From NCBI GenBank assembly GCA_002633005.1, contig NMRA01000395.1, positions 230,994-294,993 on the forward strand: 64,000 nucleotides of DNA. The letters are read 5' to 3'. Each line of letters begins with the position of its first letter. Within the stretch, counting starts at the first letter, position 1. A model generated the notes under the pieces. That model worked only from the letters and a program-made list of their open reading frames with translations. It made no database searches and was not told where the DNA came from. Positions 1 through 64,000 of the stretch are shown piece by piece. The translations under genes were made by a program, and so were the position numbers. Source of the DNA: Phoronis australis (taxonomy: Eukaryota; Animalia; Phoronida).

Positions 1-974
1 AAGGTGAGGTCAACGCTTTTTTCCGGTTTAAAATTCATTCTCCATTCTTGTGACCAATAGCTTAGTTTATTTAAGTCGTGTTGGAGCTGCAAAGAACATT
101 CAGGGCTGCTCCCTGCGAAGGGGTAAAAAAGAACAAGAATAATTAGTCATCTTGTTCAAATCAAACACAATTAAATACACTTACAGCTGAAATGCTCCTA
201 AAACTATCTTACGTAATACAAAAAACATGCTCTGTAGTTAAAGATCATGTTTCTTTTTGTCTCAAAACTATCAACTGAAGGTGGTGACATGGACAAGAAG
301 ACAAGCAAGGTCCTGTGGAAAGTAGATATGTAACTCCGGGTTGGAAACACCGGTCAGCTTCCAGGCCCGTTGCATCGGACTGCAGGTCCTGTATTCTTGT
401 TAGACTACCCCTAGGACCACAAGAAGGAACGACTACCAAATCTGATTCAACTGACTTGTCATTTTTGAAATTGGTGGAGGATTTTCGTAGTCGCCGCAGA
501 CAGAGAGTGCCACAGGGTCCCAGTGTCTTTGTCCGGATTCATCTTAATCTTGGGACACCATGGAGTCCAGGGTATTGTACCTCAGACGGTACAGGGTGGG
601 AATTAACAAGACCACAAGTACACAGACCAGTGGATGAGCGAGCGAAATTGGGTCGCTGCAAGTTCAATCTTTCTTAGGTCTATATAGGTGTAAAGCTCGT
701 AACGCTAGGACGTCGCTAAAAAGCAAGAATTCATGAGATTACGTGATATATTGTATATTTTAATTGTAAGCACGTGATTTTGGCTAGATTTTTCTAGTCC
801 CAAGACAGCTACTGAACTCTACCCTAGCCTGCATCCAGGGGCGCAAGGGTGAGACTCTCACGAGTACGCAAGACTGAAGAATTCGAGAGGTATGGTCAGG
901 TATTGCAAGCAAAGCACACGATCACACTAGCTTCTTTAGCGAGATTCTTGCATCTGCGATGCATATCGGAGACC

Positions 975-1032
975 TAGGCAATGACCATCACCTCTGTTGG
1001 CCCGGCCCAACTGAGGTGATGGTCATTGCCTA
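975..1032. mobile_element. 58-bp foldback mini-element with 10-bp flanking direct repeat
   Basis: 26-bp arms (975-1000 and 1007-1032, one mismatch), 6-nt loop; ATCGGAGACC at 965-974 and 1033-1042. Confidence 0.65.
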
Positions 1033-2390
1033 ATCGGAGACCTAGGCCTACAGGGAATTTGTAAGGGTAGTGAAGTGTGGCTACATGGATGTACATTAGT
1101 TTTTGATATGTTTTATAGTACAGAGCAAAGTATTTTGCAGGCGAATGGGCACTTACACAACATAGACAGGGATGCCATGTCACTGTAACAATTGCGTGTG
1201 CGCCACGTGCCTTTTGTGCTGGGCTTTGTACTGCTAAACACGCAACGGCGTTCTTACGCGAATAAGCCCTTACCAAGAAAGCATTAGCAGCTGCACTGAA
1301 AAACAAAAGAGGTTTGAACTGCATACTTATTTTTAGGGAAAATTTTTCGTTTCAACCCAAAAATTGCATTGTCAGAAGCACTGAATGTTGTATGAAGTCA
1401 GTGGTGACTCCTTCCTTGCTAACTGTCCCATTCAAAATTATTAAGCAAGCCCAGAACGGTTACACGAAACTTATTGTCCGACGATAGTTAATCGACTGAA
1501 AAGGAAGAAGCATAAAACCTCCCGTGCACGACGCAGCCTCAGTCGCTGGGGCTCACACGGTGTGCGACTTAATTATGTTTGCTTTGTAACCAGCTTTACT
1601 TTGGCTCCGTCTCATTCGGCTGCCGCTGTTATTACCTACACTATTTTGGACGCGCGATATCCAACAGACAGACGTGGCTGTGTATGGGGGGGCCTAAACA
1701 AAAAGTATTTCTCCGAGATCGAGTCAAGGATAAAATACGGACACGTCGTCGGGAGATTTTAGCCACTGATAAGCGCATTTGCAAAGGCCAGGACGTTTTA
1801 AAAATAAAAAGTTTCGTAAACCCGCAAGTTGATGTCAGACGTGCAAGTTCAATGTCACAGTCGGAAGTCGAACAGCACGGTCTAATTAAACCAGAGCACA
1901 TATTATTGTCACGCTACAACAAAAAGTTGCAGTCTTTGGTGTATTTCCCATTTGAGTGTATTTTCATCAGAAATTTTCATCATGTGGGACTCGGTGATTC
2001 TTTTCATAGATAAAGCGTCAAACATAAGCTAAACGCATAGACAGTCGAGTTACGGTCGTGATATTGTCAAGACAAGGTAAAAATTACAGACCACGTTATA
2101 CCGATTCTGATTCTCGAATTCAAGCCATATAGAGTAGTTATTGTACATTGAATGCGTTAGTGACACGAGAGTTGCGTTGATCCGAAATTAGCGTTTCTAA
2201 AATTTTCCTTGTCCGAAAGTCGCGGGACAGAAATCTGACGTATGACATTGTCCGAAATTTAAGGATCATTGAAAAACAGTTTTTGGACCTTACACGAATT
2301 TCATGGAATATGATGAAAAACTCATTTCGGAAATATTTATTCTTGTCCCAAAATGGTGGGCCGTTCGAAAATCGCGCAACTTTACCGTAG

Positions 2391-5023
2391 CAGGGCTCGA
2401 CATATCGAGCTGCAGGTCGCATTTGCGACCTGAAATTTGGAAATGCGACCTGGAATTTTCAACGTATGCGAGCTGAGTTTTTACACTTCTTGACAGATAC
2501 ATCGCAAATATAAAGCAACTCTTGTGAATCCGACCGTTATTTGGTTGTTGCCAAATCCAAGTTCAAAAGAACACTAAAGCCTTGGTCACAACCCGCCGTA
2601 CGTGCAAGTGCGTGCTGTCTACGTGTTAAAACGTGGGGGAAATTTGGCGATCCGTACGTGGCAAGTACGGCCTCCGTGCGTTTTGGTGAATACGCAGGAG
2701 AACGCAGACACGACGTAGCACTTTTAGTGCATGCAGAACTTTCTCTGCGTGCAAGCTGCGTTCGCATTTACAGATTCATGGCAGTACGTGTGACGTACGT
2801 CCTCCCTGCGCTTGCCACTCCCTACTCACGTTTTCAGAAAAACGTGGTGCCCGTGGCGTCCGCAGAAAACGTACGAACAATAAACACGCACGGCGGGTTG
2901 TGACCATAGCTTAAGCGAGAGCAACCCTCCCGATGACTTGTAAACAAGTCGTGTGAACATGAGATATGCAGAATCGATCTTTGACGCGTTTCATTGGCTA
3001 ACATTTACAGCTACTTTTGTAAATTTCCGGATTTGCCGAAGAAAGTTTCGGGCCACTGCATAACAGCGGTGTTTCTATTCTTAAGTGATCAACTTACCAA
3101 ACTTTGTGATGGAGAAAATATGTTTATTTTTCGCGTAACATGTCCTTATAACATGTACCAAATATCCACGATAATATCCCTGATATCGCACTGCGGCACT
3201 GGTCGTCACTTAGAGATGTACGTCTGTTTTTTTTTTTATCGCATAAGACAGCCAAAGTGAAAATGGCAACTCTATTAATCGCCAAACGACGGTCACGTCT
3301 TTACTTTCAGTTGCCTTGAAATTCTCTAACTCCTTTACTTGTTTCTCGGACTACGTGCGCGAAATATGATTTGTCATTCACACGTTGTTGCCAACTTAAA
3401 GTATAGGCCTACTCCAGCGATTCAAGTGCGTGAACTCGCTCATGTGCACCACTTCAAAGCTGCACATCAAAAGAGAACAATGACAGTCCTAAATGCAAGG
3501 GTATACCGGCTTGTCTCTGTTATTAGCACCCGGGTACGTGCCAGTGGTTCTATTGGAATATGAACTCATAGATTCCCGGCGGTTATAAAAGACCCGATGC
3601 TGTACAATATTCTCCTGGACCGATATAACCCAGAACTGATATTTTCCTGTGACTATGCATGCGCGCACCCAGCCTTCAATATGGGGGGGGCTCGTATTCC
3701 TAATGTTGTGGATCTTTTGGTAACAAAACAGCCGGCAGACTAAAAGAAAAGGCGGACGCACCACTCTGAATTGCGCATTTGTACTTGTTTAGCTGACTTT
3801 TGTCTCATTTTCTCGGATTTTTTTGTTTCTCACAGGCGGTCTTTTTTGTCCACTTTGCCCTGGGTGCGCGCATGCGATGCTTCCCGAGGTCGATGTTGCC
3901 TATATTCTATGCCCGTAGCCAGCTATTGCAACTAACCGGGTACTAGCGGTTAATGACTGTGCTCACGCACAAGTCTAATCCCTACCTTTGAAGTGTTTCA
4001 TAATAAGCACTCGCTGACCTACTAAGCGTTCCCCCTCAACTTTTGAGAATTTCCAATTAAGCGCCCACAGTTCAGGCTAGCGCCCATCATAGCGTACTAC
4101 AAATGACCGCGCGTGGTTTAAAATTGACACTCAGCCTGTATTAAGAGTGTCACTCTCATTTTACACAACAAAAATTGTGTTTTCTCAATATGTGAAAACC
4201 AAATCCCGGCTTTGTTTCATACCTCCAAAAGAAAGTTAACACTAGTGACATGCGTGTCGTTTTGTGACTGACCTATTTGTCACGCACTTGGAAGGTACTA
4301 AGGAGCAAACTCGAGTTAACCGATGGAAACCCGCACGGTGACGGGAATTATTTCGAAGCTATTCATTTCATGGAAAACTAATTGTTGAGTACGCAAACAG
4401 CATAAGTGTCACATTTTTGTTGTGAAATTTGCACTGAATTGTTCCCGTGCATTCAAATACGTCATTTGGTTAGAGCACCGTTATACGGATTTTTTTCGAC
4501 AGATGTTTTTCAAACGTCGAGTTAAGTTGCTAAATTTTGGCTGCAAACGAAAAGTGGAGGGAATTAGCACGCCTAACAACTTTGATGACACCCAGTAGCA
4601 GGTGAGACCTAACAAAATCGTGGATACTTTTTCAACGGGCATTTTCTTCCTTTTCACATAGAAAACTTAGCTGCTCGATTGCACGTTTCAGTTAGAGAGC
4701 ACTGATTCAACTTTCACGTGGACAACTTGCCGTGCGCTCTAGAGCCTTTCAATGGCGTTCGTGAAGAACGTTAATGCCGTACCTGCATGAACGAACTCAA
4801 TTTTGCGATCTGCAATTTGTGAGTGTTTAACGCCTTAGGGAAGAGCATATTATTATTCTAAACATTTCTTGATTATCTAAAAAGTCAATTTTGGCATGTA
4901 AAAATGGCGAGAAAATTTTGCGACCTGGCATTTATGAATGCGAGCTGGATTTTGAAAATGCGACCTGGGATATTGGCTTGATCGCAAATTGCGACCTGGC
5001 AATTTTAATAGCGTCGAGCCCTG
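2391..5023. mobile_element. Non-autonomous hAT-like DNA transposon with 5-bp TSD (hAT5-like)
   Basis: 11-bp TIR CAGGGCTCGAC...GTCGAGCCCTG; CGTAG on both flanks (2386-2390, 5024-5028); repeated GCGACCTG subterminal motifs at both ends; no transposase ORF. Confidence 0.8.
2578..2911. mobile_element. PIF/Harbinger-type MITE nested in the hAT element
   Basis: ~27-bp TIR AGCCTTGGTCACAACCCGCCGTACGTG (3 mismatches to the other end); TAA at 2575-2577 and 2912-2914. Confidence 0.8.
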
Positions 5024-5030
5024 CGTAGTA

Positions 5031-5502
5031 AGATGACGCTAGTGGCCATTTTTACCGTTTTCAAGTCTGTTTTTGGCATCCGCCCTTGTATTAACCAAAT
5101 CACTCTTGGGATGATTGTGAAAATTGGCATATTTTTATCATGTTCTTACTCTGAAGAGGGCAGGTGACGATTATTTTCCAAGAACTTCCACTACTGTGGC
5201 ACCTCCTAGTGGCAGTTTTTTTATGCCCATGGCTATGTCTCCTAAACCCTCTAGAGGATCTTTATTGAATTTAGCTGGTGTATTTATTTGAAGTTGACAA
5301 GGAACGACGACAACTTTGAGACGGTTCTGACAAAGACTGTGGCAATTTCATTTTTTTTCCATTTTCCTCTGTTTCTCTGAACCTGCTAAATTGGCGGATT
5401 TTTATGAATAGCTTTCTATTAAAACGATGACATGTTCCTTTTTGGGAAGCACACCGTTTTTGATGCATTTGTGGGCCCATTTCAAGGTTCCACATTGTTC
5501 TT
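5031..5502 (+). mobile_element. HINE (non-autonomous Helentron) family, 5'-truncated copy
   Basis: Internal repeat subunits and degenerate 3' end gtgggcccatttcaaggttccacattgttc. Confidence 0.7.
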
Positions 5503-7267
5503 TTTACTATTGTTGCGTTGTTAATGGACTCTGGAAAATAACAGGGACAACATTATAATTTTGAACATCTGTTGCATAGTTTTGTCAACATTCGAGAATG
5601 AAAAAATAAGCGCGAGAGCTGTATTGAAAAGTGGTTCATGTAGATAAAAGCTGGCGCCTGGGTCTGTACCAAAACATGAGGGTGAAATGTTCTTCCCAAC
5701 ACATAAGTCAGGAATGCAGTTTTCGTCAGATGGGAGCGGTAACACCTAATGATGTTTTTGTTTTTCAGTCGAATGGAAAATTGGGCATCCTACAAATTCA
5801 GTGAAACATTTTATTTTCATTATAGTGTAATGGGATGATAGAGCTATGTCAAATGGAAATCGCAATAGCATTGTGTTAATATATCAGTTTTTGAGTTTGT
5901 CTAAAAGCGAGACATTTTGATCGTGTAGTACATAAAAATTCAAAACGTGGTATAGTCTGCCGATAGTGAGACAGTTGTCAAGTTCAATGTGTGCTGTCAG
6001 CAACACTAAGTGTTAGATTGGATTTTTTGCAAGGTACACTTTACTTGTAAATTATATTTTACTGGTATGGGTCAATACAACATAACATTACTGCACAGAA
6101 ATTGAATAAATATTGTATTTAGGCAACAAATAAACATTGTACAAAGGACTTATAATTTCACAAGCAGTAGATAACAGTAATATACTTATGCATAATTATG
6201 CATAATTATACACCATGCTCATTTGATCTAATAGTCAATAGTGCCATTTACACTTCAAAAGTTGTCATGGATCAGCTCAGTGACAATAATATTGGAATGA
6301 GATGTTCCAGCGCAAGTATGTGTGGACTTAATGGAGCAAATTGACACAGCGGTATCAACCTTGAGGTAAAGCAATTTGTGCTCGATCATCTTGCTCCATG
6401 TCTAAACGCGAAACTGGTAAGGTGGAAAGAATCATCTCTACTGCACTTGTATACTGACCTCACATACGGTTATCTGTATCTCTGCAACTCCCGCATGAGC
6501 GTTTCACTCTCCAGCCTACAACTTCAATCTTACCACAGTTAATGAGTTGTGTGTGTAAACGGTTGCTTGACAACGATCAATTTGCTGTGTGTCAGTTGGG
6601 CCGGGCCAAAAGTTGATGTCTAAATGGGATTAATATTCCATATTTTCAGTGCAACGCTATATGTATGTGTAAGAAGAGCTTGAGAAACGTTTCTGTCACC
6701 AAATGGGAACTTTCTCTTTTATAACGGAATATTAAGGAACTGTTACGGTTTTTCAATAGCCTAAGACCATACAAGTGTAATTATGCAGTGAACGTTGTAT
6801 TTCTTTCCTCCTATGTGACCATTCACTAACTTCATTGAGCGCTGTATTCAAACAATTAATCGGCGAATGTAAAAATATTGTAGAAATTTCAAACCTCATC
6901 ATTTTTTAGAACTTGGGGGAAACTTGTTTCCAAGCAACACACTAATTTTCACCAATCATATCAATCTACCTTGAAATCCAGAACATTAAACATTTTCACT
7001 GAGCATCCTGCTTTCACTGCACTAATACTCAGTAAAATTCCATCCCTGCTAGTCACCAGAGCGAAATGCTGCCCATTATTGTTAAATGCACGTGAAGCTT
7101 GTGATATGAAATCCATGTACATTTATTAAATGTAGATCATGTGCCGCAAGACTGTCGTCATTGGTTGCATGATATGTCCTGCTTGAAACTAAATTTTAAC
7201 ATCATTAGAGTACGAATTTACCTGTATTTACTTGGTTTGAACTCCCGCCACTAAGTTAGTTTTGTTT

Positions 7268-9435
7268 ATTATGCTGTCATCTCCGTCTGTCCGGCATCCG
7301 TCCGGTGTCCAGTGTCCGGCATCCGTTGCTCTATCTCCTAAAGGCTTTGACGTGCGTTCATGAAATTTTGCACTTATGTTTCTATCATGGATGGGACTAC
7401 ATGAGCGAACTTTCGGACGGATCCGACTACCGGTGTGTCCCCTAGTGGCAATTTTAGTTTTTTACGCTTACCTCTATATCATCAAAGGTCCTAAACGTAT
7501 TTTCATAAATTTGGCATATAGGCATCTATTGGTGAGATGATGCTATCCTTCTGCTTTTGGATGGATTCGACGTAATTTGCACCACATGGTGGCCATTTTT
7601 GATGTTTTCGAGTCTGTTTTTGGCATCCACCCCTCTATCAACCAAACCACTCTAAGGATGATTGTGGAAATTCGCATGTATGTTTTTATTATGAAAAATA
7701 TGGCTGACAATGATTTTGTGACAATTTTGAATACTCTGGTGCCTCCTAGTGGCAGTTTTTTTTCTTTTTGCGCCCATGGTTGTATTTCCTAAACTGTTGG
7801 CAGGAACTTTACTAGATTCTGCAAGTGTATTTATATGATGTTGACAATGAATGATGACGACTTTCCGACGGATTTGACTACGGTGTGTCCCCTACTGGCA
7901 GTTTAATTTTTTTACGTTTACCCCTGTATCTTCAAAGGTCCTCAAGGTATTTTCAAAAAATTTGGAATATAGGCACCTATTAGTGAGATGACGCTATCCT
8001 CTCGTTTTTGGATGGATTCAACGTAGTTTACACCACCTAGTGGCCATTTTTACTGTGGTTCAGTATAAGGATGATTGTGGAAATTGGCATGTATGTTCTT
8101 ATTATGAACAGGATGGCTGACGATGATTTTTCGACAATTTCGACTTCTGTGGTGCCTCCTAGTGGTAGTTTTGTCTCTTTTTGCGCCCATGGCTGTATCT
8201 CCTAAACAGTTGGCAGGATCTTTACTAAATTCTGCAAGCGTATTTATATGATGTTGACAAGGGATGACAAGTTTCGGACAGATCTGACTACCGGTGTGCC
8301 CCCTAGTGGCAATTTATGTTTTTTACGTTTACCTCTGTATGTTGATAGGTCCTCAACGTATTTTCATAAATTTGAAATATAGACACCTATTAGTGAGATG
8401 AAGCTATCCTCCCATTTTTGGATGGATATGACATAGTTTGCGCCACCTAGTGGTCATTTTTACTGTGGTTCAGTCTGTTTTTTGGTGTCCACCCCTTTAT
8501 CAACCAAACCCCATCAAGGATGATTGTGAAAATTGGCATGTATGTTCTTACTATGAAGTTGACGAATTACCAATGACTTCGACTAACTGTGGCGCGTACT
8601 AGTGCCAGTTTTTTGCGCCCATGGCTGTATCTCCTAAACGGTTTGCAGCATCTTTCATCTTTGCTAAATTTAACAAGTGTATTTATATGATGTTAACAAC
8701 GGATGACAACAACTTTCGGACGGATCTGACAACCAGTGTGCCTCGTAGTGGCAATTTTCATTTTTTAGGCTTACCTCTGTATCTTCAAAGGTCCTCAATG
8801 GATAATCAGAAAGTTTGGAATATAGGCATTTATTGTTGAGATGATGCTATCCTCCGGCTGTGGGATGGAATCGATTAACTTTTACACCACCTGGTGGCCA
8901 TTAATCCTTTTTTCGAGTCTTGTTTTTTGGCGTCCACCCCTCGATCAACCATTCTGAGGATGACTTTGAAAATTGGTATATGGTATATGTTCTCAGTGTG
9001 AAGAGGACGATTGACAATAACGCATTCGACTACTGTAGTGCCTCCTAGTGGTAGTTTTGTTTTGTTTTGTTTTGTGCCCATAGCTGCTCCTAAACCACTG
9101 CAGTATCTTTATTAAATTTATTAAATTTAGTGATTGTATTTATATGAAGCTAACAACAGATGACGACGTCTTTCAGGTGGATCCAATGAAGGCTGAAGTG
9201 GCAATTTCATTATTTTTTGTTTTCCTTTGTTTCTCTGAAGTTCCTGGACAGATTTTTATGAAACTTGCTAAGTAGCTTTCTATTAAAGAAGCGATGGCAT
9301 GTACCCATTTTCAGATGGATTGGATGTTTTTTTCACCCTCTTGTGGCTATTTTTATGAAACAGTAAACAACCTTAGAATCACTTTGTTTGCGGTGTATTC
9401 GTGAGCGCATTTCAATGCTCCGCATTGCTCTTGTT
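7268..9435 (+). mobile_element. HINE family copy with about 4 internal ~450-bp repeats
   Basis: GTCC microsatellite near 5' end, tandem core repeats, 3' subTIR GTGAGCGCAT followed by hairpin CAATGCTCCGCATTG and ctcttgtt. Confidence 0.8.
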
Positions 9436-10032
9436 TGCCACTAGGAGCACTAGTTTTTCGACTGATAACCATTGCGGCGAATGACAAGAATGGCAGATTG
9501 ATGCCTCCTATTGTGCTACACTCTTTTGTATTTTTGATATATTATGGACATCCACTTTGACAAGAGAAAGTTGGATAAGTTGAATAGTTGCCATGGGTGC
9601 ATCGGATGTTAGTTTGTTGCTTTTCTGACAAAGGCAAGAAGATCCAAGCGAGTGGATAAAGCAATTTGTCGCGTTAATTTTGAGCCAAAAACACAACCCC
9701 CTTTCTTGTACCTTTCAATTCTGGTACTTTTTAAGTATCAGTCCACGGATCCACCGACCACAGTACAGCCAACAAGCGGCAAGGTGGGGGGTCAACCATT
9801 CAAATCCATGTTTAGTCTGATAAATCACTTTAGGGATGAGAGAAAATGGGTGAAGTATGACACCACAAAGTTTGGTGGTTTAGGAGATAGAAGGGAAGTG
9901 TTCTGGGGGGCAAAATGAGGCAATTTCTTGGTGTGGAATGAGTCATTTTTGACCAAATTTTCTACTCCAGTTTCTGCTTCAAACAGAATCGTTTCTGAAC
10001 AATTTTGATATCACATGATAGGTTCATGACCA

Positions 10033-10292
10033 NNNNNNNNNNNNNNNNNNNNNNNNNNNNNNNNNNNNNNNNNNNNNNNNNNNNNNNNNNNNNNNNNNNN
10101 NNNNNNNNNNNNNNNNNNNNNNNNNNNNNNNNNNNNNNNNNNNNNNNNNNNNNNNNNNNNNNNNNNNNNNNNNNNNNNNNNNNNNNNNNNNNNNNNNNNN
10201 NNNNNNNNNNNNNNNNNNNNNNNNNNNNNNNNNNNNNNNNNNNNNNNNNNNNNNNNNNNNNNNNNNNNNNNNNNNNNNNNNNNNNNNNNNNN
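10033..10292. other. Assembly gap (260 N)
   Basis: Run of N abutting a minisatellite. Confidence 0.99.
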
Positions 10293-10691
10293 GTGTTTAT
10301 GGACTTAGTGACATTGATTACCTATTGTATGTTCATACCTGTTGCAGCTGTGTTTATGGACTTAGTGACATTGATTACCTATTGTATGTTCATACCTGTT
10401 GCAGCTGTGTTTATGGACTTAGTGACATTGATTACCTATTGTATGTTCATACCTGTTGCAGCTGTGTTTATGGACTTAGTGACATTGATTACCTATTGTA
10501 TGTTCATACCTGTTGCAGCTGTGTTTATGGACTTAGTGACATTGATTACCTGTTGTATGTTCATACCTGCTGTAGCTGTGTTTATGGACTTAGTGACATT
10601 GATTACCTATTGTATGTTCATACCTGCTGTAGCTGTGCTTATGGACTTAGTGACATTGATTACCTATTGTATGTTCATACCTGTAGCAGCT
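10293..10691. repeat. 57-bp minisatellite, 7 copies visible
   Basis: GTGTTTATGGACTTAGTGACATTGATTACCTATTGTATGTTCATACCTGTTGCAGCT. Confidence 0.95.
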
Positions 10692-11709
10692 TAACTCCTA
10701 TCCAGCTGCCTGTATTGTTAAGTCTTGAGTTATATTTACAAACATCCCAGCCCAAGCTTCTCCCCCATTGGTTAGTTATGTATTCGGTGCACATTCTGAT
10801 TGGTCGAATAGGTTCACTTGCTTGTTATACCTGGTATATGTAATATGGTTTTACTATCACACCAGTAGCTTTTAAGACATCATATTGATCACATGTTTTT
10901 CTCTTGGAACCACCTGCACTACAAAACCAACAGTGACCGACATTCCAAAGCTAATAAGTCTATGAAAATATTTATTAAACTTGCTTTTTGACCTCTGGGA
11001 TAAAGGAGAGTTTCATTGTGTAATTCTGGACAGCCCTACTGATTGCCATCTAGTTACAGTACAACTATGACAGTGCTCCTGACATGTTTGTTATCTTGTC
11101 TGTGCAGTGAACTAGTTTCAGGATTACTATCAAATCTCATTGTGACCCTGACATGCTTATCTGTGCAATGGAGTTCCAGCTACTCTCAGATCACACCCTG
11201 ACCTTGACCCCGTAATATAGTTATGAAATGAAGCACTAAGTTTCTCCAAAATCTTACTTTTTTATTTTTGTTGTTTTCATTTGGTGAATTCCAATTGGTT
11301 TCTAACAGTAAAGTTTAATTAAATTCGAACGTCATTTTTGATTTTTCAAATACACACTGTATTGCCAAAGATGTTCAAAATTTCATTGCGTATTTGTTGA
11401 TCACAGCTATACTAAATGAAGTTTTCAAATAATGAGATATGTAAAACTGTCTTCTTGTTTACCCTTTTGAAAAATTTGATAAATAAATGTACAATTTACT
11501 GTTTCACCATTTTGTGTAATCTAATTTAAGACAATTTACTCTACTTGTCTGTGTCTGTTTTGTCTACTTGTTCACACTACAGGTTGAAAGTTTTTCCAAT
11601 TTACATGAAATTTTATCCTTGATATGCATGTGCATAGTTTCATAGTTGCATAAGTTCTTTTTATTTTCTTGTTGTATCCCATGGTTCAAATGTTTGTTTT
11701 CCTTTCCAG

Positions 11710-11725
11710 GCTCTATCTGCAGCTG
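11710..11725 (+). CDS. Candidate 16-nt microexon (ALSAA-G), possible end of signal peptide
   Basis: ttttcctttccag|GCTCTATCTGCAGCTG|gtgagt; phase 0 to 1, joins in frame to exon 14398 giving ALSAAGNSSLSTT. Confidence 0.45.
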
Positions 11726-14700
11726 GTGAGTTTGAAAACGTGACCCATTTCTGCATTTCCTCATTTAACTGCATATCGTGCTGTATCATTCTGAAACCGC
11801 ACATCATTATACTTGTCGTTTTCAAAATCCTCAATAATGAAATCAAGTTAGTTAACACAGTGACCCATCTGGGCTCAGAAATATGACTTACGTAGCCTGG
11901 TCACCAGCTGTATGGACAATCTCATCAGTCCCTACCCTCAAAAAAGTCATTCCTGCACTTCATTAGATGGTATCTGGTGAATTGTTGGTTTTGAAAAATA
12001 GACACCTAAAATACTATGCCAATTTTCAAAAACATCCTCTGAGGAAACGAGGAAGCTAAGTATGTATGTGACAACCAGTGCCACCTATTGCTGACAGCGT
12101 TCCAGTTGTGATAAGGTTCACCTAAATCTGACTGGATTAAACTTGACAAAGCAACACACTTTTTGAAAAACAAATTTTGTATTCTTAACACCTGGAGTGC
12201 TTGTAACTTTAAGTTCATGCATGCAGTGTGTTACTTCGAAATGTAATATTTTTCAACCTGGGGTTTGGCTTAGCAGGCAATCCCTTGAAAACCCTTATAC
12301 TTTTCTTAGTATAATACACACTTTGCAGCTTGCAGTTTGAGCAGCTAAATTTACTTTGCACAAAATCAGTAAAATGTGATATGTCCATTGAAGGAACTAA
12401 GGCATTTTTATGTGCCCACATATTTATATGTGGATGCATTATGCCGTTATCTCCTTCCGTCCGTCCGGGCGGCGTCCGTCCAACGTCCACTGCTCTATCT
12501 CCAAAACCCTTTGACACACGTTCATGAAATTTAACACTTATGTTCCATTCATGAATGGGACAGCATGAGCGAACTTTCAGACGGATTCGACTACCGGTGT
12601 GCCCCCTAGTGGCAATTTTATTTTTTTGCGCTTACAAGTTTATCTTCAAAAGTCCTGAACAGATTTTCATGAAATTTGGTATGTAGGCACCTATTAGTGA
12701 GTTAACGCTATCCTTCCGTTTTCGGATGGATTCGACTTAGTTTGCGCCACCTAGTGGCCATTTTACTGTTTTCGAGTCTGTTTTTTGTGTCCACCCCTCT
12801 ATCAACCAAACCGCTCAAACGATGATTGTGAAAATTGGCATGTATGTGCTTACTATGAAGAGGACGGTTGACGATAATTTTCCGACAATTTCGAGTACTG
12901 TGGTGCCACCTAGTGACAGTTTTTTGTTGCACCTGTGGCTGTATCTCCTAAACCGTTCGCAGGATCTTTACTTAATTTAGCAAGTGTATTTATATGATGT
13001 TGACTACGGATGACGACAACTTTCGGACATATTTGACTACTGCTGTGCCCCCTAGTGGCAATTTTAGTTTTTTACGTTTAGCTCAGTATCTTCAAAGGTC
13101 CTCAACAGATTTTCATAATTTTTTTACTATAACTGTCAACCCCTTGTATATCAGTTAGGTTCAAAACTAGCACAGGATCTATTGGTGTGATGACGCTATC
13201 TACCTGTTTTTGAATGGAATCGAGGTATTTTGCACCACCTAGTGGCCATTTTTTGCTGTTTTCAAATCTTGTTTTTGTTGTCCACCCCTGTATCAACCAA
13301 ATCATTTGAAAATTGGCGTATATGTTCCCAGCAAGACGACCTTTGATGATGGTGACTGACTACTGTGGCGCCTCCTAGTGGTAGTTTTGTTTTACGCTCA
13401 TAGTTGTATCTCCTAAACCCACTGCAGGATCTTTACTAAATTTAGTAAGTGTATTTATATGATAATAACAACAGACAACGACTTTCAGGTGCATCCAACG
13501 GACACTGTGCCCACTAATGGCAATTTCATTTTATTCTGTTTTCCTTTGTTTCTCTGAAGTTCCTTGACAGATTTTTATGAAATATGGCAAGTTCTTGTTT
13601 TTGGATGGATTGTATGTTTTTGCGCCATCTTAAGTGGCCATTTTTATGATACAGATAAGTAACCCTAAAATCACTCCATTTGCAATGCATTCATGGGCGC
13701 AATTCAACGCTCCGCATTGCTCTTGTCTATAACATACTATTGCTGGGAGCAGGTTTGACATCATGGGGCACTGCAATCTCACTGTGCCCAAAACGATCTT
13801 TGTATTGGCTGTTGAATGACCTTCCTATATCAGTATGGAAGATCTCTGGGGACATGCTGAGTTAGTCTAATAGCTTAGTTCCTTGCTAACTGTAGATATA
13901 GAGCTTTCATATTAGTCTGATTTCATTCCTAACACATGAAATGACTGTATTAGTAATTTAGTAATTAGCTTTTGCTACTGAACTAGCTGAGGTCTTCCAT
14001 AGCTATGTAAAGAATGCAAATTAAGATGCAAAGTATGGAAGGGAAGTGGAACTTACTCAGTTCAAATTCCTCAACAAAATTAACGTTTTGGTAAAATCGT
14101 GTTATTTTTGGATGAACTGGCATTGTGGAACAACAATAATTATTTTTAATACGATGTTCTCCATGATTGATGAATTGTGCTTAAGGCCTAAAGCCATTTG
14201 TCAATAGTCCACAAACTTCAAACAATGAAAGTTGTTCTTCATTATTTGCTGGTTTTGTTCAAAACAGACTGTAGGTTTGGAAAATTTGCTTGTTTGACTT
14301 TCAAGAATTCCTAATTTTGTGCTTACTATTCAGTTCTAAGAATTATCTTAGTCCATTAGAAGGTTGTTTGTTTAATATTATCAATTTATCTTTTCAGGAA
14401 ACTCAAGTCTATCAACAACTCCATTGTCTTTCATTGACACCACTGTGACTACCACTGTAATAAGTAAGACACTTAAAAAAATTCATTCCTGACTTTGTAG
14501 ATTCTCCATATCTCACTTTCAGTTTTGGTCATGGAAGACAGTTGATGGGAGTGACAGCATGAGTTTTTTTGAAAATATTACAAAGTTTATGTTTGAAATG
14601 AATAATTCAAATGATCGATGGACTATATCATTCATCCAGGTGAATAACTAGATGCGAAAAAATTATAAATTAAATTTTTATATTTGTGAAATAATTTTGG

Positions 14701-17700
14701 TGGAGCTGCTTGGCTCTAGGGAATTAATGACTGACTGGTTCCTGGGAAAATTTTGCTGCCCTCTGACTGCATTCATCAGACAACAACTGCAAGTCCCTGA
14801 AGCATGAGTCAGACAATTTAGTTCTGACTCATCTGTATCTATTCAAAGAGGGTTCTTGTCTTTAACCCAGACATCCTCTTAGACACTTCACTCAAACCAT
14901 GTTCTTTCTGACCGTCTGTTTAGTCCTACCAATATGCAAATCTTTACCTTCATCACAATCACATGGAATGTGAGTCACCACTCTACCGACATCACCGAGT
15001 GGAGGTTTGTCATTATGGAACAAAAGCTACATCTGAACATGTCAGCAGGCATGTGTTCTATTCTAATACCCTTCATAATAAAAATTCTTTTGAAAGAATT
15101 TAACATACGGCACTGTAGCAGTGGTACAAATATTCTGCTCTCCTTGCAATTGCCATGTAAATAGCCCAGTTAATCAGAACCCTGCCAAGTGTTCTTTCTC
15201 TGCAATGACCACCTCGGCAGTGGTGCAAAATGACTCTGTACAATGGTCTAAGTTACAATTAAATAACACTCAGTTTGTGCTCCAGTGGATGATTAGAGTC
15301 AAATAGTTAATACTGGTCCATGTGTGTCGGCTTCCTATGAACAAAGACACTTTTAAGTATAAGTTTAGGAATGGAATCTTAAAAAGTTCCATTGTCTCTC
15401 TCATGGAGCCAAGATGTCAAAAAGGGCATGATACTCCCAAGAAAATTATTTAAAGTAAGTCCCAGAAGTTGTGATTTGTAATTTTTTGACATCCAATAAT
15501 TTGAATTTGCACTGATTGAGTAATCGTTAATTATTTCTCAAATTTTCAGGGAAAACATAAGTAAACAATTATAGCACTTGTCGTTTGCTCAACTCACTAG
15601 GTCACTAATACATGAACATCATTTCTTTATATTGTTATTTGTGTTTACATTCCTTTCAGTTATTTTTGTTGTGTCTCTTCCCTTACATTTCAACTTATTC
15701 TCGCAGCACTCGATTTGGCAACCTGTACGCCAATGTGACCCCAGATTGTGTTTTACGACCTGAGAAAAATTACAAGTCGCCGTGAAGTCGCCACACAAGC
15801 ATCAAAATCGGACATTAATTCCCTCTAAATTTGTTTTAAAGTTCCTGTTGACTTACAAAAAATTATTAACAGTTAAAAATTGTTTTATTTATTTCACGGA
15901 ATCCGTGCATTTGCTACCACAGCAGTCAGCAGACATCAAACGCGCTTTAATTACAGCAGGAAGGTAAACAGACTAAAGTTGGAATTGCTCCGCCAAAATC
16001 AACTCTGGTCCCTAAGTACAACTTTGACTTCATCTGGTCACATCAACAGAGTGTAGCTCTGTACCAAGTATTGTTTTGACTTTGATTTCAGCTGATTCTA
16101 CTAAAGTGACTCATCAAGTGTTATCAACTGCAGAGATGGGTTCAACTGCAACACCTGCAACACAACCAGGTTAGTCTCACTGAGAGTCATGTTACCACTG
16201 TTACCATTAACTTGTTATCTCCTCTACTGTCATCATTATGGGATTTTCACCATTGAGCCTAACTTGTTGGATTGTATAACCCAACAACAGGTTGGGAGGA
16301 TGACCCCTGTAGCCAATATCTTACACCACTGATAAACTCCATTCTGGCATTCATGGTGAGAGCCAGTTCTCTTTTGTTCGATAATTGCTCTGATCTCCCA
16401 TAAGATCCTATCTAGCAGGACTGGGCTATGCTGCTAAACATAAAAGTTAAGTTGTAACATATTTGAACATAAACCAGTACTATACAATCCAATAGCATTT
16501 CTGAATTTCTGGACAAAGGCTGATCCTGTTTAGTTTTTGAATCACCAAAATCCTCCCACTACAATTGAACTTATGACAATCTATTCTTTCCAAACTTAAC
16601 AATTTGCACAGGATTTGGCTGTGTTCACAGGTGGTCTGTAATAAACCTTATAGATAATTGGCCTGCCTGTTGTCATCAACCAGACAGATGACTGTGCTTA
16701 GCAGTTGACAAAGGAGCTAGATGTTATCACACATTCCTAAAGTCACTGAACAGGAGAACGCCCTAATGTCATATCAGCAAGGTTTTGTCGAAATCATGCA
16801 GTTTGCTTTCAAATCTGGTCCTGGAGTCTGTGTCATCCGACATTTACGTTTAACTGTTTTGCTCTTTTGTCTTGATCTCGTGAGAATACCAATTCCAAAA
16901 CATAATCTACAATGGAATGATAACACAATAAAACGTCTAAAGCAGTCCAAACCAGAGCATTTTGGATGATCAGCCGTAATTGAAGTCATTGAAGTCAAGA
17001 CGTTGCTGTAATGTTGTCCGTTTTATTGGCTTACTGTTTTTTTGCCTTTTGTGTTATGACAAAGCTTGGTAAAATCTGGTTAGTTAATGCATAGCATGTT
17101 AATTGTTTGTGCGATATACTTGTGTTTTCTTATATTAAATACTTCACATGAGACAGCATTTATTGGAAGAACATTGTTTCAGCTATAACTCACAGCAATT
17201 TCATTGGAACGTCAACCTCTTCAACTGTTCCTACTTCTGCAACTATCTTGTCTCTTTCCACTTCAACTACTGCTTCCACTGGGGCTTCTACCACTGTCCT
17301 ATCTATTCCTACTACAAATATTCCAACTACTAATGCCTCTACCACTAACCTGTCTGCTCCTACTACAACTATTCCAACTACTAATGCCTCTACCACTAAC
17401 CTGACTGCTCCTACTACAACTATTTCAACTACTAATGCCTCTACCACTAACCTGACTGCTACTGCTATAACCGTTACACCTACTAATGCCTCTGTCCCTA
17501 ATATGTCTGTTCTTAGTACAATTACTATTTCTACTGCTGTCTTCACCACTAATCTGACTACGCCTAGTACAACTACTCCCACTACTCCTGCTTCTACAAC
17601 TAACCTAACTGCTCCTACTACAACTTCTACTGTTGTCTCTGCCACTAACTCAACTATCTCAACTACAACTGCTTCAACTACTATTAATTCAACACATGTT

Positions 17701-20700
17701 GCAGAAAACAGTGAGTAAAATTACCAACTGAAATATTGTTGCCAAAGTTAGTTAAATTGGGTCAATGTCTGATTCATTGTAAATGATCAATGGAGAATGA
17801 ATTTGTTTAAGGTTATGAAGGACGTTATAAAAATTTCCAATTTTGACAAACTTTGGAATACCTTGTCTCAGAAATGTTGATTGAACTCACATGAATCTTT
17901 GAGTTGCTATGGTTTATGCGCTGTTCCTCAAAAGGCATTTCTTAGATTTTATTTTGAACATTTACATCATATGAAATTTGCTCATTTTTTGATCATGTTC
18001 TTTTGGTGTGAATGTACCTTTCTCTTCATGCGCTCACATATAAATATGTGGGTGCATATTGTCTACATGTCGTTTTGGGTGTCAAGGCGTCCGCCGTGCT
18101 GCATCTTCTGCTACTTAATCCTCTAAACCCCTCGGAGGGTCTAGTTGAAATGTAGCTGGTTTATTCTTATTTATCTTTGCTTCTGTATCTTCGGAGTTTA
18201 GTCCTAGATTTTCATGACATTTGGAAAATAGGTTTATAATAATGACACGATGATGCCATTCAATTTTCACTTGCGTTTGATGTATTTACACCATGTTGTG
18301 GACACTTTTGATATTTTTGTTGTTTTCTGGCGTCCGCCTCTCCAGCTGCCAAGGCACTCCAAGGATTCGTATAGAAATTACTAATGTGTTCCTGCTGAGA
18401 AGGTCATGTCTGACCTTGACGTGGGACGAGTCCCACTACTGTCTCACCCCCTAGTGGCGATTTTTTGCATCTGTATGTCCTTAACCTTTGAATGATCTTT
18501 GTGAAATTTGGCAGATGGCAATACTGCTATGGATTTGACGATGAGTTTCAGACCAATTAGACTGTAGCAGTGCACCCTAGTGTCAATTTTATTCTTTTCG
18601 CATTTGACTCTGTCTGTATCTGTGGAGTTCCTTTGCTTCCTTTCATGAATTTTGGTAAATAGTTAGAGTGGTGTCTGCATCTTCCCAATTACAGATGTTT
18701 TTGACATTTTTTCCCGTCAAATGGACATTTGTAATATACTTAAAACACTCGTAGAAGAACACTGTTTGTGGTGCTGTCATGGGTGCATTTCAATACTCCA
18801 TTTTTCTCTTGTTGCTAAATTTCGCGAAGAAGCATGGTCATGTGACCTAACGGTGTAAAGTCGAGAATGAAATTCTAAAAGTTATTTCTTTTTTAATGAA
18901 GTGCATTACTTTTGTCTTGTTAAATCCTATAGTTTTGTATTTGCCAACATGTACAGGTTGTCTATAAGGTCCTACATAATCTTAGCAAAAGAACTGTTGT
19001 GGTTTTAAGGTTTTGGTCACTTAGCTTAAGGACTTGATCACTTAGCTTAAGGATTTGATCACTAAGCTTAAGGACTTGATCACTTAGCTTAAAGACTTGA
19101 TCACTTAGCTTAAGGACTTGATCACTAAGCTTAAGGACTTGATCACTAAGCTTACTTTTCACAAAGCCTAAAGCATGTTCCACGCATTCTGCATGATGGT
19201 GTCCTGGTTGTTAAAACCCATGTGATGTTAAATATTAATATTCATCGCATGCAGCACAATTAATAATCACATGTTGTGGCAATTTTTATCTATTATTCCG
19301 TATATTTAACAAAAATAATATTCTCAGCTTCTGAAACAATGGGTTAGTCAGCTTGAATGTCAGCCTGATTATTACAATTTACCTCATTTTGTTGTCGTCA
19401 GTTCAATAATCTTTAATTTTCGTTTGAATCGTGAGAATTTATTTCGCATAATTCTCAGAAATTTGCATATCGTATTTGTCAAAGTTAATGTCAGGCAGCA
19501 TTGTTTAAATTAAAAACTCAGTAATCAGTTTGTGGGCATTAAGCAGAGTGTGGGTGTTGCCAGTCAAAGTTGATGGAGAAATAATATGTTGGCACATCAT
19601 TCCATCTGTATGGCTATGCAGAGAATAGTAATATTCTGTGTGTGACTCTTACATTCCATCTGTATGGCTATGCAGAGAATAGTAATATTCTGTGTGTGAC
19701 TCTTACATTCCATCTGTATGGCTATGCAGAGAATAGTAACATTCTGTGTGTGAGTCTTACATTCCATCTGTATGGCTATGCAGAGAATAGTAACATTCTG
19801 TGTGTGACTCTTACATTCCATCTGTATGGCTATGCAGAGAATAGTAATATTCTGTGTGTGACTCTTACATTTAAATTTTAAGTTTGCTTATAAAAGACCC
19901 TGGCACATATCATTGTATTTTGGCTAGACAAGTGTACTTTTATGAATTTTTGCCCATTTTCGTGCTCTTTTCTGAGCACATGTCTATTTTAAACGAATTT
20001 CGATCTAATTTTGAAAAAATACGCATAGGAGGAGTGATAAGGCTTGTCGTAAGAACTTTGCATAATCCTTAAGATAATGTAGCACCCTGTAATAAAACGA
20101 CCAAATTTGACTGACTGTAGAACATCATATCTCAAAATTGGCCGATCAGATTCTCGTGAGAGTCTCACATACCATGCCTTACGCATTCTACAAGAAGCTG
20201 ATAGGAATTGTTTTCAAAATGTTTTACTTTTGCATGAAGAGCTATTAAATATTAGGGACCCAAAGATTTTTCTGAAAAAACTCAACGGTTACATTAAACA
20301 ATTACTTATAAAACATGTGGAGCATGTGACCACACATGGTTTTTGTGAATATTGCATCAACAGGACACAGCCCTGCTTATAACTTTCACATTTTTCATCA
20401 TTTCAGTCTTAATTACCATATTTCAATAGACCACTTGCGGGTTTATTCGCGGTTGTCGTAAACAACTATGACGTCACGCGTTGGGGGACAAAACCTGTCA
20501 TATTTGCCATTGTGTTGTATTTAGCCTCATTCGTCTAGTTTTGTATATTTTATTATTTTTAGTGTTAAGAGAATGTTTTGCGTTGGCGACTGTGCCACCA
20601 ACAGCTTCATCGGTGGTTATTAGATCGCAGAATCTCTGTCGTCAAAATACAGCTAGATATCACTTTGTGTAGCCTTTGTGCAAAGCTTTGCGCCCATGTA

Positions 20701-23700
20701 GGTTTAAAACTGACTAAATAAAATCTGACACAAAATTAATATTAAAAACTGCACTCTTCGTTGAGTAAAATGAATTAGTTACCAGTGTTAGAAAATTGGC
20801 GTTCTACAGTTATTTTGCTGCTAAAATTGTGGTAGGATCTTTTGTGTTGGCTAATTCGGGGCCATGAAATATTGCGTCATAAATTGGCCAATTTCTTTTT
20901 TCTGCCAATTCCGTCTTCAATCAACTGTTCTTCTCTTCCTGGCGTAGAGGTTGCGTACATGTCACAACACATTATCAGGAATGGTTTCGCTTCTTTACTA
21001 ATTTTTGGTATTTTAATACCAGCAAACCGAATTTCAGAACAAATTTTGCCACTGCGAAGCTATCGTCATCTCCCGAGAGATGTCACAAAATTTTTGGAAA
21101 CGGCGAGTGCACGTGTCACGAGCGTAGTATTGAAAACTACGATTCTTTTGTTACAAAAAGAGGAAATTTGTGCAAAAAACTGCCGTTAATTAAATAGTTT
21201 TTAATTTAAATGGCTGCAACAGGAAAGGTGAGTGTCAGTTGACTCCCAGATTTGCATGCACCCACCCACATGCTGCTGGTTGTTAGTTCTACATGTTAAT
21301 AGAAGTTTCACGACGAGGTGATGAGCAGAACTACCAGGCTGTACGAAACTTCAGGATGCAAGGAAGCTAACACACGGTGGTTCCTAGCTGTATTTTGACT
21401 ACAGTAGTCGTACAGGTAGCTGGCTGGCTGAACCCGTGTCGTCGCGGTCACTGCCTGCTTTATATTATGTGTCACTGTTGCATGTTCCATAACAGCAATG
21501 TTTCTCGGGCATTTTGGAGAGCAAAGTGAGTTAACTTCACTCAAATGATGCAATTAATATCACAAATTCTCATTACTAACGAAATGTTACGCTACGGGTA
21601 CGTTATGCGTGAGATTTATAAGTCGCAGCTATCGACATCCACGTACAGTGGGACACAAGATGAACTATCAATTCTCCCTACTCTGTCCCCTGTTTCCGGA
21701 CACTCTGTCTGCTCTTGCGTTTACACGCGTGATCTTCATACAACTCGCAAGTAGTCTATTTATGAAACTGCATGGGGTCCACTAGCTATTGCATGTAGTG
21801 GTGACCCGTGACCTTCACTAGCTGGTAGTCCCCTCACTGGTGACCCAAGATTCATGCACTGCAGATTTTCTCATGGTTGTCGTGATATTTAGTGGCAACA
21901 TACCGTTTGCTGTATATTTGAAGCATTTAATGCATACAAGTTCTGAGTGTCCCTTCAATTTGTTTTATTGCATAGATTTTATAAGACATAATTAAAGGTA
22001 CTTTCAGACCTACTACAAGCAGCATTGTGTCTCATACCTTAGTTACTCACCTCGATAGTATTACTAAGTGCAAATAATATTTCAACAACATGTGTATTTA
22101 TTTAACTACTGGAAGACAATACCATGTGTATTTTACCACTTTGAGAACTGGTTGGAGTTCTGTGTTTTCTTGTTTGTGAGTGTAGTGAGAAATTTGAACA
22201 TAACCAGGTATTAGAAAACCTAGGTGTCAGTTGACACCCAGGCCTCAAATATCAGGACCAATTTGGATGACATAAAGGTCATATTTAATGTTTTGCGTCA
22301 ATTTTGATTGTATTGACTATAAACCAGACTTGTTTACTAATACACTGTCTGGCCCTCAAATGTAAACACTTCAGTCAGAACAGTCCTGTTGTGTTGGCCT
22401 AACTTTCTGCTTGAAATCAGCTGGAATGCTGACAATTCCACAATAGTCTCTGTGTAGACCAGTGGTTTGTACACACAGACAATCTTCTACTTGCATGCAA
22501 GTTTGACTTGTGATTTTTTGTTGTGTCTTCATTGTTTGCTGTGTTTCTATCAAGTGCATGTTTTTTTTACAACTATACCAGCTTAATTTTGTACTTCACT
22601 GTCACTGTCGAGCTTTCGTTGTTGTGTCCTTCATGTTGTGTTCCCTTTTCCAGAACTCATGCCTGCTACCATTAACAACACTAGCTCAACTCAAACTTCA
22701 CTGACTGTTAGATGGAATTATGACTCTGGTGAAAAAGATGGATTCATTGTAACATGTAGAAGTAGCTCTGAGGACTCTAGAACAGTCAATGCCTCTGCAA
22801 ATGATACTTCAGCAACATGTATTGGCTTAACTCCGGGAAGACGTTACACTGTGTATATTACCACATGGAAAATGGATTGGAAATCTGTGATTTCTAATAG
22901 AACAGTTGTTCAAACAAGTAAGTGTGTCAAGGAAAATTTGAATGCATCGGAAATGGAAGCTGTGATTTGTAACAATTTTTAAGTGCAGTTAGTCTTATTG
23001 CAGTTTGCGGTTGCTCATGAAATATTATTTGAGACTCTTAGCATTTTTCTTCCATGCATTATAATAATTCCTTTTTATGCTCCCACATATTTATATGTGG
23101 ACCCATTATGCCGTCATCTCCATCTGCCCGTCCGTCTGGCGTCCGTCCGGCGTCCGTCCGGCGTCCATCTGTCCGGCGTCCGCTGCTCTATCTCCAAAAC
23201 CCTTTGACGTACGTTCATGAAATTTTGCACACGCTCCTATCGTGAATGGGGCGGCATGAGCGAACTTTCCGACGGATCCGACTACCGGTGTGCCCCCAGG
23301 TGGCAATTTTAGTTTTTTACGCTTACCTCTATATCTTCAAAGGTCTTAAAGGTATTTTCCTAAAATTTGGCATTTAGGCATCTATTAGTGAGATGAAGCT
23401 ATCCTCCCATTTTCGGATAGATTTGACGTAGTTTGCACCACCTATTGGCCATTTTTGCTGTGTTCGAGTTTTTTGGCGTCCACCCCTCTATCAACCAAAC
23501 CGTTTTAAGGATGATCATGGAAATTGGCATGTATCTTTTTATTATGAAGAGTATGGCTGACGATGATTTTCTGATGATTTCGACTACTGTGGCGCCCATG
23601 GCCGTATCTCCTAAACCGTTGGCAGGTTCTTTACTAGATTCTGCAAGTGTATTTATATAATGTTGACAATAGATGACGACGACTTTGCGACCTATCTGAC

Positions 23701-26700
23701 TACTCGTGTGCCCCCTAGTGGCAATTTCATTTTTTTACATTTATTTCGGTATCTTCAAAGGTCCTCAAGGTATTTTCATAAAATTTGGAATATAGGCACC
23801 TATTAGTGAGATGATGTTATCTTTCCGTTTTCGGATGGATTCGGCGTAGTTGGCACCACCTTGTGGCCATTTTTGCTGTTATCGAGTCTGTTTTTTGGCG
23901 TCCACTCCTCTATCCACCAAACCGTTCTAAAGATGATTGTGAAAATTCGCTTGTGTGATTTTTTTTGAAAAGGACTGCTGACGATGATTTTAAGACGATT
24001 TCGACTACTGTGGCAGTTTTGTCTCTTTTTGCGCGCATGGCTGTATCTCCTAAACCGTTTGCAGCATCTTTGCTAAATTTAGCAAGTGCATTTACATGAT
24101 GTTGATAACGGATGATAACAACTTTCGGTCCGATCTGACAACCAGAGTGCCCCCTAGTGGCAATTTTCATTTTTTAGGCTTACCTCTGTGTCTTCAAAGG
24201 TCCTCAACGGATTATCAGAAAGTTTGGAATCTAGGCATTTATTGGTGAGATGATTCTATCCAATCGCTTTCGTATGGAATTGAGGAACTTTCGCGCCACA
24301 TAGTGGCCATTTTTCCTGTTTTCGAGTCTTGTTTTTTGGCGTCCACCCCTTGATGAACCAAACCATTTTGAGGATGACTTTGAAAATTGGTGTATATGTT
24401 CTCAGTGTGAAGAGGACAGTTGACGATAATGCATTCGACTACTATGGCGCCTCCTAGTGGTAGTTTTGTTTTGTTTTGCACCCATAGCTACATCTCCTTA
24501 TTAAAGGAGCATACCACCCAAAAAACAACCTAATGTGTATCAATCTAGATCGAGTAGTTCTACTCCATAACGACACGTACAGTTGCGTTACATGACACCT
24601 GACGACAGACGGAGGTATTGAAATTATCCAATGACTTCATCGGTTTCACATGCAGTCTGTTCAGCAGTTCACAACACGGGTTATTGGTGTCAGCTTATCG
24701 CTTGAAGTCATCGTTTAACACCAATAAATCATCAAACTTCGATGTAAAACCCTTAAAAACACACCGAATTCTTATAAAAACGTGTTGTTTTATTTCGCTC
24801 TTACGGATTTATTGGTATTTGGACACACCGTAGCCTACAAAGTTCGGCAGGCCAATAAGGTCCGTAGCAGGAGTTTGGGGTCGGACTAGATTATTTGCAA
24901 CGATTTAAACATAATTGAGCTCAGTCACTGGAAATGTGAATGTTGCTGAATTTTATGATACTCATTCATAAATTTAAGTTATCTGGTGGCATTTGTTTTC
25001 AGTTTTGACTGGTGTCACTGGTATTCATGTTTCTCGCAAAGAGTCCACGAGTTTGACTATCACATGGAACCATGCCAGAGGCAGTAAGGAGAACTATGTG
25101 GTGGAGTGTAGTGGTGTAGCAAATTCTCTCTCAGAGACACCTGTTGGCGCAAGACAGGCAGTTGATGAAACTGTCAATAGTACTACATGTAGCCCGTTGA
25201 CTCCAGGATCAAAGTATTCTGTTACGATCACTACTATAAAGAATGGTTGGAGTAATGTTAGTGCAAATCTGTCAAATGACAGTGCAAAAACTGGTGAGTT
25301 GCCAGATTGTGTTCAGACACAAATTTTCGTTTGAATATTCTCACGTGTAAGAAGTTCTGGGTGTTGCTTCCTAAATGTTGTGAAACGTAACCCTTTTCTG
25401 TTTTCATCCAACTGTATTCAAATTCATTGTGTTTTATTGGTAAAACAACATTTTCATTGTTATTGATTTCTGTCAAAAGAAAGACAGCACCTTTCCTCAT
25501 GATTGCTGCAATGAATTTGAGGTATATCACTGCGTCCTTTATTGGTCGATGTCAGAATAACAAATTTTGTGGGTATGGATGAGGATGGTATGAAAAATAA
25601 TGAATCCCGTTTTCTGTCATTTTCTTAAAATATTGGTAAGAGAATTTTATAATCAATGAAGAATTTTTAATTATTAAATGAATAAGAAGCAACATGGAGA
25701 AACTGGTTAATCATAAATTTTTTCTGACAACATCCTAGGGTGGGTGTGTTGGGGGGGAGGGTGTGTGTGCGTGTGTGTTTTTGTGCATGAGTTTGTATGC
25801 ATGTATATATGTATCAGCTGTTATTATGCTTAATGTATTACTGTACTCGCCCAGGTAAAATCCTAGCGTGCTTAATTTTGAGAATTTCAATGTTAAGTTG
25901 ATGAGACAAGCATTATTCAGTTAGCATTTCACCAGGTATTTAAAGGGCTCGCGAAATTGAGGCTGTTAATCTATCACCACTAGTACACGCGCGCCCTCTA
26001 GTTAATGTATATTTTCCGAATAACCCCATTTGTGTGTGCTTGACTTACAGTGTAAGAAGTATCCAAAAGTATCATTGGCCATATTAACAAAATACCATAA
26101 CACCCAGCATACAAGCTGTGCCAACTTTAGACAAAACTAATAGAAAATCATGTGTTTGTCTCAATTATATGGCAAAACTAAAACTTTTTGCCAATCATAC
26201 TGCCAAGTTGTGTTTTAGTAACCTTATTTATACTCACAATATATTTGTAATATCGAACTTGTATCGTTCAATGTGAAAATGGTCAGAGTTTTTAACACAA
26301 TCGGGTAATTGTTGGCTTTTGCCCGCAACCAAAGCTCTGCTTTTCATCATATTATGTGGTGTTAACTGTTTGTCTCAATGTGCTGTTTGGTAACCAGCTG
26401 TCTTCTGTTGTTGCATGGTGTACTGTGTTGTTGCTTGATGTACTGTGTTGTTGCTTGATGTACTGTGTTGTTGCTTGATGTACTGTTGTTGTGTTGCAGA
26501 CCTTAGTCCTGTTACCAACTTAACTGTTGTTGCGGAAGAAACAAGTCTGTCTGTCACTTGGCAGCACGGCTCTGGTGATAGAGGGGGTTACAAAGTCATG
26601 TGTCAAACTAGCTCAGAGGAATCGCGCATCATTGATCTATTGAAGAACAATACTACGCTAATGTTTGATAATTTGACTCCTGGTACAGAGTACAATGTCA

Positions 26701-29700
26701 CAGTGATGACTGTGAAGAGTGGGTGGGATGTTCAACCTGTTGTGTCACAAGTTAAAAAAACGCGTAAGTGGTTAAAGTACAGTTAGTCATGTAGGAGGTG
26801 CACCAGTGCTGAAACCTGGTGCTGTGTTTTGTTACTTGAATGACTTCAGTCATAATAAGGTATATCTCTAAATTCACAGAGGGACTAATCCTTGCTGAGT
26901 AATATTACTTAAGCTCGAAATTATGTGAGGATTTTCAAACTTGGCCGATTCCATTCGAGCTTGGGCCAAGGTTATTCAAGTTTTTGAGCCTACTTTGTTC
27001 AAGGTACATGTGCATGTGGTCTTTTCTCTTATCAGAATATTGTGAATTGATGATGCACAGAAAATTTGGAGTTACTGACTTTGCTTGTTGTATTTACAGA
27101 TAAGAGTCCTCAGTCATTTTTATGGGTCAATTTTTCTTTTCACTTTCAAGGAATTTGCCTGCAACGACTTAAACATGATTTAGCTCAGTCACTGGAAATG
27201 TGAATGTTGCTGAATTTTATGATACTCATTCATAAATTTACGTTATCTGGTGGCATTTGTTTTCAGTTTTGGCTGGTGTCACTGGTATTCATGTTTCTCG
27301 CAAGGAGTCCACTAGTTTGACAATCACATGGAACCATGCCAGAGGCAGTAAGGAGAACTATGTGGTGGAGTGTAGTGGTGTAGCAAATTCTCTCTCAGAG
27401 ACACCTGTTGGCGCAAGACAGACTGTTGATGGAACTGTCAATAGTACTACATGTAGCCCGTTGACTCCAGGGTCAAAGTATTCTGTTACGATCACTACTA
27501 TAAAGAATGGTTGGAGTAATGTTAGTGCAAATCTGTCAACTGACAGTGCAAAAACTGGTGAGTTGCCAGATTGTGTTCAGACACAAATTTTCGTTTGAAT
27601 ATTCTCACGTGTAAGAAGTTCTAGGTGTTGCTTCCTAAATGTTGTGAAATGTAACCCTTTTCTGTTTTCATCCAACTGTATTCAAATTCATTGTGTTTTA
27701 TTGGTAAAACAACATTTTCATTGTCATTGAGGTCTGTCAAAAGAAAGACAGCACCAGGTCCTGTCCTCATGACTGCTGCAATGAATTTGAGGTATATCAC
27801 TGCGTCCTTTATTGGTCGATGTCAGAATAACAAATTTTGTGGGTATGGATGAGGATGGTATAAAAAATAATGAATCCCATTTTCTGTCATTTTCTTAACA
27901 TATTGGTAAGAGAATTTTATAATCAATGAAGAATTTTTAATTATTAAATGAATAAGAAGCAACCTGGAGAAACTGGTTAATCATAGATTTTTCCTGACAA
28001 CATCCTAGGGTGGGTGTGTTGGGGGGGAGGGTGTGTGTGCGTGTGTGTGTTTGTGCATGAGTTTGTATGCATGCTTATATGTATCAGCTGTTATTATGCT
28101 TATTGTATTACTGTACTCGCCCGGGTTTATTCCTAGAGTGCTTAATTTTGAGAATTTCAATATTGAGTTGATAAGACAAGCATGTACATTTAAAAGCAAC
28201 ATTTTGAGAAGGCTCGATAAACGATTACCTGAATGTTTGTTTTTTCATCTAAATGCCTAATATACTTTTTAAACTGTTTTAGTACGCATGAGTCAAAAGA
28301 ACATTAGCATGTATCCTTCAGTAAAAATTGTGCAGTTTCCTAGCAGAGTTTTCTCTCAAACTGACCATTTCTTAACCAAAGTGTAGCTGTTGCACACAGT
28401 TTGGGAGCAAAAATTCTCAAGAGATGGGCAGTTGCAAAAATATAGGAAGTCTTGATGTTGTGAAATGGAGGCGAGTGTTTGGCGAAGCGTGGGCGATGCC
28501 TGGATGATTACAGTATTGACATCTAAAGTTATTATTACAGATTTGGCTGCTGCCACTGAGCTGAGTGTCGCAAAGAGGAATGCCACTAGTTTGTCAGTGA
28601 CATGGACTCATGCCATTGGAAGTAAAGAGAAGTATGTGTTGGTGTGTACAGCGTCTCCAGATAGGGAACTCGAAACACCACTGAGCGGAACTATGCAAGT
28701 TGATGGAAATATCAATTATGCAACATGTGCATCTCTGTCCCCAGGGTCTAGTTACATTGTTTCAGTAACTACATTGAAGTTGGGATGGAGCAACGTAACT
28801 AGCAGCAGTCTACGGAATAACAGTACTAAAACAAGTACGTTTTCTTTGTCTGTCATCATTCACTATGTCCTATGACTTTGTTCTAAAACTTAAATTTTCA
28901 AAACGTCTCATGCTCTGAATTTCAAGCTAAATTGGTTTTGATTTCATACCGTGAAGTGGTTAGCCTAACTAGAGCTGATAGTAAAACGTTTAGCAATTCT
29001 CTGAGTCTGGGATTTAACTTTCACTTTAGCTACTCAATCATTGTATGCACCCGAGTGGAAAACTGACATGAAAACATGCTTCAGAGACTGGTAAAAAGAC
29101 GGGAATTGACGAAAGAATTGGAGTCAGACCTCCCAAGATGAGCTGTAGTTACTGCAGTTAGGCTTCATTGAATTGATAGTCAGTTTGGCACAAACAAATC
29201 ATAGTTGCAAAATGACAAACTTAAGAAAAACTTGTAAATTAAACATATTATACAAGTAATACTAATTAAAATAATATAAAGCAATAGATATACTCTGAAT
29301 GTGTTTGGAGCCATTGGAAAAAATAACTAGCATTATTACCCTGATATTGTAATGAGAGGTTGTGATGCGGTAACATCCTTTCTAAAATCTATTGGTCTAT
29401 TTACAACAGCCTCTAGCCTATTTACATGGGCAAGAAGTTACTGTTTGGTCATTTCTTCAGCCATCTTCAGGTGTTACAGCATTCTTAGAAGAACGAGCAT
29501 GAGTGTACCCATGAGTGTATGGTACGCTCATGGGTGTATGGTACGCTCATGGGTGTATGGTACGCTCATGGGTGTATGTTACGCTCATGGGTGTATGGTA
29601 CACTCATGGGTGTATGGTACATTCATGAGTGTATGGTACACTCATGGAGGTCAATGCTGAGCACTTTTTTCTTTTATCTTGGCGGAAGCTGGGGTTCTTT

Positions 29701-32700
29701 CATCATTCCCAGCTTCTGTCAAGAAAAATGTGATTGTCATTGACCACCATGAATGTACCATACTCTGATGCTTGTTCTTCTAATAACACTGTGACACATG
29801 AAGATGGCTGAAGAAATGGCCAACCGTAACTTTTTGACAATGTTTATAGGCTAGAAAATAATGCAATTTATTACAAGTAGGCATTGTGACAACTTACATA
29901 AAACTTGAAATTTGACGTTATGGTAGTCATTTTTTGCAAAGTGTTTCAAGAAGCACGGTTAATCAGATTAACATTTGACTGTTGTTGAGATTCAGAAAAA
30001 CTTCTCCATCGAGCTATAGTCTTTTCGTTATTGTCCAAAACTTATGTAATTGTCTCTTGAAACTATAATCACCATTCAATAATTATTGTTATCTGCAATA
30101 AGATGTGACAGTCATACAGAGACCTTGAATGCGATAAACAGAAGATTGCATTATGTTGAAAATGGTTCTCTGACACTGAAACAGAATTCAACCTGCTTAT
30201 CAGGTATTTTAGGGTTTATTTGTAAAGATCTTTAAATTCTGTTGTATAAAAACATTTTCTTTTAGTTTCAAATTTCAAAAAACGTTATGTCAAATGGTCG
30301 CCACTTTGTCGATTTTTCTCCCATAAGACAAAGCACGTCTCCTTAATGGCAAGACATCTGTAGTTCATTAATTTTCCCTTATATGAAGAATGTGACCTTT
30401 GATCTGAAGCGACTGAGCGCATGCACACATTTATCATAAGTGGCAGGGAGATCAGAAACTCTATGCTAATCACAGAGTCTTTCTTTTGCGCGTATTTCAA
30501 AAATCGTGAATTTTGTTATTTTTCTGGAAATTTCCTCACAGGTGAATTTTTCTGTACTAGACATTGTGAGATGGTACTTTCATCAGGAAATGTTTAAAAG
30601 TTATTTTCTACAAGCTTTCGTGTTCCATGCGTCTTTAAACAGAAGGCTAAGTCCTGTAGCAAATGAAATTCTTTTTCTAATTCGACATAAATACCACAAA
30701 TGTATGATTGTATGTACATTGGCACCCAACGATTAAATCAACAAGGCATTATGGACGACAACAAAACGGCCTAACCAACATGCTCAACTGTGTTGTGGCA
30801 TGACATGACAAAATTAACTAAAACAAAGGCAATAATAATAAGAGCATGCACTCTTTTCAAAAATTACCCAATATGGGCATGTCCAAGAGGCCTATGTTAT
30901 CAAACTAATATCTTTTAGCAAAACATGTTGTTATTAAATTTTGGTCTTCAGTAGAGTAGGGTTCCCAAGGGATATCCTTAGTGTCTGTGGAACGCAGTCC
31001 ACAGTGGAACTGATGAAGGAGGTCAGCACGCTTGTGAGTGCCCAGAAACTGTATACGGCCCCTTACAATCCATGCTGAAACGTTCTTTATGAAAGAATTA
31101 GTGGTGTACTTAAAGCCATGCTGAAGAAGATGTGTCAAGAAAGACCCAAGGGACCAGGACCGGTATCTGCTAGTTGTCCTGTTTGCTTATTGAGAAGTCT
31201 CCCAATCAAGCACAGGATTTTTTTTCTTTCAGTTGCTACATGGCAGGTCCTTAAGAGGTTCGATGCAAATCCGGAGCAAACTCTGGACTGGGAAATACAA
31301 CAACGAAGACCGAAATACTTAACAATATGTATTCAAGCTTGGGAACTGCTTAGAGGAGACCTGCGTCTTGGCTAGAAAAGGCTTGTATAATGCGCAAGGT
31401 ATTCACAAGCATTGCTCCAACAAGAGGACCAGACAGTTTCAAGTGGGACTAAGAGTTTTGGTATTACGTCCCACAGACCACAATAAGCTTACCCCTGCTG
31501 TGGAAGAGGCCAATTACAAGTTAGAGAAGCAGTCAACCATATTGACTACAGAACTGACATGAACGGCAAGATTAAAATCTTCCATGCCTATCTGCTGAAG
31601 GCTTATCACGAACGCGAGGCTGACAACATAGTAGACAAAAATGAAGCGATCAGAGTGGTGTTAATTGAAGAATGTGTGATTGATGAAGAGACCCTTCTTG
31701 ATGAAGGGGGTTTAGAGCTTTGGCCAGAGGTTCACATTGAAACATACAAGGATGTTAAGCTGTGCGATTGCTTGATGTCAGACCATCGTGAACAGGCACT
31801 ACTGCTCCCACCTGACTACCTAGTAGCTTCACTAATAAGCCTGGAGAGACCAAGTTGATGACAGAACAACAAGTGAGAGTGAAACCACGTCAGATGCCAT
31901 ACACTACTCAGGACTTAGTGAAGAAGGAAGTGCAGGAAATGTTAGAGATGAACATCATTGAGCCTTCCACTTTAGCTTACAGCTCTCCTGTAGTGTTGGT
32001 GGCTAAAAAGGACGGCTCCTCACTTTTCTGTACTGATTACCATTGGCTAAATGCAGTGACCGAATTTGACAACGAGCCCATGGGTAACCCTGAAGCTATT
32101 ATGGCATATCTGCTTAGTCAATGTTTCTTCTCAAAGTTCGACTTCACGAAAGGCTACTGGCAAAATTCTCATGGATGAGGCGAGTAAAGAGAAAACCGCA
32201 TTTGTGACTCCAGGAGGTTGTTACCAGTTCCACAGAATGCCATTTGGTTTGGTGAACTCTTCGGCCACGTTCAACAGGATGATTATAAGAATGCTAGCAG
32301 GCTCAGATAATATCGAGCAGTATGTAGACAATGTGCTACTCCACACTGTCACCTGGAAAGAGCATCTCCATACACTGAGGGACTTGTTTCTGGGAGTGAA
32401 ACAGCAGGCTTGACAGTAAAACTGGTGATGTGCAGCATTGGATATGAGGAGGTGGAGTTCCTTGGACATCAGATTGGGACGAACCAGATAGCTATGGATG
32501 ACCAAAGCTAATGAGGATTCAGGACACACCAACGCCTTCTACCAAGACTGAAGTACGGTCATTCTTAGGCTGTACAGGGTATGACCAAAAGTTTGTGCCT
32601 AACTATGCACAGAGAGCCATGCCGTTGACCGATTTAATGAAGAAGGGTTAGCCGAAGAATGTAGTGTGGACTGATATTCATGAACAGGCATTCAAGAAGC

Positions 32701-35700
32701 CAAAGCAAGCACTTGGAAGTATTCCAATCCTATGAGTACCAGACTTCACCCAGAGATTCATTGTCAGGATAGACGCATCAAACGATGGTTTACTAGCAGT
32801 CTTACTGCAAGAGTTTGATGATGGGACATTCCCTATTGCGTACGCCAGCCGGAAGCTTAAAGAGAGTGGCATTACTTCACAAAGGAGAAGGAGTGTTTGG
32901 CTATAGTGTTCCCATTAAATGCTTCCAGTTTTATCTGTACGGGACGGACCCCAAACCATTGGTATATAGTGTTCCCGTTAAATGCTTCCAGTTTTATCTG
33001 TACGGGACAGACCCCAAACCATTGGTATATAGTGTTCCCGTTAAATGCTTCCAGTTTTATCTGTACGGGACAGACCCCAAACCATTGGTTTATAGTGTTC
33101 CCGTTAAATGCTTCCAGTTTTATCTGTACGGGACAGACCCCAAACCATTGGTTTATATTCAGCGCTGTAAGATTGAAAGCCCCAGAGTTATGCGATGGGC
33201 TATAGTGATGCAGAATTGTAAATTCCATGTGGAGGATATCCCGGGAAAATCTAACATTGGTGCAGTCTACTTATGTCGACTAGCAGATCCTGCAATTCAT
33301 GTACCACTTAAGAGAAGGACACAGAAGCAGAAGATTTTATATCTGTGCCAGATGATTATGAGTTAGAAAATTAGAGAATAATTTTCTCTTTGACAGGGGT
33401 GTGTTGTCGTGTGTTGAGGTCAGTACAGTGATGATGTTACTTGTTTACCAAAGAATAGTGTGGAGCATTCTAGAAGATTCTAACACTTTTAAAGTCAGTT
33501 AAAGTTAGTTACAAGAGAGTTACAGTTGAGTTGCAGTCAAGGCTTTGCAGCACTGGGTGGAGCATAGAACAGACATTACGTCAGACGTTTTGTTCGACTA
33601 TGCTTGTGAGCGTACAGTCGAGATTAATAAAGTGATTAACTCGAACCAGTCTGCAGTCTTTTGTTGCACCGAAAGTTATTAGCACCAGTCGGTAACCACC
33701 TGTGCACACCCACACGTTGGGGAAAACGTCACAATTATTTATCAACCAAAATTTTGAGAAATGTTAATGGTGGGTAAAGCGGACTGTGTCTGATCGTGGG
33801 TACACTGAAACTACCTAAACTTGGTCATTCACCTTTCAAATTCATCATTTTCCAGTTTAGGAAAGTATGAGAACAAGCCAGATAATCAATTGTAGTACAA
33901 ACAATTTACAAGATCGAAAAAAAATTTTTTTTAAACATATTGAGTAAATACTATGAGTATTTTGGCCTAGATCAAGTCAGTAAATATGTTTTGTACATAA
34001 ATTATTAACCAAAGCCTTGGCAAGAGCAATACAATGTGACAGCAATGTATTTATAACAGTCCGTTCATCACTGGATGCTAATCAATGTATTTCTAACAGT
34101 CCGTTCATCACTGGATGCTAATCAATGTATTTCTAACAGTCCGTTCATCACTGGATGCTAATCAATGTATTTCTAACAGTCCGTTCATCACTGGATGCTA
34201 ATCAATGTATTTCTAACTGTCCGTTCATCACTGGATGCTAGTATAGTGAGTCGTGTTATTTTATCACCCTTTCAGTGCTGGGTCAAGTGCAGACTGTAAC
34301 TGTGTCTGATCCTACGACCACAAGTGTGACCGTGACATGGAGTAAGGCTGCTGGATTCAAAGATCACTACATCCTCACGTGTTTCAGTTCAGGCTCTGAA
34401 ACACACACTGCCACATTACCAAACAATGCAACATTTGCGCAGTGCACAAGCCTGACACCTGGTGCCATATATAACATTACTGTTACTACTAAGAAACATG
34501 GCTACGATAATGTAGTGTCTGATGTTACCGAGGAATCACTTTGTAAGTAAAGTCTTTGACCCTGGGTGTTTTGAAGGGGAGAGCTGTAAAAGTTTAATTT
34601 CAGGCGACTGTGATGGTTAATCCTTACATATTTATTTTTTTCACTACACTGAGGTTGTTGTATGTTTTGTTGTATGTTATTTGTTATTCAGCCACATGTA
34701 CGTAGTGGGTGCATAGTGACTGTGCACCTGTTGTACACCCTCATACAGAAGCATCATGAAAGTTGGCATTTGTTAAGCTGACCACAGATGGCGGTGACTT
34801 GTAGACTAATCAAACTGCGGTTGTGCTTTCTGTTGACTTTTGGTTTTTTATGCATGCCTCTGTATCTGCCCAGATCCTTGGCCTTGATAGATTTTGCGAA
34901 ATTTGGCAAATCTGTTCCTGTTAGATGATAATGAAAGACAGCTTCAAAATTTTGGGCAGATTATCTACATCTCCAGGTGGCCACTTTCATTAGGTTTTGA
35001 GTTTTTGCAGTCCTTCTCTCTCTATTGGGGAAACCACCTGAAGGATAATTTGGTAGAGTAATTTTGTATGGAGCAGAGAACAAGCAACATTGATTTTCAA
35101 ACAGGTCAGAATATTGTGCTGCCCCTAGTGGTCACTCTTCTGTTGTCTGTAGTGTACCTCAATATCTGCTAAGTAAGGTCCTTGATGGATCGTCCAGAAA
35201 TTTGGTTTATATGTCCCTATGAGGGTCAGTTCATCTGACGCTGATTTCAGGATGAGTCTGAATAGTGCCAATTTAGGTTTAATGTTATTCTTTAAATAAT
35301 AAATCTTCATAAAATTTGTTTGATAACTGTGGAAAGAAAGATGACTGTGCCTGCCAGTTTTAGAAAGATTTAACCTCCTCTCCATCCCCTAGCAGCCATT
35401 TTTATGATGTTTTTGGCATGTGCCTCCCAAACCACTTGAAGATTCATTAAAGTTTTTAGGTAGGTTTTGTCTGGAGTTGAGGAGACTGCCATGTTGCCCA
35501 CATTAATTTTCGGACAGATTGTTGTGGCTTTCTTTGCAAGAAATTTTGGTTTACTTTGTTTGACTTATGCTTTAATATCTGTCAAAGTATTTGGTGGATC
35601 TTCATGAAAGTTGGCGTATGTGATCGTATTGAGGTTTTTTCCAGCTGTGGTTGGTTTTTGGGACAGTTCATATGTCTTTGGCTCATGATAGTGTTGGTTT

Positions 35701-38700
35701 TTTATGCCTGTGTCGATACCTCTTTAATGGGTCTTCACGAAGAGACAGCATGGCAGATATGGTTACTGTTGTGCTTCCTTGTAACAATGCAGGTTTCTGA
35801 AAGTTAGCATTTTTCTCATTAATAATCTACTGAAATTCTGTGTTGTTTTCAAGTTTTCAAGAACTTTGATGTATGTGTTTGTATTGGGAAAAGTCTGGTT
35901 GGTGTTGATTTTTGGACTGTTGTGCCCCCTAGTGGCAAATTGACGTTGCATCTGCCTTAATACCTACCAATTGAAAGTTCTTTCAATTGATGAATCTTCA
36001 TGAAATGAGATCTATGTGTTCCTAATGAGAGGACCACAACTTGTGTTGATTTTTAAATGAATTCTGCTATCGCCAATCATTTCTTATATCTTTGCCATTT
36101 GCCATGCTTTTATTACCCTTCCCATTTGAGTACAAAATCATACTTTGAATAAACGTTTGTTTCAATGTCATATTTCAGCTACTGACAAAACCGGATATAC
36201 TCAAACATTACTATTAGGTAGTAGTTGCAGTTTTGACTTCTAGTATTCTTGTCTCCATTTTTATGCGCCCACATATTTATGTACGGACGCGTTATGCCAT
36301 CATCTCTGTCCGGCGTCCGTTCAGCGTCCGTCCGGCGTCCGCTGCTCTATCTCCAAAACCTTTGACATTAATGTTCATGAAATTTTGCATATGATATGAT
36401 GTTGACACCAGACAACAACTAGTTTCGGACGGATCTAACTACTGGTGTGGCCCCTAGTGGTAATTTTAGTTTTTTTTACATTTACCTCTGTATCTCCAAA
36501 GTTCTTCAATGGATTTTCATGAAATTTGGAATATAGGTATCTATTGGTGAGATGACGCTATCCTCCCATTTCCAAATAGAATCGGGATATTTTGTTTCAA
36601 ATGGTGGCCATTTTTATTGTTTTCGAGTCTGTTTTTTCGCGTCCATCCCTTTATCAACCAAACCGTTCTCAGGATGATTTTGAAAATTGGCGATGTTCTC
36701 AGTGTGAAGGGTACGATTGTTGATGACAGCATTGAGTACTATAGCGCCTTCTAGTGGTAGCTTTGTTATGCGGCCACATATTTATATGTGGATGCATTAT
36801 TTCGTCATCTCTGTCCGTCCGTCTAGTGTCCGTCCGGCATCCGCTGCTCTATCTCGAAAACCAATTGACATATGTTCATTAAATTTTGCATATGTTCCTT
36901 TCATGGATGCGACGGCATGAGCAAACATTCAGACGGATACGACTACCTGTGTGCCCCCTAGTGGCAATTTTAATTTTTTACGTTTACCTCTGTGTCTTCA
37001 AAGGTCCTCAACATATTTTCATAAAATTTATTACATAGGCATCTATTAGTCAGACAATGGTATCCTCCTGTTTTCAGATGGATTCGACGTAGTTTGCTCT
37101 ACCTAGTGGCAATTTTTTACTGTTTTCGAGTCTGTTTTTTAGCGTCCACCCCTTTATCAACCAAACCGCTCTAAGCATAATTGGCATGTAGGTATGTTCT
37201 TACTATGAAGAAGACGGTTGACGTTGATTTTCCTACGACTTTGAATACTGTGGCGCCTCCTAGTGCCAGTTTTGTTTGTTTGCGCCTATGGCTATATGTC
37301 CTAAACTGTTTGCAGGATCTTCACTAATTTAGTTGGTGCATTTATATGATGTTGACAACGGACGACGATGACTTTCAAACAGATCTGACTACTGGTGTGC
37401 CACCTAGTGTCAATTTTATTTTTTTATGTTTAATTCAGTCTGTATTTCTAAAGGTCCATAAGGTATTTTCTTAAATTTGACATACAGACTTTTGTTAGTG
37501 AGGTGATGCTATCGTTTTGTTTTCAGATGGATTCGTTCTAGTTTGCGCCACATAGTGGCCATCATTACTGTTTTCGAGTCTGTTTTTTGGCGTCCACCCC
37601 TCTATCAACCAAACCACTTTCAGGATAATTGTGAAAATTGGCATGTATGTTTTTACTGTGAAGTGGATGGCTGACGACTACTGTGGCGTCTCCTAGTGGC
37701 AGTCTCATTTTTTGCACCTGTGATTGTATCTCTTAAACCATTTGCAGGATCTTTACTAAATTTTTTTACTGTGTTTATATGATGTTGACAATGTACGGCG
37801 ACTTCCGGATGGATCTGACTTCTAGTGTGCCATCTGGTGGCAATTTTAGTTTTACGTTAAATTTACCTTAGTATCTTCAAAAGTTCTCAACGGATTTTCA
37901 TAAAGTTTTGAATATGGGCATCTATTGGTGAGATGACGCTATCCTCCCATTTTCGGATGGAATCAAGGACTGGTATTTTGCATTGCCTAGTGGCCATTAT
38001 TGCTGTTTTCGAGTCTGTTTTTTGGCGTCTACCCTCCTATCAACCAAATCATTCTAAGGATGGTTTTGAAAATTGTCGTATATGTTCTCAGTGTGAAAAG
38101 GGTGGTTGACAATGACGACTTTGAATAATGTTGCGCCTCCTATTGGTAGTTTTGTTTTGTTATATGCCCATAGCTGTATCTCCTAAGCCCACTCACTACA
38201 AGATCTTTATTAAATTTAGTAATTGTATTGATATGAAGCTAACAACAGACAATGACGACTTTCAGGCGGATCCAATGAACACTCAGTGCCCCTAGTGGCA
38301 ATTTCTTTTTATTCTGTTTTCTGAAGTTCCGTGACGGAGTTCTATGAAATTTGGTGAATAGCTTCCTATTAAGGAAGCAATGACTTTTTTCGTTTTCGGA
38401 TGGATTGTACAGTTTTGCACCATCTAGTGGCTATTTTTATGACACAAATAAACAACCCTAAAAGCACACAATTTTCGATGCATTTGTGGGCGCATTTCAA
38501 AGCTCTTCGTTGCTCTTGTTTTGTTTTGTTTTTGCGCCTATAGCTGTGTCTCTGAAGCCCACTGCGGGATCTTTGTTAGCTTTAGTAAGTGTATTTATAT
38601 GAACTAACAACAGACAATGACATTCAGACAAATCCAATGAACGTTTTCGAATGGATTCGATGTAGTTTGCACCACTTAGAGGCCATTTTTACTGTTTTCG

Positions 38701-41700
38701 AGTCTGATTTTTGCAGTCCGTCCCTCTTTTAACCAAACCGCTCTAAGGATGATTGTGAAAATTGGCATGTATGTTTTTACTCTGAAAAAGATGAATGACA
38801 AAGATTTTCCAACGACTTTGACTACTGTGGCGCCTCCTAGTGGCAGCTTTTTGTACCCTTGGCTGTATCTGATTTTCAGAGTGCAAAAGCACTCTACCGT
38901 TTCCCAGATTAACATAAATAAATTTTCTCCACCTTGTGCTGTTTTCATCATGAAAACAAAGGTTCAGTTTGGTCAGCGTGTCGATTCTGCGGCAGTAAAA
39001 AACACCGGCGCCGTGCGCTCCTACCAATTCAGTAGATGTCGCCCCTCACACGATTCTTCTAGACAATAGATCACCATGGTTGGTCATGCACAAAGGAATT
39101 TGTGGACTAGCCCGAAGCGAAGAAAAAGGGGGGTAGGTGGAAGACTGATCCATATGCTTACAGCAAGTGAAATTGGTAATCTACGAACAGGGGCTGCCTT
39201 TTGGGTGGTTAAAATCGAAATTTTTGAAAAATCTTGATTTGTTGCTTACTGCACAGAGGACTGTGTTTACCCTCACGGATCTACACTGACGTTGGACTTC
39301 AAGCATTTCAGTTAATAGATAGGTCGAGGTATTGAAGTAACGGACTTCCAACGGCCTGTAGTGCACGATACAGTGGCGTCGTGATCCCGAGTTTGATTGG
39401 CTTTTTACGTACCTCGGTGGCTGTTCGTCATTTCTTGGGTTCAGCAGAGCAAGTTTCTTGAGAGACAAGACAGATCAAGCAACATTCCGCTTGTTCGCGG
39501 TGTATTTTTAAGGGAACCACTTGATTTTGTGAGGATTCGCTTCCCGCTTGTAGTAATAGCTGAGATTACCCGACCCGGGAATCGAACCAGCGACCCCCAT
39601 AAAACCGGCAAACGTGCTAACCATTCAGCTAATAGGCAATTGCCCGTTAGCAAGTAGCTAACAGAGGCTCATATGATTCACCGGAAGCACATCTACAACA
39701 TGCTGGACACCTAAGCAACCAAACACGTGCTAATGATTGACAGCCTCCCGTTCAGTAACGCTAGGACCTCGCTAAAAAGCAAGACTTCGCGAGATTACGT
39801 GAAATATTGCCGTGTATTTCAAATGAGAACACGTGACTTTGTCTAGATTTTAGCTAGGTCTTAGCTTAGGTCCTAGCGTTACTGAACGCACGCCAGGTCT
39901 TCTTACTGAATACTTTGCCTGGAACTTATAGTTTGGCAACCAAGCACGTGCTAATGATTGACAGATTTTCTAACTGAATGTGACAGGACGTTCGTAACTT
40001 TACACTTATTGTTATTCTTATTTAGTTGCAAATGTTCAGTTATTCTTATGCTAATGTCTTTGTTGCGTCTCAGTGCGCCTTTGTTACGTGGGCATGTGGG
40101 CGCGACTGTGTGTGTCGGGCACTTTGCTAGCGACAGGCTTAGGAGAAGGGTGTTTCCTTCCTTTGCCTACATGAAATTGATCGTTATCATGTGTAACTGA
40201 ACTGATCCTATGCCTGATGAGGTGAAATACACATTTTTGATGCTCAATGGAGACTTGCTCTGTTACATGAATACTTTGAACTTAATTTGAACAATGTAAC
40301 ATTTTATATACATTGTATATTTCTTTTTTTAGTTCAAAGCCAAAACCGCTCTTGTTCAAAGTCTGTGCTCAACAATTGGTGATATTACTATTATGCATAG
40401 GGGTACTCGGTGGGCTGCCAAAATAATGAAGCAAACACATGTGTAAAAACCAGGCAAATCAAAAGTTCAAAGAATAAGTTTTCGACCACGTGGATGTGCA
40501 CAGAATGTTTGACTTGAGCTTAATGACAAGTTGATTTTGGTTGGGCGCTTCCGTTTTGGTGTCGGGTGAGGAAGAATGCAGTTTCTAATTAAACTACTTT
40601 TATGTCAGATTTTATCTGGTCAGTCTTTTACCCACATTGGCGCCGTAGCTGTAGCCTCTACTTTGCATGTAGCTTTGCACCAAGGCAACGTCTTGTGTTC
40701 CTGGGAATTCATCTACGTCAAAAGTTTCTAAGTAGGAATTCATTTTCTAAAAACGATACTAGCCCTAATAGATGGTGATACCAACACACGAAACAATGAT
40801 TTTTATTGACATTGGCAGCAAGTGACGCAAACGGCTGGGCGACTGAACTTCGGGCTGGGCGCTAGATTTTCTGGCTCACTCGCCCAGCTGGCAAGCGGGG
40901 TTGTGATTTTGTTTTGTTTTGTTTTGTTTTGTTTTGTTTTGTTTTGTTTTGCGCCCATAGCTGCTATATTTCCTAAACCGACTGCAGGATCTTTACTAAA
41001 TTTAGTAAGTGTATTTATAGGAAACTTAGACGATGACTTGCAGGTGGCCGTTGTGACCCCTAGAGGCAATTTCTTTTTTTTCTGTTTTCCTTTCAATTGT
41101 TTCTCTGAAGTTCTGTGTTAAATTTTTATGAAATTTGGTAAGTAACTTTCTATTTAGGAAGTGACGGCATGTTCCGTTTTCAGTTGGATTGGACGTTTTG
41201 TGCCATCTAGTGGCCATTTTTATTTTACAAATATACAACTCTTGAAGTACACCATTTGCGCTGCATTCGTGGGTGCATCTCAATGCTCTGCATTGCTCTT
41301 GTTATGAAATTTGGCAGTTAGCTTTCTTTTAAAGAAGCGATGGCATGTTCCCATTTTTTGGGATAGATTCAACATTTTTGTGCCATCTAGTGACCATTTT
41401 TATGATACAAATAAACAACCCTGAAAGCACAACGTTTGCGGTGCATTTGTGGGTGCGTTTCAATACTCCGCCTTGCTCTTGCCTATAAATATTTAAAATA
41501 AAATGAACTCTAGTTTTTTTAATGAAATGTGAAGTGTTGAAACTTAGTGTTTAATGTTAGTAACATTTTTGTAATGAGATGTCTTTATTTTTCGCTGAAT
41601 GTAGACCCAGCCCGACCAGGAAACTTGAATCTAGCAGCCAATGGTAATCAGCCTAACTCACTGGAAATAACATGGCTCAACTCTAACGGTGTAGTCATCG

Positions 41701-44700
41701 AGTACAATGTAACTGTAGATGACATTGGTTCAGGCATTATCGACAAGGTTAATGACTCCAGTTCATCAAACTCCAGCCATGTGTTGATTAGAGGCCTTAC
41801 TCCAGGCACACAGTACGGTGTTACGGTAATTGCTATTGGCAACAAGGGAAAGAGAAGTGAAGCATCTACCAACAACTTCACTACCCAGGAAATATGTAAG
41901 TGAGCGACACAGCAACCTTGTCACCAAAGTGACTGGATATTGACTGAAGTACTTGAAATGCAAAACATCCCCTCCATGTGTTTTTAGTCTGATATGTTCA
42001 AATATGTCTTGATTACAGATGAAATGTTATGCTCTGGCTTTGCCCTGAAGATGTGCCATCAAAACTTGTTTGATTTTGCATTGGTCAATGTTCTTGGAAT
42101 CTACAAATAGTTTCATACTGAAAACTAAACTTACATGAAATTTATGAAATCTTTATTACAGTTGGCAATATTTATGCATAATCACATTATTAGATAATCA
42201 GTTGCAATTTTTGTTGCTGAATACTGGTCAAGACGATGGGTAAAATTAATGTCAGTCAAATGATGAATGTCAGTCAAATATTTATTTTAATAATGTCTTG
42301 TCAAATGATTCATGTCCGTCAAATCAGTCAAATGATTTATGCTCATTAAACTATTGATGTCCGTCAAACGATTGATGTCCGTCAAACAGTTGATGTCCGT
42401 CATACGATTGATGTCAGCCAAGTGATTGATGTCCATCAAACAATTGATTTCCGCCAAACGATCGATGTCTGTCAAACCATTGATGTCCGTCTAACGATTG
42501 ATGTCCATCAAATGATTGATGTCTGTCAAACGATTGATGTTCGTCAAGCGATTGATGTCCGTCAAACGATAGATGTCTGTCAAGCGATTGATGCCAGCCA
42601 AAAGATTGATGTCCATCAAACGATTGATGTCCGTCAAGCGATTGATGTCATCCAAATGATTGATGTCCATCAAACGATTGATGTCCGTCAAGCGATTGAT
42701 GTCATCCAAATGATTGTTATCAGCCAAATGATTGATGTTAGTGGAATGATTGATTCAGTCATATGATGTCAAACCTTGTATGTAGTGTTATATCGAAATC
42801 TCATCATGAGTTTTATTATACTGAAGACAAGAATGGTTCTCAATCTCAGTGGAGTCCTGGCAGTGATTGATAGATTAAGCATATAATCTGTCATGGCAAT
42901 ATTATTAATAATAATTACAGGATAAAAAAGTCTCATACAGGATTACATTATCTTATTAATTTATATTTTCATAATTGTTTATTTGTAGCTCCTGGGCCTC
43001 CCAGTGCTCCAACCTTTAAAAATATCATGAACACCTCAGTGGAAGTGTCCTGGAATAAACCATCAGCTCCTAATGGCGTGATAACAGGGTACCAGATTCT
43101 GTATAGACGGTATTCCTTTGAACCTGTATCAACTCCAGGACCTGTTATTAGTGTCAATACTACAACAACGAGTCAGACTGTGGACAGACTGTATCCAGGT
43201 AATAACTGTGTACCTGGAGATGGAACTCACCCTAATTAGGAATATGATAATTCTTTGACATAATGCACTATGGCCCAGTGACCCAGACTTTGTGAGTGCA
43301 CCCTATATCTTAATATAGGCCTTTTTGAAGGAATTTGCTGCAGCAAAAAGTCATCCCGATTGAAGGTTAGAAAGTGCTTGACTGATAGCTGCAGGTCTCA
43401 ATCAACCCAGGAAAGGAGGAATTCCTCAAGGGGTCAGAGTACTGACAAATGTCAATCAAGAGAATTGTTTTTAATTATTAGTTTTGGGGAAAACTCATTC
43501 CAGTGCTACATGTTTGTTTTTAAGCATCGAGGTTTCTTTTTCTGTTTTACAGGTAGTAAATATGAGTTTTCAATTGTGGCTTTCAATAGCAAAGGTGGCG
43601 GAAATTCATCTGTGTGGGAAGCCGTGACCACTAAAGAACATGGTAAGAGCTGTTTTTCACTAAAAGTGTACGAGTTGTGTTTTCTAGAAAATGTTTCACG
43701 AGTCCTTAGCATGGTGTCTGACACATCTAATTTGATGAAACAATTAATAAATAGAATTACTGAAAGATTGAACTATCTATTTTTGTATCCTGAGATTGGA
43801 ACAACTTGAGATCAGTTGTATGTTGTAAGTGGTGTAAATCATAAGTAATTTCTTTTCTGATTGTTATGAAGCTAATGTTAGACAATTTGTAATTGATTCT
43901 CAGTCTAGCATTGACTCACATTGTACGAATTTCAGTGGAAATATTGCCTTGAGTGTACCATCTGGTAATTGTGCCTGTTTACTACTTCAGTGGCTGGCGC
44001 TGTGTCTAACTTCTCTGTGCTTCGTAACACGTCCCGCAGCATGATAGTCCAGTGGGGTTATCCAACACAGCCAAACGGTGTGATAGTGCACTACCTGCTC
44101 CTGGTGAAGATTGGTAACACGTGTGTTCAGGCTCTCACCTTCAACTGTTCTGACTGTAGTGCCCAGGTGAGTAAATTTGTGTAGGTCTTGGTTGAAGGAT
44201 ATCTTCAGCAGCATTGCTAGTAAATGGTGCAGGCAGTCACATTTTTTCCATTTGGTTGGTACTCTCCAGTCTTCAATTTCTAATTGGGTCTAACTTGCAT
44301 TTCATGTTCTGTGTTACTCAAAATAAAATGCTGTATTAGTGTGCTGCAGGTTGAAGTAAGTGTGTGGCTTTGTGTGTGTCTTGAGAGTGTAGGCGTCGTA
44401 AGCATGTGAGTGTCCATGGGTGTTGAGAACATGGATATCAGTAAGTGTGTGGCTCTCTTAAGAGTCTTGGGAATGCAAGTTTCAGCTTTTACACCATTTT
44501 GTAAACACACTTTTAGGTTATCTCAGGTTTCAGAAACCATGTGGCTGTCTGTGTTTTTTGAGAACTTAGCTTTCAAAATGTATCAGGCTAACTATGTGTT
44601 TCATGCTGTGAACATTCCCACTAAACAAGATAACGTCACAACCCCACTGATTAGGGAAAACTGTGGGGTTTGGCCTATTGAACTAGGCCGTATTTATTCA

Positions 44701-47700
44701 CCTTGGCTGTGTTGCACTCAGCTCATGATCAAAGGGTTCCCGCCTAGCTCCTCTATTCATCCGAGTCATGAGCGAGGATAATTGGCTTCGCTTATGCGGA
44801 TACAATCAGCTGATTACAATCTGGCCTAGATGACTGTACTTTTTATGAAGAGCGTTTTACGTAGTTTTGAGTGTAATATTTGAAAAGAGGAGAAAAAAGA
44901 TGTTGGTACAACTTTGAATTTTTCAAATCAGCCCAGAATAAGAGATTTAGCAACACAGCAACACTCACAATTACCGTTTCATTCAGAGCGCATGTATACA
45001 AAAGATAGGACCCAAGTTATTTAGATTTTGGAACACATGCATTGCAGTTTTCAAAAAACATTTACTTTAGCTCTTACAAGCTGTAAAACGATGTTGTGCT
45101 CATTCATTGCCATCCATCAAATCGGAAATTTCCGAGATGTGATCTGCGGCATGCGCGTATGTATACAAAACACGGATCGTTATGTTCCTGAAGTACAAAC
45201 ATTAAGAAACTTTAGCATGCCGTTATTATTGACAGGGACATGATAAAACGAATTTGGATTTTTATGCGCCCACATATTTATATGTGGACGCATTATGCCA
45301 TCATCTCCGTCCGTCTGTCCGGGCGGCGTCCGCTGCTCTATCTCCAAAACCCTTTGACATACATTCATGAAATTTAGCACATGTGTTCCATTCATGAATG
45401 GGATGGCATGTGCGAACGTTCGAACGGATCCAACTACCGGTGTGCCCCCTAGTGGCAATTTTAATTTTTTACGCTTACCTTTGTATCTTCAAAAATCCTC
45501 AACGGATTTTCATGAAATTTGGTATGTAGGCACCTGTTAGTGAGATGACGCTATCCTCCCGTTTTCAGATGGATTCGACATAGTTTGCGCCACCTAGTGG
45601 CCATTTTTAGTGTTTTCGACTCTGTTTTTGTGCATCCACCCCTCTATCAACCAAACTGCTCATAGGATGATTTTGAAAATTGGCATGTATATGCTTACTA
45701 TGTAGAGGAGGGTTCACGATTTTCCGACGATTTCGACTACTGTGGCGCCTCCTAATGGCAGTTTTGTTTTGTTTTCGCCTATGGTTGTATCTTCTAAACC
45801 GTTCGCAGGATCTTTACGAAATTGTGTAAGTATATTTATATGATGTTAACAACAGAACATGACGACTTTTGGACGGATCCGACTACCGGTGTGCCCCCTA
45901 GTGGCAATTTTAGTTTTTTACACTTACCTTTGTATCTTCAAAAGTCCTGAACGGATTTTCATGAAGTTTGGTATGTAGGCACCTATTAGTGAGATGACGC
46001 TATCCTCCCATGTTCAGATGGATTCGACATAGTTTGCACCACTTAGTGGCCATTTTACTGTTTTCGATTCTGTATTTTTGTGTCCACCCCTCTATCAACC
46101 AAACCGCTCAAAGGATGATTGTGAAAATTGGCACGTATGTGCTTGCTATAAAGAAGACAGCTGACAATGATTTTCAGACGATTTGGACTACTGTGGCGCC
46201 TCCTAGTGGCAGTTTTGTTTTTTTTGCGCCTATGGCTGTATCTCCTAAACCGTTCGCAGGATCTTTACGAAATTTAATAAGTGTATTTATATGATGTTAA
46301 CAACAGACGATGACGACTTTTGAACGGATCCGCCTACCAGTGTGCCCCCTAGTGACAATTTTATTTTTTACGTTTACCTCTGTATCTTCACAAGTCCTTA
46401 ACGGATTTTCATGAAATTTGGTATGTAGGCACCTATTAGTGCGATGACGCTATCCTCCCATTTTCGGATTGATTTGACCTAGTTTGCGACACCCAGTGGC
46501 CATTTTTACTGTTTTTTAGTCTGTTTTCTGGCGTCCACCCCTCTATCAACCAAACCGCTCTAAGTATGATTGTGAAAATTGGCATGTATGTTCTTACTAT
46601 GAAGAGGACTGTTGACGCTAAATTTCCCATGACTTTGATTACTGTGGCGCCTCATAGTGGCAGTTTTTTTTGCGCCCATGGCTGTATCTCCCAAACCGTT
46701 TGCAGGATCTTTACTAAATTTAGCAATTGTATTTATGTGATGTTGACAATGGACGAAGACGTTGCAGCCGTTTAAGTGATAACCAAATAAACACCATTTT
46801 CTTGCATAATCCTCCTCCTTTTGTAACAAAAGTCTGTCGTCGATGACCCGCACGCGCTCGCTCACTCAGACACTCTAATACGCAGAAGAACTTCAAAACA
46901 AACGTCACGCGACAGCAACATGTGTGTTCATCCAGAGATTTCTCTCGTGTTGTGGGGTACGATGTAGCGCAAATTTGGACTTAATCGCAATTAGTCTGGA
47001 CTCCACATGAACTAAAAAAATTGTAAAACATAAGGAGGATTTCAGGAAATTTGTTGAGTCGAAACTGTAGAAAGACTGTCATAGGCTACAAATAAGTCAC
47101 AGAGCGTAAATTTGATAAATCCTAGCTTCCGATTTTACCCGGTACGGAAACCGGGTTTCTGAACTGCCTTAGACTACAATAATCGTCCCCTCCCGTGAAA
47201 TAAATTTTTGTATGCGCCCGGTATACAGCTTTTCACCGAGGCTAGGTGACGCTACGGCATATGCTTTGTTGCTTGTACGGATTGTTGCCATTTTTTTCTT
47301 GTTTCCATTACATAATGATGGCGGAAATGAAAACGTTGCAAATTTGAATTTTAATGTTTGCATAATCCTGAAAATCAGAGATCGGTAAACCAAGTTTTTT
47401 AAATCACTTTCAGCGAAAAACTAGCAGAAAATTGCCATGAAGGTATTAACTATTCCATGCAGCATCATTTAACTGGTCTTGGCTAATTATCTTTTTATGG
47501 CCTGGTCATTCATTCAGCCAAAAGTAGTTCCATAGGTGGCTTATCAGCCAATTATTCACGCATGCTGACTCACAATAGAAGCCTGATAAGAGGGAAGGTA
47601 GATAAATGTGGTGTTCCTATAGTTTCTTGTGGTAGTGGATGTGTTCACAACATGTTTGGAACACAAGTTTTTTTAGCTTTGGGACGAACTGCATGTGTTG

Positions 47701-50700
47701 CACTTGTCACTGGTTGTAAGTGGCATCATAGATTATAGACAACAGATTCGCAATTCCGACATTTTCATCCCTACTATCCTAGAGGAGGCGCCACTCTCCT
47801 AAATTATCTATTTCAGTTTCCAGTTAGTGTATTGTGACGACACAACAACCGACCACGATTAGCATACATGCCAAAAATACAACTTGCCAATTTAGCCAGG
47901 TGTCACCAGGGCATCTGTAAGAGCACAGATTTTAGCAATGAAAGTTGTTACGGAGTTGCCAGTCTATAGTGGCATACATTTTTTCTTGACCTTTCACAGA
48001 AAAATTAGTTCCCTGCTCATCGTTATGACACTGTACTAACTAGATGTGTTCTAAGATAGAGTTGTGTGAGTTTCTTGACACTCCACTGTACTAACTAGAT
48101 GTGTTCTAAGATAGAGTTGTGTGAGTTTCTTGACATTCCACTGTATTAACTAGATGTGTTCTAAGATAGAGTTGTGTGACTTTCTTGACATTCCACTGTA
48201 CTAACTAGATGTGTTCTAAGATAGAGTTGTGTGAGTTTCTTGACACTCCACTGTACTAACTAGATGTGTTCTAAGATAGAGTTGTGTGACTTTCTTGACA
48301 CTCCACTGTACTAACTAGATGTGTTCTAAGATAGAGTTGTGTGAGTTTCTTGACACTCCACTGTACTAACTAGATGTGTTCTAAGTTAGAGTTGTGTGAC
48401 TTTCTTGACACTCCACTGTACTAACTAGATGTGTTCTAAGATAGAGTTGTGTGACTTTCTTGACATTCCACTGTCAGTGGTGTGCAATCTGTTGGCAAAA
48501 GATTTAAGGTAGAACTTGTTTTCAGACAACAAGTGACGCTGAAGAAGATTTGAGTCGTAAGACTGCGTCATGCACTAATAACTCCTACAGCTCACAACAA
48601 TATACTACTTATGGGTCAGTGGCTAGTGCTGTCAAAGACTTACTTCCCTACACAGATTACACTTTTGAGGTATTTGCTGTCAATGGAGAAGGCACTGGAC
48701 ATGTTTCTGAAATGACTGAGCAGACTCTGGAAGATGGTGAGTTGACTGGCTACTGACCAGCACCAAGACTGACTACTGAGTACTGACCAGTTGACAAGCT
48801 GACCAGCAGTAGTTTTGAATCATGTTCACCACGAGTAAAATCACTTGAATGTTCTGTGAGACTAGGCACTTTGCATTTAGCAGATAGTATTTGATAATCC
48901 TTTTCAAGTTTGATAGAGGTTCCTATCAACATCAGATAATTCATAAACGAATGATTACTTTATTCTAAGTTTGACCACTTTCACTACTGATTGTCTTCCA
49001 AGATTCATATTTATTTTCCTCAGTTGACATTACCAATAAATCATAAGATCTGTCCATCATTGTGTCATTGGCCCCCCTTTCCCACTTGAAATGATTAATG
49101 TCAGTGGTATTGTCAACTCCTGGGGTGCATGTATGGCCGTTTGATAATAAATACATCATTCTGTGATAAGACTTTCATGGTTTCCAATATTCACATGTCA
49201 TCCACCTTAAAAGTTTGAAGGTTACGATGATGTCATTCACAACATCTACATTTCCGTAGATTTGTATTTTGTGCTTTAACTTAATCCATAAATCAGACTG
49301 GTGATTTAGTGAACAATGAATGTATTTGACAGCCAAGTGTAAGAGTCTTTATTGTTTTCAGTTCCCTCCACGAGAATCAACTCATCAAGCATCAAACATA
49401 ATATGAATACAACTTGCATAAGTCTTACATGGAAGCCTCCATCACAACCTAATGGCGTCATTACAAAATACAACATCATATTCACCTACCCTAATTACAC
49501 CAACGATCAGTCTTTGGTCTCTAGAGAAGTGAACACAACTAGTAATGCCACCACGTGGACGTTGTGTGAACTTGAGGAATACTGGAATTACAACTTCTCC
49601 ATCTCTACATTCACAAAGCATGGTAATGGCAATCTCTACAGCAGTCCTGCGCACGTGGTTGTCACAGATGAAGCAGGTACTTATACCAACATTTGCCTTC
49701 TTTGGTTATTAAGAATAAGTAAATTTATCATTGATCAAGCTTTTCTCATTAACTCAGTTAAACATTTTGAAAGACTTGTGTAGATATGTACATGATGTGC
49801 ACAGTGTTGAGGCGCATGTTCCGAAGCTAAAGCTTTGTGGACTTTTTGATGTTGTTGTGACCTTTACAGCCTCACTGTCTTCATTATACTGTGTAATGTT
49901 GTATCTTCTGTTTGGAGTTAATGCATGAACAGTTTGAAAGCTCAGACAAAACAATTACAATGCCTTAATTCAAGAAAGTCAATGATTTGAGGGCAGTCTG
50001 TCCGCATGTCATCTGGTTCATTTGAAACTTAGTCCTGTTTTGGTAGCTTTGCTAGCTACGATTGCTTTATTTTTCTTAAAAGTCATGGTCCCCACAACAG
50101 ACCCAATCAATGTGAAAACGAGATCTCAATTAATTTTTTTTAGGTTTTTTACTTTTCAGAAAGTAACTATGCTGTGTCTTTCACTGAGTCAAATTGTTGT
50201 TGAATACACAGACTGTTTGACCAAGTTACTAATAACTTTAATGCATATCACTTCCTTGTGTTGGTGGGGTCACTTGGGAAAATCCTAGGCATTCTCCTTC
50301 ATTCAAACAATCGATTCTTGATTTTTATTGAAAGTTGTGTTTTCATTACTTCAGAAATAGTATATGTCTGCCATATAATCATATAATGATATTGGAGAGT
50401 AGGTAGTCTCTAATGAATCAGTCAATAACTTTATAGACTTATAATAATTAACTTACTTAACAAAGACCTTCAATATAAACTTATAATAATTAACTTACTT
50501 AACAAAGACCTTCAATATAGACTTATAATAATTAACTTACTTAACAAAGACCTTCAATATAGACTTATAATAATTAACTTACTTAACAAAGACCTTCAAT
50601 ATAGACTTATAATAATTAACTTACTTAACAAAGACCTTCAATATAGACTTATAATAATTAACTTACTTAACAAAGACCTTCAATATAGACTTATAATAAT

Positions 50701-53700
50701 TAACTTACTTAACAAAGACCTTCAATATAGACTTATAATAATTAACTTACTTAACAAAGACCTTCAATATAGACTTATANGCTAAAGCTTTGTGGACTTT
50801 TTGATGTTGTTGTGACCTTTACAGCCTCACTGTCTTCATTATACTGTGTAATGTTGTATCTTCTGTTTGAAGTTAATGCATGAATAGTGTGAAAGCTCAG
50901 ACAAAACAATTACAATGCCTTGATAGTTAATTCAAGAAAGTCAATGATTTGAGGGCAGTCTGTCCCGCATGTCATCTGGTTCATTTGAAACTTAGTCCTG
51001 TTTTGGTAGCTTTGCTAGCTACGATTGCTTTAATTTTCTGAAAAGTCATGGTCCCCACAACAGACCCAATCAATGTGAAAACGAGATCTCATTTAATTTT
51101 TTTTAGGTTTTTTACTTTTCAGAAAGTAACTATGCTGTGTCTTTCACTGAGTCAAATTCTTGTTGAATGCACTGACTGGCTGACCAGGTTACTAATAGCT
51201 TTAATGCATATCACTTCCTTGTGTTGGTGGGGTCACTTGGGAAAATCCTAGGCATTCTCCTTCATTCAAACCATCGATTCTTGATTTTTATTGAAAGTTG
51301 TGTTTTCATTACTTCAGAAATAGTATATGTCTGCCATATAGTCATATAATGATATTGGAGAGCAGGTAGTCTCTAATGAATCAGTCAATAACTTTATAAA
51401 CTTATAATAATTAACTTACTTAACAAAGACCTTCAATACTCAATCCGTACCCTTTAGTTATTATCTGTTGAAAGTTACAAAATTTAAAATTAACTGAAAG
51501 TCAAAATTTTGCAAATTGAATGCTTTAGTTAAAGCCTTTTTTCTTTTAGCACCTGGTGAACCTGCGACATTTGAGAGCAACCCGAGTGGCCTGTATAATG
51601 ACTCTGTGTTATTACAATGGAGTGCCCCCCCTAGGCTCCATCAGAATGGCATCATCAGAAAGTATCACTTGAAATACTTTGATAAAAAGCAATTTAAAGG
51701 TAGGTAGAACTTTTTCTTTTTTGCAAAAGTGACATCTGAAATCTCTGCGTCTATGGCTCTTGACTGACTGATGAGCTATGTTTAAACGGCTGTCAACACT
51801 TAACGTACTGACACAGGTTATGGAGCTATGCGTGTGTCATATTTTTTTATGAAAAAGCAGAGCCATTGCTTACCTGAATGGAAGGGTGCCTGTGCCTTCT
51901 AATACGAAGCAGTACCCCCAGTCACCAAGTCTCTCTGGTCACCCCCAATTCTAACACTGTCCCACATGCCCATGAATGCTTAGCCTGTTGCCAGCGTTCA
52001 CTTCTTACATGGTAACAGTTCTAACTTGTAAAAAGTGTACCAAAATGAATCCAAATTGCTGCTGCAGTAACCACTCTAGGAACTTATTGAGAGAGAGTCA
52101 ACATAACTGTCACAGTAACTCCATCACCGTCACACTTACAACATCACCGTCAGGCTAACTCCACTGCTGTCATGGTAACTCCACTGTTGTCAGGGTAACT
52201 CCACTGCTGTCAGGGTAACTCCACCACGGTCATGGCAACTCCACCGCCGTTACGACAACAACATCACTACTGCCTTGTCTAATAACTTCTGATTTGCAGA
52301 AACATCAGGGCTGCCAACTGTTACATTTTATCCTTGTTCTATGTACTTTTAGGGCCTAAAAATCATTACATATGGATTTTGAGCATTTATTTTTCTTAAA
52401 AAATCAAATAAAAGTTAAAGTTTTCATTAAAATTGTCAGTGTTTCGAAGCGCCAGATCGGCAAAGATCGAGGGAGGACGTACTGAAAAATGGCTGAAATT
52501 GTCAAGAATGCCCGTAACTGTGTAGAATGCAATATACATGCGAAATTTCCCAGATTGTGATTATTGTTGCAGGTCTTTGGGACTGGCCAATGAAAAATAT
52601 GCTAACTTGGTTTTGTATTGTGGGATATTGTATGCTTAAGATTGTGTTGAGAAGTCTAGAGTGAAATATCGGAGACGAGCCTACCAATGAATTAGCTTAC
52701 AGTAAGAAATGGGAATGGAATTAACCAATGGCATGTTTAATCACTCTGTCTTCATCTCTGAGTACGCAGACGCATTCAACACTGTCATGGATCAGGAGTT
52801 ATGAGATATCAGGATTTGTGGAGCCGTGGTAGTGTGGGAAGAAATCAAACATGCGGACAACAAAAGCAGAAAAATATTGATGTAATTAGCTGAGTTACGT
52901 AATGTTGCTTTTTTAGTTCAACACAGTTTGGAATTGAAAATTGTTGTTTTGGTGGATATCAATTCATTGGCGTTAATTGAAATTTAAACTTTCAGAAAAT
53001 GTTGAAAATCACTTGCAACATATTGATTTTTAACACGAAGGTTACAGAATATTTTAATAGTTGGTAGCCCTGCAGCATCACCGTCATGGCACAAAATTCT
53101 AAAAAATATTGCCAAGGACTCTCTGAGTGGCCGTGGAAGTGTGCACACACACATAATCATCTTTACCCTCATGATCACACCGTGGAAGTGTGCACACACA
53201 CGTAATCATCTTTACCCTCATGATCACATTCATATTATGCCTTATTCCGTAAACATCCCCCAAAACACCATTAGACCATAGCTGTAAGTTTCAAACTATT
53301 TCATAATTGTACCTCATCCCCTAAACATTCCCAATACACAATTAGACCGTATCTATAACGTACAGTCTTTTCCTATTAGTTGAGCTTCGGTTTACCGAAA
53401 CTTCGCTAAACTTTGTTTACCTTTCCCACTTAATAGCGATATAGAAGTTATCGCTATGACAACAGGTGCCGCAGTTCATTCATACTCTCAAACCCAATAT
53501 TGAATAGTTGGTTTGAGGCTAACTGAAAATTGTTTGCCTGTCATTTACAAGTGTTTATAAAAATGATCAATGTCATTCTTCATTAGGTATGCTTTATTTC
53601 GTTTATTTACGCCTACCTATTGAGAGCATGTTGGCTACGTTACAATAACAAAGAACATGTTTTGCGAATCTCATGTGATCGTTGCCGCAACCTTTACTGA

Positions 53701-56700
53701 TAATTTCACCGAAGCTTCACTTTTAGTGTTCTCACTTCACCGAAGCTTCACTTTTTTAGTGTGTGTAAGTGATATACGTGCAATATACATTTGATGTGTA
53801 ATCTGGCGTAGATAGAAACATTGATGTGTAACCTGGCGTAGATAGAAACATTGATGTGTAACCTGGCGTAGATAGAAACATTGATGTGTAACCAGGCGTA
53901 GATAGAAACATTGATGTGTAACCTGGCGTAGATAGAAACATTGATGTGTAACCTGGCGTAGATAGAAACATTGATGTGTAACCTGGCGTAGATAGAAACN
54001 TCATTTTTCATTAGGTATGCTTTATTTCGTTTATTTACGCCTACCTATTGAGAGCGTGTTGGCTACGTTACAATAACAAAGAACATGTTTTGCGAATCTC
54101 ATGTGATTGTTGCCGCAACCTTTACTGATAATTTCACCGAAGCTTCACTTTTAGTGTTCTCACTTTACCCAAGCTTCACTTTTTTAGTGTGTGTAAGTGA
54201 TATACATGCAATATACATTTGATGTGTAACCTGGCGTAGATAGAAACATTGATGTGTAACCTGGCGTAGATAGAAACATTGATGTGTAACCTGGCGTAGA
54301 TAGAAACATTGATGTGTAACCAGGCGTAGATAGAAACATTGATGTAAATGCACCCTCTTCATGTGTGCTGTAGTTTGGACAATCATGTACCAAACATCCT
54401 CATTACAGTTAGGTACCAGTATTTGAGTGTCTGTTGATTTTTTACCCCTGGGAGACTTTGTTATTTATGTTGTTGTGTACTGTCGTTGGAAAATTCGGTT
54501 ACTCAGAGACTAAGCATGGGATAATGGTCTGGCTTGAGTACCTACTTCATGCTGGGTTTGTTTCACATTATAGTTGACTGAGTTGGAAAATAAGACATAT
54601 CAAGTCAGCTTCTATGTATCTTCTAACGGTATTGATTTTGACACTGAGTTATTTTATTTCAGTACAATATCGTCGCTTTCAACTGTCGTGCCACCCAAAC
54701 CTATTGACCATGACTTATTCCTAATACACCAGGGTGTTCATAACATTTCTCATTCATTGTCAATGTGTGTCAGAACTTTAAGAAATCAAAGTGCACCATC
54801 AAACCTTTCAACAGACAGTGTTATGGAAGGAACACCAAAAATGAATACTGCTGTATGACCAAAAATAAATTGAATTTTGTTTTGTTTTCAGTGACATTCA
54901 ATGACAGCACATTTTCCTACAGAGTTCCTGGCCTTAAACCATATACTAACTACACGTTTGAACTGTGGGCAGAGACTTGTGACGGTTGTCAAGGAGATAA
55001 TAGGACTGTTGAAGAACGCACAAAGGAGTACCGTAAGTAGAGATGTGTGATGTAATGTTCTTCACGCACAGCTCAAAATTTGCTAGCTATCTGTAGTTTA
55101 CAGAGTCGTGGTGACGTTCCTCACTCATGGCTCAAAATGTGCTACCTATCTGCAATTTACATACTAGGACATGATTGTGTAGAAAGTTTGTCTTAGATTT
55201 TACTGATAATTGGTCTAAAAGCGAATCGTGTCATGTTTAAGGTGATAAACATTGTACAGTAATTAAGTTTACAGAAACTAGGTGAACGGATTTATCTCAA
55301 ACACAGCTCAAAATGTGCTTGCTATCTGTAGTTTACAGAGACGTGGTGACGTTCCTCACTCATGGCTCAAAATGTGCTAACTATCTGCAATTTACAGACT
55401 AGGACATGATTGTGTCAAAGTTTATCTTAGATTTCACTGATAACTAGTCTAAAAGTGAATCGTGTCATGTTTAAGATGATAAACATTGTACAGTAATTAA
55501 GTATGCCTGGCGATCTTATAAACACTTACTAGTCTAATTGTTTCTTCCTCTGTATCGGTGCTCGTTGCTGTTGCACATTTCCATTTCTCAGGTTTGAAGT
55601 TGGAGTTGTACTAAGTTTCCATACAAGTTTAGGTCTCACATAGTTTACAGTGAGTGTGTTGGTCATTAATTGTCAGTATTATAATCTCGTCTTTTCCAGT
55701 TCCTTCAAAGCCTACAGGATTGAAAGTTGAAGAAAAAACCTATGAGAGCATTAACCTGACTTGGGTTGAGCCTGACCCAGCCAACGGCATCATTATTCTG
55801 TATACAGTACATGTAGTTGACCTAGATGACAGAGGAAACGATAGAATGGAAAATACCACATCTACTCACATGTGGATACAAAACTTGGCAGCTCACACGC
55901 GCTACAACTTGACAGTGGCTGCCTGGACCAGTGTAGGGAGGGGCCTTTTTTCTGATGGGGAGTTTGTGAAAACTGAAATAGCAAGTATGTTAACTTCTTT
56001 TGTTACAATTACTAAGTACAGACAATCAATATCATGATGACTAAAAAGCACAAAATCTCACCTAACTTTGAAACATCACATAATTTCTTTGTAAGCAGAT
56101 TCCAGTGAAATAAGTGGCTATTGTGATCATATATGCTCTGGGGCTAGTTCCAAGAAACTCAATTAAATTCATTTTTTACTTAAGTCTAAGATTTGTCTCA
56201 ACTTCCCAGCTTCAAAACTTCCACTACTGGTAAGTTAGTTGAAATTAAGACAAACATTGTTGAAAACTTATTAAGTCATCATGAGATCTTTTTCTTGAAA
56301 CGGACTTTAGACAAATTTTATTTTCATCGTAAAATTGGTAAGTTTTTTCTTAGTTAAATCAGTTTTCTTGAAACGGACCTCTAGTCCTTAACGCACTCAG
56401 TTTTTTTAGTATTTCTCATTTTGTGCAAGTTACGAGTGTATTAAAGTAGACATTTTTCTACCAAAAATGTATAAAATAGAAACAAAAAGACATTAAATAA
56501 TTAAATTGAGAAAACATTAGGCTTCATCTTTACCCAGGTAAAACTCACTTAGAAGAGACTTGGTCATTTTAGAAATTGTTTCATTAAAATATACTTTCTG
56601 AAGCATATTTTAAGCAAATTTCACTGTCTTGGTCATGTGACCCAGTCATTGACAGGTTATGTCAAGTCCAAAGCTGAATTTCACTTCGTTTCTTGGAATT

Positions 56701-59700
56701 ACGCGAGATGACATTTATCAAATCGTGTCAGCCAGTTCTCAGCTATACTCACAAGAGGATGTATGCAAGATTTCTGCCTCTAATACTCTTTTAGACTTTA
56801 TCTACGGATTGTGATCGATTATTTTTGTTAAACTTGCTTTATGTGAAGATTTTGATCAATTGTTTCAAATGGTAATAAACACTCTTTCAACCTCGTTTCT
56901 GTGTAAATTTAGCTCTTTGAGTGATTTTTTTCTTTGGACAACTGTGGGTGGCTTTGTCAGGTACTAGCCAAGATGGCAGTGGGTCTGATGGTGGATGGCT
57001 TTGTCATGTACTAGCCAAGATGGCAGTGGGTCTGATGGTGGATGGCTTTGTCATGTACTAGCCAAGATGGCAGTGGGTCTGATCTCCCTTGGAGCAGATG
57101 GAGCAGGTTGTGGAATCTTCATCTCCTGATCTGTAAGATAATGAATAGGGCAAAGATGTTTTTGACCAACTTGTTTCTGGCTCTGAGAAGCCAGTCTGTC
57201 CGGAAAGAGAATGCTTACCAAAGAGATCATGACATAGTATTATTTGCCAAAGCCTCAGCTTGACCCTGCCACTGGTGAAGTCATTGCAACTTTCATAAAC
57301 AGTGGTCTGAGAATGCAGCCTAATGAAAAAAATCTTAACAAGACATTGCAATCTTGTGCCTTTCTGAACAATTGTGTCAATATGACAATCCCTCACACTA
57401 ACCCTGTTCTACTTGCTGCTGAAGGGCTTAGTTCCTTGTGGAGTTGATCAATAACGTTTATGTTGCTGAGGGGTGACTTGATGCAGGGTTTGACGAATGC
57501 TTGTTGTGTTGTATCTTCCACCTTCTCCAAGAGTTGTCATTATGTAAGGACACCACCAAGTCTAATGTTCTTGTATGGGTTTATTATTGGTAATCAAGTG
57601 TAACATACTCAACCAGGTCATCACACAGTTCACATTGTGTTATTACACCGTATGCAGGAGGTGGTGTGTAGTGACTGCTTTGAAGGAGTACATAACATAG
57701 AATTTCGATTTTCAGAGGAGTTGTGCAGCTACTGTTTCTCACTTCTGTAGCTCCGTATAAGGCAGCCTTGAAGTCTACTATAATCATATTTCTGATGCTG
57801 GTACGAACACAGCTATTTGCTGTTCACTCTATGAAGACAGTGGCAATATCAGGTGGCTTTGACAACTTTTTGTGAATGTCTGGTTGGAATTAAGACGGTC
57901 TTTGATAAATACTCACACCTGCTAACAGTGCTGTACCAGCTTCTTGGGCTGTTGTCAATTGTGGAGAGAAATTTGTTGTTTGTTTATGTCACAATATATA
58001 ACTTTTTATTTTTTGTGGTTTGCTAGTGGGATGTATTCTAAATGTCTTGCAAAATTCCTAGTAAAATAAAACGAAGTGAAACTAATAATGAAATTCAAGT
58101 AAACATGATTATGTTACATCTAGTATGATGCAGTTAGATACTGTCACTGAGTGGACTGCATTGCATGCCTAATCCTTTCACTGAGTGACTACATTACATG
58201 CCTAATCCTTTCTCAGTCTCTGAGACACCTCCCCTTTTTTCTTGTCATATTTCGTGGTTTCTGGCTGTGAAACCTGATTAGCAGTGAAGTCATTCCTAAG
58301 TACTCAGTTCACGTAATATTGAAATTATCATCAAACTCCATCTTACCAGACTTATTGAATTTACTAATTTACCATTACCTTTGAGCCTTTAGAAAAATAA
58401 TTAATTTTCATTAGTTTAGTTGAATTTAATTCTTAATTAGCCATTAACTTAAAAGTGTTATTGATGCATTGTGCATTTTAGATATCTCGATAAATCTTGG
58501 TATGTTTAAATTTGCTTGAATGCACTGGATAGGTGTTTGTAGACAACTCTTAGTAATTTAGTGCATTCATACCTCTGTCAGAAAATCTTAAATATGGAAT
58601 ACAGTGAGTAAAGTGGGTGACAGCCGTAATTTCTCAGTCTTGTTTTTATTGTTGTGCTGTTTGGTGATTTCATATAAAACTCATAGTAAAGAAAGACATT
58701 CAGTTTGCAGAAGAGCTGAAATTTTGCTAATTATATTTTCAGAGCCATCTGATCCTACTGGAGTTAAACTCATTGTTCTCAATTCAACTTCATTTGAGGT
58801 CAGGTGGATTTCACCTGAACCAAATCCAGGACCCACGAATTATACTATTGATGTGTTCGACAAGGGAAGATTAGACAGTAGCACTACAGGCAGTCACATT
58901 CAGTCTAAAAATGTCTCAGGTAAAATACAGTTATCACCTTTCTTTATGCATAAGCAATTTACTAGTTGTCGGGTGGCAATATGTAGTGAACAGGCAGGCA
59001 CCTATGACTAGCAGATAATTTTGTTTGACATATTCCTGTGTGTAAACTAAGACACGCATCATTGGATTCTGAAGGAAAGTAGTCGGTCAAATTACGTCTG
59101 TGAGCAATGTGTAAAGGAAACATCAAATACTGACTGGTCGAATAGAAATGATTCCATTTTAAATAAAAACTATCGGTGTACGAAATGCCTTTGGTGGATT
59201 TGAGCTTGGCTGTGACTATGTGACTAGTGCTGAAAGCAAACATTGATTATGAAATTAAACTACCTGTTGTATGGCTGCTCAACAGTAAGCAGGCTCTTTA
59301 CCAAGATGTGATATGTTTATAAATTTGTTTTAAATGCATGTATTATGTTGTACATATTAGAGTTATCTGGGGAAGTGGATAATACTCTTGGGAATAATCC
59401 CTGGCCAGTCACCACGCTGGTGACTCTGTGCATATCATTGCTTTGCGAATTTCACCTAGGCTTTTACTTTTCTGTTTCAACCAATCAGAAATCTCAAATT
59501 TGACTCAAATCCCACAAATGCAACAGATTTATAACTTGTTTCAAGGAGTTCATTCATTACATAAATTAGGTTCCATTTTGGAATATTCTCAAAATTTTCA
59601 CAGAAAGATCTAAACCCAACCCTTAAAAAGTTTCTTGATGTTAAAAAGATCATTCAGTGCTGTTTCAATTTTCTAATACTTTTTTTAAAAACTAATACAA

Positions 59701-62700
59701 AATTGTAACAAAGTGTGATTGGTGAAACTTGCCATGGAAATCTAGCACTTTTGTCATGTGACTGAATTGTGTTCCTGTTGTCTGACTTCAAAGTACCACA
59801 TATTTTGATATAAAGGCTTCAACATTATTTAAAGTTTGACAGAATTTACCGAAGATTTGCAGGCCTGTTGTTATCATTGAATTTGACATGACAGCTTGTA
59901 GAGTAAAAAAATAGCTTATGCAAAATAGCCTGGCCTACGCCTTGTCCAAGACACTAGGCTAATTGTTACATCGTGCAAATTAGCCAAACTGGCAGGTTAT
60001 TTGGGTACAGGTCAAATTGAACATCTTACAGGCCTTGAGCCTGAATCTGCCCGACTGTTCCCTGACTTCTCAGAATTGCTATGTGACATAATCGTGCTAT
60101 AGTTATTGTTTAAGACATTTCAAGTAATGGAAATAATGGGTTATACACTGTCAGGTGGATGAGAATCAGTTTTAACATATCGAGAAAAGTTGCAATCTGT
60201 GTAATCGCTTCCAGCTTGGTCCTTCCCACAATGTTCTACTCAGAACAAAATGGCTACAGAGGGCTTTCTTCACTCTAGTGGAGTCACACAGGATGTCATA
60301 AACTATCAGCAATGCAATTCAATGAAGACCACAGTACTGGGTGATGGAAAACGTTCACTTAAAAGGTGTGACTGTGAATAAATGAACCCCTTCTTGTTTG
60401 GTGCCTGGTGTTGTCATAATTATTGTGTAATATATTCTGTCTTATTCAAATTAACTCATTCCACTTTGTTTTGTTTTTTAGGTTATTCTTCAAATCATGT
60501 TGCTTTCTATGGCATGGAGGAGTACTGGCTATATCGTGCGAGTGTGGCGGCCATTACAGAGAAAGGCAACAGCTCGGCAAAGTACAGTGATGTCAATAGG
60601 ACTAGTGCTGCAGGTTTGACTCAGTCAATAACTGTTCATTAATTTTAGGAATATTTTGCGGTGTTCATGGATGTAGTAGTCTGGGAGCCAAATATTGGAT
60701 AATTGTTTTTTTTTTCTGTTTTATGCAGCCTATACTAGAAATAAGCAATCATGACTTAGGGGCTTGATCATTTGTAACCTTTGAGAATTTTTTTGATTGT
60801 TCTAAAACCCCCTCAACCGCCACACTCCACGACCCCTCGCCCCACGGCCCACAACCTCTCAACCCAGGCCATTCTACACGAGCTCGACTCACTCTGAACA
60901 AGTGCTGAATTGCAGGACCAATGAGTTGAACCGTGAAGTCAGCTGGCTTTTCCTGCTTTTTTTGCAATTGAGAGTCAATTCAACAAGTTTTAAAGCCAAA
61001 ACAGAAAAAATGTCCAAATCAAATTGAAGACCTACCAACATTACGAATGTCGTTTCCGGCAAAGTGCATGATTGTCTCGTCTGCTCTTTAATGAATGGCA
61101 TATTCCATATGTTTTGGGGGGTGGAGTCCGAAGAACTTATGAATGTGTAATTTCATCAGTAAATACAGTTTGGCAAAAAAACTGTTATAACTAAAAAGGT
61201 ATCCCGTCGTTACATGGATTATATTGTAAACGAATGTACAGCAGGTAGCAAATAATAAAAATGTGAAATTGTCTCCATTCACGGTAATGTACTAAGTTTA
61301 GTAGAACAGGGCCATTGTTAGCCGCTCATGAAGCTATTCGCGTGACAACGATAGCACACTCACAATTCGCTAGTTCAGGTCATACTGAGTTGCAACTTTC
61401 TGTTATTAACCATGAATAGAAAAAAATGTCATAAACAAATTGCTCTCATCAACTACAATTCCCAACGGTGTCCAATTCGCCGCCTACTATTGCATACTGG
61501 AGATGATTAGGTTTGGTTGCAACGGTCAGATTCCACGTAGAAAATAAATCCGAAACTAAAAGAGGCGATCCAGATACTTGTTTGTCGAAAAGTAGAATAA
61601 ATATACGTAAATAAAACAACCAAAATGGATCACTTGATCACGTGATCCATTTTTGATGTTTTATTTAGGTATATTTGTTCTCAGATTCCATGTAATTCAA
61701 GTAGATACAGTTGCAGCGTCAATTGCCTGCCCTCTTTTGGGCATGTTACACTGTACTGTGCTCAAATTCTGAGTCTTGAATTGGCATTTGAAACATCTTG
61801 TGCTTATGTCCGATTCGATTAGGCTATTGTCTTGGGTTTATGCAATTCTTCTTCTCGTTGGTCAAATGGTCAAATATATTGACCATCATAATGACGAATG
61901 TGCGTTGCACTGTCATGATGCACCACAGGGGCCCAGTGTATCCAACATCAGCATTGTTTTTTATCCGAGTTTCCCTCATACAGAATCGGCTGTCCGTTGC
62001 TTAGGAGTAATCCTCTGCTCCTGGTTTTAAATCAGAGTTTTCCTTCTCCTAGACGAACTGCCTGCCAAGGCTAACGTGTTCTGTTTTACCCCTGTTTGGA
62101 ATAGAGTTTTCTTTCTCCTAGACAAACTTCCTTCCAAGGCTAATGAACTCCATCTACCCGGGTTTGGAATCAGTTTTCCATTCTCCTAGTTTGAGTTGGT
62201 TCACTGCACCATATTCCGTAGTTTATTCGGTACAACCCCCATCTAGAAGGGCTTCCCCCATCTACCACCCAGGGGATGCGCCTCTTTGCCATACAACCAC
62301 AGCACGAGGTTTATGCAATTGAACAATTTGGTTATCTACTGGATCTACCCTAGTACATATAGCAAAATAAATTTATGTATTGCGTTCATATGAAAGCTAC
62401 GAGCAGAAACAGAATCTTTGATAATGGCCTCCTGTATTTGCATAAACTATACAAATTTATCATGCAGCAACTTGTAAACTGATTTCATTTAGTAATTGAC
62501 CGTAAGAAGCTAGGTGCAATGATAGTTTACCTGTGATGCCTGATACTACAGCAGCTGCTATAAGCGTGAGTAAAATTTTGAACAGCCACTTAAATTTGCT
62601 GACCGTGGAAACTTAGGTCAAAACATCAAAATAATCTGTCAGCAGCGCTTAATAAGGAAATTATGAGCAAAATTAGAATTTTGCATAATGGTGGCCTTAA

Positions 62701-63780
62701 TTTGTATAATTTAAAAATGCTCAAGGGTTGTGAACGGCTACGCCCTATTTCATGGTCACTTAATCCTAGGCTACATGAAACATCAAAAAAAACCTTTTCC
62801 AGCAAATTCAGGTTCAGCCCCCTGGCTCCCGATATATAGTTCATTTAGAGTTTCACAGGTTTTGGTCAACATAGAAGTCCAGTTTTAAGTTCGGGATGGA
62901 AGTTTTGGTTGTGTGACTTAAATTTCAGTTGATAAACCCTAATTTATAATACTATAGTTTAAATCATTCTGTGTGTGTTATTTTGTATTTTTGTGGCATA
63001 TATCTATGAAGTGTTGGTTGGTTGCACTTAACTCATTTGGCTCTAATGCCGACTGCTGGAGGACCCTAATGCCAACAGGTGGCGTGGCGGTATATCTGAA
63101 TTCAGAGTCAGGTGCATGCAAACATGGTGCATTTTGTAAATTTGATTGGAGACAGTCCTACTTCTTGCTTTCATTTGAATTTTAGAATGTTAAATCTGTC
63201 TTGTGCTAAATCCGAATTCTGTTTCACCACCACCAGGCTGTGAGCCTGTTTAATATGAAAAGAATCCTATCCTAACAGCCTCACTTGGCTTGTGGAACTT
63301 GGCCAATTCCTCTGGTTTCATAACCTTAAAATACACTTATAGCTGATGTTATCGTTCTCAGTCAGGGAGGCTTATAGCTAAATGGTGGTCAAAATGAACT
63401 ACACATTTTCTGTTTCTTGGCATCTGTCTAATAACTCTTCAATATAAATACCTGTAGTAATAATTGTGTGGCTGTGGTGATGTCTAGTGCTATGTGCTTT
63501 TGCAAAATTTAAATTGATTTTCTACTGTATTTACTATGGTAGTAAGGGATAGTATTAATGTTTATTGACAGATGTAGAAGTCCGGTAATTAGGGTATATT
63601 GCTTGTAGTCAGCATTTATCAGTGAAATCTTGAGTGAATTTTACAGCCCCTGAGACTGTACGGCAGTTCAGTGTCACTGTTGTGAATTACACTTGTGTCC
63701 GTGTGTCATGGTCTGCTCCATTAGAAAGAGGTCTGAATGCTCCTGAGTTGGTGTACTTCATAGAAGGAAATAGCACAAAG
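11710..63780 (+). CDS. Multi-exon gene (partial, 22 exons): mucin-like stalk plus at least 14 FN3 domains; R3-type receptor protein tyrosine phosphatase-like (PTPRQ/PTPRB-like) ectodomain
   Basis: Exons joined by hand at AG/GT sites give one open frame of 1557 codons. FN3 motifs (SLTITW..G..Y..LTPG..Y.V.V.T; W.PP..PNG.I..Y; LKPYTNY) recur. Family assignment is inferred from domain type only; start codon, TM and PTP domains are not in the window. Confidence 0.8.
12405..13726 (+). mobile_element. HINE family, complete copy
   Basis: 5' ttttt-ATGTGCCCACATATTTATATGTGGATGCAT hairpin, (GTCC)n, about 2 core repeats, 3' ATGGGCGCAA subTIR plus hairpin. Confidence 0.85.
14398..14463 (+). CDS. Ser/Thr-rich exon (GNSSLSTTPLSFIDTTVTTTVI)
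   Basis: ttttcag acceptor, gtaaga donor, 66 nt, phase 1-1, open frame. Confidence 0.7.
16092..16169 (+). CDS. Ser/Thr-rich exon (TDSTKVTHQVLSTAEMGSTATPATQP)
   Basis: atttcag acceptor, gttagt donor, 78 nt, phase 1-1. Confidence 0.7.
17183..17710 (+). CDS. Mucin-like Thr/Ser-rich exon, 176 codons
   Basis: gtttcag acceptor, gtgagt donor, 528 nt, phase 1-1; same frame as ORF 17248..17718; 17-aa internal repeats. Confidence 0.85.
18028..18813 (+). mobile_element. HINE family, older diverged copy
   Basis: ATGCGCTCACATATAAATATGTGGGTGCAT 5' hairpin; CCCCTAGTGGC motifs; 3' ATGGGTGCATTTCAATACTCC...CTCTTGTT. Confidence 0.7.
19005..19154. repeat. 21-bp minisatellite, about 7 copies
   Basis: GATCACTTAGCTTAAGGACTT. 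Confidence 0.9.
19598..19871. repeat. 54-bp minisatellite, 5 copies
   Basis: CATTCCATCTGTATGGCTATGCAGAGAATAGTAATATTCTGTGTGTGACTCTTA. Confidence 0.95.
20428..21757. mobile_element. Non-autonomous TIR DNA transposon, possibly ISL2EU-like
   Basis: AT|AGACCACTTGCGGGTT ... AACTCGCAAGTAGTCT|AT (2 mismatches); superfamily inferred only from the AT flank. Confidence 0.6.
22654..22917 (+). CDS. FN3 domain 1 exon
   Basis: ttttccag/gtaagt, 264 nt, phase 1-1; TSLTVRWNY...GLTPGRRYTVYITT. Confidence 0.9.
23072..24498 (+). mobile_element. HINE family, 3'-truncated copy
   Basis: Intact 5' hairpin, long GTCC/GGCGTCC microsatellite, about 3 core repeats; ends abruptly at TTAA 24501. Confidence 0.8.
25003..25293 (+). 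CDS. FN3 domain 2 exon
   Basis: ttttcag/gtgagt, 291 nt, phase 1-1; TSLTITWNH...LTPGSKYSVTITT. Confidence 0.9.
26406..26490. repeat. 20-bp minisatellite, about 4 copies
   Basis: TACTGTGTTGTTGCTTGATG directly before acceptor 26499. Confidence 0.9.
26500..26763 (+). CDS. FN3 domain 3 exon
   Basis: ttgcag/gtaagt, 264 nt, phase 1-1; TSLSVTWQH...NLTPGTEYNVTVMT. Confidence 0.9.
27267..27557 (+). CDS. FN3 domain 4 exon (near-identical to domain 2)
   Basis: ttttcag/gtgagt, 291 nt, phase 1-1; 4 aa differences from exon 25003-25293. Confidence 0.85.
28541..28834 (+). CDS. FN3 domain 5 exon
   Basis: ttacag/gtacgt, 294 nt, phase 1-1; TSLSVTWTH...SLSPGSSYIVSVTT. Confidence 0.9.
29412..29855. mobile_element. 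Foldback MITE with a 19-bp minisatellite expanded in the left arm
   Basis: Arms 29412-29690 and 29708-29855 are imperfect inverted copies; CATGGGTGTATGGTACGCT about 7x at ~29509-29648. Confidence 0.7.
32902..33156 (+). repeat. 63-bp tandem repeat, 4 copies, inside Gypsy RNase H
   Basis: Translates as (YSVPVKCFQFYLYGTDPKPLV)x4. Confidence 0.95.
33405..33733 (+). repeat. 3' LTR of the Gypsy element
   Basis: Preceded by G-rich PPT-like acaggggtgtgt; TGT...ACA termini; AATAAA near 33626; no 5' LTR in window. Confidence 0.65.
34043..34240. repeat. 40-bp minisatellite, 5 copies
   Basis: CAATGTATTTCTAACAGTCCGTTCATCACTGGATGCTAAT. Confidence 0.95.
34276..34542 (+). CDS. FN3 domain 6 exon
   Basis: ctttcag/gtaagt, 267 nt, phase 1-1; TTSVTVTWSK...SLTPGAIYNITVTT. 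Confidence 0.9.
34850..36010 (+). repeat. Highly diverged relative of the HINE core repeat
   Basis: Residual motifs ctccaggtggcc, gcccctagtggtc, gtgccccctagtggca and gaaatttgg at roughly core spacing. Confidence 0.45.
39571..39637 (-). mobile_element. tRNA-derived SINE head or tRNA pseudogene
   Basis: Minus strand A box TAGCTGAATGG and B box GGTTCGATTCC at tRNA spacing; acceptor and anticodon stems do not pair well. Confidence 0.65.
39749..39888. mobile_element. Short MITE; truncated sibling at ~699-800
   Basis: Perfect 21-bp inverted repeat CGTTCAGTAACGCTAGGACCT (39749-39769 and 39868-39888); interior aligns by eye with 699-800. Confidence 0.7.
41605..41895 (+). CDS. FN3 domain 7 exon
   Basis: atgtag/gtaagt, 291 nt, phase 1-1; NSLEITWL...GLTPGTQYGVTVIA. 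Confidence 0.9.
42245..42762. repeat. 18-bp minisatellite, more than 20 variant copies
   Basis: GATTGATGTCCGTCAAAC and variants. Confidence 0.9.
42989..43198 (+). CDS. FN3 domain 8, N-terminal half
   Basis: ttgtag/gtaata, 210 nt; PGPPSAP...VEVSWNKPSAPNGVITGYQILY. Confidence 0.9.
43553..43642 (+). CDS. FN3 domain 8, C-terminal half
   Basis: tttacag/gtaaga, 90 nt; GSKYEFSIVAFNSKGGG. Confidence 0.9.
43991..44166 (+). CDS. FN3 domain 9, N-terminal half
   Basis: cttcag/gtgagt, 176 nt, phase 1 to 0; SMIVQWGYPTQPNGVIVHYLL. Confidence 0.88.
45259..46762 (+). mobile_element. HINE family, young-looking 3'-truncated copy with 3 full ~450-bp repeats
   Basis: ttttt-ATGCGCCCACATATTTATATGTGGACGCAT; equivalent CTAG positions at 45449, 45898, 46349 (periods 449 and 451). 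Confidence 0.85.
48029..48474. repeat. 55-bp minisatellite, 8 copies
   Basis: CACTGTACTAACTAGATGTGTTCTAAGATAGAGTTGTGTGAGTTTCTTGACACTC. Confidence 0.95.
48526..48736 (+). CDS. FN3 domain 9, C-terminal half
   Basis: ttttcag/gtgagt, 211 nt, phase 0 to 1 (complements previous exon); DLLPYTDYTFEVFAVNGEGTG. Confidence 0.88.
49362..49676 (+). CDS. FN3 domain 10 exon
   Basis: ttttcag/gtactt, 315 nt, phase 1-1; ISLTWKPPSQPNGVITKY...LEEYWNYNFSI. Confidence 0.9.
50432..50779. repeat. 42-bp AT-rich minisatellite, about 8 copies, ending at a single N
   Basis: TATAGACTTATAATAATTAACTTACTTAACAAAGACCTTCAA. Confidence 0.95.
51550..51699 (+). CDS. FN3 domain 11, N-terminal half
   Basis: cttttag/gtaggt, 150 nt; SVLLQWSAPPRLHQNGIIRKY. 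Confidence 0.88.
52306..53072. mobile_element. Non-autonomous hAT-like element
   Basis: 14-bp TIR CAGGGCTGCCAACT / AGTTGGTAGCCCTG (1 mismatch); TSD unresolved (aaacat vs cagcat). Confidence 0.65.
53791..54345. repeat. 30-bp minisatellite in two blocks (7 and 4 copies) either side of a single N
   Basis: GATGTGTAACCTGGCGTAGATAGAAACATT. Confidence 0.9.
54892..55032 (+). CDS. FN3 domain 11, C-terminal half
   Basis: ttttcag/gtaagt, 141 nt; YRVPGLKPYTNYTFELWAET. Confidence 0.88.
55067..55502. repeat. ~200-bp direct repeat pair (55067-55268 and 55302-55502)
   Basis: CACAGCTCAAAAT...AACATTGTACAGTAATTAAGT occurs twice with scattered differences. Confidence 0.85.
55700..55984 (+). CDS. FN3 domain 12 exon
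   Basis: ttttccag/gtatgt, 285 nt, phase 1-1; PSKPTGL...INLTWVEPDPANGIIILY...NLAAHTRYNLTVAAWT. Confidence 0.9.
56138..56384. mobile_element. Degenerate MITE
   Basis: Imperfect TIR CTGGGGCTAGTTCCAAGAAA / TTTCTTGAAACGGACCTCTAG. Confidence 0.4.
56949..57083. repeat. 47-bp minisatellite, about 3 copies
   Basis: TGGCTTTGTCATGTACTAGCCAAGATGGCAGTGGGTCTGATGGTGGA. Confidence 0.9.
57090..57500 (+). pseudogene. Possible DIRS-type retrotransposon gag remnant
   Basis: DPATGEVIATFINSGLRMQPNEKNLNKTLQ...NNCVNMTIPHTNP resembles, from memory, the P.NC..L.VP..NP segment of invertebrate DIRS gag; stops present. Confidence 0.35.
58743..58919 (+). CDS. FN3 domain 13, N-terminal half
   Basis: ttttcag/gtaaaa, 177 nt; PSDPTGV...NSTSFEVRWISPEPNPGPTNY. 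Confidence 0.88.
60482..60613 (+). CDS. FN3 domain 13, C-terminal half
   Basis: ttttttag/gtttga, 132 nt; GMEEYWLYRASVAAITEKG. Confidence 0.85.
61900..62310 (-). mobile_element. Probable RTE-clade LINE 5'-UTR remnant with triplicated motif
   Basis: Minus strand motif (GGTAGATGG...TAGCCTTGG.AGG..G...TCTAGGAGAAGGAAAACTCTGATT) present 2-3 times; recalled as typical of RTE 5' ends, not database-verified. Confidence 0.45.
63647..63780 (+). CDS. FN3 domain 14, N-terminal half (gene continues beyond window)
   Basis: ttacag/gtgagc, 134 nt, phase 1 to 0; APETVRQF...VRVSWSAP. Confidence 0.85.
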
Positions 63781-64000
63781 GTGAGCTGGTCATGTTTTAA
63801 AATGGGGCAAAGGTGAGCTGGCTATGTTTTCACTGACTGCAAACTTGTTAATGTTATGCAGGACCATTTAGCTAAATGTCTAGAATACTACAGACCTTAT
63901 TTCAGCAAAAGTATAATTTCCTGAAAGTAAAGATTGCTTAGAATTTGATTTCTTAATTATATACCAATCTCACATTGAATAGGTCGTGTGGCCATCCCTT

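Follow-up and report, generated by a model that had tools for sequence, protein, structure and literature searches.

A non-autonomous Helentron in Phoronis australis whose central tandem repeats carry a CTCF-like box constrained at the level of the element

In the window, by which we mean the whole stretch of 64,000 nucleotides analysed, a dispersed repeat is supported by its anatomy as a HINE, that is, a non-autonomous Helentron, apparently without coding capacity, and its central tandem subunits contain a box resembling the core motif of CTCF. Selection preserves this box while the element multiplies, and in inserted copies it decays freely. We put at about even the chances that the repeats form a docking array for a host protein, likely CTCF, that would aid the element's own spread. 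In the proposed mechanism the GC-rich box that resembles the CTCF core in each ~150-bp central subunit would be recognised by a zinc-finger protein of the host, probably CTCF, and binding would hold source copies open or unmethylated and hence available to the rolling-circle transposase, the benefit to the element presumably being protection from silencing. After insertion the sites decay neutrally, so that any insulation by the array would be a side effect.

Anatomy and classification of the element

From its 5' end the element comprises a T-run, the subTIR ATGCGCCCACA with an inverted repeat forming a hairpin, a GTCC microsatellite, a first core and then the tandem repeats. At the 5' end (six in the window) the 11-bp subTIR lies inside a hairpin with z -4.54 relative to shuffles. 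The 3' end (seven in the window) consists of a subTIR followed by a short palindrome and a T-rich end, with a perfect inverted copy of the subTIR at 38485-38500; a 6-bp stem was predicted in one of three folded 3' ends, with a stability not beyond that of shuffles. The central tandem unit is 451 bp long according to TRF and is a trimer of subunits in the order A-B-C, each ~150 bp long and ~60% identical to one another, with motif-to-motif spacings of ~145, 158 and 146 in the array; this agrees with the ~450-bp repeat of three subunits described in the original prediction. Its attribution to a Helentron-derived element is likewise borne out, as the HINE ends, GTCC microsatellite, core and central repeats agree with published accounts (PMC4067079, PMC7492417). 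A canonical Helitron (5' TC, 3' CTRR with a 16-20-nt hairpin, insertion between A and T) was considered and rejected, since the ends here are a T-run with subTIR and CTCTTG, and CTAG is internal. A frame scan of the window found no stop-free frames longer than ~140 codons overlapping any copy, no autonomous Helentron partner was seen within the window, and Rfam and ARAGORN searches gave no matches. The copies are as follows.

5032..5505, plus strand: element 3' fragment
7266..9437, plus strand: HINE copy with four units and the 3' end, without the 5' palindrome
12404..13727, plus strand: HINE copy complete at both ends, the 3' one comprising a subTIR, a short stem-loop and CTCTTG
18024..18813, plus strand: old diverged relative with both ends; motif at up to two mismatches at 18444 and 18570
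23072..24500, plus strand: HINE copy, 5' intact and 3'-truncated; C motif deleted in two units
34740..36080, plus strand: old diverged subunit array, ends undelimited; motif at 35118 (two mismatches) and 35922 (exact)
36257..38870, plus strand: outer HINE copy split by the nested copy
36768..38518, plus strand: complete nested HINE copy, in the T-run of an outer C subunit
40938..41482, plus strand: 3' fragments that include two 3' ends; at 41200 the terminal variant of the motif, CCACTAGATGGCAC
45258..46761, plus strand: HINE copy with intact 5' end and three 451-bp units, 3'-truncated

The element is mobile: the 5' boundary at 45258/45259 is sharp with heterogeneous flanks (193+160 contigs of X1), and distinct 5' junctions number in the hundreds, their 5' flanks being AT-rich and heterogeneous. 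At the nested copy, where the length of the invaded T-run is ambiguous, the outer copy continues in register across the insertion save for 2-12 additional bases of the T/G run, and no clear target duplication is seen.

The box and its resemblance to the CTCF motif

The consensus CCASYAGRKGGCRS was adopted from the original prediction, whose three 16-mers are indeed present at 45442, 45587 and 46196; the corresponding motifs are listed below.

45442..45455, minus strand: motif A, CCACTAGGGGGCAC, exact consensus match, without CpG
45587..45600, minus strand: motif B, CCACTAGGTGGCGC; 14 of the 26 B rows have T as their twelfth base
46196..46209, minus strand: motif C, CCACTAGGAGGCGC, one mismatch to the consensus

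On the minus strand of the window the consensus has 14 exact matches, 34 at up to one mismatch and 60 at up to two, compared with 0, 0 and 3 on the plus strand, and the 34 are to be set against 0.18 expected from 100 shuffles. Element copies, about ten in number, contain all 34 matches at up to one mismatch and 54 of the 60 at up to two. Thus the 50-60 co-oriented copies proposed earlier stand as regards the one-strand bias (60 versus 3), but that total is reached only when two mismatches are allowed. The motif copies are paralogues, so their matches are not independent evidence, and the motif was picked post hoc among many possible motifs and repeat families.

Scored with 16 of the 20 rows of a CTCF matrix published from zebrafish ChIP, which stands in for JASPAR MA0139, motifs A and C reach 7.2 and 6.6 without a pseudocount and 9.7 and 9.1 with one, exceeding shuffled subunits at p values of 1e-4 to 2e-3, and the exact consensus occurs in 3 of 200,000 shuffles. 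The majority form of B scores -0.8 without a pseudocount and fails, and most B copies do not score as CTCF sites; the CTCF likeness claimed for all three subunits is hence retained for A and C and lost for most copies of B. Differences between subunit types sit at the consensus-degenerate positions 8, 9 and 13, while position 12, at which B so often has T, is invariant in the consensus. The CpG of B decays with a CA:TG ratio of 14:2 (p=0.004), toward a sequence that would not bind, the ratio elsewhere being 104:105; motif A, the dominant one, is free of CpG. The optional upstream U/M2 half-site was not evident by eye in comparison with its consensus, the 5' side being an A-tract. Judged from sequence, CTCF is the likely binder of the box.

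Conservation of the box and the level of selection

The original prediction held the motif to be the best-preserved part of otherwise diverged subunits. This is so between subunits, where 11 of 14 motif columns are three-way identical as against 51 of 131 others (Fisher p=0.005), and only partly so between copies, where the 14-nt windows rank 4 (A), 177 (B) and 187 (C) of 436 and some non-motif blocks are equally conserved. In a similar ranking by constraint B is not above average (184 of 418), and A and C (ranks 15 and 28 of 418) are equalled by other blocks outside the motif. The motif's claimed persistence among old copies is weak: of 15 plus-strand subunit matches that a profile built without the motif detected in 18.0-18.8 kb and 34.7-36.1 kb, only four keep the motif at up to two mismatches (background 34 of 3000), and in the four long old segments its identity (0.64-0.75) is about that of the flanks (0.65-0.70).

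The level at which the box is maintained emerges from substitutions in 18 units of 8 insertions at one locus. Six old-family and eight terminal or partial segments among 32 were omitted from these and the held-out tests, and a second run omitting only the six old segments gave the same pattern. Substitutions inherited by several copies are depleted about threefold in the motif: at non-CpG G/C columns shared alleles amount to 0.15 per column in the motif and 0.54 in the rest (Poisson p=0.002; p=0.036 over all non-CpG columns), whereas private substitutions at non-CpG G/C columns amount to 5.2% and 4.9%, respectively. In a held-out-column tree, internal branches account for a share of 0.11 of the changes in the motif versus 0.33±0.07, a value as low being seen in 1 of 200 draws, and motif tip changes are not reduced (53 versus 44). 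Since lineage-inherited changes are depleted and private ones are not, selection acts on the propagating element and not on inserted copies, and the equal tip rate in motif and rest argues against a lower mutation rate of the motif. The pattern thus separates element-level from host-level selection and points to the element.

Host gene and orientation

22650..60620, plus strand: region of the host gene, an R3/PTPRQ-like receptor tyrosine phosphatase represented here by FN3-domain exons

Copies lying between these FN3 exons are intronic and co-oriented with the host gene, whose best colinear relative is from amphioxus (38-41% identity, only moderately above coral proteins); a single-exon protein search gave no match. 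The element lies sense to transcription, with RNA first-mate ratios of 33:1 and 28:1 (runs chosen by species label, strand direction without an exon control), and this ~30:1 bias in transcripts offers a second testable feature. It likely exists because the antisense strand is rich in AATAAA, which would be selected against (20 antisense versus 2 sense occurrences in 10,852 element bases). All arrays are co-oriented because tandem units inherit the direction of the element and the element lies sense to transcription, so the co-orientation is no sign of loop polarity. In the accessible text of PMC13317027, orientation-dependent CTCF looping is not seen in echinoderms, whose boundaries follow no CTCF orientation rule, and is reported absent in flies; that of PMC7854359 likewise describes annelid CTCF sites without an orientation rule.

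Alternative explanations

The box could instead be a signal for the element's own machinery, either an iteron-like site for the zinc finger of a Rep/Helicase or a mini-hairpin formed by single-stranded DNA around a CTA/TAG loop, its CTCF likeness being coincidental, which we regard as somewhat unlikely. Such a signal would account equally well for a constraint that is seen along the lineage and absent from inserted copies, a zinc finger is present in Helitron Rep/Helicases (PMC4067079), and the loss of C12 in B fits a binder other than CTCF. The motif is also quasi-palindromic, B forming a perfect 5-bp stem, but box hairpins are no stabler than shuffles (z -0.07 to -1.39, compared with -4.54 for the real 5' hairpin), and position 9 has three states while its pairing partner is fixed, with no compensation, so that a hairpin-only role is disfavoured. 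A role of CTAG as a Helitron terminus is rejected, as it is internal and not preceded by a Helitron-type hairpin, and no pile-up at CTAG is seen among the best-supported loose ends listed. The match over 14 bases, with p ~1e-5 to 2e-3 per subunit, further argues against coincidence. Oyster HINE repeats bear, by eye, a similarly placed box that is GC-rich and partly palindromic and differs in sequence (PMC7492417), which again suits such a signal, but none of the 112 loci from other organisms that share the HINE core has the present box nearby at up to one mismatch, and it is thus not a general HINE requirement. These loci (111 from 4 of 64 parts in a core scan of metagenomes and one from a viral contig; the core 20-mer is preceded by a GTYY microsatellite in 86) provide a limited control, as most belong to a single unrelated HINE-like family that lacks central arrays, and 31 span only ~600 bases. 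Prokaryote genomes gave no match to the core, prokaryote and viral contigs none to motif plus core, and neither metagenome nor viral contigs contained the 5' palindrome.

We consider it quite improbable that the box is functionless, a chance GC-rich word amplified with the repeat and conserved through few source lineages or subunit conversion. The sample is small and related, many repeat families were screened, retention in old copies is weak and some boxes resemble A/B hybrids (12903, 37397, 37827), but the held-out internal-branch test (1 in 200), the equal tip rate and the cross-subunit conservation (p=0.005) speak against it. The original reading of a host-kept mobile, copy-number-tunable insulator or loop-anchor cassette for directional looping is very improbable: tandem CTCF sites insulate in mammals (PMC7087399), those borne by repeats are able to partition chromatin into domains (PMC3368268) and arrays cover as much as 17% of the window, but at this one locus private substitutions and deletions strike the motif at the neutral rate of its flanks (2 of 20 C-subunit rows have lost the whole motif), a boundary would be poorly served by some ten arrays crowded into a single locus, several of them splitting the introns of one gene, and the orientation is accounted for as above, with no orientation rule in echinoderms or annelids.

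Relation to known elements

The docking of a host protein to an element-borne array would have partial precedents, cited here from the accessible portions of the papers. Transposon-borne CTCF sites are already known, and a HINE with CTCF-like arrays, as this one appears to be, was not found in the literature, nor was a report of CTCF arrays in Helentron/HINE repeats or of HINE sense bias, most subscription papers and Repbase/Dfam lying outside the scope of the search. Mammalian B2 and other SINEs (PMC3368268) and zebrafish non-autonomous DNA transposons such as TDR13B (PMC7182764; 'Helitron' has 0 occurrences in the accessible supplement) similarly multiply the CTCF motif, and CTCF binding has been proposed, as a hypothesis, to be a survival strategy benefiting CTCF-carrying retrotransposons (PMC3368268). 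The SVA VNTR, which is mobile, bound by BORIS/CTCFL and repressed by BORIS (PMC5007689), other CTCF-bound tandem repeats (PMC5007689) and the co-oriented DXZ4 macrosatellite (PMC8662614) are, like the present repeats, copy-number-variable arrays of CTCF-family sites. Unlike all of these, the present element carries an array per copy that is recognised from its sequence, whereas B2/SINEs and TDR13B are backed by ChIP and were tallied as repeats containing a site, not as arrays, and SVA and DXZ4 are a mammalian retrotransposon and a fixed macrosatellite with demonstrated binding. DINE-1-like elements of Drosophila miranda are HINEs with a site for a host chromatin protein (MSL; PMC4067079), but these are host-domesticated, whereas here the constraint is on the element lineage and not on copies.

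A bolder version, in which the central repeats are a selected CTCF-recruitment module that keeps source copies active, so that very many co-oriented intronic sites would flood an invertebrate genome, draw CTCF away from other sites and incidentally alter chromatin structure, seems to us unlikely. If true, it would supply a function for HINE central repeats, a reason for whose presence, at ~150 bp each, is not settled in the accessible HINE literature, and would be direct evidence from evolution that transposons can use CTCF to survive. If CTCF binds, the element would be a tractable invertebrate system for asking whether such binding benefits a transposon, and would supply non-vertebrate CTCF sites in large numbers; if it does not, the family is a HINE of the usual kind whose box is under constraint.

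The closest likeness is to HINE/DINE-1 Helentrons, especially the oyster Cg_HINE, with its 5' subTIR and inverted repeat, GTCY microsatellite, 140-180-bp central tandem repeats in fixed orientation, 3' subTIR and palindrome, and T-rich insertion without target duplication, the last of which the present element may share (PMC4067079, PMC7492417). The present element differs in its higher-order 451-bp trimer, in the CTCF-like box in every subunit and in its strong sense bias in transcribed regions, which the accessible parts of these papers do not report for HINEs. Six motif words have 0 matches in the supplements of PMC4067079 (42,774 characters, perhaps without the sequence files as text). In the oyster arrays CCTAGTGG occurs at least 6 times and CCACTAGG at least 45 times in 3.35 M characters (PMC7492417, supplement 2).

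Element organization and the motif array

The element in this window is a HINE (a non-autonomous Helentron), whose copies open with a T-run and an 11-bp subterminal repeat that forms a stable hairpin with its inverted partner (z -4.54), followed by a GTCC microsatellite, a core without the motif, 451-bp units made of three ~150-bp subunits (A, B and C), and a 3' end with an inverted subTIR, a short palindrome and CTCTTG. This layout matches that of HINEs in the available portions of PMC4067079 and PMC7492417. Six 5' and seven 3' ends are found in the window, and the 5' boundary is sharp, with AT-rich and unrelated flanks, in 193+160+53 contigs; contigs fitting the element stretch number 36,997 in sequencing run X1 and 187 in run X7 (organism B). 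One complete copy is nested:

36768-38518, inserted in the T-run of another copy, whose flanks rejoin in register

Each subunit carries one box, a 14-base CTCF-like word read on the minus strand, and the quoted motif positions were confirmed. With the CTCF consensus supplied in the original prediction, the window has 14, 34 and 60 minus-strand matches at 0, ≤1 and ≤2 mismatches, and 0, 0 and 3 on the plus strand, against 0.18 expected by chance at ≤1 mismatch. All 34 matches at ≤1 mismatch and 54 of the 60 at ≤2 belong to copies of a single repeat. Its copies, excluding the old one at 34.7-36.1 kb, span 10,852 of the 64,000 bases.

Against a matrix derived from zebrafish ChIP (PMC7182764 Data S1), with 16 of its 20 rows used, the unit consensus scores 7.2 for motif A, 6.6 for C and -0.8 for B without a pseudocount, and 9.7, 9.1 and 4.9, respectively, with one. 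Shuffled subunits reach the score of A or C with p of 1e-4 to 2e-3, and the exact consensus arises in 3 of 200,000 shuffles. The subunits share 60-62% pairwise identity, with 11 of 14 columns identical across all three in the motif and 51 of 131 elsewhere (p=0.005); thus, the proposal that the motif is the best-preserved part holds between subunits but only in part between copies, where it is not unique (windows A, B and C rank 4, 177 and 187 of 436). Its persistence in old copies is weak, with ≤2 mismatches in only 4 of 15 old subunits. Type-defining differences, including the terminal variant, sit at degenerate positions 8, 9 and 13. Three features count against CTCF likeness: 14 of 26 motif B rows have T at position 12, the CpG of motif B decays 14:2 toward the non-binding state (104:105 at other CpGs), and no upstream half-site is evident by eye beside the motif.

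HINEs with central repeats (PMC4067079, PMC7492417), MSL sites carried by a HINE (PMC4067079), transposon-borne CTCF sites (PMC3368268, PMC7182764, PMC9341505) and CTCF-family arrays in SVA (PMC5007689) and DXZ4 (PMC8662614) are each already known from the accessible text of these papers. A literature search found no description of a HINE with CTCF arrays, and the accessible text of PMC13652810 and PMC9659126 holds nothing further on the subject; what appears to be new here is the CTCF-like array within a HINE.

Among 112 loci from other organisms, 86 have a 20-mer of subunit A downstream of a GTYY microsatellite, pointing to an origin of the subunits in the HINE core. The box occurs in none of these 112 loci at ≤1 mismatch and in three at ≤2, and is absent from the oyster HINE arrays searched; as judged from these sequences, it is not general to HINEs. 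A 20-base word of the core is exact in an estimated ~2200 metagenome stretches, i.e., HINE-like elements of other organisms, and this deeply conserved core could be a candidate transposase or host-factor site. A diverged minus-strand fragment at ~11920-12120 has a HINE-like core on the opposite strand and a 2-mismatch CTCF-like box at 12078, with polarity opposite relative to its core.

Constraint on the box and its possible role

Substitutions were compared among 18 units from 8 insertions at one locus, leaving out 14 of 32 segments (old, terminal or partial). At non-CpG G/C columns, the motif and the remaining positions have similar rates of private substitutions, those present in a single insertion (5.2% and 4.9%), whereas alleles shared among insertions are rarer in the motif (0.15 vs 0.54 per column, p=0.002; 0.16 vs 0.33 over all non-CpG columns, p=0.036; not significant at A/T columns alone). 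A 26-segment set gives the same pattern. In a tree test with control columns held out, the internal-branch share of changes is 0.11 in the motif and 0.33±0.07 in controls, matched in 1 of 200 draws, and tip changes are not reduced (53 vs 44). Thus, constraint acts on the box while the element multiplies, and inserted boxes are free to decay. The signal is carried by A and C (ranks 15 and 28 of 418) and is lacking in B (rank 184); some non-motif blocks are as constrained as A and C.

We hypothesize, at roughly even confidence, that a host zinc-finger protein, probably CTCF, occupies the box, and that source copies so bound would remain accessible or unmethylated and hence open to Rep/Helicase; the available part of PMC3368268 already proposes such a benefit for CTCF-carrying retrotransposons. 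The strongest competing reading, in which the box serves the element's own protein or folds into a single-strand hairpin, is possible though rather unlikely. Hairpins predicted for the box do not surpass those of shuffled sequence, compensatory changes are absent, and the CTAG of the box is not terminal, which rules it out as the element terminus; a transposase site stays plausible. A box without function appears improbable. Least probable is the insulator kept by the host, as originally proposed, which conflicts with the neutral decay of inserted copies.

Orientation and transcription

Within an element, co-orientation of the boxes follows from tandem duplication, and fixed orientation of central repeats is the rule in oyster HINEs, as far as the source text at hand describes them. 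All 10 insertions lie on the host-gene strand. In two RNA runs with the same organism label, first mates favour the minus strand by 33:1 and 28:1, and the bias extends to the 5'-boundary bin, where reads continue into diverse flanks; given the usual library chemistry, this would mean that the element is sense to transcription at many loci. AATAAA occurs twice on its sense strand and 20 times on the other, so selection against premature polyadenylation would be a simple cause of the sense bias; alternatively, the element may insert strand-specifically. A literature search found no account of a sense bias of this kind in Helentrons. Tandem duplication and the sense bias together account for orientation, which is therefore uninformative on loop extrusion. 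In the portions available, echinoderm boundaries are not tied to CTCF motif orientation (PMC13317027) and annelid CTCF sites lack a directional arrangement (PMC7854359).

Host gene and neighbouring sequence

Element copies sit among and upstream of FN3 exons in a plus-strand gene for a receptor tyrosine phosphatase. Of the 280 proteins compared with it, amphioxus PTPRQ-like proteins are the best colinear relatives, with chain scores of 343-385 and, at the best exon, 38-41% identity; the best-scoring coral protein among those nameable reaches 237. The host is therefore probably a bilaterian. Other features are:

10293-10691, 19598-19871, 34043-34240, 48029-48474, 50432-50779 and 53791-54345, young intronic minisatellites
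17152-17715, mucin-like Thr/Ser-rich exon with a 51-bp repeat
24978-25900 and 27236-28100, two nearly identical copies of an FN3 exon and its flanking intron, within the host gene
31000-33400, degraded LTR-retrotransposon-like fragment with an RVT_1 match (E 8e-10), frameshifts and an internal 63-bp minisatellite

The mucin-like exon is probably part of the same receptor gene. Young minisatellites are many in the introns, with repeats of 30-63 bp and 96-99% matches.
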